Source: a virus
DNA: 64,000 nucleotides
Virus record (IMG/VR): IMGVR_UViG_3300042540_000949
Location: 1 to 64,000 of that record
Direction: 5' to 3' (one strand)
In this document: positions 1 through 64,000 of the stretch, one piece after another
Layout of the letters: each line of letters opens with the position of its first letter
Position numbering within the stretch: position 1 is the stretch's first letter
The notes under the pieces: model-generated
The model's input: only the letters and a program-made list of their open reading frames with translations
Told to the model about the DNA's origin: nothing
Databases searched by the model: none
Translations under genes and position numbers: made by a program

Positions 1-388
1 TGACTAAAACTTGTTTATAACCTAATGATGTAGTACCTGATGTCGTAGATATGGAGTTATAATTATATTGTTTTCTTGCTATTCCTGCAGAAGAAAAACT
101 TCCAGTTGTACCATCACCCCAATTTACATTGTATGCTCCGGAACATTGCATGCCAATGCTGTTGGAGTCTAATTCATCATCCGTAATTGCCAACAACCCA
201 TAAACAATTTGTTGGCCAGATGTGTAACCAGGAATTGAAAGCCATTCTATTGGTCTAACCCAATCAGTTCCAATATTCCAATTATTTATTTCTTCATTCA
301 AATATTGTTGACGACCATCAATTACTCCTTTTGGAGAAGTAATCTCATTTCTTCCTATGTAACCACGATTTCTTCCGTTTGATGCCAT
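1..388 (-). CDS. Partial hypothetical virion/fibre protein (runs off the window start)
   Basis: Read manually: ATG at 388, MASNGRNRGYIGRNEITSPKG...WVRPIEWLSIP...YNVNWGDGTT..., open to base 1; follows the collagen-like gene. Confidence 0.6.
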   Translation of the reverse strand, partial: MASNGRNRGYIGRNEITSPKGVIDGRQQYLNEEINNWNIGTDWVRPIEWLSIPGYTSGQQIVYGLLAITDDELDSNSIGMQCSGAYNVNWGDGTTGSFSSAGIARKQYNYNSISTTSGTTSLGYKQVLV

Positions 389-391
389 AAT

Positions 392-1036
392 TTATCCTCC
401 CAAAAACCAAATTAATTCAAAAGGATCTGCTGCTGAAGCACTAGAAGCAATCGTAAGAGTGTTTCCAGATGTAGTTATGGTTATATTGCTTCCTTGAGCG
501 AGGCCAACATTTCCACTTAAACCATTCAAAGTTATTACATAACTTCCAACTGGTCCAGTAACTCCTTGTGGACCCGTTGGACCAGTGAAACCAGTAGATC
601 CAATAGGACCTTGAATTCCCTGTGGACCTTGATCACCAGTGAAACCAGTAGGTCCAATAGGACCTTGAATTCCCTGTGGACCTTGATCACCAGTGGGGCC
701 AATAGGACCTTGAATTCCCTGTGGACCTTGATCACCAGTGAAACCAGTAGGTCCAATAGGACCTTGAATTCCCTGTGGACCTTGATCACCAGTAGGACCA
801 GTTGGTCCCATGGCACCAGTTCCCGTATAACTTATTGTTATATTATTAGAAGATCCGGAAACACCAATAAATGTGCTTCCAAGAATATTAATGCTTCCTG
901 TAAATCCATTTAAAAATGTAACTGCATTCGCTGCTGTTGCATACACATCCCAAGCAGTTCCATTCCACTGCCAAGAACGACCACCAAAGGTGTAAATATA
1001 ACCGAATGTGGGAGATGTTGGAAAATCTAGAGGCAT
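392..1036 (-). CDS. Collagen-like (Gly-X-Y) virion fibre/decoration protein
   Basis: Continuous [15 protein letters not shown] triplets; TATAAATA late promoter 7 nt upstream. Confidence 0.8.
580..795. repeat. Four near-identical tandem 45/54-bp repeats encoding [15 protein letters not shown](GFT)
   Basis: ccaataggaccttgaattccctgtggaccttgatcaccagt recurs four times. Confidence 0.9.
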
Positions 1037-1043
1037 GTCTTAA

Positions 1044-1051
1044 TATTTATA
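1044..1051 (-). promoter_or_regulatory. T4-type late promoter TATAAATA
   Basis: Exact consensus upstream of the collagen gene; gp55 and gp33 are encoded in the window. Confidence 0.7.
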
Positions 1052-2282
1052 TGATTTCAAACCAAGAAAGATCTGTATAACCTTGTGTGTTATCTGTCGT
1101 AGGAACCAGTACGAGAACAAATGTATCGCTTACTCCCAGTTGTGTTCTTCCTATTTGAAAATTAAAATCATTTATGCTAGATACATCCAAGGTTCCGCTG
1201 CTACTTATATATCCACCGACAATATCAGTCCCACCAGTAACCCCTGTAGCCGTAATATTATATTGAACATTTCCATTGTAATGTGTTGTCCAAGTGTTTC
1301 CCGTTAAAGTTGGATTTAATAAAATTCTGTATTGCACTACTAATGGTTTGTTGCTTCCTGACGGTTCTATTGCCACACTAATATTTGACGGCACAATAAT
1401 ACTATCCAATCTATCGGGGGCCAATCGTATTGCAACCAGTGGATATTGAGTTCCTGCTGTTGTTAAAGTATGGGGTGTAGTTCCACTATGTGTTATATTA
1501 TATCTTCTGCTGAATCCTTCATATCCACCTTCAGACAATATCGTTGAGCAAATTTGTTTCATGGTACTGCTTGTTGCTTGGCTAGAAGTATTTTCAATTT
1601 CATATCTCAAAGGCAAACATGCAGTTGTCATATAGGTTGTGGAATTTTTATTCGTATTGTAGAATGTATGTGCTACAATGGGTTTTCCGTCTATAAAAAA
1701 TCCAGTTCGAACATCACCCACACCCAACCATTCGACATCCATCCAAAAAATATTTCCTTTTGTTACATCTAAAGTTACACCAGAAGAACCAGATCCATCA
1801 AATCGATCACTGTTCCAGTTTGATTGTGGTACTGTCTGTGTGGTATTTAACGAAGCCGAAGCCAAGCAAATAGATAAAGTAAGACCATCTTGTTGCAAAT
1901 ATACTCCATTGTATGGAGTTGCGGCGGTAACGCCACCAGTAACTCCGAAGTAACCAACTCTTTGTCTCAAACCATTTTTTGGTTGAGACATTGCAAATGT
2001 GTTTATTATTGTAAGAGACTTTCCTGGTTGATATGGAAATACCTTTTTTGTTTCAGAATACAGTTTGGATCCCACTGTCAGTCCTGAAGTTAATGATACT
2101 GTGCTTTCTGTCATATTATAAGAATATGTTCCGCCAGTTGCACCTCTGTAATCCCATTTGTCACTTACTTGGTATCTTTGTTGACTGTCAAACAAGGTAA
2201 AAGGATTGCTAACTTTTAGACGATTGAATGCATCAACTGCATTTCCCTTGAATCCGATTTGATCATTGAATAGGTATGACAT
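1047..2282 (-). CDS. Conserved phage virion structural protein (beta-rich)
   Basis: DAFNRLKVSNPFTLFDSQ and YQPGKS motifs typical of aquatic T4-like virion proteins; start at 2282 (MSYLFND) preferred over 2297. Confidence 0.55.
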   Translation of the reverse strand: MSYLFNDQIGFKGNAVDAFNRLKVSNPFTLFDSQQRYQVSDKWDYRGATGGTYSYNMTESTVSLTSGLTVGSKLYSETKKVFPYQPGKSLTIINTFAMSQPKNGLRQRVGYFGVTGGVTAATPYNGVYLQQDGLTLSICLASASLNTTQTVPQSNWNSDRFDGSGSSGVTLDVTKGNIFWMDVEWLGVGDVRTGFFIDGKPIVAHTFYNTNKNSTTYMTTACLPLRYEIENTSSQATSSTMKQICSTILSEGGYEGFSRRYNITHSGTTPHTLTTAGTQYPLVAIRLAPDRLDSIIVPSNISVAIEPSGSNKPLVVQYRILLNPTLTGNTWTTHYNGNVQYNITATGVTGGTDIVGGYISSSGTLDVSSINDFNFQIGRTQLGVSDTFVLVLVPTTDNTQGYTDLSWFEII

Positions 2283-4327
2283 TATATTATTCTCCATCCA
2301 TTTCTGTAAATGAAATGTAAGCCCCCATTGTTTATGTTTAATATTGCAGAAGATTGATTATCAATTGTTTGTGATGAGGTTGCACCAACAATTGTTATAT
2401 ATCTGCTTGCTCCACTTCCCGCATTGCCAGATTCATCCTTGACAACAATTTGTCTTCCTGTTTCTGGATTTGTTGGAAGTGTAATAGTAACTGGACCACC
2501 ATAACTCACACCAATGTAATAATCCAATGGTGTTGCTGAATATGAAGAGCCCGTGACGGAAGTTGTGGTGAGAATTGATGATACACCACCAGAAGTTGTT
2601 GCTGTATTTGTTGGTTGGACCCATTGAGAACCGTTTCCATCATTGATGTAAACATACTCAATACCATTGTCAGAATCCATCCACCTGTCGCCTTGGGTTA
2701 TTCCGGATGGTGATGCAGACTGATAATAAAATCTATTTGCTGCTGAAGATTGTGTTGAGCCATCAGCAAATGCTATAAAAGCTCCTGTTGTAGTTCCAAT
2801 CACCAATCCCTTTGGAATTTCAAGGTTTTGAGTTGTTGTGTCTAATTTAAAATTTGCTTGTGCAGCTAATCTCGCTGTACTTGAATCTCTATATTGAACT
2901 GAACCACCAATAGATTTTGGTAGATCGGTAACTTCAATTTTTAAAACACCAATTCCACTAGAAGGATCTATTGTTAGACTTCCATTTGGAGATGCAATAG
3001 ATTGAACATAATTGCCTACTGGTCCTGTTGGACCTTGAGCACCAGTGGGACCTTGAGGACCAGTAGGACCTTGAGAACCACCTCCTCCACCCCCACACAA
3101 TCCACTCAAATCAATGTCAACATTTTTTCTTCTTCTTGTGATAGTGATTCCAGAACCAATGAAGTTCATGGTATCGACAGAACGAAGAATCTTGTCACCG
3201 TTCAGAGCAACATCAACTGCACCACCACCACCGGGTGTTGCCATTGCAATTTGATTGATTGCCTTTTGAACATCATCATTCTTGAGTTTGTCAAGAACAG
3301 AAGAAACGTGTTCAGAGTTGAACGAAAGAACACCATCTTCCAAGATTAATGGAAACTGTGCTTCTACAATTCCGGGATCGCCCTTGGGACCAGCAGGACC
3401 TTGAGAACCAGCAGGACCTTGTGTTCCCTTTGGACCAATTGGACCTTGTTGGCCGATTGGTCCACGTTCTCCACGATCACCCTTCTCTCCTTGGTCGCCC
3501 TTTGGTCCTTGTGGACCCATCGGACCTTGCAGACCCATATCACCTTGCTCACCTTTTTCTCCGGGAACACCCTTGGGTCCTTGAGGGCCTTGCAAACCGC
3601 GTGGGCCAACAGGACCAACTGGTCCTTCCTCGCCCTGATCTCCCTTTTCTCCTTGAGGACCAACAGGACCTTCAGGACCAACTTCTCCCTGTGGCCCAAC
3701 AGGACCTTTAGGACCAACAGGACCTTGAGGACCAGCAGGACCTCTTTCTCCTCTTGGGCCGACAGGACCGGGTTCACCTTGAATTCCTTGTGCACCAAAT
3801 TGAGGTACTATTTCTCTGACAATTGTTTTTTCAACCAATTGAACTGGCTGTTGAACAACTGGTTGAGAAACAATTTTTGGTGTTTCTACAATCTCTTCTA
3901 CGATGTTTTTTATTTGTGAAGGATTTCCAATAAATTTTACAATCTTATTGGTTTTTTGTTGTATGAAATATCTTTCAGAAACACCATGTCCCAGATATAT
4001 TTTTTCATCTGGGTGTACTGAATTTGTTTCCTTGAGAAGAGTATTCTTTTGAAGAGAACCAACAGGAAGTCTCAGACGAAATGAAGGCCCTTCAACATTC
4101 TCAAAGATGTATACGGGAATCAAAAGTTCTTTGATCTTTGAAGAGTTTCCTTCAACTACAAATTCTTGTCCGTCTTTGTCTTTCAACAATACTTTGGTAA
4201 TACCAACGCCAACAGATACCTTTGTGGGATTTCTTACCGAGTCTACAATTTGATATTCACAACCTTCCACAAGTATTGGGTGTGGTCTTGAAAGTCTTAA
4301 AGATGTCTTGTTCTTTCCAAAGAACAT
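2282..4327 (-). CDS. Collagen-like multidomain fibre protein
   Basis: Long Gly-X-Y tract (about 3370-3800), GDRW-x-DSDNG motif, C-terminal TITLP...[11 protein letters not shown] fibre domain; CTAAATA at 4337-4343. Confidence 0.75.
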
Positions 4328-4345
4328 GATTTCCTTTATTTAGTC

Positions 4346-6694
4346 TTATTCTTGGTAAGTGCTCAAACTCTTGAGATCCAATGCTGCGCCATTTAGATAG
4401 GTTATTTTTTTGATCACGCCATTGTAAAAATTAAAACCTTGTGCTGCGGTGGATGCGCCTTTGTATCCAATGGAGAAGAAACAAGCACCACAGATTCCGA
4501 ATTGTGTTCTGTCAATTGTGATGCCTTCTGTGTTACTTCCGTTGATTGAGGCACATACACCCATGATCGAATCACTAAAATTAAAGTAACTCAATGCAAT
4601 AATTGAATTTTTGACTGTATTAAGATTTATATTGGAACCAAAATTATAAGAAATGCCATTGTTGTGTGATATAAATCTATAACCACACATGCCCATTACA
4701 CGCTCAACTGCAAAACCATTGGTGCTTCCGGGTGCGTAGTTAATGGAAAACAGAGTTCTTACATTTCCTTGTGTGTGTATCGTATTGTCTTGCAACGAAT
4801 TATCTACAAGGGCGACAAAGGTGCCACTTGTTGCAGAAAACCAAGAAGAAAAAGATACACCATCCATGAACAGTCTGTCGGGGCTTCTTGTAACTGAAGA
4901 ACCAACAGTTTTGATGTAAGAAGAATCTGTAGTTTGATTTTCTAATTGAATATCTGCAACTAAAATTCCTGTACCTTCATAACCCGCTGCAGTAAAGCCC
5001 ACATTATAATTTGTAAAATTATTTGTAACATATATTCTAATACTATTATTGACACTTTCTTTATTAGTATAAGTAAATGTAATTTTTTTCCAATCATCGG
5101 GATAAGATGTAATTTTTCCTACAGGTCTTGGAATTGCTGCAAAACGGGAATCAATGTCAAATCTGTTTTCTGCTAAATCACATGTAATGGTACACGCTTG
5201 ATCTACCATTTGTATGGCCAAATACAGTGGTTCTTCTAAGCTATAATTTTTGGCCCAAATTGAAATTGTTGAAGATTGTCCGATTGTTCCAAGTGGTGGA
5301 GGGAAAAGGCCAGGATTAGAAGAAATATAGTGTTGTATGTTTCCTGAACCAATTGGGGTTAAGCGAAGAACATTATTTTCTCCAAATAAATCTGTTCCAT
5401 TGCAAGATCCCGTGATAACATCTAAAGATGAGGGACTAGTTGATTGCCAAAAACTTCCAGAATCATAAAAAGTTTCCAAAGAAGGCAATAAATTTGAAGA
5501 ACTACCTTCAACCAACAGACCTGCCAGATCTTCAATGTTTCCGTTCGAATTCAAATAGTAAGCAATTCTTGGAATATCTTGCTGTACATACGTCAATCCC
5601 GCATCATTTAAATATGATGCACTGCTTCCACGAAGGAATGTCAAGTAGTTTGTAAAATCAGCAGGCAACAATCTAAAATCAAATGTGATGCCAGTCAAAT
5701 TTCCCGTAACTGGTGTCAAGGCAAGTTGTTTCCAGCCTTGATTGGTTTTTATGTAAAGATTGTTGTCATCCCAGCACATTACACCCGGTGAGCCCTCTAC
5801 GAATGGATCAACTATTGTCTGTGGTTGTTCAATTCTTATTATCTTGTTTTTTACGTTAAGGGAAGCCACACCATCATCTAATTCCAAAAGCCCTTGCAAT
5901 TTGGTTTTTGTGGTAGAATTGTTCCCAATTACCGTTGTATTATTTCCAAGACCTTCTATTGCAGTGCCAATTATTATTTCATTAAAAGAAGTGGTATTCA
6001 GTGGTTTTGTACTATTTCCTATAAAAATTCCATTATTTACGTCTGTTACCTCTAGTCTAGTGGAACTGCAAGTTCCAGCAAGAGTTCCAATCGCAACAAC
6101 ATTTGTTCCTGAGTTTAAATTTTCTAAAGCTCTTCTACCTATTCCAACTATGTTAGTTCCTTGAATTGTTTTTGTTAAATTAGTGTCTCCAAGTGAAATT
6201 ACATTGTTTAAATTACTAATTGACGGACTAGACACATTAGTTGTAGATCCAATAATTATATTTGAACCCGTTGCTCTTATCACATAATTTGAAAATCTTA
6301 ACCCTGAACCTTCGGTGAGGGTTATTCCTTTGGTCGATATTCCATTGGAAAATTCCTGAGGTTGAGAAAATGATTGCGAAACATTAGTTCTAGCAACATT
6401 TGTCAAACCAAATGCCACAGTGTTTCCGGAAGTTTGAATGTTAATATTACTGTCACCGAAAAGACCAACAACCCCGCGAAGATTGTTTATGCTGGATACA
6501 ACATTTGTTATGCCAATTGATATTGTATTGGCTACACTTTGAACAACTACCCCAGTGTTTCCCGACAAACTCACATTTCCAATCAAACCATTGAGAGAAG
6601 ATACGCTTGCTGGTATGCTGACGGCAATTGAACCGTCAAGCACTTGAACTTGGTTTGGTGGTGTAGTTGTGACGGTGATCTGTGGGTTGCTCAT
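4346..6694 (-). CDS. Tail/head fibre or spike-like protein
   Basis: V-SS-x-N-x-L-x-G-x-V repeats, beta-helix-like segment, GLLVEGSSSNLL and QLE...SSYIKT...VTRSPD motifs of phage spike/lectin modules. Confidence 0.6.
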   Translation of the reverse strand: MSNPQITVTTTPPNQVQVLDGSIAVSIPASVSSLNGLIGNVSLSGNTGVVVQSVANTISIGITNVVSSINNLRGVVGLFGDSNINIQTSGNTVAFGLTNVARTNVSQSFSQPQEFSNGISTKGITLTEGSGLRFSNYVIRATGSNIIIGSTTNVSSPSISNLNNVISLGDTNLTKTIQGTNIVGIGRRALENLNSGTNVVAIGTLAGTCSSTRLEVTDVNNGIFIGNSTKPLNTTSFNEIIIGTAIEGLGNNTTVIGNNSTTKTKLQGLLELDDGVASLNVKNKIIRIEQPQTIVDPFVEGSPGVMCWDDNNLYIKTNQGWKQLALTPVTGNLTGITFDFRLLPADFTNYLTFLRGSSASYLNDAGLTYVQQDIPRIAYYLNSNGNIEDLAGLLVEGSSSNLLPSLETFYDSGSFWQSTSPSSLDVITGSCNGTDLFGENNVLRLTPIGSGNIQHYISSNPGLFPPPLGTIGQSSTISIWAKNYSLEEPLYLAIQMVDQACTITCDLAENRFDIDSRFAAIPRPVGKITSYPDDWKKITFTYTNKESVNNSIRIYVTNNFTNYNVGFTAAGYEGTGILVADIQLENQTTDSSYIKTVGSSVTRSPDRLFMDGVSFSSWFSATSGTFVALVDNSLQDNTIHTQGNVRTLFSINYAPGSTNGFAVERVMGMCGYRFISHNNGISYNFGSNINLNTVKNSIIALSYFNFSDSIMGVCASINGSNTEGITIDRTQFGICGACFFSIGYKGASTAAQGFNFYNGVIKKITYLNGAALDLKSLSTYQE

Positions 6695-6695
6695 T

Positions 6696-7085
6696 TTATC
6701 CTCTTGTTACGTCAGGCAAGACAGTGATATTCCCACTCATGAGTGTATCAATGTCTCCCGTGTTTTTTTGTTCCTGTATGTCATAAAATACTTTGGTATA
6801 TGGTGGAAATTTTGCCGTGTCATCGGCACCTACGCACACAACAACGTTTCCAACGGCATTGGCGGAAATTCCGCCACACACACCGCCCGGAATTGTCATG
6901 ACGCTTCCAGCCGTTATGCCTGCTTCATAGGAAGCAAATAATTTTGATGGCCACTGTCCGTTACGAACCTGCATTTTCAAGGTCGAACCAGTCAAATCAT
7001 ATGTTCCCCCCGATGAATTTCGGAGAAACATAGTCCAACGGAGGGTATCGCCTCTTATTACAGTAGGATCATAAGAGTCAGCCAT
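6696..7085 (-). CDS. BppU-like/Ig-like virion accessory protein
   Basis: RGDT...YDLTGSTLKMQVR...YDIQ...TLMSGNITV pattern; TATAAATA at 7094-7101. Confidence 0.5.
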   Translation of the reverse strand: MADSYDPTVIRGDTLRWTMFLRNSSGGTYDLTGSTLKMQVRNGQWPSKLFASYEAGITAGSVMTIPGGVCGGISANAVGNVVVCVGADDTAKFPPYTKVFYDIQEQKNTGDIDTLMSGNITVLPDVTRG

Positions 7086-7096
7086 TACTGAAATAT

Positions 7097-8320
7097 TTAT
7101 AATTTCACTGTGGCTGCATTTGGACTTACGTTCAACGTGGTCTTATTGGATTCCTTGGCAATCTTTTCAGCCCATTGCTTTTGCTGCTGTTCCAAGTTCA
7201 TTTGGAACTGCTGAAATGCCTTACTGTAGATGTTCATGTTGTTTTGAACTCTTTCACGATGCTCCGCTGGTAGATAAGGCTCGTTTAGGAGCTTTTGACA
7301 GCATTGCATTCCCAACTGGGGCATTCCTGCATAGAAAGCCGTGGTTCCGATCTCGTCAAAGATGCCCCACAGATAATTGGCATTGTCAACGAATAAAATG
7401 TCATTCTGTGGAACTGGAATATGAGCGCCTAGGTGTGCAATCAAGAAAGCATTCCTTGGACGATTGTACTTTCTGTAGATGCAGGATAGATGGTATAGTG
7501 GCTCTACACGATTTGGTGCAGATTCAAACGCCATCATGAATGCATCGGCAATCTGTTCGACTGGCTTTCCTTGGAACTCTCGGCACATTCCGACACGCAT
7601 CCAAGAAAAGAATACTTCTTCGTGCCAACCACCCTGTTCGATTCTCTTGAGGTATTCCTTTTCCGCAATCTCAAACATTCTTGCGTCAAAGGCAGACTGT
7701 GCTGCATAGAATTGCTTGCGAGGCTGATTTGGATCCTTCTCCAAATATCCCTTAAGAATGTAATAATCCTTGGTATACTTTTCAATGTCGTTGGAAACAG
7801 ATCGTGAACGGCAACCTTCGGTACGAACTTCCCATGCATAGTCACCCTCAAGTTTGCCAACATTCATTGGCTGCTCGCAGATGGCATATTCATGCAGAGG
7901 CTCTTCGTACCACCACTTTTTCTTGCCCAAGTTGAAGATCTGGGCACGAAGCCACTTGAACTCTCCGCGCTTGATCTGGACTACATAACCGTCAAGATTG
8001 TCATCAAACTTATCGACAGGAAGAGTTCCCGTGATAAAGTCATCAGCATCGATCATCAGAGCCCATTTAGTCTTGCCCATGCAAAGTTCAAGAGCCTTTG
8101 AGCGATTGGTTCCAAAATCAGACCATTCGTGGTCGTGGATCTCACCGGGAATACCCTTTTCATCAAAGAACTTCTTGATGATCTCCTTGGTATTGTCCGT
8201 TGATCCGGTATCACAGATTACATAGTAATCAATGAAAGGTGCGCATGAAGCCAAGCAACGCTCAATGTTTGGGGCTTCGTTCTTTACGATCATACTCAAA
8301 GTCAACTTGTGCATATTCAT
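7097..8320 (-). CDS. GT2 glycosyltransferase with C-terminal TPR-like repeats (SunS/flagellin-GT architecture)
   Basis: MIVKNE...ERCL...DTGSTD, DADD (DxD), LHE, then helical repeats (FYAAQS, APNRVEPLYHL). Confidence 0.85.
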   Translation of the reverse strand: MNMHKLTLSMIVKNEAPNIERCLASCAPFIDYYVICDTGSTDNTKEIIKKFFDEKGIPGEIHDHEWSDFGTNRSKALELCMGKTKWALMIDADDFITGTLPVDKFDDNLDGYVVQIKRGEFKWLRAQIFNLGKKKWWYEEPLHEYAICEQPMNVGKLEGDYAWEVRTEGCRSRSVSNDIEKYTKDYYILKGYLEKDPNQPRKQFYAAQSAFDARMFEIAEKEYLKRIEQGGWHEEVFFSWMRVGMCREFQGKPVEQIADAFMMAFESAPNRVEPLYHLSCIYRKYNRPRNAFLIAHLGAHIPVPQNDILFVDNANYLWGIFDEIGTTAFYAGMPQLGMQCCQKLLNEPYLPAEHRERVQNNMNIYSKAFQQFQMNLEQQQKQWAEKIAKESNKTTLNVSPNAATVKL

Positions 8321-8322
8321 CC

Positions 8323-8760
8323 TTATGTATTGAAAAACTTACGAAGAGATCCAGGATTGAACTTGGGAATCAATTCCCATTGTTCTTTCTCTGTATATTT
8401 AATTATCTTTAAACCAGATAGGGGCATTCGGTCTTTTACTTTTTCCTTGTCAACAATTTCCAGAAGTTCCCATTCTTCCAGCAATTTTATGATTGCGTTT
8501 CTTCTCTTGATGTCTTCTTCCGAGACATTTGATGGAAGGCCATCCAAGGCAAAAAGTTCTTTGAAATGGGCAACGATGTAGCATTCATTCTTGTGAATCA
8601 GGTGACAAGATTGATACAATACTTTCTTGCCCTTTGGAGACACGCCGATTCGTGACAAAGTTTCACGAACAACCATGAAATCTTCTGGGTCGAATAAAGT
8701 TACATGAACGCCTACATTATTGAATATTTTATCGGATACATCTGACATAACTGCTTTCAC
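8323..8760 (-). CDS. regA: Translational repressor RegA
   Basis: DFMVVRETLSRIGV...LYQSCHLIHK...YIVAHFKELFALDG; follows gp62. Confidence 0.95.
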   Translation of the reverse strand: MKAVMSDVSDKIFNNVGVHVTLFDPEDFMVVRETLSRIGVSPKGKKVLYQSCHLIHKNECYIVAHFKELFALDGLPSNVSEEDIKRRNAIIKLLEEWELLEIVDKEKVKDRMPLSGLKIIKYTEKEQWELIPKFNPGSLRKFFNT

Positions 8761-8762
8761 TC

Positions 8763-9146
8763 CTACTTACCAGTTCCACCTTTGTTTAGATATGCTTTTA
8801 AATTGTCTATATCTGTTGTACTAAGGATATTTAGTACTTCTCTGGCTTTCATGTCGTTGTATCCAAAAACCTCTTTAATTACCGTAATATTTTCTTCGGT
8901 ATCCTTGCGTATCCAATGAGAGAAACGCTTCTTTTTTCTTACAGATAGTCTGTAAAAATCAAACTGGGATTTGGAATCAAGCCACGGGTGACAATTCATC
9001 TCGTTTGCATGAAACAATGTATCTGGAAAGTATGACAAGCATTTATTGACGACAAAAGCTGGATAAAGACGAACATCCTTTTCGTCCTTGTCCAGCAGCG
9101 CTTTCTTGTCGTGATTTATGCTGTTCAAAAAGTCTTTTAATTCCAT
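8763..9146 (-). CDS. gp62: Clamp loader small subunit (gp62)
   Basis: YPAFVVNKCLSYFPDT...ANEMN...RKKKRFS; synteny. Confidence 0.93.
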   Translation of the reverse strand: MELKDFLNSINHDKKALLDKDEKDVRLYPAFVVNKCLSYFPDTLFHANEMNCHPWLDSKSQFDFYRLSVRKKKRFSHWIRKDTEENITVIKEVFGYNDMKAREVLNILSTTDIDNLKAYLNKGGTGK

Positions 9147-10090
9147 CAGTTAAACTCACAATCCATCATGATCTGTACGATCAATGCCATTGTATTGATT
9201 TCTTGGTCTGATGCAAAAGCTGCTTTGTATTGATACTCAGCAACAATTAAAATTGCTTGTGGAACTGAATTTGGTTTCAAGACTGTATATAGTTCCGTAT
9301 AAAGTCGCTTGAAAAACTCTGTCGTATTCAGATCCAGATTCTGTACAACCCACTTTCTGCATGAAGTAAAGTCCTTGTTCTTCATGAATCCAATGAGTTC
9401 CTTGTACGATTCACTGCTGCCTTGAGCAAGAATGCCAACATCAATCTTTCCAGAACTTGAATACTTCTGGAGTTCATTGATGATTCTTCGCATGTCAGGA
9501 AAATGCTTCTTGACAAGATTGACCAAGACCGCTTTTTCATATGGAACCTTTTCCGTTGTCAGAATATGTTCCACACGACCAAGCATTGCAGATGCAATTT
9601 GTGCTTTTTCTGCATTGGGAATCGTGAAATCAATCCCAGTACATCTGGAATGCAAAGGTTCAATGACGCGATTCTTGTAATTGCAAGTCAGTATGAATCG
9701 GCAGTTCTTGTGGAATTCCTCTATGGCTCCACGCAATGCTGGCTGAATTGACTGAGGATTTGCATAGTCAAACTCATCAAGCACTACTATCTTGTGATTT
9801 CCATTCAGCGATACTGTTGATGCGTATTGACGAATCTTGGTTCTCAGCGTATCAATTCCATTTTCTTCCGAGCAGTTGATGAGAATGTATTCTGAACCAA
9901 CATCCTTTGCCAAGGCACGGGCAACCGTAGTCTTGCCCGTGCCTGCCTTTCCATAAAGAAGCATGTTGGGAACAGATCCCTCTTTTACCATTCCCTCAAA
10001 GATCTTTTTTAGATCTATTGGAAGAATGCAATCAGACAGCGTTTGTGGGCGGTATGATTCCACCCACAACATATCACGTATATCAGTCAC
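9146..10090 (-). CDS. gp44: Clamp loader AAA+ subunit (gp44)
   Basis: LWVESYRP, Walker A GKAGTGKT, LDEFD, SRC motif. Confidence 0.96.
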   Translation of the reverse strand: MTDIRDMLWVESYRPQTLSDCILPIDLKKIFEGMVKEGSVPNMLLYGKAGTGKTTVARALAKDVGSEYILINCSEENGIDTLRTKIRQYASTVSLNGNHKIVVLDEFDYANPQSIQPALRGAIEEFHKNCRFILTCNYKNRVIEPLHSRCTGIDFTIPNAEKAQIASAMLGRVEHILTTEKVPYEKAVLVNLVKKHFPDMRRIINELQKYSSSGKIDVGILAQGSSESYKELIGFMKNKDFTSCRKWVVQNLDLNTTEFFKRLYTELYTVLKPNSVPQAILIVAEYQYKAAFASDQEINTMALIVQIMMDCEFN

Positions 10091-10092
10091 TT

Positions 10093-10764
10093 TTATCCCT
10101 TGTTGATTGCGATGTAATAAGTAATGTCTTGGGAACTGTGTGTGAACCTAGAAACCACGGTATCCGTGACTTCTACTTTATAGGAACCTGGAAGGAACTT
10201 AATCTCGTTGATTGAGATGTTTCCTTCATAATCAGGACCACTATAGTTTTCCTCAACCACAATTTCAAAACTATCGGATGTGCTGTTGGAGGAATCATCG
10301 ACAGTAAGGCGAATCTGACCGTCACCAGCAATGATCTTCAGATCACTGACCTGAAGGATGCTAGCAGCCTTCATCACTTCACTAAGATCCTGCTCATCAA
10401 GATTGAATGAGAAGAGAACTTCAGGCATGTTGATGTCCTTGGTGGGAACAGTCAACAGGGACTTCTCTGCGTAATAATACTTTACGCTTGAACGCCCGTT
10501 GGAGATGTCAACATGCGTGTCATGGAACTCAAGATCGGGATTGTTGAACATGCTGACCACACCTAGAAACTTGTTGAGATCCCAGATGGAAATTTCGGTG
10601 TCAAAATCCTCCTGAACGGTGGCCTTGACATAGATGTTGCTTCCTGCCGAACGAGTCTTCAGCACATTCCCAGGTTTGATGAGAATGTTTGAATTGATGG
10701 AGGAGAAGTTTTTTAGAATGTTAAATGTTTCTTTGCTCAAACGCATTTTTGTCACAGTACTCAT
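10093..10764 (-). CDS. gp45: Sliding clamp (gp45)
   Basis: LSKETFNILKNFSSINSNI...IWDLNKFL...YYIA; synteny. Confidence 0.95.
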   Translation of the reverse strand: MSTVTKMRLSKETFNILKNFSSINSNILIKPGNVLKTRSAGSNIYVKATVQEDFDTEISIWDLNKFLGVVSMFNNPDLEFHDTHVDISNGRSSVKYYYAEKSLLTVPTKDINMPEVLFSFNLDEQDLSEVMKAASILQVSDLKIIAGDGQIRLTVDDSSNSTSDSFEIVVEENYSGPDYEGNISINEIKFLPGSYKVEVTDTVVSRFTHSSQDITYYIAINKG

Positions 10765-10781
10765 ATAGATCCTTTTGTAGA

Positions 10782-10934
10782 TTATTCTTCGTCACGACGA
10801 TACATCATATCATTCACCTGCTGCTTGCTTTCATGGCGATTGCCCCGCTTCTGCCTTTTCTCTTGCTTGCGGCTCAATCCGTTTTTCTTATTCTTGCGGC
10901 GATTAGTGAATTTCTCAAAACTGTCTTCATTCAT
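10782..10934 (-). CDS. Small very basic hypothetical protein (50 aa; absent from the ORF track)
   Basis: MNEDSFEKFTNRRKNKKNGLSRKQEKRQKRGNRHESKQQVNDMMYRRDEE*; promoter 6 nt upstream. Confidence 0.65.
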   Translation of the reverse strand: MNEDSFEKFTNRRKNKKNGLSRKQEKRQKRGNRHESKQQVNDMMYRRDEE

Positions 10935-10940
10935 GGTGAT

Positions 10941-10968
10941 ATTATAACTCCTGTTTTTTGCAAATCAA
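10941..10968 (-). promoter_or_regulatory. Sigma70-like promoter TTGATT-N16-TATAAT
   Basis: Hexamers and 16-nt spacer counted from sequence. Confidence 0.6.
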
Positions 10969-11249
10969 GTTTCAATCCATTGAGAACCATCTGGGTCCTC
11001 AAACCAAATATAAAATTTTCCATTTGTCGATCCCCACATTTGACCAACTTTTGGATTCAATGGTGGATCGCTGGATTGAACTATTTCTGTAGAACCAGTA
11101 AATTTCCAATTAAGGGGTGCTTGAAATGGGGTCTTTTGTGTTTCGGTTGTGCACTGATACATCTTTCCCTGATATATCACTACATCCCCATTGGAATAAG
11201 TAATGGGTTTCCCGGAAGCGTTCTTTAATTGAAAGTTTCCTTTGAACAT
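10965..11249 (-). CDS. Small late protein with fibre-type motif
   Basis: YSNGDVVIYQGKMYQC (CBM5/12-like) plus PP-x-NP-x-VGQMW...DGSQW motif resembling ORF 2282-4327; CTAAATA at 11257-11263. Confidence 0.55.
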   Translation of the reverse strand: MFKGNFQLKNASGKPITYSNGDVVIYQGKMYQCTTETQKTPFQAPLNWKFTGSTEIVQSSDPPLNPKVGQMWGSTNGKFYIWFEDPDGSQWIET

Positions 11250-11259
11250 TCAATAATAT

Positions 11260-12981
11260 TTAGACTTGAGCCTTGATTCTTGAGAAGTTGTTTTTCTTCT
11301 CAAATTGCATCTGTTGGTCGAATTTGTCAGTCAGCGCATCTGCCTTGTGGCTGATGATGAAGATCGAACACTTGCTCTTCATCTTGTTCAATAACTTCAA
11401 GAACGATTCAGTTCCAGTCGAATCCAAAGAAGAATCAAGAATCTCGTCAAAGATGAGCAGATTGCAATTCAAACTGTTCTTCATCTTTGCAATCTCTCTC
11501 CAAGTCAGGAGAATGGCCAGATCGATACGCTGTTTCTCTCCCTCAGAGAAAGAGGAATATGAGAATGCATCTCTGTATCGTGACTTGATTGTTTCCTTGA
11601 ATTCCTCATCGATATGGAAGTCAACATAGAGATTGAGTTTTCCGAGGAACTTGTTGACGAGTCCATTGATGATGGGAACATAATGCTTGATGATGCGACT
11701 CTTAAGCCCACCATCCTTGAGAATATCGTAAACAACGTCGTGGTGAATTTGCTTGCTGATGGCACTCTCCAAAGCCTTGGCATGTTTGTCCTTTTCGGCA
11801 ATTGCTTCTTCTATCGTTGTATTGATCTCAGATTCACTTGAGGTCTTCTTTATCTTAGCAATTTTTTGATTCAAAGACAAAATTTCATTGTTGAAACCAT
11901 TCTTACGGGTGACACCCTGTGCCTGCAAAATATTCAATTCCAAGATCTTTTGATTTAAAGTTTCTACTTCAGCTTTCAAATTTTCAAGTTCTTTGAGTTT
12001 TTTGTCACCAACCTGTAAGGATTTCTTACAAGAAGCCAATTTTTTTCTTTTCTCCTCCAAATGCTTTTGTCTGGCCTCTTCTGGCAAAGTTTGACCACAG
12101 CAAGTGCACTTTGGATCTGTTTCTAGAGTGTTTATTTGCCCTATAAGCGATTCTTGGAGTTCCAATGCCTTGGAGTGCATTGTGGGAACCCCGGCCATAG
12201 AAGCGATCCTAGAACTGTGTTCTTTCTTTAAATTTTCAAGTTCTGTAAGTTCAGTTACCTTATTTTGAATAAAAGTTTCCTCTGACTTTACGGATGCTTT
12301 CAGTTCTACAATTTTATCTTCATACTCGGCCATCTCCAAATTTTTGGTGTTGTCGATCTGAGTTTTTAGCTCATTTAAAGACTTTACCTTTTCATGGGCA
12401 ATCTTTACAAAACTCTCTTCTTCGGATATTTCAGTCTTCAGTTTGGAGAGTTCACCACGAACATAGACATTCATGTCAGCCAAAATGTCAAGATCCAAAA
12501 GACCTTCGATGATCTTTCGTCTTTCGTTGGGTGTCAACTGCATGAAAGGAATGAAGTTTGACTTGCCTAGAATTACGACTTGCTTAAATGCTGCGTAATC
12601 AAAGCCCAGAATCTGTTCCTCAAAGTGTTCTTGGTAATCCTTTGACTTGGCATGTTGATCAAGCATCTCACCATCTTTGTAGATCTCAAATATTTTTGGA
12701 CTTAGACCTCTTTTGACGATGTATGTTGATCCTGATCGCTTGAATTCAATCTCCACCATGCAATGGCGGTTGTTTACTGAATTCACCAACTGAGGAATGT
12801 TGATTGGACGGAATGGCTTTCCGAACAACCCAAAGCACAAGGAATCCAGAAGAGCAAACGATTTTCCGTTTCCGTTTGTCCCCGTCACCAAGGTTGTCTT
12901 GTTGTTGTTTAGTTTGATCTCGGAGTAATTGTTTCCGAATGATCCAAAGTTTTTAAACTTTACTGATACAAATTCAATCAT
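11260..12981 (-). CDS. gp46: Recombination endonuclease ATPase subunit (gp46, Rad50/SbcC-like)
   Basis: GTNGNGKS, zinc hook CTCCGQ, FSEGEKQRIDL, IFDEILD. Confidence 0.96.
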   Translation of the reverse strand: MIEFVSVKFKNFGSFGNNYSEIKLNNNKTTLVTGTNGNGKSFALLDSLCFGLFGKPFRPINIPQLVNSVNNRHCMVEIEFKRSGSTYIVKRGLSPKIFEIYKDGEMLDQHAKSKDYQEHFEEQILGFDYAAFKQVVILGKSNFIPFMQLTPNERRKIIEGLLDLDILADMNVYVRGELSKLKTEISEEESFVKIAHEKVKSLNELKTQIDNTKNLEMAEYEDKIVELKASVKSEETFIQNKVTELTELENLKKEHSSRIASMAGVPTMHSKALELQESLIGQINTLETDPKCTCCGQTLPEEARQKHLEEKRKKLASCKKSLQVGDKKLKELENLKAEVETLNQKILELNILQAQGVTRKNGFNNEILSLNQKIAKIKKTSSESEINTTIEEAIAEKDKHAKALESAISKQIHHDVVYDILKDGGLKSRIIKHYVPIINGLVNKFLGKLNLYVDFHIDEEFKETIKSRYRDAFSYSSFSEGEKQRIDLAILLTWREIAKMKNSLNCNLLIFDEILDSSLDSTGTESFLKLLNKMKSKCSIFIISHKADALTDKFDQQMQFEKKNNFSRIKAQV

Positions 12982-14024
12982 TCTTCTTCCTTGGACAATG
13001 CATTATTGTAAGCTGCATTTATGATTTCGGCAAGCAAAGGTTTTTGAATTGATTTCTCGTTGATTGTTTCTATTTCTTCGTGCAGGAGTTGAAGCGTGTC
13101 TTTGTGAATGTCCACAGCAACAAGTTCTGGATTTGAAGAAATCTCTTCCGAAACCACCAACTCTGCAACACCTACCTCATAGAACTTGTCTAGGTATTTC
13201 TCAAACAACGCTGGCTTTGTCTTGTTCTTCACGAAGATTTTCACATAACAATCCTTGAACTGAGAATGATCTAGTTTTTCTTTGTTGTCTTCATCATAAT
13301 CAATCGTATGGAATAACTTTCTGGTATTCTTGACAAATGTAAGAGTACGATCCTGAAAGTCGAAGACATGGAAGCCCTTTTCTTCCCAAACGTCAGAAAA
13401 GCCCATTTGGTATTGCGTTCCGAGATAATGAATATTATCACGGCTAGACTTAATGTGATAATGCCCAGTAAGAACGTACTCAAACTTATCGAAATGCTTG
13501 GGATCATAACCTTGCTCTATGAATACTCCACGGATGCTCTGAAAGCCAAAAAGTTCAAGATGTCCTAGCAATACAGAACATGTGTTGTCTGCAAGAAACT
13601 TTGCTGCTTGGTCTTCATTTTCCGGGTTTATCCACGGGAGCAGTGCGACACAACCGCAGGAAAGCTGTATATTGGTCGGCTCTGAATAGACTGACCAATT
13701 CGAATAATGTCCAGCGAGTTCCTGCAAGGAGTTGATGGAATTGGTATTACGGTAATAGGTGTCGTGGTTTCCGCAGATGATGTGGACTTTGATGCCCATC
13801 TCAAGTAGTGGGTCAAAAAACTCTTTTTGAACTCTGTGAAGCGTCTTGAAATTGACATATTTTCTCCTGTCAAAAAGATCTCCTAGATGGAAGATAGTCT
13901 TGATGTTGTGTTCCTTCATGTAGGGAAATAACTGTTCCGTGAAGAACTCAAGGAAGTAATCAAGAACTATGCACGAATCATTCTTGTATCCAAAATGAGT
14001 GTCGTTAAGAATTATTGCTTTCAT
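12978..14024 (-). CDS. gp47: Recombination endonuclease nuclease subunit (gp47, Mre11/SbcD-like)
   Basis: DTHFG, GDLFD, GNHD, GHYH metallophosphoesterase motifs. Confidence 0.96.
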   Translation of the reverse strand: MKAIILNDTHFGYKNDSCIVLDYFLEFFTEQLFPYMKEHNIKTIFHLGDLFDRRKYVNFKTLHRVQKEFFDPLLEMGIKVHIICGNHDTYYRNTNSINSLQELAGHYSNWSVYSEPTNIQLSCGCVALLPWINPENEDQAAKFLADNTCSVLLGHLELFGFQSIRGVFIEQGYDPKHFDKFEYVLTGHYHIKSSRDNIHYLGTQYQMGFSDVWEEKGFHVFDFQDRTLTFVKNTRKLFHTIDYDEDNKEKLDHSQFKDCYVKIFVKNKTKPALFEKYLDKFYEVGVAELVVSEEISSNPELVAVDIHKDTLQLLHEEIETINEKSIQKPLLAEIINAAYNNALSKEEE

Positions 14025-14590
14025 AGATCAAATGGATCCGGCTTTGGCTTTCGCTTTTTTCTCTTTGCCTTCTTTGGCTGACACATTTCATCAAACCTTA
14101 CCATGTCGGAATCGGTAAGACCAAAAAAATCTCGTCTTCCGATATCCATTCCAGCATAGGTTTCATTGAACCAATTTTGAAAGTCTTTGTTGTTCTGTTG
14201 TTCTGCAAACTTATATTGAACATATTTTTCTTTCTTTTCTTTGTTGATTATACGCACAAAAGAAAACCAGCAAATTTGGGTTAGATAACCAAATGGGCTG
14301 GTTGAACGCTTAGGATCAAAATTATCTATGTATGTTATGCAATTTAAAACGGCATCAGACACCATTTCGTCTCTATAGGAATAGTTTGCAAAATTTGGTC
14401 TATATGACAATCGGCTTGCTATCTTCAATACACACTCACCGATGTAATCTGGTAACTTTGGCTTCTTTCGTCCAGAGTTATCTGCGTCTTTGCACTTCTT
14501 TTTGTATTCAACCAAGGCATCATAGAGCTGCTGATTGTCTACATAATCAGCATCCGATGGCTTGGCTTTTTTCTTTTTGGTCTTTTTCAC
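14021..14590 (-). CDS. gp55: Late transcription sigma factor (gp55)
   Basis: YVDN...YIGEC...LSYRPNFANYSYRDEMVSDA...PFGYLTQI. Confidence 0.95.
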   Translation of the reverse strand: MKKTKKKKAKPSDADYVDNQQLYDALVEYKKKCKDADNSGRKKPKLPDYIGECVLKIASRLSYRPNFANYSYRDEMVSDAVLNCITYIDNFDPKRSTSPFGYLTQICWFSFVRIINKEKKEKYVQYKFAEQQNNKDFQNWFNETYAGMDIGRRDFFGLTDSDMVRFDEMCQPKKAKRKKRKPKPDPFDL

Positions 14591-14592
14591 CT

Positions 14593-15513
14593 TTAAAGTG
14601 TAGCATCTACTTGGGTTTTGTCAAGATATTCCATCAAGTCTCTGCTTGGAATCCAGTTCAAAACTGATTTTAGTTTTTCTACATTTGCCTTACTATTGCG
14701 ACACTCACCCATTCTTTCTGGTAAATATTCGTGTTTAGATTTGTCTAGTTGAATTTTTGAAGCGATTTCGTTTATGTTATATGCTTTCCCGGTACCAACA
14801 TTAAACACTTCACCATTGTATTTTTGTTCACTCAAACTAAACTTATAGTTGGCTTCAACAACATCTTGTACATGAACAAAATCTCTGGTTTGCAACCCAT
14901 TACCTATAATTGTGATGTTTTGGTTGTTCTTTTTTTGTTTTTGAAATATTCCAATGACGGGAGCGTATTGACCCTTAGACGGATTTCTTGGCCCATAGAC
15001 ATTGAAATAACGAAGACAAACCGTGTCTACCCCATAAAGATTTCCATATAAATTACAATATTGCTCGGCATGCAATTTACTCAATGAATATGGATTAAGG
15101 CAATCTGGTTTATTGATTTCTTTCTGCTCTTTTGAAGAATTTCCGTATATAGCCGATGTGCTTGATAATATCAATTTTGAAACTGAATATTTTTTGCACA
15201 ATGACAACATTGTCAGTGTCCCCATTGCATTTACTTCAAACGCTTTTTGTGGATCTTCAATGCATTTTTGTATTCTGGCTTCTGCTGCAAAATGCAAAAC
15301 TATATCAGGTTTATATTTGTTAAAAATATCTGAACACATTATATAGTCTGAAACATCATAATGGTAATAGATTGCTTTATCATTATAATAAAAATTATCA
15401 TGAACATCAGAAGAAAGATTGTCTATAACAACAACTCTATGACCTTCGTTGATAAGCAAATCAACTGCATTTGAACCAATAAATCCACAACCACCTGTAA
15501 TTATACACTTCAT
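14593..15513 (-). CDS. NAD-dependent nucleotide-sugar epimerase/dehydratase
   Basis: GGCGFIGS, YSLSK (YxxxK), LRYFNVYGP. Confidence 0.9.
   Translation of the reverse strand: MKCIITGGCGFIGSNAVDLLINEGHRVVVIDNLSSDVHDNFYYNDKAIYYHYDVSDYIMCSDIFNKYKPDIVLHFAAEARIQKCIEDPQKAFEVNAMGTLTMLSLCKKYSVSKLILSSTSAIYGNSSKEQKEINKPDCLNPYSLSKLHAEQYCNLYGNLYGVDTVCLRYFNVYGPRNPSKGQYAPVIGIFQKQKKNNQNITIIGNGLQTRDFVHVQDVVEANYKFSLSEQKYNGEVFNVGTGKAYNINEIASKIQLDKSKHEYLPERMGECRNSKANVEKLKSVLNWIPSRDLMEYLDKTQVDATL
14597..14624 (-). promoter_or_regulatory. Sigma70-like promoter TTGACA-N16-TACACT for gp55
   Basis: Inside the 3' end of the epimerase gene; 6 nt before the gp55 GTG. Confidence 0.65.
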
Positions 15514-15522
15514 ATAAATTTT

Positions 15523-16509
15523 TTATTTCCAATACGAATATATTCCCTTTTCAACTTCATAAGAATCCCATTTTTTTTGAATTCTATTGGGTTGGGTTTT
15601 GGCCCAATTCCACATTTCTGTCAAGCCATTTTTTAAACTAGTTTTATCTTCATAAAAAAGTATATCTTGTGATTTTTTCCAAGTTGACCAAGCATATTTT
15701 ACTTCGTGTCTTTCTTCAAGATAAACTTTTTTACCATAACCCATAACCTCTAAAATAATATCTGCAGTATCATTTATAGAATATTCTTTAATGCCACCCA
15801 AATTTATTATTTGTTTTGATGCCAACTTACTTGTTCCAGCCAACCATAATGGATTTAAACAATCATCAATATAGCTAAATGCACGTTTTTGATCGCCACT
15901 ACCGTATATTGTTATAGGTTGATTATTTAAATTTTGATACATCCAAATACCCAAAACGTTTCGGTATTTGTCCCATATATTTTGGTTTTTTCCATAAACA
16001 TTATGAGGTCTTATTATACACCAATCTAAACCATGCTGTATTCCGGCTATTTCAATATCTTGTTCACAAGCAGCTTTGGCGACTCCATAAGGATCTATAG
16101 GATTTCTAAGCATGATTTCATCAAATGGTGGTACATTATTTCCATATACTGCCATCGAAGAAGTAAAAATTAATCTTTTTACATTATGGTTTATACAATT
16201 GTTTACTATATTAGCTGTAGACAAAAGATTATTGTTATAATTAAATTTACGAATAAATGGACTAAGACCTTCTGCGGCATAGGCCGCAAAATGATAGACT
16301 AATTCCGGTTTTGTCTCTTTAAAAATTTTATTAATTTTATCATCTAAACAATTAACTTCATAAAATTTAATTTTAGGATCAATATTTTCTATATAACCAC
16401 CACTCAAATCATCTATACCAATTACATTTATATTTTTATTTTGTTCTAAAAGCCAAGACGAAAATCTTGACCCCAATAATCCAGAAACACCTGTTACTAA
16501 AATATTCAT
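15523..16509 (-). CDS. NAD-dependent nucleotide-sugar epimerase/dehydratase
   Basis: GVSGLLGS, YGVAK, RPHNVYG. Confidence 0.9.
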   Translation of the reverse strand: MNILVTGVSGLLGSRFSSWLLEQNKNINVIGIDDLSGGYIENIDPKIKFYEVNCLDDKINKIFKETKPELVYHFAAYAAEGLSPFIRKFNYNNNLLSTANIVNNCINHNVKRLIFTSSMAVYGNNVPPFDEIMLRNPIDPYGVAKAACEQDIEIAGIQHGLDWCIIRPHNVYGKNQNIWDKYRNVLGIWMYQNLNNQPITIYGSGDQKRAFSYIDDCLNPLWLAGTSKLASKQIINLGGIKEYSINDTADIILEVMGYGKKVYLEERHEVKYAWSTWKKSQDILFYEDKTSLKNGLTEMWNWAKTQPNRIQKKWDSYEVEKGIYSYWK

Positions 16510-16524
16510 TGTATGTTCTCCATT

Positions 16525-17499
16525 TTACCTTTTACAAATTTTTAAATTATGTTCAATCATATCATCCATAAGAGTTTGAAAAGTATATTCGGGTTTCCAG
16601 TTAAGAATTTGTCTAATTTTTGTGGAATCACCCCTTAAATACTTTAATTCTTCTGGTCTTAAAAATTTTTCATTTTGGACCACATGTTTGGTATAATCTA
16701 AATTCAATTTTGTAAACACATATTTTACCATATCCAATACAGAATGTGTTTGCATTGTTGATACAACAAAATCATCGGGTTTATCATGATTTATTATTAA
16801 ATGCATTGCTTTAACATAATCTTTAGAGTGACCCCAATCTCTGTATGAATCCATATTTCCTAATTCTAAAGTATTTTCATAACCATATTTAATATTAACA
16901 GCAGTTTTAATAACTTTACTAGTAACAAAACTTGACCCTCTTCTTGGAGACTCATGATTAAATAAAATTCCATTTACTGCATGTAAATTATAAGAATTTC
17001 TATAATTTCTTACCAAAGAATAACCAAATAATTTAGAACAGCCATAAGGACTTACTGGGTGCATTGGAGTGGTTTCTCTTTGAAATCCATCATCGTCAAC
17101 AGAATTACCAAACATCTCAGAAGAACTTGCTTGATAAAATTTTGCATTTGGACAAGATCGCCTGTATGCTTCCAAAATATTCATGACACCCAAACCATTT
17201 GTCTGTGCTGTAAATTGTGGAATTTCAAAACTTACTTTAACATGGCTTTGTGCTGCTAAATTATAGATTTCATCTGGTTGTATTTTATCTAATAAACGTT
17301 CTAAACTAGATTGATCTAATAAATCGCCATAACTAATATTTAATTTTTCTCTAATTTCATTAGAAAATCGGTTTTGTTGATTTTCTGCAACAGAATTTCT
17401 TCTAACAATTCCATAAACATCATACCCTAAACTTAAAAGATATTCTGCTAGATATGATCCGTCTTGACCGTTTATTCCGGTAATAAAAGCCTTTTTCAT
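16525..17499 (-). CDS. gmd: GDP-mannose 4,6-dehydratase
   Basis: ITGINGQDGSYLAE, NLAAQSHV, QASSSEMFG, GILFNHESPRRG, RDWGH. Confidence 0.96.
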   Translation of the reverse strand: MKKAFITGINGQDGSYLAEYLLSLGYDVYGIVRRNSVAENQQNRFSNEIREKLNISYGDLLDQSSLERLLDKIQPDEIYNLAAQSHVKVSFEIPQFTAQTNGLGVMNILEAYRRSCPNAKFYQASSSEMFGNSVDDDGFQRETTPMHPVSPYGCSKLFGYSLVRNYRNSYNLHAVNGILFNHESPRRGSSFVTSKVIKTAVNIKYGYENTLELGNMDSYRDWGHSKDYVKAMHLIINHDKPDDFVVSTMQTHSVLDMVKYVFTKLNLDYTKHVVQNEKFLRPEELKYLRGDSTKIRQILNWKPEYTFQTLMDDMIEHNLKICKR

Positions 17500-17502
17500 A
17501 AA

Positions 17503-18105
17503 TTACTTTCTAAAAATATCCATCTCTGTTAAATCCGGCCAATCTTGGATAGTCCATTGAACCGGAGGTGTTTCGATTGCTTTTGGTAATTTTTCTAATC
17601 CCAACTTTGCTGTTTCTGGTGTCATATAATAATGATATCCAACAGTGGATATATTTTGATCTCTCCACGGAACATTGTGTTCTCTTCCATCATATGACAT
17701 TTTTTTAAGTTGGTTTGCCGCTTCTAAATTATCTGTAAGAATTATACCACCTCTGCCAAGCGAAAGATGTTTTTTGTATTGAAAACTTACATTCATGTAA
17801 GTATTTTGAATATAACTATTTTTTTTCCATAATACTGCTGCGTCAATTATATCTTCAGTAATATAATAATAATCTTTCCAATTTTCATCTTTCCACTCAA
17901 GCATAATATTTAATTTTTTGGCTAAAAAAGGAATAGAAAGATACGTGTGTTTTGGCACAGATATCTTTTCATTTTTTTTATATCTTAAACACAGTTCTAC
18001 ACCGTGTGTACATGAATCCACGGCTATTGCGTATGGAGCTCCAAAAAAATTTTTAATTTCATTTTCAAACTGTGTTATTAAATCAAAATCCATAAAAATT
18101 AACAA
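17503..18105 (-). CDS. Short DegT/DnrJ/EryC1/StrS-family PLP sugar aminotransferase
   Basis: FENEI...AIAVDSCT...IDAA...SFQYKKHLSLGRGG; only about 200 aa. Confidence 0.75.
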   Translation of the reverse strand: MLIFMDFDLITQFENEIKNFFGAPYAIAVDSCTHGVELCLRYKKNEKISVPKHTYLSIPFLAKKLNIMLEWKDENWKDYYYITEDIIDAAVLWKKNSYIQNTYMNVSFQYKKHLSLGRGGIILTDNLEAANQLKKMSYDGREHNVPWRDQNISTVGYHYYMTPETAKLGLEKLPKAIETPPVQWTIQDWPDLTEMDIFRK

Positions 18106-18111
18106 TCTAGT

Positions 18112-18148
18112 TATTTATGTAATATAATATATTATTTTATAATGTCAA
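18112..18148 (-). promoter_or_regulatory. Tandem sigma70-like promoter (TTGACA-N16-TATATT, 18121-18148) and late-type promoter (ATAAATA, 18112-18118) inside the glycan island
   Basis: Only sizeable intergenic gap in the island; both motifs seen. Confidence 0.55.
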
Positions 18149-18152
18149 AAAA

Positions 18153-18683
18153 TTATATTTCAGAATAACCCAACTTTTTTGCATTATTTAATATTATTGA
18201 TGGGTCTATTTTTTTAACCAAAACTGCTGGATTACCTTTATACACTCCCCACTCTTCTGTTTCACCCCTAAGCAAACTTCCTGCGGTTAATAGTACACCC
18301 CTTCTTAAAATCGATCCGGGAAGAACTATTGCATTGGTGCTAACATTTGAAAACTCTTCCATCGTGACAGGTTTATTTATTTGTGTTCCTTTATATTCAT
18401 TTGGAATCATTGCCCCAAATAATCCGCTTCCATCAAATCTATCTGAAGCACAAATTATTCTGGCACCAGCCATAATATTATTAAATCCTTTAACTTCAAA
18501 ATAAGAATTTTTACCACCTATAATAGTAACATACGGTCCAATATGAACATACGAACCAATTTTAATATTGGGTGTGCAGTAAAATCCTTTATCTATTGCA
18601 ATGTTTGATCCATTTATTGATAGAGAATTTTTTACAAAATTATCATTATCAATTAGTACATTTGTACCTTTTATATCAATCAT
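18153..18683 (-). CDS. Left-handed beta-helix sugar O-acyltransferase
   Basis: Hexapeptide repeats (IKIGSYVHIGPYVTI), GNPAVLVK tail. Confidence 0.8.
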   Translation of the reverse strand: MIDIKGTNVLIDNDNFVKNSLSINGSNIAIDKGFYCTPNIKIGSYVHIGPYVTIIGGKNSYFEVKGFNNIMAGARIICASDRFDGSGLFGAMIPNEYKGTQINKPVTMEEFSNVSTNAIVLPGSILRRGVLLTAGSLLRGETEEWGVYKGNPAVLVKKIDPSIILNNAKKLGYSEI

Positions 18684-19264
18684 AAGGATTTTACGAAGTC
18701 GTCAACTGTTATAAGATTTAATAGTTTTGTTCTATTTAAATTAAAAAATTCATAATTTAAATTGTAGGGGTCTTCTACGTCTATAAGATCTTGGTATCCT
18801 TCAGAGATTATACCACACCCGTAATCCGTATCAATGACTCTCATGTACAAATCTTTTCTTTCAGTTTTTAATTTGACCCAAGCTTTCCAACAATCTCCTG
18901 TCCATGGAGCCCCAGACATTGGTTCGGGATACCTTTGTACAAATTCATTGTAAGGATTCATGTCGTGGCAAATAATATATCCATTTGTATTTAATATTTT
19001 TAAAGAATTTATTATATCAAAATATACTTGTTTGCACCAGTGCAAACCATCAATAAAGATTATATCAAATTTTTCTGTATTTTGTTTAAAAAAATCATCG
19101 GATGTCATTTTAAACGAAACTGGAACACATGGATTTGGATCTACTGATATTTTATAATCACAAACTATCGAATTAAAATTTATTCCGGGCCCCATTCCTA
19201 TTTCTAGATAGGATTTAGCATTTATCTTGTTTATTAAACGTTGTATTATTTCTGTTCTTAACAT
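18680..19264 (-). CDS. Class I SAM-dependent methyltransferase
   Basis: YLEIG, FDIIFIDGLH, IICHD. Confidence 0.8.
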   Translation of the reverse strand: MLRTEIIQRLINKINAKSYLEIGMGPGINFNSIVCDYKISVDPNPCVPVSFKMTSDDFFKQNTEKFDIIFIDGLHWCKQVYFDIINSLKILNTNGYIICHDMNPYNEFVQRYPEPMSGAPWTGDCWKAWVKLKTERKDLYMRVIDTDYGCGIISEGYQDLIDVEDPYNLNYEFFNLNRTKLLNLITVDDFVKSL

Positions 19265-19265
19265 A

Positions 19266-20150
19266 TTATGCCTTAAACACTTTCTTTATATTTTCGTTCC
19301 ACAATATTCCCCCACAAAATAATCCAGATATTTTTCCAAAAAGATAATCGCATTTTCCTAACAATTTAGTTTGTATTATAGCTTCTTCACCCAATAAACG
19401 GCGATGATTTTCTCTTTTTGTGCTAATTTCTATCCAGCAATGTACTTTGTTATAGTACTCCGGTGTTTCATCAGTTTTTCTAAAGACATCGGGAATATAA
19501 TAAGAATTTGGAAAAGTTTTTGACAAGGTTTCTATATAATCACTATCTTCGCTAACAAAAAATAATTTATTTATTTGAGGATTTTCATCTAGTATTGTTT
19601 GTATTTTTTTTACATAATCTTGAATAGTAAAAATTCCATATTCTGGATGAATAGCATCAAATTCTGTTCCCCGTATCATCATACCTAGAGTAGTATAGCC
19701 TTTTAATTCTTTTTCATAGATTTCATTAACTTTATCTAAAATAAATTGTTTTGGTTTTATATACAATTTATCAACCGTTTGTTGTCTGATAAGTTGATCC
19801 GGCTGATCAAAATAATGTTTTGAATGATCTATTATTTCTGATCTCCTTGGAACAGTACAATCTATGATAATATCGTCTGGCTGTGGAATATCTTGATCAA
19901 ACCAATAATCAAATGGGTTACCGTTTGGAACCAATATGCTGGTTTGTCTAGTTTGTCCCGATATATCACTCATGTTTGGTGTAAAACCTTCAACCCATGT
20001 AGTTCTACCCCAATCAATATATGGGATTCCTTCTCCTTTAGTTTCATGATGGTGGATAAGATGCTCTAGACAAATTCTATAATTTGAAAAAAATCCATAA
20101 CCGTAACCCCATCCATGGTAAATTGGCTGTATTCTATAATATTTTTTCAT
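19266..20150 (-). CDS. Putative fucosyltransferase-like (NodZ/O-FucT-like) glycosyltransferase
   Basis: GFFSN, LGMMIRGTE (degenerate HxRxxD), FVSED, LLGKCDYL. Confidence 0.55.
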   Translation of the reverse strand: MKKYYRIQPIYHGWGYGYGFFSNYRICLEHLIHHHETKGEGIPYIDWGRTTWVEGFTPNMSDISGQTRQTSILVPNGNPFDYWFDQDIPQPDDIIIDCTVPRRSEIIDHSKHYFDQPDQLIRQQTVDKLYIKPKQFILDKVNEIYEKELKGYTTLGMMIRGTEFDAIHPEYGIFTIQDYVKKIQTILDENPQINKLFFVSEDSDYIETLSKTFPNSYYIPDVFRKTDETPEYYNKVHCWIEISTKRENHRRLLGEEAIIQTKLLGKCDYLFGKISGLFCGGILWNENIKKVFKA

Positions 20151-20563
20151 TTTAAAAATTCTTTATCTAAGGCCAGTCCTTCATATGGTCCAGTTTTATA
20201 TTCATAAACAATTGTATTTGGTTCAAGGATAAGGTAATTGTGACCACCGTATAAAGTAAAACTTGCATCACCGGGATTTAAAATAACTTCTGTTAACATA
20301 GAATCATCAATATCATAAAAAATTGATTTAATTTTACCTTTAATTACAATCCAAGATTCTTGTGCTATCTGATTTGTATAACTTCTACTTTTTTCTATGT
20401 GCTTGTGGGCTTTAAATGTTTGATTATTTTCTAGACACATAAACGAACATTGTAAAAAATTATCTTCAGGAATAATGTTTACCCTCGCAGATACATTTTC
20501 TAGTCTATGGACAAGATGAAGTAGTTTATTTGGTTCAACTTTAGAATAATATTTTTCAATCAT
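20147..20563 (-). CDS. WbuC-like cupin protein
   Basis: FKAHKH...QESWIV...GGHNY...EYKTGPY; start at 20563 (MIEKYY) preferred. Confidence 0.65.
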   Translation of the reverse strand: MIEKYYSKVEPNKLLHLVHRLENVSARVNIIPEDNFLQCSFMCLENNQTFKAHKHIEKSRSYTNQIAQESWIVIKGKIKSIFYDIDDSMLTEVILNPGDASFTLYGGHNYLILEPNTIVYEYKTGPYEGLALDKEFLK

Positions 20564-21357
20564 GCGTCTATTTTTTCCCACCTATTAGGTATAATATCAC
20601 TTATGTTGTGATAAGATAATACTGGACCAAACCATTGTTTTGGAGCGATCACTCTATTTATGTCTTCATTCATCCACGCACCCCACCAACTAAAACTAGA
20701 ATTAGACATTATACAATTTTTTCCTTCTTTCATTAAAAATAAATCTATGTAATCTTTATTATTTTCCATAAAAATATATTGATCACCGATAAAATTATTT
20801 TTACATGTTTGAATGTCATCGCTAAAAATAATATAAGGTAACTTAGAATTTAAAAGTTTTATACCATTTAAAAAATATGAAATTGGTAAGTTATTGTGAG
20901 AATAAGAATTTTTAACATAATCCCCGAGACGGATGTGTATAACATTAAATTGTTTTGGTAATGTTTTTAAGATTAGACTTATTTTATTTTTTATATCATC
21001 TGTGGGTTCAAAATATTTTAATATTTGATCTCTGTATTTGTAAAAATACTTTTCACTTTGAAAAAAACCGTTTACTATTGAATTATCTTGTGGTATATGG
21101 GGATCATAGTGAAAAGGGTATTCATATTTTGGAATATTATTTTTTGGTGATTCTACTATACATTTTTGAAATAGATGCAAGTAGTCATTGGCATAATTTA
21201 TTTTTGGGTTATGATATTGCTCATCATTTAAAAATTTTAAATGATCAAATAAATTTGGAAAAGATGGTTGCGTATTATTTTCTTTTGCAAATGCATATGT
21301 TGCTGCCATTTGAAAAAGCATATTACACAAACCACCTTTTAAATAACAATATATCAC
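20560..21357 (-). CDS. GT11 alpha-1,2-fucosyltransferase-like protein
   Basis: GGLCNMLFQ, GFFQSEKYF, HIRLGDY, FSDD, SNSSFSWWGAW. Confidence 0.9.
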   Translation of the reverse strand: MIYCYLKGGLCNMLFQMAATYAFAKENNTQPSFPNLFDHLKFLNDEQYHNPKINYANDYLHLFQKCIVESPKNNIPKYEYPFHYDPHIPQDNSIVNGFFQSEKYFYKYRDQILKYFEPTDDIKNKISLILKTLPKQFNVIHIRLGDYVKNSYSHNNLPISYFLNGIKLLNSKLPYIIFSDDIQTCKNNFIGDQYIFMENNKDYIDLFLMKEGKNCIMSNSSFSWWGAWMNEDINRVIAPKQWFGPVLSYHNISDIIPNRWEKIDA

Positions 21358-21361
21358 AGTA

Positions 21362-22009
21362 TTAACGCTCTACAGAAGTTCCCAAAGAGTAAATATAAAG
21401 TCTTTCTGGTAATTGATAAAATTTATAACCACTATTTGCAGCACGTTTCCACAAATCCCAGTCTTCAGCACCTTTTACATTATTATAAAAATTTAATTTT
21501 TTAAGTGCGGACATTTTAATTATCATAGAACCATGAGTCAAAACATTTTGTTTTGGTAAAATTTTTACTATATCTTCATGAGAATTATACATATTAATAT
21601 CCAAACAACTAGGATATAATGTTTTATCTCTATTAAAGATATTATATGCATGAGTTCCTAAAAAATCTACATTTTCATTTTTTAAAAAATTAAATTGCTT
21701 TTCAATTTTATCTGGCACATATAAATCATCAGCATCTAAAAAACCAACATATTTTGTATCTACTTTTGTTAAACCATAATTTTTAGCACTTGCTAATCCA
21801 GTTTTTGTATTTTTTTCTAAAATAATATTATTAAAAAATTTTAATGAATCTTGTACAACTACTTTTGTATTATTCCAACACTCATCCAACACTACAACAA
21901 CTTTAAAATTTTTACAAGTTTGTTCACACAATGAATCTATTGCTTCTTTTAGATAACAATCATTCGTATCGTTATTGCTGTGAACACAAATTAAAATAGT
22001 TAAATTCAT
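21362..22009 (-). CDS. GT2 glycosyltransferase
   Basis: GLASAKNYGL, FLDADD, EDWDLW. Confidence 0.88.
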   Translation of the reverse strand: MNLTILICVHSNNDTNDCYLKEAIDSLCEQTCKNFKVVVVLDECWNNTKVVVQDSLKFFNNIILEKNTKTGLASAKNYGLTKVDTKYVGFLDADDLYVPDKIEKQFNFLKNENVDFLGTHAYNIFNRDKTLYPSCLDINMYNSHEDIVKILPKQNVLTHGSMIIKMSALKKLNFYNNVKGAEDWDLWKRAANSGYKFYQLPERLYIYSLGTSVER

Positions 22010-22833
22010 ATTGAAAATAATAAATTTAAACGTTCTATGTAAGAATGTTTTTTAGATAATTCGTAACCTCTACTACTTATATCAAGTAAATCGTTATTTT
22101 TTACATATTGTATTTTGTCAATAAGTTCTGATGTATCTTTATACATCAAGCAATTTACATTATCTTTAAAACCTAATTCTATATACTGTGGATTGTAATT
22201 CGTCAATAATATTGTCCCACATCCTATAGTTTCAAACGACCTATAATTTATATCATTTGATATATTCAGATTAAACTGACATTTATATGAGTTAACAGTT
22301 TTAACCATTTCATCACCAATTACAAATATATCTAAATGTAAACCAAAAGATTGTTGTAGCCATTCCAATACTGATTTTCTGTTTACATAATTTCCACAGA
22401 ATCCAATATCATATTGTTTTGGTACATCTAACTTTTTAATTAATAAATTATCAAAAGAGTTTGGAAACCAAATGTGGTATGGCTTTTTTACAAAATTTTT
22501 TGTTGAGTGCAGTAAATAATCATATTTACCTAGTGTAAATGTTTGTTCGTATATATCTTCACCGCGACAATGAGCATCTATACTCCATAAAAATTTTTTA
22601 GGATTTTTTACATTAGATATATTTGGAACCCAATTAGATTCATCATAATTTTCTAAATTGATTATCCAATCATATGATTCATAATCCGGAATTGTATTGT
22701 AGTTTGTGTGACCTAATCCCCAAACATCACATAGATGATTATGTGATATAAATGCTCGCTGTAAGCAAAAACATTCTCTATAATTTCTATTAACATCATG
22801 CCGACCATTTTCTTGTATTAATAATATTTTCAT
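22006..22833 (-). CDS. GT-B glycosyltransferase (CgeB/Glyco_trans_1_2-like)
   Basis: YDIGFCG...NYRSFETIGCG...HSYIER. Confidence 0.75.
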   Translation of the reverse strand: MKILLIQENGRHDVNRNYRECFCLQRAFISHNHLCDVWGLGHTNYNTIPDYESYDWIINLENYDESNWVPNISNVKNPKKFLWSIDAHCRGEDIYEQTFTLGKYDYLLHSTKNFVKKPYHIWFPNSFDNLLIKKLDVPKQYDIGFCGNYVNRKSVLEWLQQSFGLHLDIFVIGDEMVKTVNSYKCQFNLNISNDINYRSFETIGCGTILLTNYNPQYIELGFKDNVNCLMYKDTSELIDKIQYVKNNDLLDISSRGYELSKKHSYIERLNLLFSI

Positions 22834-23432
22834 CTATTTTTTTTAAAAAAAGTATTATCTGTTTTATAACAAATTTCATAATTATTATTTTTTAAAACAT
22901 TAACAGCAGTTTCATTTATATTTTCTACACAAATTAAATTTATTGTTATTTTATCAAAATTTAATCCTAATATGACATTAGAATCATATGCTTCAGTATC
23001 TATGGATAGAAAATCAATATTTGTAATATTATGTTTTAACAACAATTCCGATGTATTATAAACATCAACTATATCTTCTACAAATGGACAATTAAACAAT
23101 TTTTTACACAATAAATGTTGTTCATGACTAAAAGTTGAAATCTGTTCGTATTCGTCGTTTTTATCTATATAAAAAATTTGATTTAATTTTGTTTCTGATG
23201 AACAACCCACATTTTCTAAAATAATATTATTATTTAATGTGTATAAATTTTTTAATTTATTATAATTTTTTTTATTTGGTTCTACTAATAATCCACTCCA
23301 ACCTAATTCTATTAATTTTTTACTATTGGAATTATTAATACCATCGGCTGCGCCAATATCAACTAAAAATCCAGTATTATTATTTTTAAAATAATTTAAT
23401 AAATAAATTTCTTCATAGCCTTGTGAATACAT
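22830..23432 (-). CDS. FkbM-family methyltransferase
   Basis: YSQ..E, VDIGAADG...SNS, GWSGLLVEP, IDFLSIDTE. Confidence 0.88.
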   Translation of the reverse strand: MYSQGYEEIYLLNYFKNNNTGFLVDIGAADGINNSNSKKLIELGWSGLLVEPNKKNYNKLKNLYTLNNNIILENVGCSSETKLNQIFYIDKNDEYEQISTFSHEQHLLCKKLFNCPFVEDIVDVYNTSELLLKHNITNIDFLSIDTEAYDSNVILGLNFDKITINLICVENINETAVNVLKNNNYEICYKTDNTFFKKNR

Positions 23433-23433
23433 A

Positions 23434-24495
23434 CTAACTTCCTTTTTTGTTGTATAAATTACAATATACTTTTTCCCATTCTTTTACAATTTTATTTTCG
23501 TTAAAATCTTGTGCTCTTAATTTTGCATTTTGTGAAATTACAGAATAAAATTCTTTATTTTCAACCAACGACACCAAATAATTCGTATAATCATCCACAT
23601 TGTATGCTACATATCCACCATTATCTATAATTTCTTTTTGTGCATTAAATCCAGCGTAGTGGGATATAATTGGTACACCGTACATCATACCATGTGCTAT
23701 TGCAACACCAAACGATTCTCCATCAATTCTATAGTGCAAAAATACTTGAATAGTATTATATAATTGATGTATAAAATTATCGTCATTTGTTGGTGGAATT
23801 AAAATACAATTTTGCGATAAATTCAACTCATTTATCATTTGAATTGTTTTTTCACAAGGTCCAAGTATAATATATTTGAATTTATATCCCATATTTTTAA
23901 ACTTTACCAAAGATTTTAAAGCTATATCATGAAAATTATCTGGTCTTCCAACTCTACCAAAAATATGATATTCTTCAGGAATATTTAATTCGTGTTTTAA
24001 ATTTTTATTGTTATTTAGAGGTTGTGGTATGGGATTATAAATTTTATAATCAGAACCCCCACGCAACTCTGTTATTCTGTCGGATACAGAAACAGAACAA
24101 TCTAAAAATGGACTATAATCTCTACCAGCAAAAATATTAGTTTCTATTTGCACTGGAGCCAATCGTTCGATGAATGGCCACTCATAATATCCACTTCTTG
24201 CAAAATGAATTATATCAAACTCATATTTTTTTGCTAGTTCTGAAAAATTTGTTGTTAAATAGGAATAACCATTTTCTGGACCAGTTTTTTGATTTGACGC
24301 TTCAAATGGTATTATATTTGATTCTATAAAATTATTTTTAAGATATTCTAATCTATTGTTATTTTTTTTAAAGTTATAAAATACATATGGATCAAATATT
24401 TCTCTATTTAAATTCATCAACACTCGTTCATGTGATCTCCATGTACCACCATAATCTATGGTATGTGAATAAAATAATATTTTAATTTTTTTCAT
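23434..24495 (-). CDS. GT4 glycosyltransferase
   Basis: GGTWR, GRVGR, GESFGVAIAHGMMYGVPII. Confidence 0.82.
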   Translation of the reverse strand: MKKIKILFYSHTIDYGGTWRSHERVLMNLNREIFDPYVFYNFKKNNNRLEYLKNNFIESNIIPFEASNQKTGPENGYSYLTTNFSELAKKYEFDIIHFARSGYYEWPFIERLAPVQIETNIFAGRDYSPFLDCSVSVSDRITELRGGSDYKIYNPIPQPLNNNKNLKHELNIPEEYHIFGRVGRPDNFHDIALKSLVKFKNMGYKFKYIILGPCEKTIQMINELNLSQNCILIPPTNDDNFIHQLYNTIQVFLHYRIDGESFGVAIAHGMMYGVPIISHYAGFNAQKEIIDNGGYVAYNVDDYTNYLVSLVENKEFYSVISQNAKLRAQDFNENKIVKEWEKVYCNLYNKKGS

Positions 24496-25147
24496 AATAT
24501 TTTATAATTTGATAATGATCTGGATGTCTTTGATCTTTATGATCAAAGACTTCACCAACAAATTCATAATTTATTCGTTTTGTTGGAAAAGGTTTTGTGT
24601 TTGGTTCAATTTTAAAAAAAGAATCATGAATATATGCATTATTTACTACTTTATCATAAATTTGCTCTCTTAAAAAATTTTGATCAACTTGCCAAAAATC
24701 ACCTTTAACATAGTCATCAATCATTTTATTTATTCCTTTTAAAATACCATTTCTAGCGCCCCACATACCGCCTAATATTTCTGTTCTATGATATGGGTGA
24801 TCTCTCATAATATGAAAATCAAAAGAAGAATTTAACCAATCATCTACAGCATCTTTTTCTCTTTGAGATAATCTAGAATCAGTATCTCTTGAAATAACAA
24901 TATCATCGCCATCTGCTGCTTTAAATCTCCAAAACATACCTGTCCAATTTCCTTCTTCTGGCATTTCTACAACTTCAGTATATTTTATTCTTTTTAACGC
25001 ATCAATATAACTTTGGGGAGTATTTTTTCCAATATAAAATCTAGAAATCCAGCCAGGATATATGTCTAAAGCCAGATGAGCATTTTTTATTGCTCCCAAA
25101 CAATATTTTGAAGAAGACCCCCATAAACTGTACGATATTATTTTCAT
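24482..25147 (-). CDS. Putative GT-A glycosyltransferase-like protein
   Basis: KIISYSLWG, GMFWRF, SRDTDSR, FHIMRDHPYH, ILGGMWG, DQNFL; island context. Confidence 0.55.
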   Translation of the reverse strand: MKIISYSLWGSSSKYCLGAIKNAHLALDIYPGWISRFYIGKNTPQSYIDALKRIKYTEVVEMPEEGNWTGMFWRFKAADGDDIVISRDTDSRLSQREKDAVDDWLNSSFDFHIMRDHPYHRTEILGGMWGARNGILKGINKMIDDYVKGDFWQVDQNFLREQIYDKVVNNAYIHDSFFKIEPNTKPFPTKRINYEFVGEVFDHKDQRHPDHYQIIKYYEKN

Positions 25148-25773
25148 GACAAATAAACTCCAAATGGTACAGATGTGACGGCATTATTATGCCCATCGTC
25201 TTGATAAAATATTGGGTTATTTACACAATATACTTTATGATTGATCATATCCTCTGCGATACACTCATCACAATAACGATTTATTTCTATACAATTTTCA
25301 AGATTTTTTATAGTTGTGTTTACATAATTTTCAGTAATGTAAATTACTGAATGAATGCCCAACATACCCCATACTTTACTAAAATTATGATTTATTTTTT
25401 GACCTCTTGAACCCCCACCAACAGAATTGCCATTTAACATACCCCACACAGAAGTTCCCAAATAAAACGCATCAGCATCATCTGGAATATTGAATTCTTT
25501 TGTAAAGTTGTTTGTGATATTTACATCATCTTCTAAAATCAAAAATGGTGGTTTTGTTTTTTTAAGTGCTTCAATATGAGCTTTGGCAACCAACGAAGAT
25601 TTTTGTGTTTGAATCTCCATAAAACTTAAATTGGTTTTATCTAAAATTTCACCATAGATGTATTCAACATTTAAAGAATGTTTATCAAAAATACTTTGCA
25701 ATTTTTTATGATTTTGCGTTGCAGTTTTGATTGTTATGAGATAGATTGGTATTGTTGAAATATTAATATTCAT
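25144..25773 (-). CDS. GT25-like glycosyltransferase
   Basis: AHIEAL...LILEDD...FYLG; start at 25773 (MNINIS) preferred. Confidence 0.6.
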   Translation of the reverse strand: MNINISTIPIYLITIKTATQNHKKLQSIFDKHSLNVEYIYGEILDKTNLSFMEIQTQKSSLVAKAHIEALKKTKPPFLILEDDVNITNNFTKEFNIPDDADAFYLGTSVWGMLNGNSVGGGSRGQKINHNFSKVWGMLGIHSVIYITENYVNTTIKNLENCIEINRYCDECIAEDMINHKVYCVNNPIFYQDDGHNNAVTSVPFGVYLS

Positions 25774-26377
25774 AACCTGAATTCGGGGTTGTTCCCCAGT
25801 ATTGTTTTGCGTATATCTTGTCTGACCCAGCGTACTCAATACCACTATAATGTTTGGGTATGAAATACCAACTTGGATAAACTGTTATAGGATATGTGTT
25901 TAAGTATACTGTATTAGTCAAAAGAAGTGGTCCTGTGACTGTCCAAGTTTCTAATGGATGATAACTCATATTTTCATATGTCGATATTCGATTCATTATG
26001 AGTTTCATCAAACGACAGTCCTTAACTGATGCCAAATAACCATTTGACATCAATCCTTTTCGACACTCTTCATTTTCCCAACAACAAAAAGAATCATTAT
26101 CAAGAAAAAAATCATCTAAAGGATTTACGCATTCTGCATCTGCATCAATAAAAAACCCTCCTTCATCGTGAAGAAGTTGATAACGCAAAATATCGGCTTT
26201 ACCAGCCAAAGATGGACAAAGATCAAATTGCTTCTTGCATTTTATTTCGGGTAAGTTATCATCAGTCCATAACTTATGTTGCCAAGAAGGATTTTTGTCT
26301 ATCCAAGTTTCTATAAATTTTTGTGGTCGTTTTGATTGGTCGCCTAACCAAATTTGATGAATAATTTTTGGGATCAT
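25763..26377 (-). CDS. GT32 (OCH1-like, DXD) glycosyltransferase
   Basis: MIPKIIHQIWLG, KADILRYQLL..EGGFFIDAD, TGPLLLT. Confidence 0.88.
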   Translation of the reverse strand: MIPKIIHQIWLGDQSKRPQKFIETWIDKNPSWQHKLWTDDNLPEIKCKKQFDLCPSLAGKADILRYQLLHDEGGFFIDADAECVNPLDDFFLDNDSFCCWENEECRKGLMSNGYLASVKDCRLMKLIMNRISTYENMSYHPLETWTVTGPLLLTNTVYLNTYPITVYPSWYFIPKHYSGIEYAGSDKIYAKQYWGTTPNSGYEY

Positions 26378-26390
26378 AAGTACTCACAAT

Positions 26391-26456
26391 AATATAAGAC
26401 GTATTAAAGAAATGTCAAATATATTTATTTGACTTTATCTAAAGATACTCTATAGT
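26391..26456. promoter_or_regulatory. Divergent sigma70-like promoters: TTGACA-N16-TATATT (-, 26391-26418, island) and TTGACT-N16-TATAGT (+, 26429-26456, uvsY)
   Basis: Both hexamer pairs seen at the strand switch. Confidence 0.65.
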
Positions 26457-26491
26457 TCTCTTAAAAAGAACTTTAAAGAACAATACTAAAG

Positions 26492-26929
26492 ATGAATCTA
26501 GAAGAACTAAAGAACTCTATAACTAAAGACTCTCAAATAGACTCTACAGAACTAGGTATAGAGTCTCTTAAGATACCTCAAATACACTCCAAGTATCTTA
26601 ATCAACTTACGGATCTTAAATTACTTTTGACGAAGTACCAACATGACTTTGCCATTTTGCGTTTGCGTAAATGGAAAATTTATACTGGTAAGGCTTCCGA
26701 AGAAGAACTTACAGATTGGAAAGAAGAACCATTTGAACTGGATATTCTGAAGACAGATGTTGATAAGTTTATGGATGCAGACCCAAAACTTATAGAGCTC
26801 AAGTCTAAAATTTCTGTTACGGAGATCAAAATTAAGATGGTTGAAGAATTTTTAAAAGCACTCAACAACAGAAACTTTGCCATAAAGTCTGCCATTGAGT
26901 GGAACAAAATGATGAATGGTATAGTCTAA
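26492..26929 (+). CDS. uvsY: Recombination mediator UvsY
   Basis: KDSQID..EL..ESLKIPQIHSKY...YTGKA...NRNFAIKSAIEW; precedes uvsW. Confidence 0.93.
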   Translation: MNLEELKNSITKDSQIDSTELGIESLKIPQIHSKYLNQLTDLKLLLTKYQHDFAILRLRKWKIYTGKASEEELTDWKEEPFELDILKTDVDKFMDADPKLIELKSKISVTEIKIKMVEEFLKALNNRNFAIKSAIEWNKMMNGIV

Positions 26930-26936
26930 ATATTAT

Positions 26937-28445
26937 GTGGATATTGAAGTTGATTCTATTGATGAAGTTCGGTATTATGTGAAGACCGACAAAGGCATAA
27001 AACAAGAGTTAAGGGACTATTTTTCATTCATGGTCCCAGGTGCTCAATATATGCCTTTATACAAAAAAAGAATCTGGGATGGTAAAATAAGATTGTTCGA
27101 CATTCTTTCTTCCACTCTTCCCCGTGGATTGAAAACTTATCTAGAAAAGTTTTGTAAAGAACGACAATACCAACTAAATATTAAAGAGACAAAAAATCCT
27201 CTATGCATCACGGAGGACAAACTTTTACAGTTCTACGATACATTGCAGGTTTCGGTAAAGAAACAAGCAGTGAAAATGCACCCACACCAACAGCAGGCCA
27301 TACTGCATGCTTTGAATCAACACAGATGCGTGTTGATTTCGCCTACTGGTTCGGGCAAAAGTTTGATCATATACGTCTTGGTCCGGTTTCTTCAATCCGT
27401 ATTAAAGTCAGATCGGAAAATACTTATTTTAGTTCCCACGGTTGGTCTGGTCAATCAGATGGAATCCGACTTCTTTGACTATTCAAAGAACGACAAGTCT
27501 TGGTCCTGCAAGAAGTACATTCAAAAAATCATGGCTGGGGCAGAAAAGGAACTCAACAGACAGGTTGTGGTTTCTACATGGCAGTCGATATACAAACTCC
27601 CAAAGACTTGGTTTGACCAGTTCGATGCTGTCTTCTTCGATGAGTGTCATCAAGCCAAAGCCGAATCAATCAACTTCATTGGTCAAAAACTCTCAAAGGC
27701 TTGGTTTCGAATTGGTACTACAGGTACGCTAGATCAGGCACAGGCTCATCGACTTAGCATCGAAGGCATTCTTGGTCCTGCGATTCAGTTCATTCAAACC
27801 AAGGGATTGATGAACAAGGGTTTGCTTGCAAAACTCGGGATAGATTGCATAATTCTTAAATATAATGATGAGGAGAAGCAATTCATCAAGAAACAAAAAT
27901 ACATTGATGAATTGAAATGGATCGTAACGAATGAAAAGCGAAACGAATTCATCAAAGAACTCGCCCTCCGCACCAAGGGGAATACCCTTGTCCTCTTTAA
28001 TTACGTCGAAGACCACGGTAAACCACTCGCAGCTCTCTTGGAAGCAGCGGGAACGGATCGCAAAATATATCTCATACACGGAAAAACAGAAGCAGATTCA
28101 AGAGAATACATCCGTAAAGTCATCGACAAAGAATCAAACGCCATTCTGGTGGCCAGTTTTGGTACGACTAGCACTGGCATCAACATTGTCAATCTTGACA
28201 ATATTATTTTTGCTTCACCTACTAAATCGATTATAAGATTGCTTCAAAGCATTGGCCGTGGTCTTAGAGTGTCAGAGAAGAAGAAAACACTCAAAGTATA
28301 TGACATTGTTGACGATCTTTGCTGGAAGTCACACAAGAATCATATCTACAGACATTTCGAAGAGCGTGTGAAGATTTACAAAAAAGAAAAGTTTGATTAC
28401 ACCGTTCATTCGATGTCTTTTACAGACCTAAGAAAAAATAAATAA
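26937..28445 (+). CDS. uvsW: DNA helicase UvsW
   Basis: WDGKIRLF, SPTGSGKS, DECH, GTTGT, LQSIGRGLR; CTAAATA at 26926-26932. Confidence 0.96.
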   Translation: MDIEVDSIDEVRYYVKTDKGIKQELRDYFSFMVPGAQYMPLYKKRIWDGKIRLFDILSSTLPRGLKTYLEKFCKERQYQLNIKETKNPLCITEDKLLQFYDTLQVSVKKQAVKMHPHQQQAILHALNQHRCVLISPTGSGKSLIIYVLVRFLQSVLKSDRKILILVPTVGLVNQMESDFFDYSKNDKSWSCKKYIQKIMAGAEKELNRQVVVSTWQSIYKLPKTWFDQFDAVFFDECHQAKAESINFIGQKLSKAWFRIGTTGTLDQAQAHRLSIEGILGPAIQFIQTKGLMNKGLLAKLGIDCIILKYNDEEKQFIKKQKYIDELKWIVTNEKRNEFIKELALRTKGNTLVLFNYVEDHGKPLAALLEAAGTDRKIYLIHGKTEADSREYIRKVIDKESNAILVASFGTTSTGINIVNLDNIIFASPTKSIIRLLQSIGRGLRVSEKKKTLKVYDIVDDLCWKSHKNHIYRHFEERVKIYKKEKFDYTVHSMSFTDLRKNK

Positions 28446-28462
28446 GAGTAGGAGGACATCCT

Positions 28463-29122
28463 ATGTCCGATTCACTTCCTGAAAATCCTCTTTCAGGCAC
28501 ACTTAGAGTTGTTAGGTTGCTTACGGGAGAGGAATTAATTGGTCTGGTCAAGGATGTGTCCCAACACGAAATTAGTTTGAGAATGCCTGCCTTGATGGAA
28601 AACTATGCAACAAAGACTCCTGAAGGCGATATCATGGAATTCGTCAAACTTGTCAATTATCTTTACAACATTAAAGGGTTTGAAATTTTGGTTCCTCGTA
28701 ATTCAATTGTCTATATGGGAACACCAACAGATGAACTGACATCAATGTATGAGGCATACTTGATTTTGATTCAAGACAACCCAAAATCAGCCATTGCACC
28801 CAATAATGTTTATAGTACAGGAAACCAACAAGGTTTAGAACTTTTAAACGAGCTTTTCAACAATGATGATTTTGTTGGTTTCATCAATGATTTGATGGAA
28901 AATTTTGAGGCTGCTGGAGTGGATCTTGGAGATGATGATGCAGAAGAGGAAGCTGACGTAGAATCGTTTATAAGCCCCGAGGAGGAAGAAACGCCCCCGA
29001 AGCCACCCAAGCGAAAGAAACGCCGTAAAACGAAACCAGAGACCAATAAACTGCCTTATAAACCGGAGAGCCCACCAGAGGATCCGGAAAGTTGGTCAGA
29101 TAACCCTAATGACTATCTTTAA
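28463..29122 (+). CDS. Hypothetical protein, Sm-like N-terminal domain with acidic/basic tail
   Basis: RVVRLLTGEELIG motif; SD AGGAGG; ATAAATA at 28438-28444. Confidence 0.55.
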   Translation: MSDSLPENPLSGTLRVVRLLTGEELIGLVKDVSQHEISLRMPALMENYATKTPEGDIMEFVKLVNYLYNIKGFEILVPRNSIVYMGTPTDELTSMYEAYLILIQDNPKSAIAPNNVYSTGNQQGLELLNELFNNDDFVGFINDLMENFEAAGVDLGDDDAEEEADVESFISPEEEETPPKPPKRKKRRKTKPETNKLPYKPESPPEDPESWSDNPNDYL

Positions 29123-29658
29123 CGGTTTTGTTTCAAGTTTGATGGGACAGCATCTTCCCCATCAACCCACATGTCATAATATGAATATTTGAAACTGCAT
29201 GTGGCCTTTTGAATTACGGCATCACTACTATCGGCTTGAAATACCAAACCATTCAATTTTACTGGTATGATGTAGTGAAAGGTTGTTTGCAAAATTGAGC
29301 AATTATTGGATGGATCAAAAAGATACAAGTTTGCTGAGTGATGCCAATCTTGATACATCAAATTGTGATCGATATCATTTTGAATATTTGTGATATTTCG
29401 AATCCAAGAATACAAATTTTTCCAGTTTGTCAGATCAGAATCTACGATGAATTCAACATTTAATAATTCAAAGTTTGCACTCATGGTGGGAACAGGGATG
29501 GTCACACCAAGAACTGTTGGCTGATTTTGATCGGGGACTGCAATACCTGGCAAATTTGCACGCTGACACATGAGTTCCATTTGCTTGGTTCCACGACCAA
29601 AGATAAGACGAAAATAACTGTTGTAGAGTGGATTGATGTTTGATGAACAAATGCTCAT
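29119..29658 (-). CDS. gp3: Tail completion/tube terminator (gp3)
   Basis: CQRANLPGI, LNVEFIVD..LTNWKNLYSWI, FKYSYY. Confidence 0.85.
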   Translation of the reverse strand: MSICSSNINPLYNSYFRLIFGRGTKQMELMCQRANLPGIAVPDQNQPTVLGVTIPVPTMSANFELLNVEFIVDSDLTNWKNLYSWIRNITNIQNDIDHNLMYQDWHHSANLYLFDPSNNCSILQTTFHYIIPVKLNGLVFQADSSDAVIQKATCSFKYSYYDMWVDGEDAVPSNLKQNR

Positions 29659-29673
29659 AGAAATATTTATGGT

Positions 29674-29707
29674 AAAACAAAAACCTCCCGATTTCTCGGG
29701 AGGTTTT
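29674..29707 (-). terminator. Rho-independent terminator after gp23
   Basis: AAAACCTCCCGA-GAAA-TCGGGAGGTTTT followed by TGTTTT. Confidence 0.85.
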
Positions 29708-29730
29708 CGAAGGTTTGGTTAACTGAATAA

Positions 29731-31182
29731 TCAGTTGATGGCGTTGCCGTGTAGATTCTTGACTTGAGTAATACGGTAGTATTGGTTCAAGCCTCTGGTC
29801 AACTTCTCTCCATCAGGAATATTGCTGCTGTCAAGGACGTATGGGTTGGCTACAACACCATAACGGGTCTTGAATGCAATACGTGGTTGGAAAGTGTTGG
29901 GATCTACTGCACGGACCATTTGTAGCGGTACGTATGGGCAGTAGAACAAACCAGCATCGTATGGAGACTCACCCTTATAGCCAGTTACGAAGAAGTTCAT
30001 TCCAACTGGGCTGTAGGGATCGATGTATACGCGGATCTTGCCAGAGAGGATACCAGCAAAGGTGTTTTGGGTATCATCAGCATTGATCTGAGGAGCGATT
30101 GCGGGGCTGAGGCTCATGAAGCCAGACATGGCTAGAGCAGCAGCGGTATCGCTGTCACAGATGATGAAGTTACCCTTGCCACGGCGGGTTTCCTTGGCGA
30201 TGGTGTTGCACTCACGTTCGATTTGGAAGCTGAGGCCACGGAAGCGTTCAGCGGACCAACGACCGTCTGAGTCAACATCAAGATCATATACACCAGGAAC
30301 TGCTAGGTCAATTTGTTGTGATCCATCTTTGGCTACATAGTAGATGCTGCGAACGACTTCGCGGTTGATCTCAGCGAGAATTTCGGTGCTGAGAAGATTA
30401 GCGAGTTCGGCTTCAGCGTCTAGACCGTGAACAGCCTTGAGGTCTTGTGCCAATTCGACGGTGTAGTTGCTGGCAAGAGCGCGGGTCTTGGCTTGTACGG
30501 CAACACGGTCGATTGAGAAGGCCATTTGGTTCCAGTTAGCATATGCATTGCTGCTGTCTGGTTGATAGAAACCACAAGCACCAACAACTTGATTGCTACC
30601 AATTGCTTCGCCTTTATTGGTCAAAATACCACGAAGGTTATTTAGAGTATTTAAACCACGGTATGCGGCTGAAAAACCAGTTGCACAGTTTCCATTAAAA
30701 TTCCAACCAGCGGATAGACCGTCATAACCAGTGGGCAATGTCCAACCACAACCACCGAATTGTGCGGCGGGCTCTTGGAACATAGCTTCAACCGATGAAG
30801 AGTATTGTGAAGCTTTATTTCCACCAAGTTGATATTGAGCGCGCATTGCAAAGATGAGGCCAGTTGGGGCGGTCATTGGCTGAACGCCGCAGATGTCATA
30901 GGCCATCAAGTTTGGCATAGCACGACGAACCAAGGAGATGAGCACGGGATCATAACCAGCAACGTTTGGTGTGTTGCTGTAATCCATGGGCATTCCGAGG
31001 TTGTTGGAGCTCATGGTCTCAGTGAGGTGCTGAGAACGAAGAGCCTGCTCTTGGTTTTCTAGAAGGACGGCAGTGACTTTCTTGCGATAGTCATCTTGAA
31101 TCTTGGGGAGTGCATCGTGGCCGAGCACGGGATCCCATTTTTCTGTTAAAACGTCATATGGTGTATTTTCTGCGAATTGCAT
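29731..31182 (-). CDS. gp23: Major capsid protein (gp23)
   Basis: YDPVLISLVRRAMPNL...GVQPMTAPTGLIFAMR, ELAQDLKAVHGLDAEAEL, FQPRIAFKTRYG. Confidence 0.98.
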   Translation of the reverse strand: MQFAENTPYDVLTEKWDPVLGHDALPKIQDDYRKKVTAVLLENQEQALRSQHLTETMSSNNLGMPMDYSNTPNVAGYDPVLISLVRRAMPNLMAYDICGVQPMTAPTGLIFAMRAQYQLGGNKASQYSSSVEAMFQEPAAQFGGCGWTLPTGYDGLSAGWNFNGNCATGFSAAYRGLNTLNNLRGILTNKGEAIGSNQVVGACGFYQPDSSNAYANWNQMAFSIDRVAVQAKTRALASNYTVELAQDLKAVHGLDAEAELANLLSTEILAEINREVVRSIYYVAKDGSQQIDLAVPGVYDLDVDSDGRWSAERFRGLSFQIERECNTIAKETRRGKGNFIICDSDTAAALAMSGFMSLSPAIAPQINADDTQNTFAGILSGKIRVYIDPYSPVGMNFFVTGYKGESPYDAGLFYCPYVPLQMVRAVDPNTFQPRIAFKTRYGVVANPYVLDSSNIPDGEKLTRGLNQYYRITQVKNLHGNAIN

Positions 31183-31209
31183 TTTAGTGTTTTCTCCTGT
31201 GAGTGTAAA

Positions 31210-31216
31210 TATTTAG
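31210..31216 (-). promoter_or_regulatory. Late-type promoter CTAAATA for gp23
   Basis: Variant of TATAAATA, followed by SD AGGAG. Confidence 0.65.
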
Positions 31217-31228
31217 TAATAGTGAAAT

Positions 31229-32281
31229 TTAGACCTTTTTATTGAGTCTACCCAACGCACCGACGTAACCTTCTACGAGGGTAGTCGGGGCAGTTTTGAC
31301 TGGTGCAAATGTTTGCTCTGGCTCAACGGAACGAGCAGGAGCGCGAGTTGCGGTGTTTAGATAATTTTCCTTGATGGCTGTTAGTTTTTCACGGTATTCA
31401 TCAACTGTACCGAAAGAAACATTTTCCATTAGGTTTTGAAGTTTGGCGATTTGAGTGTCTGCAAGGTCTCTTGTCTCAGCGACAAAGATTCCAGCACATT
31501 CAGTCAATTCGATTTGCTTCTTGAGTTCAATGCTGACATTTACGGACTCGTTGAGTTTATTTTCCAACTCACGATTTTGAGCGTAAAGTTCATCAAGAAC
31601 GTTGTACTTCTCGTTGGGAACGTCAATGTAGTGGTTCTCAAAGAGGTTCTTTAGACCACTGATGAAGTTCTCGGCAATTTGAGTCTTGATACCTTGTTCA
31701 ACGGCCACAGCGTTCTCTGTCATCCATTCTTCGACTACGTAGTCAAGATAGTCATCTACCTTCTCTACGAGTGATTCGGTGACATTCTCAAGATATTGCT
31801 TGACGTTGCCGTCAACACCTTGAACGATGTGGGCAACGGTCTTTTCAACGCGGTCGGTGACAGCGGCTTCAAAGATTGCCTCTAGTTTGCTGACGAGTTC
31901 TTCTGAAGCGACTTCTTCACCGAGCAATGAAGCGAGAGCAGCGCGGAATTGTGCGCGGGCTTCTGCGATCATTTCCTGATCTTCAACGCTTTCTTCGACT
32001 TCGGTGGGCTCTTCTTCTTCTGTTTCCTCTGTCTCCTCTTCCTCTCCGGAAGATTGAGCAGGAGCGGACATTGCTGGAGCAGCCTTACCCATCATGCCCA
32101 TTGAGTTGGGGACGATTGGGGCTGGAACTCCGGGAACGGCAACAGCGCCCGTGGCAACTGGTGGGGCGGTCATTGAGCCCTTTCCGGTTGCATCGACGGA
32201 ACCCTTGCCGGTTGCATCGTAATCGCCTAGACCCATGGCTTGCATGGCGGCTTCTGAGATAGTTTGTTTCTTATTTTTCAT
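31229..32281 (-). CDS. gp22: Prohead core scaffold protein (gp22)
   Basis: IFEAAV, KVDDYLDYVVEEWM.EN, GLKNLFENHYIDVP; start 32281 (MKNKKQ) behind TATAAATA 32308-32315. Confidence 0.93.
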   Translation of the reverse strand: MKNKKQTISEAAMQAMGLGDYDATGKGSVDATGKGSMTAPPVATGAVAVPGVPAPIVPNSMGMMGKAAPAMSAPAQSSGEEEETEETEEEEPTEVEESVEDQEMIAEARAQFRAALASLLGEEVASEELVSKLEAIFEAAVTDRVEKTVAHIVQGVDGNVKQYLENVTESLVEKVDDYLDYVVEEWMTENAVAVEQGIKTQIAENFISGLKNLFENHYIDVPNEKYNVLDELYAQNRELENKLNESVNVSIELKKQIELTECAGIFVAETRDLADTQIAKLQNLMENVSFGTVDEYREKLTAIKENYLNTATRAPARSVEPEQTFAPVKTAPTTLVEGYVGALGRLNKKV

Positions 32282-32330
32282 ATTAAAAGGATCCTTAAGT
32301 GTAAAATTATTTATACTCCAAAAAAGTTCA

Positions 32331-32951
32331 TTATGGTGTTCTTCTTCTTGATGTTGATGGTACACCAGACCCACTTAGTAGAGAAGAAATCCAATTTTGC
32401 TGTGAATATTGAGTTTGTGGTGTGTAAAGTGTAACGGGTGGACTTCCTGCACCAGAAACAACATTACCAGCATATTCTGGTCCAAATGCTTGTTTTTGTA
32501 AATCTAAGTACGATAAGCCAGTAAGATCACGCAAAGTAGGTAATAACGATGTACCTAAAAATGCAAAAGGTTTGGCTGCAGAACCAATTTTTTTCATTGC
32601 AGAACCTGCTTTTGATGGATCAACAAAACGTTTCATAAGTCCTTGCCCCAAACTTACTGCAGCAGCTATATCTCCTAGCCCAAGATCCAAGGGATTGGGA
32701 GAATTGGTAATCCCAGTTCCTGCACCACCAAAAGCCACTTTATCCAAATCAATTTTTTCACCCTTTTTTGCTTTTAAATCCAAAGGACTTTTTATAACTC
32801 CTGTGGTGCTGAGATCGGAGCGTGCTTCGGCAAAATAACGTTTTCTGTATTCCTTCAAATGTACATAAACATTGTCATTTGGATTGCTTTCATTTTTGTG
32901 TTCAAGCAATGCACACAGATATGTTTTTGTGTTTGAAGGAATGTTATTCAT
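32331..32951 (-). CDS. Hypothetical protein between gp21 and gp22
   Basis: 206-aa ORF overlapping the gp21 stop; no recognised family. Confidence 0.55.
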   Translation of the reverse strand: MNNIPSNTKTYLCALLEHKNESNPNDNVYVHLKEYRKRYFAEARSDLSTTGVIKSPLDLKAKKGEKIDLDKVAFGGAGTGITNSPNPLDLGLGDIAAAVSLGQGLMKRFVDPSKAGSAMKKIGSAAKPFAFLGTSLLPTLRDLTGLSYLDLQKQAFGPEYAGNVVSGAGSPPVTLYTPQTQYSQQNWISSLLSGSGVPSTSRRRTP

Positions 32952-33595
32952 GACAATTTCTTAAAATAGTTATTGAAAACCTTTACAATGTTTTCTTGAA
33001 GATCTCTTTTGGGAGAATTTTTGATCAGTTTGACGGATTGTTCACGATCTCTTTCGGTCCACATTCCGTTTTCAAAAATCCATTCCTTGCCTTCCATGAT
33101 TCCATTGACAAAAGCATTTGGAGCAGAAGGATCTGCAACAATGTCAATTGCGGCAAGCATGAAGTCTTCTTGAACTTCTTGGTAGCCGTTCTTGGGACGA
33201 AGCGAGCCCATTCCACGGGTGGAAACACCGAGTTGAGCACCTTCATCAATCAAGTTTTTGACGATTCTTCCCATTGGAGTGTCAAGGACTTTTGCCTTTC
33301 CGTAGACATTCTTGCCGTCTTCGTGAAGGGTCTTGATCATGTGTGAAACCCTATCAAGATTGACTGTTGGGCCTGTGGGGTGATTTAATTCTCCCATTGC
33401 ACGGCCCTTTTCAACATACTCGGTAATATAACGACCACATTCCTTTTTGAGTATGCCGCTTGGATAGACTCTGCCGTTGCGATTCTTTACATCAGATTGC
33501 ATGAAAACACCTTCGATGAAATATGTCTTTTCACCGTTTCCGATGTTCTCCTTGATGTACTTGATATCTTCAGTTAGTTCCGTTATCAGTTTCAT
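32948..33595 (-). CDS. gp21: Prohead protease (gp21)
   Basis: IEGVFMQ..KNRNGRVYP, GELNHP, GVSTRGMGSL, DIVADPSAPNAFV. Confidence 0.97.
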   Translation of the reverse strand: MKLITELTEDIKYIKENIGNGEKTYFIEGVFMQSDVKNRNGRVYPSGILKKECGRYITEYVEKGRAMGELNHPTGPTVNLDRVSHMIKTLHEDGKNVYGKAKVLDTPMGRIVKNLIDEGAQLGVSTRGMGSLRPKNGYQEVQEDFMLAAIDIVADPSAPNAFVNGIMEGKEWIFENGMWTERDREQSVKLIKNSPKRDLQENIVKVFNNYFKKLS

Positions 33596-33749
33596 TGTTT
33601 GTTCCTAGAATTTTTTTGGCAACGGTCTTGTATTGCTCTTCAAGTTTGCTTCCAATCTTGGAATAAAGAACTTTTGAGGTTGTTTCCTTGAAAGAAACCG
33701 CATTTTCTTGAATTGCATTTTTTAACATGTCTCTGATTTCGTTTTTCAT
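33570..33749 (-). CDS. Small prohead core protein (gp67/68 position; 59 aa; absent from the ORF track)
   Basis: MKNEIRDMLKNAIQENAVSFKETTSKVLYSKIGSKLEEQYKTVAKKILGTNNETDNGTN*; ATGA-coupled to the upstream ORF. Confidence 0.7.
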   Translation of the reverse strand: MKNEIRDMLKNAIQENAVSFKETTSKVLYSKIGSKLEEQYKTVAKKILGTNNETDNGTN

Positions 33750-34156
33750 TGTAATTTCCTGGTTTCTTGTGCAAACTTAATGTGCTGTTTGAATGCTTTC
33801 GTATTGTTAAAAATTTCTTGAGTCATTTTTTTTCTGTTTTCCGAATTCAGAGACTCAAACAAATTTTTAACCAATTCTTTTTCATTTTCAGTAATATTTA
33901 TAACAGAATGATCCTTCAGTATTACTTTTCCGCCTTCAAAATTTTCCATAAAATGAATAAATTTTTGTAGTTCGGGTGTTTCTTCGGTTGTCTCTTCGTT
34001 TTCAAAAAGACGGTTGGAAACTTCTTCTCGGACTGAAAAAATGGATTCATTGAGTTTGACAGCCAATGCTTGTTCAATGTTTTGCTTGAAGTATGCTTCA
34101 TTTTCAGAAAGCATTTCTTTGATTCCATTTTTTAAAAGTGTTTTTGAGATATCCAT
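33746..34156 (-). CDS. Prohead core protein (gp67/68 position)
   Basis: Helical Glu-rich ORF between portal and protease. Confidence 0.6.
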   Translation of the reverse strand: MDISKTLLKNGIKEMLSENEAYFKQNIEQALAVKLNESIFSVREEVSNRLFENEETTEETPELQKFIHFMENFEGGKVILKDHSVINITENEKELVKNLFESLNSENRKKMTQEIFNNTKAFKQHIKFAQETRKLQ

Positions 34157-34157
34157 T

Positions 34158-35723
34158 TTAACCCTCTGGTTGCTGTTGTTGTGCTTCTTGAGCCTGTTGT
34201 TGAGCCATCATTGCCAACTGCTCTTGTTGCATTCTTTGTCTATCAACTTCCATTTGTTTGTCCATTACACGCATGTCTTCCTCGCTTTGACGAAGAATGT
34301 TTTTTCTGACATAATCGGAAGAGAAGTATTTGCCGATGTAGGGATCAACAAATTGAACCATCTTAAGACGCTCTGCAAGAATTTCTGCTTCCTTGAGATC
34401 CCAGAAGTAATTGTCGGTATTGAAGACATAATTGATGTCTCCCTTCAATTCTCTCCAGTCATCATCAGTCATGACACCCTTGAGAAGAAGCTGAACTCTC
34501 AACATGTCAGCAAATAATTTGGTGAAATGATGACGAATTCTGTCAATGAACTTGTAAAACTTTACCTCTTCTCTCGTTATTTCAACGGATCGACCCATGT
34601 TGAAACCCGTGGACTCAGATGTCAATCTGCTGACTGGAACATTCAATGCCATGTACAATTTCTTCTTGAAGTAGTCAACGTCTTCGATCTGGGACATGGC
34701 CTGACCACCGGGAAGAGTGGAAATCTCGGTTCCTCTTGAACCTTCACGACGAGGAAGCCAGTAATCCTCAAGCACGGACAGATGGTTTCTTTCATCACGA
34801 ACTTCTCCGGTTGCTTGATTGTAGATGACACGATTGCGGAAGCGGCTCATCATGTCCCGCATATACTGCTCGGCCTTTTGCTTTGGCAACTGTCCTACGT
34901 CAACGTAGAACACTCTGCGTTCAGGTGCGCGAGCGATGCGGTAAACTAGAAGAGCATCTTCTAGTTGTCTCAACATGTTCAACGGACGAATGGCTTTGTG
35001 AAGATAGCCAAGAACACGCTTAGTATTGAGATCTACGATTCCTGAAGGAACATAGACAATGCTGTCCAACGACAGCTGAAGACCACCTGGACCAGTCAAC
35101 ATGTAGGATTCTTTGTCCGTATTTGTATAAAGGTAATACTCCTCAATGTCCGTGATCAAGGAAACGGATTGACCCTCCAAACGTTCCATTTCCTTTTTTA
35201 CTTTGCGAATCTTCTTGATTTTCAAAGGATCGACAGGAAGTATTTCCTTAATTCCGTCAGTTGGTTTTTCCTTGTCGATTACAATATTATAATACACTTT
35301 TGAATCGATGTACCATCTTCGAAATATTTCGTATGACTTGTTGTTAAAATCAAGAAGATGAAGAATTCTTTCAAACTCTCTGTAAATTTTGTTCTTGATC
35401 ACATCAGAAACCGGAAGATTGCCCAAATCCAATTTTACGGGTTTGCGGTCACTTCCCAAGACAATTGATGCATTTACGATTTCATCAACCGCATTGTCAA
35501 CTTCCGGGTAAATGGACATGTTTCTATATTGAACTACCGAAGCACTTTCATCACGCATGCTCGCAGCGTAATCAAGCGCAGTTCCAAAGAATCCACCAGC
35601 CTCTACTGTTACTGTACCATCATAAATTTCAGGAGCAGTAAAAGATTGTAATGATCTTTCCTGTTTCTCCTGTTTTGGAGTTCTTTTCTTTCCAAATTCA
35701 AATCCAAAAAGTTCTAATTCCAT
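34158..35723 (-). CDS. gp20: Portal protein (gp20)
   Basis: IFRRWYID, LEDALLVYRIARAPERRVFYVDVG, EDYWLPRREG. Confidence 0.98.
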   Translation of the reverse strand: MELELFGFEFGKKRTPKQEKQERSLQSFTAPEIYDGTVTVEAGGFFGTALDYAASMRDESASVVQYRNMSIYPEVDNAVDEIVNASIVLGSDRKPVKLDLGNLPVSDVIKNKIYREFERILHLLDFNNKSYEIFRRWYIDSKVYYNIVIDKEKPTDGIKEILPVDPLKIKKIRKVKKEMERLEGQSVSLITDIEEYYLYTNTDKESYMLTGPGGLQLSLDSIVYVPSGIVDLNTKRVLGYLHKAIRPLNMLRQLEDALLVYRIARAPERRVFYVDVGQLPKQKAEQYMRDMMSRFRNRVIYNQATGEVRDERNHLSVLEDYWLPRREGSRGTEISTLPGGQAMSQIEDVDYFKKKLYMALNVPVSRLTSESTGFNMGRSVEITREEVKFYKFIDRIRHHFTKLFADMLRVQLLLKGVMTDDDWRELKGDINYVFNTDNYFWDLKEAEILAERLKMVQFVDPYIGKYFSSDYVRKNILRQSEEDMRVMDKQMEVDRQRMQQEQLAMMAQQQAQEAQQQQPEG

Positions 35724-35729
35724 AATTTA

Positions 35730-36281
35730 TCACGTCCTTCTGGTGATTGGAGTTGTTCCACTTAAAATTTCCATATAATCAAACATTATCATGACTTCAA
35801 AACTGTTCATAGTATTGGGTGACATCATATTTAGAGTCAATTGGCCGATCTTGGCTGGCCAACAACCATGCAATACAAATTTTTTCAATACAGTTTCACC
35901 GTTTAAATCAAGATGTTGAATTTCCCAATCTGTGGCTTTGTATGTTGAGGCTTGATTTATCAAAGATGAAACATTTGTATTGTTGTTGTTTATGTTGTTT
36001 TGCCAATTTTGAAACGCTCTCCACAAATTTTTGTCACCAGTATCATCCAAAACAACAACAGCCCAACTTGTATATTGCTTTTCACCAGGATAAAAATACT
36101 TTCTTCCAAAGTGATCGTATGTCAAGGTTGTTGACATTACCTGTGGAAGAATTGTTGATCTTATGTGAAATTTGGTAAATCGCGGTGTTCCTACGCTATT
36201 GCCACCGGGAATTACACCATTTACCAAAAATCTGTTTGATCTTGTTCCACCAAAAAAGTTTGTCTTGAATTCGTTTAACAT
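35730..36281 (-). CDS. gp19: Tail tube protein paralogue 2 (gp19-like)
   Basis: GGTRSNRF, GRKYFYPGEKQYTSW, GCWP. Confidence 0.85.
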   Translation of the reverse strand: MLNEFKTNFFGGTRSNRFLVNGVIPGGNSVGTPRFTKFHIRSTILPQVMSTTLTYDHFGRKYFYPGEKQYTSWAVVVLDDTGDKNLWRAFQNWQNNINNNNTNVSSLINQASTYKATDWEIQHLDLNGETVLKKFVLHGCWPAKIGQLTLNMMSPNTMNSFEVMIMFDYMEILSGTTPITRRT

Positions 36282-36282
36282 A

Positions 36283-36813
36283 TCAGAGTCCTTCTATCTT
36301 GATGTTATCAAATGTCAAGGTCGCTGAAAAAGAAACAAAATCATTTTCACCCATGTTTAAGCCAATTTCACCAATAACGCTTGGCCAGCATTTATAAAGA
36401 AAAATTCGTCTTAAGACTTGATTTGCATTTACGTCTAACTGATCGATTCTCCATGTAGTTTGCAAAGTTTTGTAAGCAAAATCATTGTTGGCTACTCTAT
36501 GTGTCCAGTGGCCATCCAATGCTTCTTTCCATCTTTGCAATGCAGTCCATATGTTTTGTGAATTTCCATCATCATAAATTCCAACAACCCAAGGGCTATA
36601 TTGACGATCTCCTGCAAAATTTATGAGTCTTCCACGATAAGGAATGCTGATGCTGTTCACTGTTGCCATTGGCAAAGATGCAGACACAATCTTGAATTGT
36701 GCATCGGTAATCGGAACACTTATGCCACTTGGCCAAGAGGGGTAGACGATAAACCTATTGGCTCTTGTGCCTCCATTGAAGTTATTCTTGAAATCGATTA
36801 TCGAATTTGACAT
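36283..36813 (-). CDS. gp19: Tail tube protein paralogue 1 (gp19-like)
   Basis: GGTRANRF, SASLP, YRGRLINFAGDRQYSPW, KCWP. Confidence 0.88.
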   Translation of the reverse strand: MSNSIIDFKNNFNGGTRANRFIVYPSWPSGISVPITDAQFKIVSASLPMATVNSISIPYRGRLINFAGDRQYSPWVVGIYDDGNSQNIWTALQRWKEALDGHWTHRVANNDFAYKTLQTTWRIDQLDVNANQVLRRIFLYKCWPSVIGEIGLNMGENDFVSFSATLTFDNIKIEGL

Positions 36814-38096
36814 TATTGTGTGTATGTGAAGTTAACCACAAATGAGTCTGTTCCTAGCAATGGCTTGACTACCAAATCAATTTTTAATTGTGCTGGGTCG
36901 GTATTATTTCCCTGATTGCAGATAATTTGCGTGGCTGTTGTATCCAAGTAGGAAGCATATGTATCCAAGGCAGTTTGCACTTCACTTACAACCTGATCTC
37001 TGGTTGTTTGGTTGTTTATTTCAAAGATGTACTTAAATGCAACAGTGTTTACTGAATTGATGATCTCAGAACGAAGTCTTGCTGGCCCTATTCTGTCGTT
37101 TACAGTGATAGGGCCACTTGCGGCAGTTGCACCAACCAAATCAGATCCTAAAAACTTTGGAATGTAATTTACAAAAAAATTGACTTTGTTTGATCTCAAA
37201 TAGTTTTTAAGATTTCCAGACCATTCTATTGGATTTGTGATGCTACCGTTCAATACTGTGGCACGATCTAACCCAGCTATTGTCAAATATTGTTCATTTC
37301 TGTTTTTTGCTCTTGCAAAAAATCCACCAAGATCGGAAACGGCAGGAATGGTGTAATTGATTGTGGAATCGCTTTTTAATAGTTCCACATTTAGAGTATT
37401 TGTTTTCAATCCATACAGATTAAAGAATTTGATACCTTGAGTCGATCCAGCAACATTAGATACACCAAGTGCAGCAAAGTTTGCCATTGTGTAACCGTTT
37501 CCAGAGACACCAGTGGCAGAGTCAAGAATAGAAGGAAAGAATCCAACGGCGTATTCTTGACCAGCAACCCAAGTTGCAATATCAGAAGAAATGTAAGGAT
37601 CGATTACACAATCAATCAAATTTTCTGAATTGGCACCCAAATAAGAATTGAACCCAGCAACACTTCCTGTAAGTACAAGTGTACCGCCGTAAGCCATATA
37701 ACTTATGGCATTCAAAAAATCTTCGCCATTTCGCGTATATAAAAGTTTTGTATTTCCTTCATCAACAAACAAAGAGTAAGTAGAACCACTTACTGGAGCC
37801 AGCAAGCAATTTGTAATTCCACTTAACTTATTTAAATCTTGCACCAAATCTGAAGGATTGGTATAAACAATGAACGGATCTGAGGTTGTTCCTTTTACAG
37901 GACCAAGAGCAGAATTTCCTCTTGAATAGATCAACCAACCGAACAAACCACCCGGATCTACGCTAGTGGCGTTGTTCACTCCGTTGAAAACCGGAGCGGT
38001 GTAAGTAGATCCAACCTTCATTGCAGCCACGAAAGGTATTGCTAAATTTTCTTTTGAATATTGATTTGAGCTAATAAATGAACTGAGTGATGGCAT
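36813..38096 (-). CDS. gp18: Tail sheath protein (gp18-like, short and divergent)
   Basis: Between gp17 and gp19; C-terminal YIFEINNQTTR...IICNQGNN...IDLVVKP sheath motif; CTAAATA at 38118-38124. Confidence 0.8.
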   Translation of the reverse strand: MPSLSSFISSNQYSKENLAIPFVAAMKVGSTYTAPVFNGVNNATSVDPGGLFGWLIYSRGNSALGPVKGTTSDPFIVYTNPSDLVQDLNKLSGITNCLLAPVSGSTYSLFVDEGNTKLLYTRNGEDFLNAISYMAYGGTLVLTGSVAGFNSYLGANSENLIDCVIDPYISSDIATWVAGQEYAVGFFPSILDSATGVSGNGYTMANFAALGVSNVAGSTQGIKFFNLYGLKTNTLNVELLKSDSTINYTIPAVSDLGGFFARAKNRNEQYLTIAGLDRATVLNGSITNPIEWSGNLKNYLRSNKVNFFVNYIPKFLGSDLVGATAASGPITVNDRIGPARLRSEIINSVNTVAFKYIFEINNQTTRDQVVSEVQTALDTYASYLDTTATQIICNQGNNTDPAQLKIDLVVKPLLGTDSFVVNFTYTQ

Positions 38097-38128
38097 AGGA
38101 TCCCTTTTTATCTAAAATATTTAGAATT

Positions 38129-39787
38129 TCATGTGGGATACCAAACCACTCCTCCCTGAGAAAATGGCTCCTTATCATCTAGTTCATCCTTGTTATCCAT
38201 CATAAAAAGCACATTATCATCTTCAGGTTTTTGTGCTTCTTCGTAATTAAATTTTGCACTTTCGATCAAATCAGCATAATATTCTTGCCTTGAAAGCCAT
38301 GCAAAGAACACCAAAGACATTACCAAGTCATCATTATGACCTTCTTCGGCCTTGTATGTATTGGCTTTTGATACAAATGTGAATAATTCAGAAATTATTC
38401 TTTCATCGTTCAATAAAATTTTGTCTTCTTCTATTAGTCTTTTTAGAATCGCACATCCCAATTTTTTAGTCTGTGTGGTGGTTCTAAGACCCATTTCGCT
38501 TTTTCCAGAAGCAAAACCTTGAGAAAGCATTTGGCCTTTTCTTCCCATCATACGAGTCATCAATACATTTTCATAGCCCAGATCGTTGTAAAGAATAGAA
38601 GAAACCTGACCACCAATGTCATTTGTTTCAATCAAAGCATAGGCATTGTTATACTGCTCACATATTTTTTTGATAATCGTGGGAAAATTGAATGGGCTGA
38701 TTGTGTTGTTTCTGAACGAAGCAACAACTTTATATGGTGCTGATGTTCCATCAATCAGTGTAAATGCCGAAAAGTCAGAGCCCTGACCCCGAGAAACGTC
38801 AGCCTGCAAGAAGTAAATTTGATCTTTTTCTGGTTTTGCAAATACTCGCAAACCTTCTTTATCTTCTTGCAAATATTCTTCTGGTGCCAAGACACTCAAT
38901 TTTGAAGTTGATATAAGAGTGTTGGAAGAGCCCAAGAAACTACATCCATATTCTTGCTCAAATTGTTCTGGACTTGTGTTTGCAATTTGTTCAGCGGCCC
39001 ATTCATCATCTCTTAATTTGGGGCTTCCGGGACTGACTGGGGTTTCTCTCCAACCCACCTCAACCGGAACGAACATGTTTTTTAACTTATGACCTGTAGT
39101 TCGATTAGCATCCACCCAAAGTTTATGGAAATGGTTCATTCCATTTGGGGTGGAAACAATGATAAGTTTGGTGGTTGTACCAGCCGAAATGGTCGGGTAT
39201 GTGGATGTATAGAATTCTTCTGCTACATGGCTCGGCAAGAAGGCGTACTCGTCCAACAGGAGCAGGTTATATGAGCCGCCACGGATCGCTGTAGACGATG
39301 TAGCGTCGCACATGACCCTGGAGCCGTTTTCCAATTTAAAACTCGTCTTATTCCATTCTACGACTCCTTGTTGCAGGAAATGTGGTAAATTTTCATAAGC
39401 AAGTTGAAGTTTGGAGAATAATTCCTCTTTTGCCGTCTTCAAACGGTTTGCTAGAATTGCCACGTTCACGCTTTGGTTGAAAGTCACATAGTGGCAAATG
39501 TAACTGGTCACACAAGTAGACTTACCGCACTGGCGAGGCCACTTGGAGATCACGAATCTATTTTTATGCAATTCGTTTATAAATTTTTTCTGGTATGGAT
39601 AAAGTTTAAACGGAACAACGCCCTTGTCCAATGTTTTGACTTTGATGTATTTTTCACAAAAGTAGACAGGATCGTTTGCACATTTTACATATTCCTCAAA
39701 CTCCTCTTTGGTGTATTGCATCTCCACACCGGGAAGTTTGAGTTTGGAATTGTTTCGATAACCCTGATTATTGTTGTTTGGGTTCAT
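38129..39787 (-). CDS. gp17: Terminase large subunit (gp17)
   Basis: PRQCGKST, LLLDEYAF, IVSTPNG, DVSRG, DDLVM. Confidence 0.97.
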   Translation of the reverse strand: MNPNNNNQGYRNNSKLKLPGVEMQYTKEEFEEYVKCANDPVYFCEKYIKVKTLDKGVVPFKLYPYQKKFINELHKNRFVISKWPRQCGKSTCVTSYICHYVTFNQSVNVAILANRLKTAKEELFSKLQLAYENLPHFLQQGVVEWNKTSFKLENGSRVMCDATSSTAIRGGSYNLLLLDEYAFLPSHVAEEFYTSTYPTISAGTTTKLIIVSTPNGMNHFHKLWVDANRTTGHKLKNMFVPVEVGWRETPVSPGSPKLRDDEWAAEQIANTSPEQFEQEYGCSFLGSSNTLISTSKLSVLAPEEYLQEDKEGLRVFAKPEKDQIYFLQADVSRGQGSDFSAFTLIDGTSAPYKVVASFRNNTISPFNFPTIIKKICEQYNNAYALIETNDIGGQVSSILYNDLGYENVLMTRMMGRKGQMLSQGFASGKSEMGLRTTTQTKKLGCAILKRLIEEDKILLNDERIISELFTFVSKANTYKAEEGHNDDLVMSLVFFAWLSRQEYYADLIESAKFNYEEAQKPEDDNVLFMMDNKDELDDKEPFSQGGVVWYPT

Positions 39788-40217
39788 TCACAACCTCAGC
39801 CTCAACTATATCTTTATCCGTACTTCTTTCCTTGTTTATCAGATTTTGCAGATCTTTGGTAGATCCAACAAAGACAGAATTGTTTGTCTGCTTGACTTCA
39901 ATCTTTGTACCAGTTGTATCCTTTGCTTTTTTATGCACATCCAACACATTGTTGTTTAGATCAGACATTGTCTTTAAAAGAATGGCAACAACCTCAAAGG
40001 CTCTAGGACTATCGGATTCTGTGGCCACTTTCAAAGCACTTTCCAATGCCACATTTCCACTGCCAATAAGAGACTTCAGATTATCTTGAACCAGTGCATA
40101 ATCTTTTTGAAAATTAGCAATATCAAAGGTTCCACCTGATTGGGGTGGTTTATCCAAAGAACTATTTTGTCCTTCAGGGACATTAAAAAGTTTTGCCAAA
40201 TTTTTATTAATATTCAT
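39768..40217 (-). CDS. gp16: Terminase small subunit (gp16)
   Basis: DYALVQDNL, SPRAFEV, NNSVFVGSTKDLQ. Confidence 0.92.
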   Translation of the reverse strand: MNINKNLAKLFNVPEGQNSSLDKPPQSGGTFDIANFQKDYALVQDNLKSLIGSGNVALESALKVATESDSPRAFEVVAILLKTMSDLNNNVLDVHKKAKDTTGTKIEVKQTNNSVFVGSTKDLQNLINKERSTDKDIVEAEVVNEPKQQ

Positions 40218-40219
40218 GT

Positions 40220-40879
40220 TTATTCAAAATCAATCTCAGTCGCCGTAGTATTAATAGTCGTTACACTGTTCACACCACCAAATATGTATGATTTGGCCAA
40301 GAAGTTAAATGATGCGATATGCATTCTTCTGCTGTTAAAATCACCCTCATATCGGTCTGTCAGGTTGTTTGAAACCATTACGATTGGGATGTTTAATTTA
40401 TCACCATCCTCTGTAAGTTCAATCTTTATCATGTGATCTGGAACAAAGAATGGCATGATTTGCTCAACAATTTGCAACATGTCATCAATATGTCTTGTGT
40501 AGACAAAGAGGTTTATTCCAACATTTACAGGTTGTTCATTGGCTATTTGTGATCCAGTATTTGTACAATTTCCACCAGATTGATTTAATGCAATTGATGA
40601 AGAAAATCTTGCACGCCGTCTTGATGGGTCTGGGAGAATGTTATTTACATGATAACTTATTCTTGGCAACTGATTCTCAATTCTTGTTCCATCAGTTATT
40701 GAAGAGGGATTTAAAAGTCTTTGAATAAATTTTTCTTGTGATGCATATGTAATTGGAACTCTTAAAGTAGTATTTGGATCAGCACCATTGTTGTCGTGGG
40801 AAACATAAATGTTGTTGAACAAAGTTCCAAATCCCACCACTAATCGTCTTAAACTTTTATTATAGTAGTATCCAAACAT
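40220..40879 (-). CDS. gp15: Tail sheath stabiliser/terminator (gp15)
   Basis: YYNKSLRRLVVGFGTLFNNI, VPITYA, LPRIS, QIVEQIMPFF. Confidence 0.93.
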   Translation of the reverse strand: MFGYYYNKSLRRLVVGFGTLFNNIYVSHDNNGADPNTTLRVPITYASQEKFIQRLLNPSSITDGTRIENQLPRISYHVNNILPDPSRRRARFSSSIALNQSGGNCTNTGSQIANEQPVNVGINLFVYTRHIDDMLQIVEQIMPFFVPDHMIKIELTEDGDKLNIPIVMVSNNLTDRYEGDFNSRRMHIASFNFLAKSYIFGGVNSVTTINTTATEIDFE

Positions 40880-40892
40880 CGTTTTACCTCAT

Positions 40893-41555
40893 TTAAGATC
40901 CACAGTTGTTTGCGGGATTGTTTTCGTCAAATTCATACAATGCAGCTTCGGTGTCTAAAATATCATTGATTCCAGCAGTAGTTCCAAGAATGTTGTTTCT
41001 TGGAATCATGGTTGCACCAGTAAAACCAAATGTGGTTGTATATGGTGAGTTTACTGCAGGACTTGGTGTGGCAATCTTTTCGTAACTGTATGTGAAGAGT
41101 TCTGCGGTTATTTGATAAGAATAAAGTTTGCCCAATGGGTATAGGGGGTTTTCATGTTCTACAAAGTTTATTTCAAACAAAGATTTTGAGAGAGGAAAGT
41201 AGATTAAATCACCTTCTCTGGGTCTTATGATTGTTGGATCAACATTTGTAACCTGCTCTTTGAATCTTCTCCGAGCCATCAACAAAGATATTTTATCTTT
41301 GATTTCAATGCCAAACTGAGTAACGATATCAGTTCCCTCAAATCCCTTGTAAGATTGAATATACATTTCTATTGTATATGTCTTATCAAAAAAAGAACTG
41401 GGATCTTCTCCAAATAGTCTGTCTATGTTTAAAGCATTTCTCGGAACATAGAGACAATCTTGACCAACTCCTTGAATCAATTCAACAGTGATATCCTCAA
41501 CCAAATTTTGTTCAGGATTGTATGAAGTTAAATTGATATAAGGATTGATTGCCAT
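40893..41555 (-). CDS. gp14: Neck protein (gp14)
   Basis: LFGEDP, IEMYI, RPREGDLIYFP, FEINFVEHE. Confidence 0.93.
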   Translation of the reverse strand: MAINPYINLTSYNPEQNLVEDITVELIQGVGQDCLYVPRNALNIDRLFGEDPSSFFDKTYTIEMYIQSYKGFEGTDIVTQFGIEIKDKISLLMARRRFKEQVTNVDPTIIRPREGDLIYFPLSKSLFEINFVEHENPLYPLGKLYSYQITAELFTYSYEKIATPSPAVNSPYTTTFGFTGATMIPRNNILGTTAGINDILDTEAALYEFDENNPANNCGS

Positions 41556-41557
41556 TT

Positions 41558-42385
41558 TTATCCAATCAATGGATCCACGGGGAGTTCGTAGTTTCTCAAC
41601 AATGTATTTTCTATTTCAGTTATCTCACGCACAGCATCTTGCATTATGGCAGGAGCATTCAACTGAGCCCCACCGGGCAATGGAACACCAGCAAACTTCA
41701 TCAAGTTTTGTGCCCATTGTTTTTTCACCAAGGCCGCAAAATATCTTTGGAACAATCGATCTTGCCAAACTTTTTCAAATTTATCAGAATCAATTTTTAC
41801 ATAGGCTTCAACCAAAAGATATGATTTGCCTTCAAGGTTACTGTAATCGGTATCCAAAAACAATCTTTGCGTTGTTTTGGTGTAAGTATAAGACATCGGA
41901 TAATTGAATACATCGTTTATCAACTTAACATAAGACATCGCTTCCATATAAGATGCCATGGGCGCTGATGGATAGCCTGACTGATTAAAATAAAGACCGA
42001 AGAAATCAAAAAGAGTCATTTGATATCTAAGGTCAAACATGTAATCACCGACTTGATTGTCTGCCGTATAAACCTTAGATATCGAAACGATGTCTTGGCC
42101 CGTTGGATAATAAGAAGTTGCTCCGCTACTATCAGTTCTTATTTGAGCACCCAAAGCAGGGCCAAACGTGCTCACATCGAAATAGTTGCGTGCAATGTCT
42201 TGTGGTTGCATTTGATAGGAAAACAGGGCTCTTTGATTGAAGTCAAAGTGCCTTTCTTCCATGTAACGAAGGGCTTCTTCCAAACGATCCTCAACCTGCT
42301 GAGGATCTACATTGATTTGAACGACTGGAGCACCTAAAGTTCTTAATGTGTAGTCAATGAATTCTTGACGGGTGGTAATTGGCAT
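41558..42385 (-). CDS. gp13: Neck protein (gp13)
   Basis: YTLRTLGAPVVQINV, KKQWAQNLMKF.GVPLPGG; ATAAATA at 42394-42400. Confidence 0.94.
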   Translation of the reverse strand: MPITTRQEFIDYTLRTLGAPVVQINVDPQQVEDRLEEALRYMEERHFDFNQRALFSYQMQPQDIARNYFDVSTFGPALGAQIRTDSSGATSYYPTGQDIVSISKVYTADNQVGDYMFDLRYQMTLFDFFGLYFNQSGYPSAPMASYMEAMSYVKLINDVFNYPMSYTYTKTTQRLFLDTDYSNLEGKSYLLVEAYVKIDSDKFEKVWQDRLFQRYFAALVKKQWAQNLMKFAGVPLPGGAQLNAPAIMQDAVREITEIENTLLRNYELPVDPLIG

Positions 42386-42396
42386 CTTAGAAATAT

Positions 42397-42843
42397 TTAT
42401 GAATCTTCAATTACCTTATTTAAGTCTTCCATAATCTTTTCTTGCAAAGGATTCGATCCAATCGTAATTTGAATAAATTGGAGTTGATCTGGGTCAAAAT
42501 TTTCTATATCTTGTTTTCTGGCCTTGGTTTCGGGTTCATATGCATTCGGGTCATAATTGGAAAACCCAGGCATTTTTAATGGACAATCTAGTTTTGGATA
42601 ATCCAGCTTGGAGTAATATTTTGACTCCTTTATCAACCAAGTGTGGCGATGGTCACCACAACCACATTTACCGCAATAATGCTTTCCCTTGATTTTACTT
42701 GGTTTTAGATGAATACATGCTGGTATTTCCCCGTGACCGAAACAAGACAGAGCCCTCAATTTTTTTGTTGATTCATCTATCTTTTTGGAATTAAATCCAC
42801 GCGATGCGATTGATGCCGCAAACATAACCATTTTTGAAAACAT
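42397..42843 (-). CDS. Cys-rich hypothetical protein (R..SC...C...CGKCGC...KL...CP)
   Basis: Same motif as ORF 56997-57548. Confidence 0.6.
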   Translation of the reverse strand: MFSKMVMFAASIASRGFNSKKIDESTKKLRALSCFGHGEIPACIHLKPSKIKGKHYCGKCGCGDHRHTWLIKESKYYSKLDYPKLDCPLKMPGFSNYDPNAYEPETKARKQDIENFDPDQLQFIQITIGSNPLQEKIMEDLNKVIEDS

Positions 42844-43478
42844 CAGAACTCTCCATAAATAACGCTCATTCCGGCAGGCAACACATGTTCTTCTAGGAAT
42901 GGTCTAAACTGCTTTAGTCTTTCAGAATTTGCACTGGTAGTGTTTACTTGTATGACAGCTGCGTTTACAGTAAAAACATCAACTGAATCCCAGTCAAATC
43001 CCAAAAGTGTGCAGATTAGATATTTTGTTGCTTGAGGTGTTCCCTTTTCATTAAAATAATTGGCATCCGCATTAATCAAAAATTTTCTTATGTTTGGCAG
43101 TATAGAAGCATATGGTTCTTGGGAAAAGTCCACATCCGGAAAATAAAAGTCTGCGTATGCTTCCAAAAATTTTGAATTTGTTTTTAATGAATAGCGAAGT
43201 GTCTCCCAGTTTAATTGGGCACCGTATCCATATTCCAATGAAAATAGCCAACGAAGATAATTTTTGATTATAGGAACAACCAAAACTGTATCTGGCTCAT
43301 TTTCATAGGCATCCATTATCCATGATGGAAATAGAGCCCTTACAGTAAGATTGTCTCCAAACCAGTAAGAATCATCGATATCATAAAAATCTGAACCATA
43401 AAGTTCTTTGGCTCTTTCGATCAAATATGAAATTTTTACCTGTTCCGAAACAGGTTGACTGTTAAAAAATAAAATCAT
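42843..43478 (-). CDS. Baseplate wedge subunit (gp7-like, minimal)
   Basis: FPSWI...YLRWL...KGTPQATKYL...VLPAGM; follows gp6. Confidence 0.65.
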   Translation of the reverse strand: MILFFNSQPVSEQVKISYLIERAKELYGSDFYDIDDSYWFGDNLTVRALFPSWIMDAYENEPDTVLVVPIIKNYLRWLFSLEYGYGAQLNWETLRYSLKTNSKFLEAYADFYFPDVDFSQEPYASILPNIRKFLINADANYFNEKGTPQATKYLICTLLGFDWDSVDVFTVNAAVIQVNTTSANSERLKQFRPFLEEHVLPAGMSVIYGEF

Positions 43479-44548
43479 TGTTTATAGACCACTGATATGC
43501 CAACAGGCACACGATTGGAGATGTAATCGATCAATTGGGATTGTTCGGCAAACCCAAGACCATCTACATATATCTTCACTTGTCCTGGAAGAATGTCATT
43601 TCCCACGCTTATTGAAGATTCATTTTCGGTTCCACTGATTCCTGAACTCATTATTGCATTCTTGTAGTCTCTCAATGTAACACATCTTTCTTGACCAGTT
43701 GCCTTGAACAAAAGAGATGCTTTTGCTGTTTTCATTGAAATTTGATTGTATCCACCATTCGGTGTTGCAGATGTGCCAAAAATTACATTTGATGGAGCAC
43801 CAATCGTACCGTTGTTTCCCACTGAACCATTGCTTATAACTGCTTTGACAATTACTTTGCTAGAAGTTGTTATTTGTCTGGATGATGCAAAGTTGTTAGT
43901 AACAACATAACCTTGAGGACCATTGATTACAGAAAAATGAGTATTATTCTTGGTGGTGGTTGTGTTTGCTTTGTCAACTCTCGTCCATTTGGTTGTTACG
44001 TTTGTTGCAACGTCTGTTTCATAAAATCCGATGGTATCCGGATTTACGCTGTAAGGTAGTTCACAAGACTGCGTGGTAAAATCATAGTTTGTGTAAAACA
44101 CGACTTCCAAACCAGAATAAAGATTTATGGATTTTGAAGTATTGGCAGCTATCGATTCAATATTGTAAAAAAACAAATCTGCACCATTTGTAGCCGTACC
44201 TCTGAATGCACTATACTCGTCAAGTGCAGAAGTTACTGTAACAGTACGATTGCAGGAAGCCGATTTGGTTGGAATGACCAACACCGAGTTGTTTGAGGCA
44301 ATTCCGAGCAAGGATTCCATTACTGTTGCCGTGGTTGCAAAACTATTGATAAACCCGTATTGTGCATACACACCATTATAAGCAGTAGCGGTGCATAATA
44401 TGTTCAACAACATATTTACTGCACTTGCTTGATTTTGAAAGTCTAGATTTTTTAATTCTTCTTGTTGTTGTAAAAAAGCAACCATTGAAGTTTTGATGTC
44501 ATCAAAATCCAAGGAGGCTACATTTAAGTTTTTTATGTTATATGTCAT
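43475..44548 (-). CDS. gp6: Baseplate wedge protein (gp6-like)
   Basis: LDFDDIKTSM..FL, QERCVTLRDY, PGQVKIY; start 44548 (MTYNIK) coupled to gp25. Confidence 0.85.
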   Translation of the reverse strand: MTYNIKNLNVASLDFDDIKTSMVAFLQQQEELKNLDFQNQASAVNMLLNILCTATAYNGVYAQYGFINSFATTATVMESLLGIASNNSVLVIPTKSASCNRTVTVTSALDEYSAFRGTATNGADLFFYNIESIAANTSKSINLYSGLEVVFYTNYDFTTQSCELPYSVNPDTIGFYETDVATNVTTKWTRVDKANTTTTKNNTHFSVINGPQGYVVTNNFASSRQITTSSKVIVKAVISNGSVGNNGTIGAPSNVIFGTSATPNGGYNQISMKTAKASLLFKATGQERCVTLRDYKNAIMSSGISGTENESSISVGNDILPGQVKIYVDGLGFAEQSQLIDYISNRVPVGISVVYKQ

Positions 44549-44925
44549 CAGATTGGGACCTCTATGAAGCAACTCATTTGATTTTGAAATTTGATTCCAT
44601 CATAAAAACTGAATCGTACCTCAAATTCCATTTCTGTTTCTGTACGAGAACGAAGAACGACTTTGACATTCGTAAGTTTTCCTAGTGCTGCCTGAATGTA
44701 TGAAGCCAATTCAAACTCCAAAGTTCCTACATCATTTGTTCCAAACAAGTAACTGTAATAATTTGAACCCAAATTCATATTTGAGACAACTTCATTTTTT
44801 TGAGTTTTTATCACATTTTCTATGTACTGAACATAAGCATTGTAACCACTGACCATGGAAATGTCTTTTTTGGTCGTTGTGGTGTTTACTGGTTCAAGAA
44901 ATATAGAAAAATCTCTGGCTATCAT
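44548..44925 (-). CDS. gp25: Baseplate wedge/sheath initiator (gp25-like)
   Basis: KDISMV...IENVIKTQKNE....NLGSN...YLF; CTAAATA at 44932-44938. Confidence 0.7.
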   Translation of the reverse strand: MIARDFSIFLEPVNTTTTKKDISMVSGYNAYVQYIENVIKTQKNEVVSNMNLGSNYYSYLFGTNDVGTLEFELASYIQAALGKLTNVKVVLRSRTETEMEFEVRFSFYDGIKFQNQMSCFIEVPI

Positions 44926-44939
44926 ACCAAATATTTAGA

Positions 44940-45737
44940 TCAAGGATAATCAGACGCAAATGTGCTTCCTGCAAGAGCGGGAGTTGTATTTTGTGGAATC
45001 TGAGACAATGCAAGGGCCGTTTCATGTGTTCCAGAGTTTGTTATAACATGCTTTACGCCAATTATGTAATAATGACCGTTCAACAATGACTGGCCCGGAT
45101 AATATGGATAACCGCTAGCAGCATTTACATTCAGGAACACCAATTGTCCTATTTTGAGATTGAAATCACCAGCCACAGTGATATTCATCTTTTTTCCATA
45201 TTTTAAACCATCCAAAAATTCTGCACGCAGAATTGGAGTTTCTTTTGGTGTATTCCAGAATGTGGCGACATTTAATCGTAATTTTACATAGGCATGAAAA
45301 TCTGGACCGAGATCAGGACATGTACAACTAAATGGTGCCGAAGGTGTCCCCCAAAGACAACCTAGCCACGATTCACCCAAATTGGATACAATTTCTTCAC
45401 ATTCATATTGTGGTTCATCCAAATATAAATCAATAGGAGCAAAAGTATCTTCTATTCCACTTGCTGGTTTTGTTGCCCCTTTCCAAAGATCTAAAATGTA
45501 TGCTGGAGGTCCACACGGTCCAGCAGGCCCAACCGTCATGCCTTTGATAAATCCAATTTTTTCTGCTATACCTTTTACACTTGGAAATCTATCAAAGCAT
45601 TCAGCAAAAGTATCTGGTGATCCACATAAGCCTCTTGTAATGGTAGAGTTGGCGCATTCATATGCACCCTTTGAATTGGGTGCATAAAAAGCATTCTTTG
45701 AGTCAGTGGATCCATATGTTATGATTTGTTTTGACAT
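44940..45737 (-). CDS. C-terminal part of a gp27/GPD-like baseplate hub
   Basis: ITVAGDFNLKIGQLV...LNGHYYIIGVKHVI...HETAL hub C-terminal pattern; start 45737 preferred. Confidence 0.55.
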   Translation of the reverse strand: MSKQIITYGSTDSKNAFYAPNSKGAYECANSTITRGLCGSPDTFAECFDRFPSVKGIAEKIGFIKGMTVGPAGPCGPPAYILDLWKGATKPASGIEDTFAPIDLYLDEPQYECEEIVSNLGESWLGCLWGTPSAPFSCTCPDLGPDFHAYVKLRLNVATFWNTPKETPILRAEFLDGLKYGKKMNITVAGDFNLKIGQLVFLNVNAASGYPYYPGQSLLNGHYYIIGVKHVITNSGTHETALALSQIPQNTTPALAGSTFASDYP

Positions 45738-45738
45738 A

Positions 45739-47712
45739 TTATGGTGTTCCTGTATCGCAGCATCCGTCAACTACGTTTTCTGCTATAAAGTAATACAAAA
45801 CATTTTCACCATCGGTATATTTGCATATTTTGGCTATGTGATAAATGTCACCACCAGTTCCCGGTGTAAATGTACTTGATGATTCACCGATAGGTCTATA
45901 ATTAAACCCACTGGGCAAACAAGAAGGAACCCAACCAGGTGCCAAATAATTTCCTGTTGTACCACGTTCATTTAGATTTATAGCCCAAGTTTCATCTTGA
46001 GTTGGAGAAGACGCTAACCCCGAAGGCTTCCAATTTTCAATTTGATGGAAGTAAATTCCTCCACATGCGCCACACGCCCCGCATGCACCTCCCGCCCCAC
46101 AAGCACCACACGCACCAGAACTTCCAGAAAACTGCAATTCGTTCCATCTATAACGATATATATTTGCCCCTGACGTTCCTTTAGTTGAATCTAATTCATA
46201 TCTAGTTAATGCGGCAAAGAAACAGTTTTCTCCACTTTCTTTTCCCATGCAACATAGTACATAACCAACAAAGTTTTGTAATTCTATTTTTCTGTATAAC
46301 TCTAATTGCTTTTGTGCACCACAAAGACCCTTTTCAAATGAACGATATCTTCCGTTAATGACTTTTTGTAAATTTGTATTTACACCAATAATTCCGCCAG
46401 CATCTGGATAATTTGGATCCAGTGGAGTCAAATCAAACATATTTTTCCACATTTCGGTGTTGTCAACGTAAGGCATATAACCGGAAGATCCCATCAAATT
46501 CATATTTTTATATGCCGAATCAGTTCCAAATACTTGTCCTATGTGAGTTAAATGACTAACATGATTCATGGAGTCTAGATCGTCATAATAACCCCAGTGA
46601 TTTGTATAGTGCAATTGATCTGATCCTGGGATTGCAGTCGCCCCCGGTGCTGTTGTTATCAATTCAATGTTATATTTTTGTCCTTCATCTTGGTATTGAT
46701 ATGACAAATCAGAATAAATTCGTAAATCTTTTTCTCCATTATCTGCACACAAACCGGGTGGCAAAACATCCAACACCTTTGGAGTTTTTCTAATGTAATA
46801 GTAATTTTTTGAAATGAATTGATATGCTGGATCTGTACTGAAGAAATAAATTTTTCTATACAGTTTTGTTGGATCTATTCCAGAGCCTGCTGGTGGTGTC
46901 ATTTTTTGCAAAACAGCTTCACCATCATAGATACCAAAATTTCTATTATTTGTATAAACTATTCCATTTACAACAGATGTTGTTCGATTGTCTATATTTC
47001 CAAAAGAAGGATCGGAATTTAGTTTATCATCATATCTAAATGCCTTAAAATTAACTGTTCCATCAAATTCAGTCCAAAACATGTAAGTAGGTAATCTACT
47101 ATTATATTCTAAAGCATTTGTAGTAAGATAATTTAAGTAATTTAACGCATTGTCCGATACCATTTCTTCGCGGGAATCCATGGTATTAATTGGGCGATAC
47201 AAAACATAGTTTGAAGTAATATCATTGTATCCACCACTGTAACCAAAAAAACTGGATTTTACTCTAGCAACAAAATCATGAATAAATTCTACTGATGGTT
47301 TTTTGTTTCCCAATAGTTGGTTTAAAGAAGTTTGTTGTGCTTTTTTGTAATAGGTGTTTGTAAAATATATGCCAACAAAGTTTTCTTCTGTTTCCGATGC
47401 TGCGTTGTTTAAGTAACTTACGCTAGTGATATCTAAATTCCACACATTTGAATTAAAAAATTCAACATAAATTTTAGATATTTCAAATTGTTTTATTCTT
47501 GAGACAATGTCCTTGGTATCTCTTACAATCAAAACTCCATTTGGAAAAATGTCATTGACATTTTCAACAAACTCAATTCTTTCAAATTGACATTCTGTGT
47601 TTTGTCTTAAAATATTAAGTCGAACAGTAGTTGATGGAATAGACTCATCATCAAGGTAAATGGCCTTAATAGTAGAATATGCAGGATTATACTGTGATTG
47701 TGTGTTTGCCAT
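45739..47712 (-). CDS. N-terminal part of a gp27-like baseplate hub with a Cys-rich insertion
   Basis: IEFVENVNDIFPNGVLIVRD, YMFWTEFDGTVNF; follows gp53; CTAAATA at 47723-47729. Confidence 0.5.
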   Translation of the reverse strand: MANTQSQYNPAYSTIKAIYLDDESIPSTTVRLNILRQNTECQFERIEFVENVNDIFPNGVLIVRDTKDIVSRIKQFEISKIYVEFFNSNVWNLDITSVSYLNNAASETEENFVGIYFTNTYYKKAQQTSLNQLLGNKKPSVEFIHDFVARVKSSFFGYSGGYNDITSNYVLYRPINTMDSREEMVSDNALNYLNYLTTNALEYNSRLPTYMFWTEFDGTVNFKAFRYDDKLNSDPSFGNIDNRTTSVVNGIVYTNNRNFGIYDGEAVLQKMTPPAGSGIDPTKLYRKIYFFSTDPAYQFISKNYYYIRKTPKVLDVLPPGLCADNGEKDLRIYSDLSYQYQDEGQKYNIELITTAPGATAIPGSDQLHYTNHWGYYDDLDSMNHVSHLTHIGQVFGTDSAYKNMNLMGSSGYMPYVDNTEMWKNMFDLTPLDPNYPDAGGIIGVNTNLQKVINGRYRSFEKGLCGAQKQLELYRKIELQNFVGYVLCCMGKESGENCFFAALTRYELDSTKGTSGANIYRYRWNELQFSGSSGACGACGAGGACGACGACGGIYFHQIENWKPSGLASSPTQDETWAINLNERGTTGNYLAPGWVPSCLPSGFNYRPIGESSSTFTPGTGGDIYHIAKICKYTDGENVLYYFIAENVVDGCCDTGTP

Positions 47713-47715
47713 TAC

Positions 47716-48558
47716 TCATGAATATTTAGTGGTCACATACAAACCCTTCAGAACACCAATCTGTTCTGGGAGGTAGGCATTTATGTTTTTTGATTGTTGT
47801 TCCACTACTTGAACTTCAGTGACATCTATGGGCGTAGAAGATGTCGTTGTAGTAGTTGTTGTCGATTTAGTTGATGATGTTTTTGTTTTTCTGGAAGAAA
47901 CCAGTTCTTCAATTTTTCCTTCTTCTGAAAGTTCTACTTTTACAACTTCCTTTGTAGCACTTTTTGAGTTGGTTGGATAAAATTGTTTTTGAATCGTATA
48001 TGTTCCACCAGAAGTTGGAGAGATGATAACAATGTTTGAACCAGTTAATCCATCTTGCAAAATAAATGAATATGTTGCACCCCTTTGATCCTTGATGATC
48101 ATCGTGTCTTTGTAGTAATGAACACTTTCAATTATTGAGAGTGGACCATTTAAGTCAAAGTTTCCAACCGACTTATAGGAATAAGATCCACCAGTATTTA
48201 AAACATAGGGAGCTATGATGCTTCCTTTTGGGAAGGTAAATGCAGTTGCTCCTGTTGGTGAATCTGTAATTTTTAAAGTTGTCTTTACTTCATTTTCTTC
48301 AATGTAAATTGTTGTATTCGGAACAGGCAAAGTAAATGGATTAATTGTTTTATTTGCCAAGACAAACATCCAAAAGGAATTAATGTCAGAATAAACCGTG
48401 TATGCTTTTTCAAGAAGAGTCGATTTAGTATCAATTGTTACGGGAGAAACACTGATGTTAGCCAAATTTGGATCAATGTAAGTAAAAAAATCAGATATGG
48501 AAAAAGTTCCAATCGTTGATTCAAATGGCTTTGATGGAATATTTGCAAAATATTTCAT
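47716..48558 (-). CDS. gp53: Baseplate wedge protein (gp53-like)
   Basis: MKYFANIP, AYTVYSDINSFWMFVLAN..INPF, ESVHYY. Confidence 0.75.
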   Translation of the reverse strand: MKYFANIPSKPFESTIGTFSISDFFTYIDPNLANISVSPVTIDTKSTLLEKAYTVYSDINSFWMFVLANKTINPFTLPVPNTTIYIEENEVKTTLKITDSPTGATAFTFPKGSIIAPYVLNTGGSYSYKSVGNFDLNGPLSIIESVHYYKDTMIIKDQRGATYSFILQDGLTGSNIVIISPTSGGTYTIQKQFYPTNSKSATKEVVKVELSEEGKIEELVSSRKTKTSSTKSTTTTTTTSSTPIDVTEVQVVEQQSKNINAYLPEQIGVLKGLYVTTKYS

Positions 48559-48560
48559 GA

Positions 48561-49400
48561 TTATGCACTAGGCCCAAAGACGGCATAAGAAATTTCAGAT
48601 TTGGACAAAATTGCACCTTGACCATATTCTGTAGGTATTCCGGGTGCATATGTTCCGGTTTCGAATTCAGTAAAGAGCAATCCAAGAAGGGTGACTGAAG
48701 ATGCACCGTTTGGGAGATATCGTACCACGCTGTCAGCATCATCGTTCTTTTTGACAAACACGTTTTGGAGAACACAAACCAATGGCTCTCCAAGCCAATT
48801 TGCGGTTAAATTTCCTTCACCACCAAATGCAGGAACGTTTCCTTTAGTTACAGCCATAGTCCAAAGACCTTGTGGATAAGTTCTTTCGGGCAGATCAGCA
48901 ACTTGTGGATAAGATGCTTTTCTAAATGACCCAACAATTTGTTCTACATTCAATGATTCTTCTGGGGTTTTTGGAACAAAGATATATTGAAAGGAATATT
49001 GTTTTCTTCCTTCAGATACCATGGTGGCTTCGGCTATATTGCTAAATCTTCGGTAGGTTGATGTGGCAAACATTCTTTCATGGAAGAAAAGCATTGGTTG
49101 CAACATTCTTGACAACATTTGAACTCCACCTTCACCAAACATGTTTCCACCCATATTGGCAACACCAGCGCGAGTTAAAATGGGTCCAACAGGATTGTTG
49201 TTGCTTTCACCAAAGTTATGTTGGATTTGGTATCCGGGTTCCTTTGGCATGGGGAGTTTAATGTGAATTTGAGCCCGGTCAACCACCCCTGCACGGGTTC
49301 TTTCACTATTTTTTAATGAGTAAGGTGCAGCGTAAAAGTTCAACCATAATGGTTGTTCTTGTTCATATATTCCCAATGGATACTGATATCTTGAAGCCAT
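48561..49400 (-). CDS. gp48: Baseplate tail-tube cap (gp48-like)
   Basis: IKLPMP, RKQYSFQYIFVPKTPEES, CVLQNV, LLFTEFE. Confidence 0.75.
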   Translation of the reverse strand: MASRYQYPLGIYEQEQPLWLNFYAAPYSLKNSERTRAGVVDRAQIHIKLPMPKEPGYQIQHNFGESNNNPVGPILTRAGVANMGGNMFGEGGVQMLSRMLQPMLFFHERMFATSTYRRFSNIAEATMVSEGRKQYSFQYIFVPKTPEESLNVEQIVGSFRKASYPQVADLPERTYPQGLWTMAVTKGNVPAFGGEGNLTANWLGEPLVCVLQNVFVKKNDDADSVVRYLPNGASSVTLLGLLFTEFETGTYAPGIPTEYGQGAILSKSEISYAVFGPSA

Positions 49401-49408
49401 CTCTATAC

Positions 49409-49432
49409 TATTTAGATAAAATTACCTAAATA
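49409..49432. promoter_or_regulatory. Back-to-back late-type promoters CTAAATA (- 49409-49415; + 49426-49432)
   Basis: Located in the 37-bp gap between divergent gp48 and gp4. Confidence 0.65.
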
Positions 49433-49437
49433 TTTTT

Positions 49438-49869
49438 ATGGCATATAAGACCAAATTTATACCCACAAACAAGGAAAAATATGTAGGGGATGTAGGCAAG
49501 ATAACATGCAGATCCTTGTGGGAAAGGAATGTATGCAAATTTTGTGATCAAACCCCAAATGTATTAAAGTGGTCTTTTGAAGAAATTATAGTACCTTATA
49601 CAAGCCCTCTTGACAGAAAACAACATAACTATTTTCCAGACTTTGTAATTCAATTCAAAAATGATTCTGGAATAAACACTTGGATGGTTGAAGTTAAACC
49701 TAAAAAACAAACAGTATTGAAAGAAAATGCATCAAAGAAGGAAAAAATTACTTGGATTATCAATAATGCAAAGTGGGATGCTGCCAAGAAGTATTGTGAA
49801 AAAAACAACATGGAATTCAAAATAATCACAGAAAAAGAAATTTTTTCAAATGCCAACACCAATTATTGA
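49438..49869 (+). CDS. gp4: Head completion nuclease (gp4)
   Basis: KYVGD, RSLWER, WSFEE, YFPDF, VEVKP, NNAKW. Confidence 0.93.
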   Translation: MAYKTKFIPTNKEKYVGDVGKITCRSLWERNVCKFCDQTPNVLKWSFEEIIVPYTSPLDRKQHNYFPDFVIQFKNDSGINTWMVEVKPKKQTVLKENASKKEKITWIINNAKWDAAKKYCEKNNMEFKIITEKEIFSNANTNY

Positions 49870-50428
49870 TATCAAACAATTTTTTGATCGTCATAATGGC
49901 CTTCAAAGAGATAATCGTTTCTCAGTGAGTTTTGAAGGACTGCCTCAAGGTTTGCCTAGTTTAGGTGAACCCGGAAACAGTTTAAAAACAGCAATGGTTG
50001 AAATGGGAACCAGAGCAATGGACACGGTGGCAGATAACTTAATTGGTTATGGTCCGGGAAGAATGGTTCCTCGGTATCAAAAATTTCCAGGTGGAGTATT
50101 ATTGACCATACCTGTAACAAACGATCACCATGCAACAAATTTTTTCAATGCTTGGTTTAATCTTCTTTACGGTGGTGGAAGACTAAGAGGGGCGCTTTCA
50201 TCACCATTTCAATTGACATGGTACCACGAAACCATCTATCCAACAAAAATGATTGTAGATGCCTTAGATCCAAATGGAAATGTCAATCGCAAATTTACGT
50301 TTTTTGAAGTGTACCCCATGGAAACAATTCCATTTCAATTTTCCATGGAAAACAATAATCAGTTTTTAAAATATAGTATTTTGATGAACTATAGAGAATT
50401 TACAATGAGTGAGCAATTAAATGCCTAA
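49850..50428 (+). CDS. Baseplate tube initiator (gp54/gp19-like)
   Basis: GLQRDNRFSV, FFNAW, FFEVYP, MNYR tube-fold pattern. Confidence 0.65.
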   Translation: MPTPIIDIKQFFDRHNGLQRDNRFSVSFEGLPQGLPSLGEPGNSLKTAMVEMGTRAMDTVADNLIGYGPGRMVPRYQKFPGGVLLTIPVTNDHHATNFFNAWFNLLYGGGRLRGALSSPFQLTWYHETIYPTKMIVDALDPNGNVNRKFTFFEVYPMETIPFQFSMENNNQFLKYSILMNYREFTMSEQLNA

Positions 50429-51092
50429 TACAAATATATTCGATAATATTAATAATTTTATTCAAACGTATGAAACAACTTTGCCTTTTTCTCAAAAAAA
50501 GGTTTCATTTAGACCCTTTAGAGTAAAGGATGCCAAAATACTTGGTCTGATTCTTCAGGAAGACAACAAAAAATTGGCTTTCAAAAACATGGTAGAATTG
50601 TTGAAAAACACAACTACCGAAGCTGAGATTGATGATCTTTGTTTAGCCGATGCAGAATACTTATTCCTGCAAATAAGATCCAAAAGTGTCGATGAGATAT
50701 TGAATTTGGTGTACCAAGAAGAAAAGATACAAGTTCAAATTGCAGACATAAAGTATAGAAATCAAATTGCAGAACAGGAAATTTCAATAGGTCCAAACAT
50801 TTCTTTGGTATTGAGAACACCAACTGTAAAAGATTTGCTAAGACTTGAAACCTTTGACAAACAAGAATATGGTAAAGCCTGCATTGAAAAAATTATCGCA
50901 AATGGTGAAATATACAAACTAAACAAGTTTGTTACCGAAGACATCAAATCATCAATAGACAATCTTCCTCTTTCCGTATTGTCAAAAATAGATGTATTTT
51001 TAAAGAAACAACCTGAACTATACATCAACTTGCAGTTGACTGATGAACAAAAGGAGGTATCTGGTCTTCTAAATTTTTTTACCTTTCGGTAA
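50421..51092 (+). CDS. gp26: Baseplate hub assembly protein (gp26)
   Basis: YETTLP...FRPFRVKD, DAEYLFLQIRSKSVDE, C-terminal GLLNFF. Confidence 0.9.
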   Translation: MPNTNIFDNINNFIQTYETTLPFSQKKVSFRPFRVKDAKILGLILQEDNKKLAFKNMVELLKNTTTEAEIDDLCLADAEYLFLQIRSKSVDEILNLVYQEEKIQVQIADIKYRNQIAEQEISIGPNISLVLRTPTVKDLLRLETFDKQEYGKACIEKIIANGEIYKLNKFVTEDIKSSIDNLPLSVLSKIDVFLKKQPELYINLQLTDEQKEVSGLLNFFTFR

Positions 51093-51133
51093 AGTTTATT
51101 GATCTGAGAGATTATTTCAGCACAAACTTTACC

Positions 51134-51286
51134 ATGATGAACAATTTTTCTTGGTCTTTGCAAGACATAGAAAACATGGTTTATTGGGAAAGAGAAATAT
51201 ATGTTAAGTTGATTGCTGAATTCAAACAGAAAAAAGAGCAGCAAATGATGGAACAGATGTACAAACAAAATTACAATAGCCTATGA
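51134..51286 (+). CDS. gp51: Baseplate hub assembly chaperone (gp51-like; absent from the ORF track)
   Basis: MMNNFSWSLQDIENMVYWEREIYVKLI...; the frame is open upstream (DLRDYFSTNFT) to the gp26 slippery site. Confidence 0.8.
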   Translation: MMNNFSWSLQDIENMVYWEREIYVKLIAEFKQKKEQQMMEQMYKQNYNSL

Positions 51287-51732
51287 ACGAAGAAAAAGAA
51301 CAAATTACAGAAAATAGATTCTCTTTGGATATGCAAACAGAGATTCAGGCAATGACTCCACTTATTGAGCCTGATCCATTATTGCCTTCCGATATTGTAA
51401 ACATACTTCCTAGCATTGAACTTTCTGAGAGTGTTCCGTTTACGGCAACCGAAATCAAAATAGGAAGTGCTGCAAAAGCACAATTTGCAGAAATTAGTGG
51501 GTTGGACTATTCTGTAACCGATACTGAAATGCTAACCAAGCAGTTTAGTGGCATGGAAACCAAAATCAAAGAACTTCAAGGTGGTTTTCAGGATTTGTAC
51601 AGCAATGCAAAAAATCCAAATTTACCAAATAGTGAAACAGATGATTTTGAGGAAAGACCGACTACTGAACCAAGAAACTTGATATTTGATGAACGGCGTG
51701 CCAAAATGAGTGAGCCACCAAGTTGGGCATAA
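51283..51732 (+). CDS. Hypothetical acidic protein after gp51
   Basis: ATGA-coupled to gp51; 149 aa. Confidence 0.6.
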   Translation: MNEEKEQITENRFSLDMQTEIQAMTPLIEPDPLLPSDIVNILPSIELSESVPFTATEIKIGSAAKAQFAEISGLDYSVTDTEMLTKQFSGMETKIKELQGGFQDLYSNAKNPNLPNSETDDFEERPTTEPRNLIFDERRAKMSEPPSWA

Positions 51733-51734
51733 AT

Positions 51735-51763
51735 AAAAAAAGCCCCCTTTCGGGGGCTTTTTT
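51735..51763. terminator. Bidirectional rho-independent terminator
   Basis: AAAAAAGCCCCC-TTTC-GGGGGCTTTTTT between convergent genes. Confidence 0.9.
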
Positions 51764-52620
51764 CAATCGTTCTCCATTTCGGAGAAGTACTGCAGAGGAT
51801 CTTTCTCTTCAACATTTTCCACAACTGAAGATTCCTCCACATCGTCTTCGATGCTCTTGGACTCAGTAAACTGAGCGCGAATATCGTCACCGACAGACTT
51901 CTTGAACCTAGCGTTCAGTTCATCAAAGCTCTTGAACTGGCTCTTGTCCACAAACGGCTTGAGGGGATATTGCTTCTTCCATAGTTCCTCAAGTTTCTTG
52001 TCATCACCACCAAGAAGTGGTGCAGGGGTTGCAAACTCGCTGCGATCATAGTTTACATACCCACCGACATTACGGATCTTGATCTTAAAATCCGCACCTG
52101 TCCAGAAGTTGAACGGATCAACCGCAACCTCATCCTGAAACTCGGGATGGGCGAGGCTCTGAATCTTCTGGAAGATCTTCGTTCCATACTGGTAGAGGAA
52201 GACCTTGCCCTTGTTCTCGGGGTTTGCAGGATCTTCAACGACCAAGATATTGGAAATATAGGTCAACTTGCGCTTTCTCTGACGAGCAATGTTCTTGTCG
52301 TCTTCGATACCACTGTTCCACAGTTCTGTGTTTGCGGCACAGACTGGGCATTTCTCGCCAATCGTAGTAGGGCAGTTCTCGTAGAACCACCCACCCTTGC
52401 CCTTAAAGGTGTGGCTATAGACAGCCACGAAGGGAGTCTCCTCTCCTTCGACTTCGGGAAGAAAGCGGATAACAGCGTATCCGTTTCCAGCCTTGTCGAT
52501 TCCCGGCTTCCAAATCCGTTCATCCTTGTAACTTTCCTTTGCGTTCATCTTCTCCAAACGCTCAGAAAGTTGTGCGACCGAGTTCTTACTCTTCTTTTTA
52601 AAATCTGAAAAATTTCCCAT
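51763..52620 (-). CDS. gp32: Single-stranded DNA-binding protein (gp32)
   Basis: DERIWKP..DKAGNGYAVIRFLP, ENCPTTIGEKCPVC, NYDRSEF, acidic tail. Confidence 0.97.
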   Translation of the reverse strand: MGNFSDFKKKSKNSVAQLSERLEKMNAKESYKDERIWKPGIDKAGNGYAVIRFLPEVEGEETPFVAVYSHTFKGKGGWFYENCPTTIGEKCPVCAANTELWNSGIEDDKNIARQRKRKLTYISNILVVEDPANPENKGKVFLYQYGTKIFQKIQSLAHPEFQDEVAVDPFNFWTGADFKIKIRNVGGYVNYDRSEFATPAPLLGGDDKKLEELWKKQYPLKPFVDKSQFKSFDELNARFKKSVGDDIRAQFTESKSIEDDVEESSVVENVEEKDPLQYFSEMEND

Positions 52621-52665
52621 ACTGTTCTTTCCCCAAGGATCTACCTTGGCCTAAATGACTGACGA

Positions 52666-52693
52666 ATTATACAAGCAACTCCAGGTCAGTCAA
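52666..52693 (-). promoter_or_regulatory. Sigma70-like promoter TTGACT-N16-TATAAT for gp32
   Basis: Near-consensus hexamers. Confidence 0.75.
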
Positions 52694-52919
52694 CTGGAAG
52701 TTTTTTGTTTTTGTTTTTTTTCAATAGATGCAAATTTTTGGCTTCCTGTTCAATCTTCTCAACAAGAGGCTTTGTCAAAAGTTTGCCAGCAGCAATAGGA
52801 TCAAGACTCATTTCATCTGCCAGTTCAAGTACACAATCCATAAACGACAGATTGGTGCTTAAAGTTCGCTCTATCACCTTGTTTGAAAATTTTTCCTTTG
52901 CTGTGTCGTCTATATACAT
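52686..52919 (-). CDS. gp33: Late promoter co-activator (gp33)
   Basis: FSNKV...SFMDCVL...KLLTKPLVEKIEQEAKNLHLL..KLP; promoter TTGCTT-N16-TATAGT at 52926-52953. Confidence 0.88.
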   Translation of the reverse strand: MYIDDTAKEKFSNKVIERTLSTNLSFMDCVLELADEMSLDPIAAGKLLTKPLVEKIEQEAKNLHLLKKNKNKKLPVD

Positions 52920-53008
52920 GTTTATACTATATGTCGAATTAATAAAAAAGCAATAATTGAATCCATCTAAATATTCTAGAACTATTTATACCACTTTAAG
53001 GAACAAAA

Positions 53009-53992
53009 ATGGCATTTGACTCAGACCCAAACGTATTAATTGAATCAGGTGGAAACACCTTCAATGTAGCAACAGACGCAATTGTGTTCTCTGGGGCAAC
53101 CTCTCACTTCCAATACATGAAGTTGGCATATGGGCCTACTGGCTCCGTATCCATCGTAAGCAACTCCAACGGTCTTCCTGTCAGTGTTATTGGAGGAGGT
53201 ATTACAGCCAATCTAGTGGGCTTCTGTGGGGCCGTACAAGGTATTCCCGGTGGAACTCCGGTAACCGTGAGTGGAACCGTATATGCAACAGGAATCACAT
53301 CTGCACCTGTTTATGTCAGAACTTCAAGTGGTTATCAAGTAGAAATTACAGGTGGGACACCGCTATCAAGAACCAAGGATTCTATTTCTGTTTGGGGTCC
53401 AAATGGCATAACTTATGTTTATGCTAATTTTGTAGATTCAACTGGAACAGAAAAAGGAACTGTAAGTAATCCTTTTTATACCAATATAATTGGTGCAACA
53501 ATTAATGTAACAGTAAATCCAACTGTTGGTGTAACAAACGACTCTCCAAATAATGGTCTGCGTGTTCAAGGGATGAGCGGTGGTGATAATGTCCGAGTAC
53601 AAGTTCAAAATACTGTTACAGTCAACGACACAAATATTCTTTCTAGTCTTTCAGGAATATGCGCCGCAATCGGGGCATTGAATACTAATCTTTCAACTGT
53701 TGGGGCAGCAAGACCTACAACAATAAAGACTGGTAGAGTTTCTTCAGTTTTTTCAACTCCTCAACAAATTGATTCATCTGGATTTACTTGCCAAAGTGGA
53801 ATTAATTTCAAAGCACTTTCAACAAATACAGATTTTGTCTATCTTGGAAATACCGCCACATCTTCAGCACTCATTGCTAACGGAATTGCTTTGGATCCGG
53901 GCGACCAAGTATTCGTGTCAATAACCAATACAAATAACTTCTACATGGTTGCTGCAAGCGGAACACAAACAATAACTTACATGGCTTCGTGA
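53009..53992 (+). CDS. Hypothetical virion protein, G-x-T rich
   Basis: HFQYMKLAYG, NGLPV, C-terminal KALSTNTDFVYLG...LDPGD; CTAAATA at 52967-52973. Confidence 0.55.
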   Translation: MAFDSDPNVLIESGGNTFNVATDAIVFSGATSHFQYMKLAYGPTGSVSIVSNSNGLPVSVIGGGITANLVGFCGAVQGIPGGTPVTVSGTVYATGITSAPVYVRTSSGYQVEITGGTPLSRTKDSISVWGPNGITYVYANFVDSTGTEKGTVSNPFYTNIIGATINVTVNPTVGVTNDSPNNGLRVQGMSGGDNVRVQVQNTVTVNDTNILSSLSGICAAIGALNTNLSTVGAARPTTIKTGRVSSVFSTPQQIDSSGFTCQSGINFKALSTNTDFVYLGNTATSSALIANGIALDPGDQVFVSITNTNNFYMVAASGTQTITYMAS

Positions 53993-53993
53993 A

Positions 53994-55292
53994 ATGCCTT
54001 TTAATAATACCCTTAACAATGTAAGAACATATAAAAATTATGGCCTCATTGTTGAAGGCAACACTTATGATCCAATTTTTACAAAAGGTTGGATTCAATC
54101 ATCCCCAAACATTTTAATTAATGGTCAAACATGTTATTTGGATTATTCACATTCATATGACACTTCTGATGTTGTTTATTTAAAAAGAACCTTTGGAAAA
54201 ATTGCAGTAGGAAATACCTTTTACTTTCAAGATACAAATTATTTTGATCCAAAAACCGATAATAAATTCAATCTAGGTGGAACATTAACTTTTCAAAGCA
54301 CACTAAACAATGGAAAAATTGTAATTGCAAATATTGTTTCTGGAATGACACCCGGAACAAATTATAATTTTTTTGACAAAGAAAACTTTTTAAAATCACC
54401 ACAGTATACATTTACTAATACAACAGGATATACAGCAAATTATATTTTAAATAGTTTACCAAATGTAACCCATACAAGTTTTAAAACCATGGGAATTTTG
54501 GGAAATGAGTTGGGCTTTGAGGAATACATAGATTTTTCCGGTGCTACTGGAATTAACTATGGAAGATTACAGGTTTCCGGAACAGTCACACTAAAAGATG
54601 AACAAGAATTATTGTATATCTTGAGTGGCGTTACATCACAATCATTGATTAATAATACAACTTTGATTAAACATTATATTCGTGGTTCATCAAGTGTAGA
54701 GGAAATACAACAACCAGAAAGTGTTTTAGGTATTTACAGAATTCATGATGAATCAAATAAATTAATAGAATGTTATGAAAATCAAAATTATTATCAAACT
54801 TTTTTAAGAAAACAAATTTTAGGTTCTACTTACTCTGGTTACTGGGTACAATGTGAAACTTGTCCGAATGACATTTATGGAGAAAATATTTCTACAGATG
54901 GAGTTCAGTCAAATTTATTATTTGATAATAACGTATTTTTGTTTATCAATCAAATATCAAGAAATGTCGCTACAAGTATAATACCAACAACTTCTTACGG
55001 AGTCTTTACACAAAGACTCTTAACTGGAACTCCACAAAGCGCCTCAAGACTTTCTTTTTCTGTTTCAGTCGGTCTCAAAATAGATTTGAGCCATGCATCA
55101 TTGCAGGGGTGGGATTTTCAAATTTATATCGATCCAAACTATACCATTCCTCTTACTACAAGCATGTATATATCAGGTAAACCTGGATACGATCAATCGT
55201 ATGTATTGATCAAAAATAATCAAGATGTTCCCAGAACACTTTATTGTAAATTAGTAGGATTTACAACTCTTACTATGGTATTCAACATTTAA
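53994..55292 (+). CDS. Hypothetical protein (probably virion)
   Basis: 432-aa ORF directly after 53009-53992. Confidence 0.5.
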   Translation: MPFNNTLNNVRTYKNYGLIVEGNTYDPIFTKGWIQSSPNILINGQTCYLDYSHSYDTSDVVYLKRTFGKIAVGNTFYFQDTNYFDPKTDNKFNLGGTLTFQSTLNNGKIVIANIVSGMTPGTNYNFFDKENFLKSPQYTFTNTTGYTANYILNSLPNVTHTSFKTMGILGNELGFEEYIDFSGATGINYGRLQVSGTVTLKDEQELLYILSGVTSQSLINNTTLIKHYIRGSSSVEEIQQPESVLGIYRIHDESNKLIECYENQNYYQTFLRKQILGSTYSGYWVQCETCPNDIYGENISTDGVQSNLLFDNNVFLFINQISRNVATSIIPTTSYGVFTQRLLTGTPQSASRLSFSVSVGLKIDLSHASLQGWDFQIYIDPNYTIPLTTSMYISGKPGYDQSYVLIKNNQDVPRTLYCKLVGFTTLTMVFNI

Positions 55293-55295
55293 AAT

Positions 55296-55323
55296 AAAAA
55301 ACCCCGATTGCTCGGGGTTTTTT
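55296..55323. terminator. Bidirectional rho-independent terminator
   Basis: AAAAAACCCCGA-TTGC-TCGGGGTTTTTT. Confidence 0.9.
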
Positions 55324-55347
55324 AGTCCAACAACTACTATCAAAAAT

Positions 55348-55584
55348 TTAGCGAGTTCTGTTTCGCATCACACGGTAATAGGAGCGGCCATTGCGGACCT
55401 CTCGGATCACGGTGTAGTTCATGTCGAAGCGGTCAAATGCCTCGCGCAGATCGTGCATCGTTGCACGCATGTTCTGCACACGGAAGCGCTTACGAGCCAC
55501 GCCAGCCGTAAGAGGCGAACCGGAACGCATGAAATCAAACACTCTCTGAATCTTCGTCGGACGATCAACTGTAGTAATTTCCAT
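55348..55584 (-). CDS. Small winged-helix-like DNA-binding protein
   Basis: VFDFMRSGSPLTAGVARKRFRVQNMRATMHDLRE...YYR; own promoter TTGACA-N16-TATAGT (55614-55641) and SD AAGGA. Confidence 0.55.
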   Translation of the reverse strand: MEITTVDRPTKIQRVFDFMRSGSPLTAGVARKRFRVQNMRATMHDLREAFDRFDMNYTVIREVRNGRSYYRVMRNRTR

Positions 55585-55677
55585 AAAACATTCCTTTCTT
55601 AAGAAGTTGCTAAACTATACACCCTAATCCTTGACTGTCAAGGAATTCCCTAAATAATATGGACTGAGGAGTCACCT

Positions 55678-56277
55678 ATGAACACTAGGAACCATCAGTT
55701 TGTCAGTCATGTGAAAGATCATCTGGCACAGTACGGCATGCGGCTAGTAATAGGTCGTGGAAAATTGTTAAATTGTGGTGGCTACCGTTGCGAAGGTTAT
55801 TTTTCAGATAAAGAAAAAATCATCAAAATTGCAAGACATGGAACAAATTTTTTGGAAACTTTGGTCCATGAATATTGCCACTTTTTGCAATATATCAGCA
55901 ACTCAAAAATTTACATCAAATCCGACAAAGCAATTTTGATGGTTGATGCATGGTTTTCTGGTCAAAATTTTGATCAAGAAAAACTTCGCAAGGCATTTTT
56001 TATAGTTCGTTCTATGGAACGTGATTGTGAAAAACGAGCAATTCGAATGATTAAAAAGTTCAATCTTGAAATAGATACCAAACTCTATGCCAAGAGAGCC
56101 AACTGCTATATCTATAGTCACTTCTTGATGGAGAAGACTCGTAAGTTCTACGCCTACAAGAAGAGCCCTTATAGGAGTCCCTTGGTGCTTAAAGTAATGC
56201 CATCATCGATGGCAGTCTTGAGTCACCGCAGCATTCCACCAAAAATTTATTCTATGTTGGAATCATTCACTATCTGA
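55678..56277 (+). CDS. HEXXH zinc metalloprotease-like protein
   Basis: TLVHEYCHFLQ plus downstream ERDCE; SD GAGGAG; CTAAATA at 55650-55656. Confidence 0.6.
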   Translation: MNTRNHQFVSHVKDHLAQYGMRLVIGRGKLLNCGGYRCEGYFSDKEKIIKIARHGTNFLETLVHEYCHFLQYISNSKIYIKSDKAILMVDAWFSGQNFDQEKLRKAFFIVRSMERDCEKRAIRMIKKFNLEIDTKLYAKRANCYIYSHFLMEKTRKFYAYKKSPYRSPLVLKVMPSSMAVLSHRSIPPKIYSMLESFTI

Positions 56278-56612
56278 GACTTCAGATACTTCGACACAAA
56301 CTTTTTGAACGGTTGATCGCCGTAAGGCCATCTGTCGTCTTCGGCCAAAAACTTGTAGTGAACCAAAGCATCCAAATGTTCATCAAGCATTTTTAGTGTC
56401 ACATCGTCAATACACCACTTAACTTCATCATCTCTATTTTGTGCTGGTGCTTCTGCAGCATTGTGTTCGGCAACTGCAAGATCTGCAATCTTTGCGATGT
56501 TCCCAAGAATCTCCAATGACTTGGCGCATTGATAAAAAAGATCCCGCTTTACAGGATCTTCTTCTTTGCGAGCCAAGTTTCGTACTTCATAAACTAGCTC
56601 AGGGATTTTCAT
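56247..56612 (-). CDS. Hypothetical protein
   Basis: Start 56612 (MKIPEL) preferred because of SD TAAGGAG. Confidence 0.55.
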   Translation of the reverse strand: MKIPELVYEVRNLARKEEDPVKRDLFYQCAKSLEILGNIAKIADLAVAEHNAAEAPAQNRDDEVKWCIDDVTLKMLDEHLDALVHYKFLAEDDRWPYGDQPFKKFVSKYLKSQIVNDSNIE

Positions 56613-56622
56613 GATTGTCTCC

Positions 56623-56979
56623 TTACGACAGTGTGAGGAGATACTTGGTCTTTTGTACCAACGCAAGCATCTCGTCCTTAATATTTAACAACGAGGAATG
56701 GTTGGTTTCTTTGGGAAGTTCTTGGTTTAGATAATCTTCAAACGAATTTAATACGGAGTTTGTAGAGATTCTGGACGGTCCGTTCAGACGCAAATCCGTG
56801 ACTTCCTTAATATCGTCTTTTCCATGAACACCAAAATAAGTCTCGGCAAAGTTGTCAATCATTGGATCCAAGGCTTCATATAGTTGACCGAGAGCCATAT
56901 GCTCGGCATAAGAAGGCGTACCCCAATGATGGAGTTTGATTTCGTTTTGGAAGTTCATTAGTACTTTAATGCAAGACAT
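56623..56979 (-). CDS. Dps/ferritin-like four-helix protein
   Basis: KLHHWGT.SYAEHMALG.LYE.LD..ID.FAE...NIKDEML...YLLTL. Confidence 0.75.
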   Translation of the reverse strand: MSCIKVLMNFQNEIKLHHWGTPSYAEHMALGQLYEALDPMIDNFAETYFGVHGKDDIKEVTDLRLNGPSRISTNSVLNSFEDYLNQELPKETNHSSLLNIKDEMLALVQKTKYLLTLS

Positions 56980-56996
56980 TTGATATACCTTTAAAA

Positions 56997-57548
56997 TTAT
57001 TTATCATTTGAATTTAATGTTTCTTTTATTGATGTAACTAGTCCCGAAATGCTTTCAGTAGCGGATTTTAAGTTAAATCCTGAACCCAATTCTGGACCAA
57101 ATTTTTTCAATGGACAGGAAATAGTTGGTATGTATAGTTTTTGTGATAAAGCAGCCCTGGTTTTCCAACCACAACCACATGCGTTACACCAACCGATTGA
57201 TTCTGTTTCTGGATTTATATTTTGTCTTTTCTCACAAGACATGCATATTTGTTTTCTTTTTTCAAAAACCTCTTCACTAACTTTGCCTTGAATCATCTGT
57301 GATGTTTCAGCTTTTATGTATTTTTTTGTATTTTCTATTGTTATTTGCTGTGGTAGTTGCGCATTTGGGATTTTGCTTCTTTCCTTGCACATATAACAAT
57401 CCAAATCCTTTGGATTGATATTCTTTAAAGAACAAGAAACCGAACAACCAGATGATTCTTGACTCCAGTGAATACAGTTGATTTTTCTTTTAAAAATACG
57501 ATTGTTGTTGCAATCATAACGATCATTTAAAAATAAATCATCTTTCAT
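56997..57548 (-). CDS. Cys-rich hypothetical protein (RKQICMSC...CNACGC...KL...CPLKK)
   Basis: Same motif as 42397-42843. Confidence 0.6.
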   Translation of the reverse strand: MKDDLFLNDRYDCNNNRIFKRKINCIHWSQESSGCSVSCSLKNINPKDLDCYMCKERSKIPNAQLPQQITIENTKKYIKAETSQMIQGKVSEEVFEKRKQICMSCEKRQNINPETESIGWCNACGCGWKTRAALSQKLYIPTISCPLKKFGPELGSGFNLKSATESISGLVTSIKETLNSNDK

Positions 57549-57555
57549 ATAATTC

Positions 57556-60500
57556 TTACGTTAATGTTATTGTGCAAGTTTGTGAACCATCATAATCATC
57601 ATACATTTCAGGGCAAATAAATCCATCCGAACAGATCCAACATCTTGGATTTACCATTGTTACGTTTGGATTTTCCTCAAATTGTTGCAAAGTTCTCCAA
57701 GTTCTAACCACATTTCTTTCAATAACTTCACATGGACCCGGAACAGGATCGCATGCATATGACAGTGGACGAGCCAAACCACATCCACTTTGTCCCCAAG
57801 CCATACATGGTTGTTCTACACAACATTTTGGTAAAGGTTTTCCTTGATAATATACTGTGATAGAATGTAACTGGGAAGCAAAATATACAATCATTTCTTC
57901 TCTTTGAATAATCTTATTTCCTTGTGGTATAAAAGATGTATTATATTCAGCAGAAATAAAAACATCACCCGGAATATTATTGTCCAAACTTCTTTTTCCA
58001 CCAATCCAATAACTGTCTGGTCCTAATTGTGTTGCAACATATTTGCCACCAGAATATTGATTGAGTTTTTGAACATAAGTACTTAACCGACACCCTGCTG
58101 CAATAATTCGTGGACCTTCATTAGAAGGTTCTCCTGTATCATTTTCACAACCCGGTCCAAAGTCTCCATATTCTCTATAAATTGGTATATATCCTGCCGG
58201 AATTGAACTATATGGTACACAACCAGGATTATCTGGATCAACTACAACACATTCAGCCACAATAGAATAACCAGGATCTCTAAATGTTCTTTCATTTATT
58301 GCTGAAGCATCTGGTATTCCCGTTATATCTGGGACTATTCCACATGAAGCAATATAATCAAAACAACCCTCAGCCCACCCAGAACCTGCTAAACCACCAA
58401 TACCAGCCGAGCCTTCATTATTAAATGAAAAATTATTTCCAAAATTATCTATTGGAAATGGGCAGTATAAAAAGAAAGTCGGAGAACCGGGTGTAGTTGG
58501 TGGATTAAAACATCCAGGTACTGGTGGTAAGTCACAATTTCCACTATCTCTGGATTCTGTATATGTTCCAGTATTGGGATCTAAATAAGTCACATTATAA
58601 GAAGCACTGTCACTATAGGAGCCATCAAAATCACAATCACATAGTTCAATTTTGTTACAACCAGCATCAAATGGTAATCTACCATTAAAAGAAATGCTTA
58701 CATCAACTGTAGCCCTGTATGGTGATGTTCCACTCCAATATTCACGAACTTCCACGCAACAATTTGGAGGATTTCCTTGGCCACCAGTATTGTTTTCAGG
58801 ATTTGTTCCACCTTCTTGATTTTCACAATCATTGTTTTGTGGTCCATCGCCAAATGGATTAGAACAAGAATCACATGGATTTTCTAATATTACTTCTCCT
58901 ATCGAACCTCTGTTATAAAATTGATCACCAAAAGGTTCCCATAAAGAAGTTTTCCAAACTAAGTAGTACCAATTGTCTTTCTTTGTATAAAATATGTCTG
59001 GATAATCATCTGGATTTTGACAAGAAATAAATGGTTCGGGACAAATTTGAACAGGTTGGCAAGGACAATTGTTTACGTTAAAGCAATTAATTATTTTGTC
59101 ATCTTCATTTGTAATTTCGCATATAGGCAGAGCATACAAACCTTTGCAACAATCCGCATAAGGTCTGCAACCAATATCTGTAAATACTGCATCCTCGGGA
59201 ACCAAGTAGTCGGGATCACACAAAACACCACACTGATAAGAAAGATAATACAATTCTCCGTCATACTTAAATGTTCTGTATTTTACTTCTTGAACTTCTC
59301 CTGTTGGTGTTTCGTTTGGTAAAGTAAAACCAGAAGGACCACAAGATCCACAGACACCAGTGCAAACAAATGCACCAACCCAAGCACCACCACACCCTCC
59401 ACCGATTGGAAAGTCTTTTGCAGGACCCGAACTACCTCTATTTACTGCTCCCGTTGTACCCCTTCCATCTATAACTGTATCAAATCCAATTAAAGACGAT
59501 CCACCACACGGATAATAACCAGATGCACCACATGAACCACATGTTCCGCAACAATTGTTTATTTTATCACAGATATATCCAGCCTGCTCATCAGTCAAAC
59601 AAATATAGGTTTTATCTGGAATCTCTGAAAGAGATTCATTACAGGGACATCGTAATGCAGCAAATTGAATGGCAATTTTTCCGGGCATTCCATTTTCTGA
59701 ATTATTTTTAGGAACATAACCAACCACTCCATTTATTTGCTCCAACCCCCCAATGCTTGAAACATCAGTGGTCCAATACATAGGATCACACATATTTGGT
59801 GGACCATTATCAGTTCCTGACCTTGCCAAAGGATCTATGGTGCTGCTTCCACCACCTCCACCAAATCCCGTTTTTCCTCCACCTCCACCACCTCTCAATC
59901 CACCGCCACCACCACCGCCACCAACAATAGATCCACGTCCACCACTAGATACTATTCCACTTTGGGCACCACATCCACCACAACCACCCTGTGTTTGATT
60001 TCCACCAAATCCCCCATCTGGTCCGTTTGCTTTTTTTCCTGCAGTAACTCCACCATGACCTCCACCACTGCTGTCGTTTCCTGCACCACCACCTCCACCA
60101 GCAATTAAAAATGCACTTTGTGGTTGCATCATATTCTCAGAAACAAAAGCAGCACCACCACCCCATGAACCAAATCCTTGTCCACCACCACCGGGGACGG
60201 TGGAAATATTTCCAGTCCATCCAGTTACGCTTCTGGTGGTATTTGCACCCAATCCACCAAAGCCAACACAGGCAACATAATTTTTATTGTATGGTCCTCT
60301 TTTTTGGGTATACGCTCCATTGCCTCCGGGAAGGTTTATGATTTTTCCACCACCCCCAGCACCCCATGCTTTGTAAAGCAATCCTCTTTCTTCATCTAAA
60401 ATTAAATCATAACATTTTTGCTGAATGCAGCCACCAAATCCACCATTGTAACTACCAAATGCACCTCCAGAACTTTGATCAGCACAACTTATTCCTTTAA

Positions 60501-60753
60501 TTTTAATTGGAACACTTGTATAACCAAAATCAAAATCTGGAAAGGGAAAATATGGATGCAATATACCAAAAGGACCACAAATCCCTAAAGCAGGATTGTT
60601 TTTTAAAAGTTGTTCTATTTGGGACATTGAGGCATTACCAGCAAAACCAGTAAAGCCATCGTCATTATAACCACCAAAAAATTTAGTACCCCAATATCTA
60701 CAGGGTATTGCTATCCAATGTCCTTTACCACAACAACAAGCTTTTGTTGGCAT
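57556..60753 (-). CDS. Large Cys- and Gly-rich late protein (putative virion/adhesin)
   Basis: MPTKACCC start, glycine-rich domain (WGAGGGG...GGGGAG...GGGGGS), many Cys clusters; TATAAATA at 60778-60785. Confidence 0.6.
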   Translation of the reverse strand: MPTKACCCGKGHWIAIPCRYWGTKFFGGYNDDGFTGFAGNASMSQIEQLLKNNPALGICGPFGILHPYFPFPDFDFGYTSVPIKIKGISCADQSSGGAFGSYNGGFGGCIQQKCYDLILDEERGLLYKAWGAGGGGKIINLPGGNGAYTQKRGPYNKNYVACVGFGGLGANTTRSVTGWTGNISTVPGGGGQGFGSWGGGAAFVSENMMQPQSAFLIAGGGGGAGNDSSGGGHGGVTAGKKANGPDGGFGGNQTQGGCGGCGAQSGIVSSGGRGSIVGGGGGGGGLRGGGGGGKTGFGGGGGSSTIDPLARSGTDNGPPNMCDPMYWTTDVSSIGGLEQINGVVGYVPKNNSENGMPGKIAIQFAALRCPCNESLSEIPDKTYICLTDEQAGYICDKINNCCGTCGSCGASGYYPCGGSSLIGFDTVIDGRGTTGAVNRGSSGPAKDFPIGGGCGGAWVGAFVCTGVCGSCGPSGFTLPNETPTGEVQEVKYRTFKYDGELYYLSYQCGVLCDPDYLVPEDAVFTDIGCRPYADCCKGLYALPICEITNEDDKIINCFNVNNCPCQPVQICPEPFISCQNPDDYPDIFYTKKDNWYYLVWKTSLWEPFGDQFYNRGSIGEVILENPCDSCSNPFGDGPQNNDCENQEGGTNPENNTGGQGNPPNCCVEVREYWSGTSPYRATVDVSISFNGRLPFDAGCNKIELCDCDFDGSYSDSASYNVTYLDPNTGTYTESRDSGNCDLPPVPGCFNPPTTPGSPTFFLYCPFPIDNFGNNFSFNNEGSAGIGGLAGSGWAEGCFDYIASCGIVPDITGIPDASAINERTFRDPGYSIVAECVVVDPDNPGCVPYSSIPAGYIPIYREYGDFGPGCENDTGEPSNEGPRIIAAGCRLSTYVQKLNQYSGGKYVATQLGPDSYWIGGKRSLDNNIPGDVFISAEYNTSFIPQGNKIIQREEMIVYFASQLHSITVYYQGKPLPKCCVEQPCMAWGQSGCGLARPLSYACDPVPGPCEVIERNVVRTWRTLQQFEENPNVTMVNPRCWICSDGFICPEMYDDYDGSQTCTITLT

Positions 60754-60780
60754 ACAATAATCCTTACACTTACAGATTAT

Positions 60781-61155
60781 TTATATCGTATGTATACCAT
60801 CATCCATGGTGTAATAAATTTTGTGGAATACTTCCTCACACCACTTTGTGCAAACACAACATGGCTTTGAGTTTCTAAAGTTTCCAAATCTATTGAATCT
60901 AAAATTCAAAAGAATCAACTTTTCACCACGAAGATTCTTTGGAACTTTTCGATATGCATCCAATTCCGAATGCATATCGGAGCACCTATAACCCAAGCGC
61001 AAAGTATCGGGGTGGGTCTTAAAAACATTCTGACCCACCGCGATAACTTTGCGCTTGTAAATTACTAGTGAAATGTGCTTCTTCTGTCTTTCCATTGCCA
61101 TCGAAAGCGGCTTGGCAATGGGCATGTAATTTTGGATTACAGTATCAATGTTCAT
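60781..61155 (-). CDS. Cytidine/deoxycytidylate deaminase-like protein
   Basis: H...VIAVGQN...HSE...SKPCCVC zinc motif. Confidence 0.75.
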   Translation of the reverse strand: MNIDTVIQNYMPIAKPLSMAMERQKKHISLVIYKRKVIAVGQNVFKTHPDTLRLGYRCSDMHSELDAYRKVPKNLRGEKLILLNFRFNRFGNFRNSKPCCVCTKWCEEVFHKIYYTMDDGIHTI

Positions 61156-61158
61156 TCA

Positions 61159-61464
61159 TCACTTCGTCAGCTTCAGCTCAGGACCCTTCAGGCTCCCGCT
61201 GGGCGTGGCGATTCCCTTGTTCAAGGAATTGTCATACTGCGTCTTGAGTTCGTCAAGAGGCTCAATGCTGAAAGCAATGAATGACAGAGGAACTTGTACG
61301 CCATTCTTTGCCTTGGTGTACATCATCCATGGCATTAGACCGATTTGGCCCTGACCCACTGGAACCAAAATTGCTGGATCCTTGAGGGTGACATGGCTGT
61401 CAGTCATTTCGTAGCGTGCTAAGATCTCTTCGCCTGATACAAGTCTAAATACTTTTACGTTCAT
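61159..61464 (-). CDS. Sm-like conserved T4-type hypothetical protein
   Basis: KVFRLVSGEEILA...LKDP...GLMPW; start 61464 with SD AAGGA and promoter TTGCTA-N16-TATAGT (61487-61514). Confidence 0.6.
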   Translation of the reverse strand: MNVKVFRLVSGEEILARYEMTDSHVTLKDPAILVPVGQGQIGLMPWMMYTKAKNGVQVPLSFIAFSIEPLDELKTQYDNSLNKGIATPSGSLKGPELKLTK

Positions 61465-61525
61465 GTGAATCCTTTTGTTAATGAGAACTATACTACTTAT
61501 CCTACTTTTAGCAAGCATTAATACT

Positions 61526-62167
61526 ATGAAATCTTTCAAAGAATACCTAATAGAAAATCAACAAATAAAATGCGATGTAAACGGTATCTGCAAAATTATC
61601 AGAGAATATGAATCTGCAGGCAATGAAGAAAAAATATTGGGTGTCTATAAAGACAGCAAAGGTTTGGATACCATAGGACATGGTCATTTAATTACAAAAA
61701 ATTCTCCAGCAATTATTGGCAAAGCAATCAAAGACCCCAATCGTGTTAGTAGAATTTTGGCAAGCCAAGACCGAATGACTCCAGAAGAAGCAGAAAGTTT
61801 GCTGAGAATAGATGTCGAATCAAGATTGCCAACTGTTAAAAAATTAGCACCTGATTTTGAAAATTATTCACCAGAACTGCAAGCAGAACTTGCTTCAGAA
61901 ACATTCAGAGGAATGACAGGCAAATCTCCAAAAGCAATGCAACATCTTCGTGCAGGACGATTTGAAGACGCTGCACAAGAATATTTGAATGCTAAAGATT
62001 ACAGAGAATCTGTTCGTGATGAAACTGGAATTGCAAACAGAATGAAAAATCTATCTGATGCAATCAGAAGGGAAGGTCAGCGTAGAGCAAAAAGTCAGGC
62101 TGCTTCAACTCAAACCACTCAGGCACCTCGCAGTTCTTCCACTTCGCAAACCGCGCCTTCTCGTTGA
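61526..62167 (+). CDS. T4-lysozyme-like (GH24) protein with an N-terminal capsid-targeting-like sequence
   Basis: MKSFKEYLIE start; YE...VYKDSKGLDTIGHGHLI matches the T4L E/D/T catalytic pattern. Confidence 0.75.
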   Translation: MKSFKEYLIENQQIKCDVNGICKIIREYESAGNEEKILGVYKDSKGLDTIGHGHLITKNSPAIIGKAIKDPNRVSRILASQDRMTPEEAESLLRIDVESRLPTVKKLAPDFENYSPELQAELASETFRGMTGKSPKAMQHLRAGRFEDAAQEYLNAKDYRESVRDETGIANRMKNLSDAIRREGQRRAKSQAASTQTTQAPRSSSTSQTAPSR

Positions 62168-62627
62168 TGTAATAATTGCGATAAGCAATAACGGCATCTG
62201 AATTTCGATACTGATCTGGCATGGCCTGAGCAAACGGAGTAAGTTTGCCTTTAGTAATGTTCGCAGGCGGATCATAAAGTTCATCCATGAGCATTTTTTC
62301 CATGACATGCACTTTGCCATAACGACGAGTGTATTCTTTGCATAGAGCGTGTGCATGCTTCCACAACCAAAGATAATTTGCACGGGTTTCTCTTGCCCAG
62401 ATGGTGCAAGGATGGTTGATCATAGTGCAACGACAAATGTTTGTGTTGCCGTTGCTGAATGTCTTGTATTCTTTCTTCTTGCCTTTGGTCATAACTGGCT
62501 CACCGTCAAGAACATGGTGAGCAGTTGAAAGCAACTGACAAGATTCTAAAATCATTTTTACGACGTGTTTGTTACACATCATGCGAGCAGAAGTTGCTGC
62601 GTCAGGATCAAGAACAAAAATATTCAT
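62064..62627 (-). CDS. Pyrimidine-dimer DNA glycosylase/DenV-family protein
   Basis: MNIFVLD...KHVVKMILESCQLLST...NHPCTIW...PFAQAMP...AYRNYY. Confidence 0.75.
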   Translation of the reverse strand: MNIFVLDPDAATSARMMCNKHVVKMILESCQLLSTAHHVLDGEPVMTKGKKKEYKTFSNGNTNICRCTMINHPCTIWARETRANYLWLWKHAHALCKEYTRRYGKVHVMEKMLMDELYDPPANITKGKLTPFAQAMPDQYRNSDAVIAYRNYYINEKARFAKWKNCEVPEWFELKQPDFLLYADLPF

Positions 62628-63658
62628 ACTTCGTTGGTCTCAAAAATGCTGTTAATGGTGCGATTGACTTTGATTAGTTTACCATTGGAATACAGAGAAG
62701 GCAAGTCAAAAGCGCCAACATAAGAACAAGCCGAGCGAATACCACCAAAAATTTCTTGTACCGTATTGCGTACAGATCCACGATATGGGACCTCCACAGT
62801 GCGTCCTTCGGATGCACGATAATCGGAAAGCCCACCGCTGTATTTTTCATTCGCAGTTCGACTGCTCATTCCATAATGCAACATTGTGAGCTCTCCATGC
62901 TCCTTGTGTCGAATCTCTCCACCACACTCGTCATGGCCAGTGAACATCCCACCAGCCATGACGAAAGCCGAACCAGCGACAAATGCTTTTGCAAAGTCAC
63001 CGGGATAATTTATTCCGCCGTCAGCAACGATCCCAATACCGTATGCTTCGGCTGTTTCCACACACTCTAGCACTGCGGAGAGTTGGGGATATCCCACCCC
63101 TGCCACTCGCCGGGTCAGACACATCGATCCCGAGCCGATTCCCACTTTTACTAGGTCTGCGCCAGCCGTTGACAACGCCTCTACCCCCTCTGGGGTCACA
63201 ACATTCCCTGCAATCAATATTGACTTGGGCCATTTCTCTCTCACCTTTCTTGTAAAGTTATGAAACTCCGTCATGTAACCATTTGCCACATCAAGGCAAA
63301 TGAAAGTCGGGTCATGAATCTCGGATGTATCAACGAACAGTTTGCTGTCGGAATCCAATCCAAGAGTCAAAGAAACATAGGGTTCTTTTTCAGGATGCAT
63401 ATTCACAAAAGCAGAATAATAATTTCCACCCTTGCGAAGGCAAGTGATCATTTTGTACTCCGCAAGAACCTCTGCCATCTTGTGAGTTCCAACTGTTGAC
63501 ATGTTTGCTGCCATGATTGGAATTCCTCTCCAAGAAGATCCACACTTAAATGTGGTCTCCACTTCAAGATTCACTTCTTTGCGAGACTTAACATCCGAAA
63601 GCGATGGCACGATAAGCACATCGGAATAATCCAATTTGGGTTCGTAGTTGACAATCAT
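62624..63658 (-). CDS. guaC: GMP reductase
   Basis: KLDYSDVLI, PIMAANM, CLDVANGY, KVGIGSGSMCLTR, YRASEG; no CBS domains; promoter TTGACA-N16-TATATT at 63666-63693. Confidence 0.92.
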   Translation of the reverse strand: MIVNYEPKLDYSDVLIVPSLSDVKSRKEVNLEVETTFKCGSSWRGIPIMAANMSTVGTHKMAEVLAEYKMITCLRKGGNYYSAFVNMHPEKEPYVSLTLGLDSDSKLFVDTSEIHDPTFICLDVANGYMTEFHNFTRKVREKWPKSILIAGNVVTPEGVEALSTAGADLVKVGIGSGSMCLTRRVAGVGYPQLSAVLECVETAEAYGIGIVADGGINYPGDFAKAFVAGSAFVMAGGMFTGHDECGGEIRHKEHGELTMLHYGMSSRTANEKYSGGLSDYRASEGRTVEVPYRGSVRNTVQEIFGGIRSACSYVGAFDLPSLYSNGKLIKVNRTINSIFETNEV

Positions 63659-63693
63659 TTTTCAAAATATATCACTCAAAACAGATCTGTCAA

Positions 63694-63873
63694 TTATTTG
63701 TCGTAGTTTTCGATTCTCATTATTGCGTCCCGAAGATTCAACATCTTCTGTGCTAGTTCTTTGGACGTAATTTTACCCCGAAGATAATCCTCATATTTCG
63801 AAAGAATGATCTTCGATTCTCTGAAGAGAACAGCATGAAGGTGAGTAATGCTTTGGGAATCATCGGATGGCAC
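63694..63873 (-). CDS. Small hypothetical protein (59 aa; absent from the ORF track)
   Basis: GTG start, MPSDDSQSITHLHAVLFRESKIILSKYEDYLRGKITSKELAQKMLNLRDAIMRIENYDK*; ATAAATA at 63879-63885. Confidence 0.5.
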   Translation of the reverse strand: MPSDDSQSITHLHAVLFRESKIILSKYEDYLRGKITSKELAQKMLNLRDAIMRIENYDK

Positions 63874-63881
63874 AAAACTAT

Positions 63882-64000
63882 TTATTCAAGTTCGATTGTG
63901 TCATCACGAACAAACTTGATAACACGGTCCATGTAGAAAGAACGCCATCCTTGTTTGTCAATGTCCCAAACAACAACCCTGTCACCCTTCAACGGACTGA
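63882..64000 (-). CDS. Partial WYL_2/SH3-like protein (C-terminus only)
   Basis: ...VVVWDIDKQGWRSFYMDRV...* motif. Confidence 0.6.
   Translation of the reverse strand, partial: SPLKGDRVVVWDIDKQGWRSFYMDRVIKFVRDDTIELE

Follow-up and report, generated by a model that had tools for sequence, protein, structure and literature searches.

The late proteins of the phage analysed here carry more Gly-x-Thr and Gly-x-Cys motifs than shuffled controls predict, and this excess is restricted to one clade. Beside the late fibre operon lies a gene for a GT-A enzyme with TPR-like helices, whose family is linked to Thr-rich collagen-like genes in phages and bacteria. The explanation that best covers these observations, to which we give an even chance from the sequence data, is that the glycosyltransferase (GT) primes glycosylation of Gly-x-Thr in fibres and virion and that a sugar island may extend the glycan. 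From these observations we infer what the enzyme acts on, which sugar it transfers, how the glycan is extended and what biological role it plays. The window is the whole stretch of DNA that was analysed, 64,000 nucleotides (IMG/VR record IMGVR_UViG_3300042540_000949, positions 1 to 64,000). It belongs to a T4-related, uncultured phage from a lake, and a megablast search against phage records yielded no close annotated relative.

An earlier note on this DNA had proposed that G-x-[T/S/C] is enriched in late proteins and absent as an enrichment from non-structural ones. The motif strings it listed are all present where it had placed them; by "gp53" it meant ORF 47716-48558 and by "gp14" ORF 40893-41555. 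Counts were compared with whole-protein shuffles of the 31 late ORFs of the window, with collagen runs of at least four triplets removed. G-x-T occurred 97 times against 64.1 expected (1.51x, z 4.2) and G-x-C 27 times against 15.0 (1.80x, z 4.0). G-x-S (1.05x) and the reversed motif T-x-G (1.01x) stayed at expectation. The proposal was thus upheld for Thr and Cys and failed for Ser; since G-x-S is not enriched, the motif is G-x-[T/C] and not G-x-[T/S/C]. Non-structural ORFs indeed showed no clear excess in shuffles (G-x-T 1.07x; G-x-C 1.29x, z 0.9). Shuffling within 20-residue blocks gave G-x-T 1.44x (z 4.3), G-x-C 1.92x (z 4.2), G-x-S 1.00 and T-x-G 0.97, and enrichment over composition-shuffled controls was therefore seen with both kinds of shuffle, as the note had expected. 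Beyond the window, G-x-T reached 1.75x (z 22.6) in 198 non-redundant fibre-region ORFs of related contigs and up to 2.0x in distant orthologues of the clade. G-x-C ranged from 1.8x to 2.3x in shuffles of the window's late ORFs and the related sets.

An artefact of local composition was rejected as the cause of the excess because the block shuffles keep G-x-T and G-x-C high and T-x-G remains at expectation. Collagen repeats were rejected as the sole source, as the excess stays without runs of at least four triplets and is also found in collagen-free proteins. Tandem G-x-T-G-x-T makes up only 31 of 1,333 sites.

The excess is confined to a subset of the late proteins. G-x-T is in excess in ORFs 392, 1047, 53009 and 53994 and in the sheath (36813), and G-x-C in ORFs 4346 and 45739 and in gp23. 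Portal, scaffold, baseplate wedge and hub show no motif excess, and the tail-tube paralogues show little. Motif-bearing late proteins outside the fibre operon are:

36813-38096, minus strand: tail sheath; G-x-T 9 against 3.2 expected, z 3.6.
29731-31182, minus strand: major capsid protein gp23; three G-x-C sites in the hypervariable region that corresponds, in alignment, to the insertion of T4 gp23.
44940-48558, minus strand: three late ORFs with motif excess in the shuffle counts (44940, 45739, 47716).
53009-53992, plus strand: late protein resembling a fibre or spike; G-x-T 12 against 5.1, z 3.5.
53994-55292, plus strand: late protein; G-x-T 10 against 3.5, z 3.9.

ORFs 53009, 53994, 45739 and 44940 have no PHROG or Pfam match. 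In the sheath, 11 of the 12 G-x-[TS] sites lie within residues 1-220, outside the conserved C-terminal core. Sheath orthologues of the clade reach 2.07x for G-x-T, and the sheaths of T4 and cyanophage P-HM2 are under expectation. These two phages lack a G-x-T excess overall (T4 1.11x; P-HM2 1.07x), and so do five homologues of ORF 1047 from GT-less phages. The enrichment is thus missing from relatives without the GT, in line with the earlier note. A general trait of T4-type virions, or of the phrog_1645 fold, was rejected on these grounds. As the negative controls represent few lineages, the co-occurrence of motif and GT could reflect shared ancestry.

The candidate enzyme is encoded as follows:

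7097-8320, minus strand: predicted protein glycosyltransferase, GT-A (GT2) plus TPR-like, 407 aa, soluble (Pfam, PDB, AF2, Foldseek).

Its product matches Pfam GT2 (PF00535, E 3e-12). The catalytic domain matches GmaR (4.5e-10, best), ThuS (1.5e-6) and SunS (7.5e-6) in the PDB, the GmaR alignment covering only the N-terminal 90 residues. The segment idaDDf aligns with GmaR and ThuS-like chains, and the DxD motif D91-A-D93-D94 is invariant in 25 GT homologues. The AF2 model (pLDDT 89) shows strands and helices at 4-164 and helices at 178-391 (pLDDT about 90). Its best Foldseek matches are SunS/ThuS over the full length (E 8e-16, 383-396 columns aligned), followed by TarS (2e-8). Consensus TPR proteins match too, and the C-terminal TPR-like helical domain is arranged as in SunS/ThuS. 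No TM segment was found. The GT start codon lies 2 nt past the regA stop, and the gene is translationally coupled to regA. No late promoter was found for it; it is presumably co-transcribed with early/middle replication genes, outside the late operon, which lies directly downstream:

7094-7101, minus strand: T4-type late promoter TATAAATA at the head of the late fibre operon, 16 nt ahead of the start of ORF 6696-7085.
6696-7085, minus strand: small structural-type protein, 129 aa, phrog_1084; always next after the GT gene (synteny).
4346-6694, minus strand: tail protein, 782 aa, phrog_5939; G-x-C 6 against 0.8 expected.
2282-4327, minus strand: collagen-like tail fibre, 681 aa; matches collagen-like tail fibre PHROGs, E to 2e-42.
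1047-2297, minus strand: virion structural protein, phrog_1645; G-x-T 13 against 5.2, z 4.0.
392-1036, minus strand: collagen-like fibre with GPT, GFT and GST triplets; own late promoter at 1044-1051.

In ORF 2282-4327, residues from about 177 to 309 form a G-X-Y run, and GPT triplets occupy 419-433. In this ORF and in ORF 392, most of the G-x-T signal simply reflects collagen G-X-Y repeats whose Y is Thr. The family of ORF 6696-7085 has the top G-x-T excess of the clade (153 against 50.9, 3.0x), and its column G-[VIFS]-[C/T]-G-G-[IL] alternates between Cys and Thr. By its features, this ORF resembles BppU_N clusters, which is a lead only.

The order regA-GT-6696-fibres is kept in all close IMG/VR loci, with a GT identity of 63-99%. 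Collagen-like ORFs lie downstream of the GT in 43 of 50 related loci, and Thr occupies Y in 43% of 2,900 collagen triplets from related phage loci. In about 75 less closely related T4-like loci, regA is followed by neither the GT nor collagen genes. A GT paired with a G-x-T collagen fibre was also found in the independent phages Tunturi_5 (gp29; 79 against 29.9, z 10.8) and LR756502 (z 6.3). In bacteria, a collagen-like run lies at most 6 kb from the GT homologue in 35 of 75 loci (full-length homologues, 33-39% identity); 26 of those 35 have Thr at 30% or more of Y positions, mostly 300-1,000 nt distant. The pairing spans many bacterial phyla, and this linkage suggests that the GT-A+TPR family is a general Thr-collagen glycosyltransferase of which SgtA would be the one characterised member. 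In the 40%-identity GT group (L063-L066), the GT follows sugar genes and no fibre or motif-rich ORF lies within 10 kb. In two huge phages, no G-x-T protein is encoded within 20 kb of the GT. Overall, the virion-glycosylation reading of the earlier note, which had named a SunS-like GT2-TPR enzyme and proposed its co-occurrence with the motif, holds for the enzyme type, the T/C motif excess and the coupling of the GT family to Gly-X-Thr collagen-like genes; its Ser component does not.

Judged by architecture and gene context, the closest characterised analogue of the predicted phage enzyme is SgtA of Clostridioides difficile with BclA3. SgtA consists of a GT-A domain (1-260) and four TPR, and its gene lies directly upstream of bclA3; it attaches beta-O-GlcNAc to Thr of the BclA3 GPT repeats and accepts Ser in vitro (PMC7157674). 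The phage GT likewise joins a soluble N-terminal GT-A to a C-terminal TPR domain, and its gene adjoins collagen-like genes rich in Gly-X-Thr (ORFs 2282 and 392). In contrast, BclA3 is an exosporium glycoprotein, whereas the presumed substrates here are virion fibres of a lytic T4-like phage. Unlike in the SgtA/BclA3 system, the motif excess reaches non-collagen virion proteins and Cys, and a large variable sugar island lies alongside. Moreover, G-x-S shows no enrichment although SgtA tolerates Ser in vitro. Listeria GmaR, the best PDB sequence match to the catalytic domain, is an O-GlcNAc transferase that acts in the cytoplasm on flagellin, a filament-forming structural protein whose exposed part receives the sugar on Ser/Thr. 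The phage has no equivalent of the flagellin substrate of GmaR or of its role as an anti-repressor. Mycobacteriophage GTs decorate their own capsid and tail proteins, and actinobacteriophage glycans sit at the C-termini of capsid and tail-tube subunits, according to the account of Freeman et al. (2023) given in PMC12619734. The system proposed here from the genes would resemble those in that account in its phage-encoded GTs for own virion proteins, and would differ in its internal G-x-T/C sites and the collagen-like fibres of a T4-like myovirus. Within an incomplete coverage of the literature, no paper was found that reports a pairing of a GT-A+TPR enzyme and Gly-X-Thr fibres in a phage.

The enzymes that might extend a glycan are encoded in one region:

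14593-25845, minus strand: low-GC (25-30%) sugar island with soluble sugar enzymes.

Its sugar-modifying part comprises a GDP-mannose 4,6-dehydratase, two SDR epimerase/reductases and a short DegT-like protein. The island also holds a hexapeptide acyltransferase and two methyltransferases, and its transferases are NodZ-like and GT11 fucosyltransferase-like enzymes, a GT2, a GT1-like enzyme and a GT4. No flippase, polymerase or initiating transferase was found in the island, and none of its enzymes has a TM segment. Island content is hypervariable between relatives. Since the island enzymes and the GT are all soluble, a cytoplasmic acceptor is expected.

In the proposed mechanism, the product of ORF 7097-8320 would act in the cytoplasm as a GT-A+TPR enzyme that O-glycosylates proteins, of the same kind as SgtA, GmaR and SunS, and would presumably be made together with the replication genes. 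It would transfer a first sugar to the Thr of Gly-x-Thr, its main substrates being the collagen-like, Thr-rich fibres whose genes lie directly downstream. Further G-[ILV]-T-[G/A/L] sites in exposed virion parts (the outer region of the sheath, ORFs 1047, 6696, 47716, 53009 and 53994) would probably be used as well. The variable island may provide nucleotide sugars and extending transferases; extension of the glycan by its enzymes is speculative and drawn from synteny and solubility. The outcome would be a glycan-decorated particle, with glycan and fibres differing between relatives. An SgtA-type enzyme, adjacent Thr-rich collagen-like fibres and a G-x-T excess make it probable that the particle is sugar-coated. 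Glycosylation of fibre Thr appears likely, and use of the non-collagen G-x-T sites by the GT is plausible. If this is true, T4-like phages that abound in fresh water attach glycans of their own encoding, at a short recognisable motif, to their fibres and perhaps to loops of sheath and capsid. Such a coat would bear on how hosts are recognised, how stable the particle is and how well it is shielded from proteases or host defences. Virion glycosylation would be extended beyond actinobacteriophages, and a sequence rule, G-x-T and possibly G-x-C, together with a candidate enzyme could be directly tested with peptides.

The GT might instead glycosylate only the collagen-like G-X-Thr fibre repeats, the non-collagen G-x-T being an unmodified structural habit of the clade. 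The cross-kingdom association is specifically with collagen-like runs, and the sole experimental precedent concerns collagen repeats (SgtA/BclA3). In addition, the middle residue of G-x-T is mostly hydrophobic and several non-collagen sites are invariant strand starts (tGaTl in ORF 6696, sheath columns), features that also fit a structural turn-strand motif. This restricted activity is nevertheless considered unlikely: the non-collagen excess is limited to the GT-bearing clade and missing from GT-less homologous proteins, in the sheath, half of the motif columns are particular to lineages and not fixed, and Gly directly follows 27% of G-x-T sites, resembling a collagen triplet boundary. Thr in the motif is better conserved than other Thr (0.72 vs 0.57, p 9e-4). 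A further reading, improbable to a similar degree, takes the motif as purely structural, with Thr stabilising hydroxyproline-free collagen helices or beta-turn and strand starts, and lets GT and island act elsewhere. Their targets could be host envelope glycans or surface proteins, blocking superinfection or the sticking of progeny to debris. The hydrophobic x and conserved positions agree with it, as do the presumed transcription of the GT with early/middle genes rather than in the late operon, the fibre-less L063-L066 loci with a GT beside sugar genes, and an island as hypervariable as O-antigen-type loci. It would, however, have to accommodate the absence of a membrane-bound initiating transferase, flippase, polymerase and island TM segments. 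The nearest solved GT relatives (GmaR, SunS, ThuS) all modify proteins or peptides, not lipid-linked glycans, and in unrelated phages and many bacterial phyla the family is tightly coupled to genes for collagen rich in Thr. The clade-specific motif excess would also require a separate cause.

Other substrates have been considered for enzymes of this kind. SunS is itself phage-borne (SPbeta prophage) and matures sublancin, and with SunS/ThuS as best fold match the GT could mature a secreted glycocin-type peptide. The likeness to SunS/ThuS (PDB 7MSN, 7MSK) spans the GT-A and helical TPR-like domains at 15-19% identity. The flanks of the GT, however, are regA and late fibre genes in the window and close related loci, and neither a precursor peptide nor an ABC exporter or thiol-disulfide oxidoreductase turned up next to it, here or in related loci. 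With a lytic, T4-like phage whose presumed targets are large structural proteins rather than leader-less helical peptides, a glycocin role is hardly credible. Phage GTs often glycosylate DNA, sometimes with complex glycans (PMC12619734), and hypermodified bases would suit a T4-like genome. Decoration of DNA instead of proteins is nonetheless very improbable, given a GT-A+TPR fold that matches protein/peptide glycosyltransferases and a collagen coupling and motif excess that it leaves unexplained. The 79-kb contig showed no hydroxymethylase, a weak point as it is partial.

Returning to priming by the GT, its acceptors might include Cys. ThuS modifies both Cys and Ser. G-x-C and G-x-T share their sequence context: x is hydrophobic and G/A comes next after the motif. 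The Cys of G-x-C is poorly conserved (0.41 vs 0.88 for other Cys) and exchanged with Ser/Thr in 26% of orthologue cells vs 4.6% (p 8e-6); G-x-T and G-x-C positions do interchange among orthologues, as the earlier note had suspected. Among relatives, Ser replaces Cys at the gp23 G-x-C sites. ORF 45739 has eight G-x-C against 1.3 expected, including a length-variable Gly-Ala-Cys run. Together with the SunS/ThuS fold likeness and the G-x-C excess, this exchange is the basis for speculating on S-glycosylation. That the GT uses O and S acceptors like ThuS, glycosylating G-x-C Cys in exposed capsid, baseplate-associated and fibre loops, is a long shot. We know of no description of S-linked glycans on a virus particle.

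ORF 53009 consists of a G-x-T-rich N-terminal part of 200 residues, a helix at 207-230 and a C-terminal jelly-roll domain in the AF2 model, whose pLDDT is below 50 in the motif-rich half (residues 1-140 and most of 156-204). Among its orthologues, the motif Gly is 98% and the motif Thr 87% conserved. Compared with the receptor-binding domain of the PM2 spike P1, it gave a VIA Z of 8.0, a middling score.

The window lies within a 79-kb contig from an uncultured T4-like myovirus. Pfam and PHROG scans gave a T4-type gene map, with the head, neck, tail and baseplate module at 29-51 kb. No close relative of the window was found among phage records by megablast. On the minus strand, genes for a gp55-like protein, gp47, gp46, gp45, gp44, gp62 and RegA are followed by a GT2 glycosyltransferase gene (GT), ORF 6696 (ORFs are named by their start coordinate) and fibre genes. 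The main features are the following.

7097-8320, minus strand: GT2 gene, next after regA
6696-7085, minus strand: small protein, next after GT
4346-6694, minus strand: tail protein
2282-4327, minus strand: collagen-like fibre
1047-2297, minus strand: phrog_1645 virion protein
392-1036, minus strand: second collagen-like fibre
29731-31182, minus strand: major capsid protein gp23, sharing no more than 53% identity with cyanomyovirus gp23
Between gp55 and uvsY: sugar-gene island of about 20 genes, GC 25-30%

The GT product carries a GT2 domain (Pfam); among PDB sequences it matches GmaR best (4.5e-10), followed by a ThuS-like enzyme and SunS. In the AF2 model (25 homologues, pLDDT 89), a GT-A domain is followed by about ten helices. 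Foldseek with this model placed SunS and ThuS at the top over the full length (E 8e-16 to 2e-14), with TarS as the next family (2e-8). The SunS-like GT2-TPR identity proposed in the earlier note is thus borne out by fold and by Pfam. The residues D91-A-D93-D94 are invariant among homologues.

The island encodes a GDP-mannose 4,6-dehydratase, SDR epimerases, a short DegT-like protein, an acyltransferase and methyltransferases, as well as GT11, NodZ-like, GT2, GT1-like and GT4 transferases. No hydrophobic segments were found in GT or any island enzyme, and the island genes include no flippase, polymerase or initiating transferase; this is compatible with a glycan being built step by step on an acceptor in the cytoplasm. 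The island enzymes may extend the glycan, as their proximity, variability and solubility suggest. T4-type late promoters (TATAAATA) stand upstream of ORFs 6696 and 392, at a distance of 15-16 nt, and of ORF 57556, at 32 nt. No such promoter was found ahead of GT, whose ATG lies 2 nt beyond the regA stop.

Every Gly-x-Thr, Gly-x-Ser or Gly-x-Cys string listed in the earlier note is present in the sequence. For each of the 20 residues, G-x-X and X-x-G tripeptides were counted and compared with shuffles made within each protein, T-x-G being the reversed control.

Tripeptide frequencies as observed/shuffled expectation
Late ORFs of the window (n=31, collagen runs removed): G-x-T 1.51x (z 4.2); G-x-C 1.80x (z 4.0); G-x-S 1.05x; T-x-G 1.01x
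The same, 20-residue block shuffles: G-x-T 1.44x (z 4.3); G-x-C 1.92x (z 4.2); G-x-S 1.00; T-x-G 0.97
Non-structural ORFs of the window: G-x-T 1.07x; G-x-C 1.29x (z 0.9); G-x-S 1.24x (z 1.5); T-x-G 1.04x
Non-redundant ORFs downstream of GT in related loci (n=198, 64,499 residues, collagen runs removed): G-x-T 1.75x (z 22.6); G-x-C 2.29x (z 10.2); G-x-S 1.06x; T-x-G 1.00x
The same, 20-residue block shuffles: G-x-T 1.66x (z 23.2); G-x-C 2.16x (z 9.3); G-x-S 1.02; T-x-G 0.95
ORFs upstream of GT: G-x-T 1.15x; G-x-C 0.92x; G-x-S 1.20x (z 3.0); T-x-G 0.92x

The excess depends on direction and is confined to Thr and Cys. Of the proposed G-x-[T/S/C] enrichment, the Thr and Cys parts therefore hold in the late ORFs and the Ser part does not. 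As the excess survives block shuffling, Gly/Thr-rich segments are ruled out as its origin. The G-x-T excess is concentrated in ORFs 392, 1047, 53009 and 53994 and the sheath, and that of G-x-C in ORFs 4346 and 45739 and gp23. In ORFs 392 and 2282, G-x-T is mostly the collagen G-X-Y repeat with Thr at Y. Gly-Ala-Cys triplets (GSSGACGACGAGGACGACGACGG) follow one another at residues 530-550 of ORF 45739 (45739-47712, minus strand), and gaps make the length of this run differ among orthologues; the Cys outside it is 94% conserved.

An IMG/VR scan with GT yielded 73 loci. All the close ones keep the order regA-GT-6696-fibres, with GT 63-99% identical and about as conserved as the adjacent replication genes. 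The fibre genes downstream of GT and the sugar block upstream vary widely among related loci. The G-x-T sites share the context [S/N]-G-[I/L/V]-T-[G/L/A], which is common to the G-x-C sites (V at x, A/G next). Pooled G-x-T reached 2.02x in orthologues that share under 70% identity with the window proteins, gathered by two further scans. By family, the ratio was highest in 6696 (3.0), followed by 53009 (2.6), 53994 and 47716 (2.2 each), and 1047 and the sheath (2.1 each); in this set, orthologues of baseplate wedge and hub proteins gave no excess. Five sheath motif columns are invariant and 11 were found in one lineage only, so that fixed and floating sites stand side by side.

Motif Thr is more conserved than other Thr of the same proteins (0.72 vs 0.57, Mann-Whitney p 9e-4), and motif Cys less so than other Cys (0.41 vs 0.88, p 2e-5). 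Ser or Thr stands in place of motif Cys in 26% of orthologue cells, compared with 4.6% for other Cys (p 8e-6). The switching between Thr and Cys predicted among orthologues was thus seen, over 18 Cys sites. Examples are the column G-[VIFS]-[C/T]-G-G-[I/L] of the 6696 family and the GLC sites of ORFs 45739 and 44940. In gp23, three substituted motif Cys sites lie in a hypervariable stretch aligning with the T4 gp23 insertion. S-glycosylation of Cys is possible in view of the ThuS-like fold and the interchange of Cys, Ser and Thr.

Phages without the enzyme served as controls. G-x-T stood at 1.11x in T4 virion proteins (n=33, 14,117 residues) and at 1.07x in those of Prochlorococcus phage P-HM2 (16,599 residues), where G-x-C was 0.54x. 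Homologues of ORF 1047 occur in cyanophages S-RIM12, S-RIM2 and S-H38, Puniceispirillum phage HMO-2011 and phage DSL-LC04, in none of which the GT search found a homologue. These proteins have no G-x-T excess (z 0.1-1.0, against 4.0 for the window ORF), and the window's sites align with different residues or shorter loops in them. All three comparisons reject the excess as a general property of such virion proteins. The same enrichment in GT-less relatives, named in the earlier note as evidence against glycosylation, failed to appear, and this outcome favours that reading.

Collagen-like genes are frequent neighbours of the enzyme family. Collagen-like ORFs lie downstream of GT in 43 of the 50 phage loci with enough sequence, and Thr occupies Y in 43% of their 2,900 triplets, most commonly GAT, GPT and GNT. 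Neither GT nor a collagen-like ORF was present at this site in about 75 more distant T4-like loci found via regA, where small genes and a gene for a protein of about 840 residues come next. The unrelated jumbo phage Tunturi_5 has a 33% identical GT 3.7 kb from its collagen-like tail fibre gp29 (G-x-T 79 vs 29.9 expected, z 10.8). Among three huge phages, one has a similar G-x-T protein 6 kb from GT (z 6.3); no such protein was found within 20 kb in the other two.

Bacteria carry full-length homologues as well (33-39% identity), among them Streptomyces, Mycobacterium, Burkholderiales, Polyangiaceae, Chlamydiae and Holophagaceae. In 35 of 75 such bacterial loci, a collagen-like run at least eight triplets long lies within 6 kb of the homologue, the chance of one near an arbitrary gene being far below 1% by our own estimate rather than a random-locus count. 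Thr makes up at least 30% of Y positions in 26 of the 35, mostly 300-1,000 nt from GT, and 46% overall; the strand of some runs is ambiguous because the reverse complement of GGN-NNN-ACC likewise encodes Gly-x-Thr. In three bacterial loci, three to five small Thr-rich collagen-like genes stand in tandem directly upstream of the homologue, possibly as uncharacterised glyco-collagen systems.

L258, 4443-7873: tandem array, gammaproteobacterial MAG
L291, 3273-6518: tandem array, Acidovorax facilis
L289, 729-7204: tandem array, Flagellimonas ochracea

A known system has the same elements. C. difficile SgtA joins a GT-A domain (residues 1-260) to four TPR repeats (262-358), and sgtA lies immediately upstream of bclA3 (PMC7157674). 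In vitro, SgtA transfers beta-O-GlcNAc onto Thr of the BclA3 GPT collagen repeats and accepts Ser too (PMC7157674). Mycobacteriophage virion glycosylation is documented at the C-termini of capsid and tail-tube subunits, according to work cited in PMC12619734. Searches of the literature turned up no account of such an arrangement in phages.

From sequence and analogy, the best-supported reading is that GT would be a protein O-glycosyltransferase, with the adjacent Thr-rich collagen-like fibres as its primary substrates. In other outer virion proteins, the G-x-T excess peculiar to the clade probably indicates additional acceptor sites. This wider claim is weakened because Ser is at expectation and GT lies outside the late operon. 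The middle residue of the G-x-T sites is hydrophobic and several sites are invariant strand starts, features that would suit a structural motif too. The claim is also weakened by the lineage in which a 40% identical GT has sugar genes rather than fibre genes as its neighbours. In these five related IMG/VR loci (L063-L066 and L068, about 8000-11300), the genes immediately before GT encode GDP-mannose dehydratase and epimerase, and after it come small ORFs and one for a protein of about 840 aa; the linkage of GT is to sugar genes, not to fibres.

Several other features of the window were noted. The DegT-family aminotransferase-like ORF of the island (17503-18105, minus strand) is just 200 aa long and aligns with positions 167-237 of a 360-position profile; its short form is seen again in related loci (57-77% identity), which excludes a local truncation. 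Between gp45 and gp46, a 167-aa ORF with three hydrophobic segments lies on the opposite strand (10725-11228, plus). It is kept in most related loci at 38-96% identity and is therefore probably a real small membrane protein within the replication module. Four paralogous tail-tube-like ORFs (phrog_45) lie at 29119-29658, 35730-36281, 36283-36813 and 49850-50428; T4 has gp19 and the related gp3, gp48 and gp54.

ORF 57556 (57556-60753, minus strand) encodes a late protein of 1,065 aa with 16.7% Gly and 5.9% Cys, containing poly-Gly tracts and CxxC-type strings (GTCGSCG, GVCGSCG, GGCGGCG). The motif is at shuffled expectation in it. Its orthologues are 27 to 95% identical, and its PHROG match is weak, to a family of unknown function only.

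ORF 53009 (53009-53992, plus strand) has no family match. In its model, the motif-rich N-terminal half looks disordered, residues 207-230 form a long helix, and the C-terminal jelly-roll, which is predicted with confidence, has middling likeness to the receptor-binding domain of the phage PM2 spike (Z 8.0) among many cupin-like folds. The modelled fold suggests a fibre or spike protein. In the gap between this ORF and the plus-strand ORF 52705-52956, an exact TATAAATA lies at 52983-52990 on the minus strand, about 360 nt upstream of gp32 (51763-52620, minus strand).
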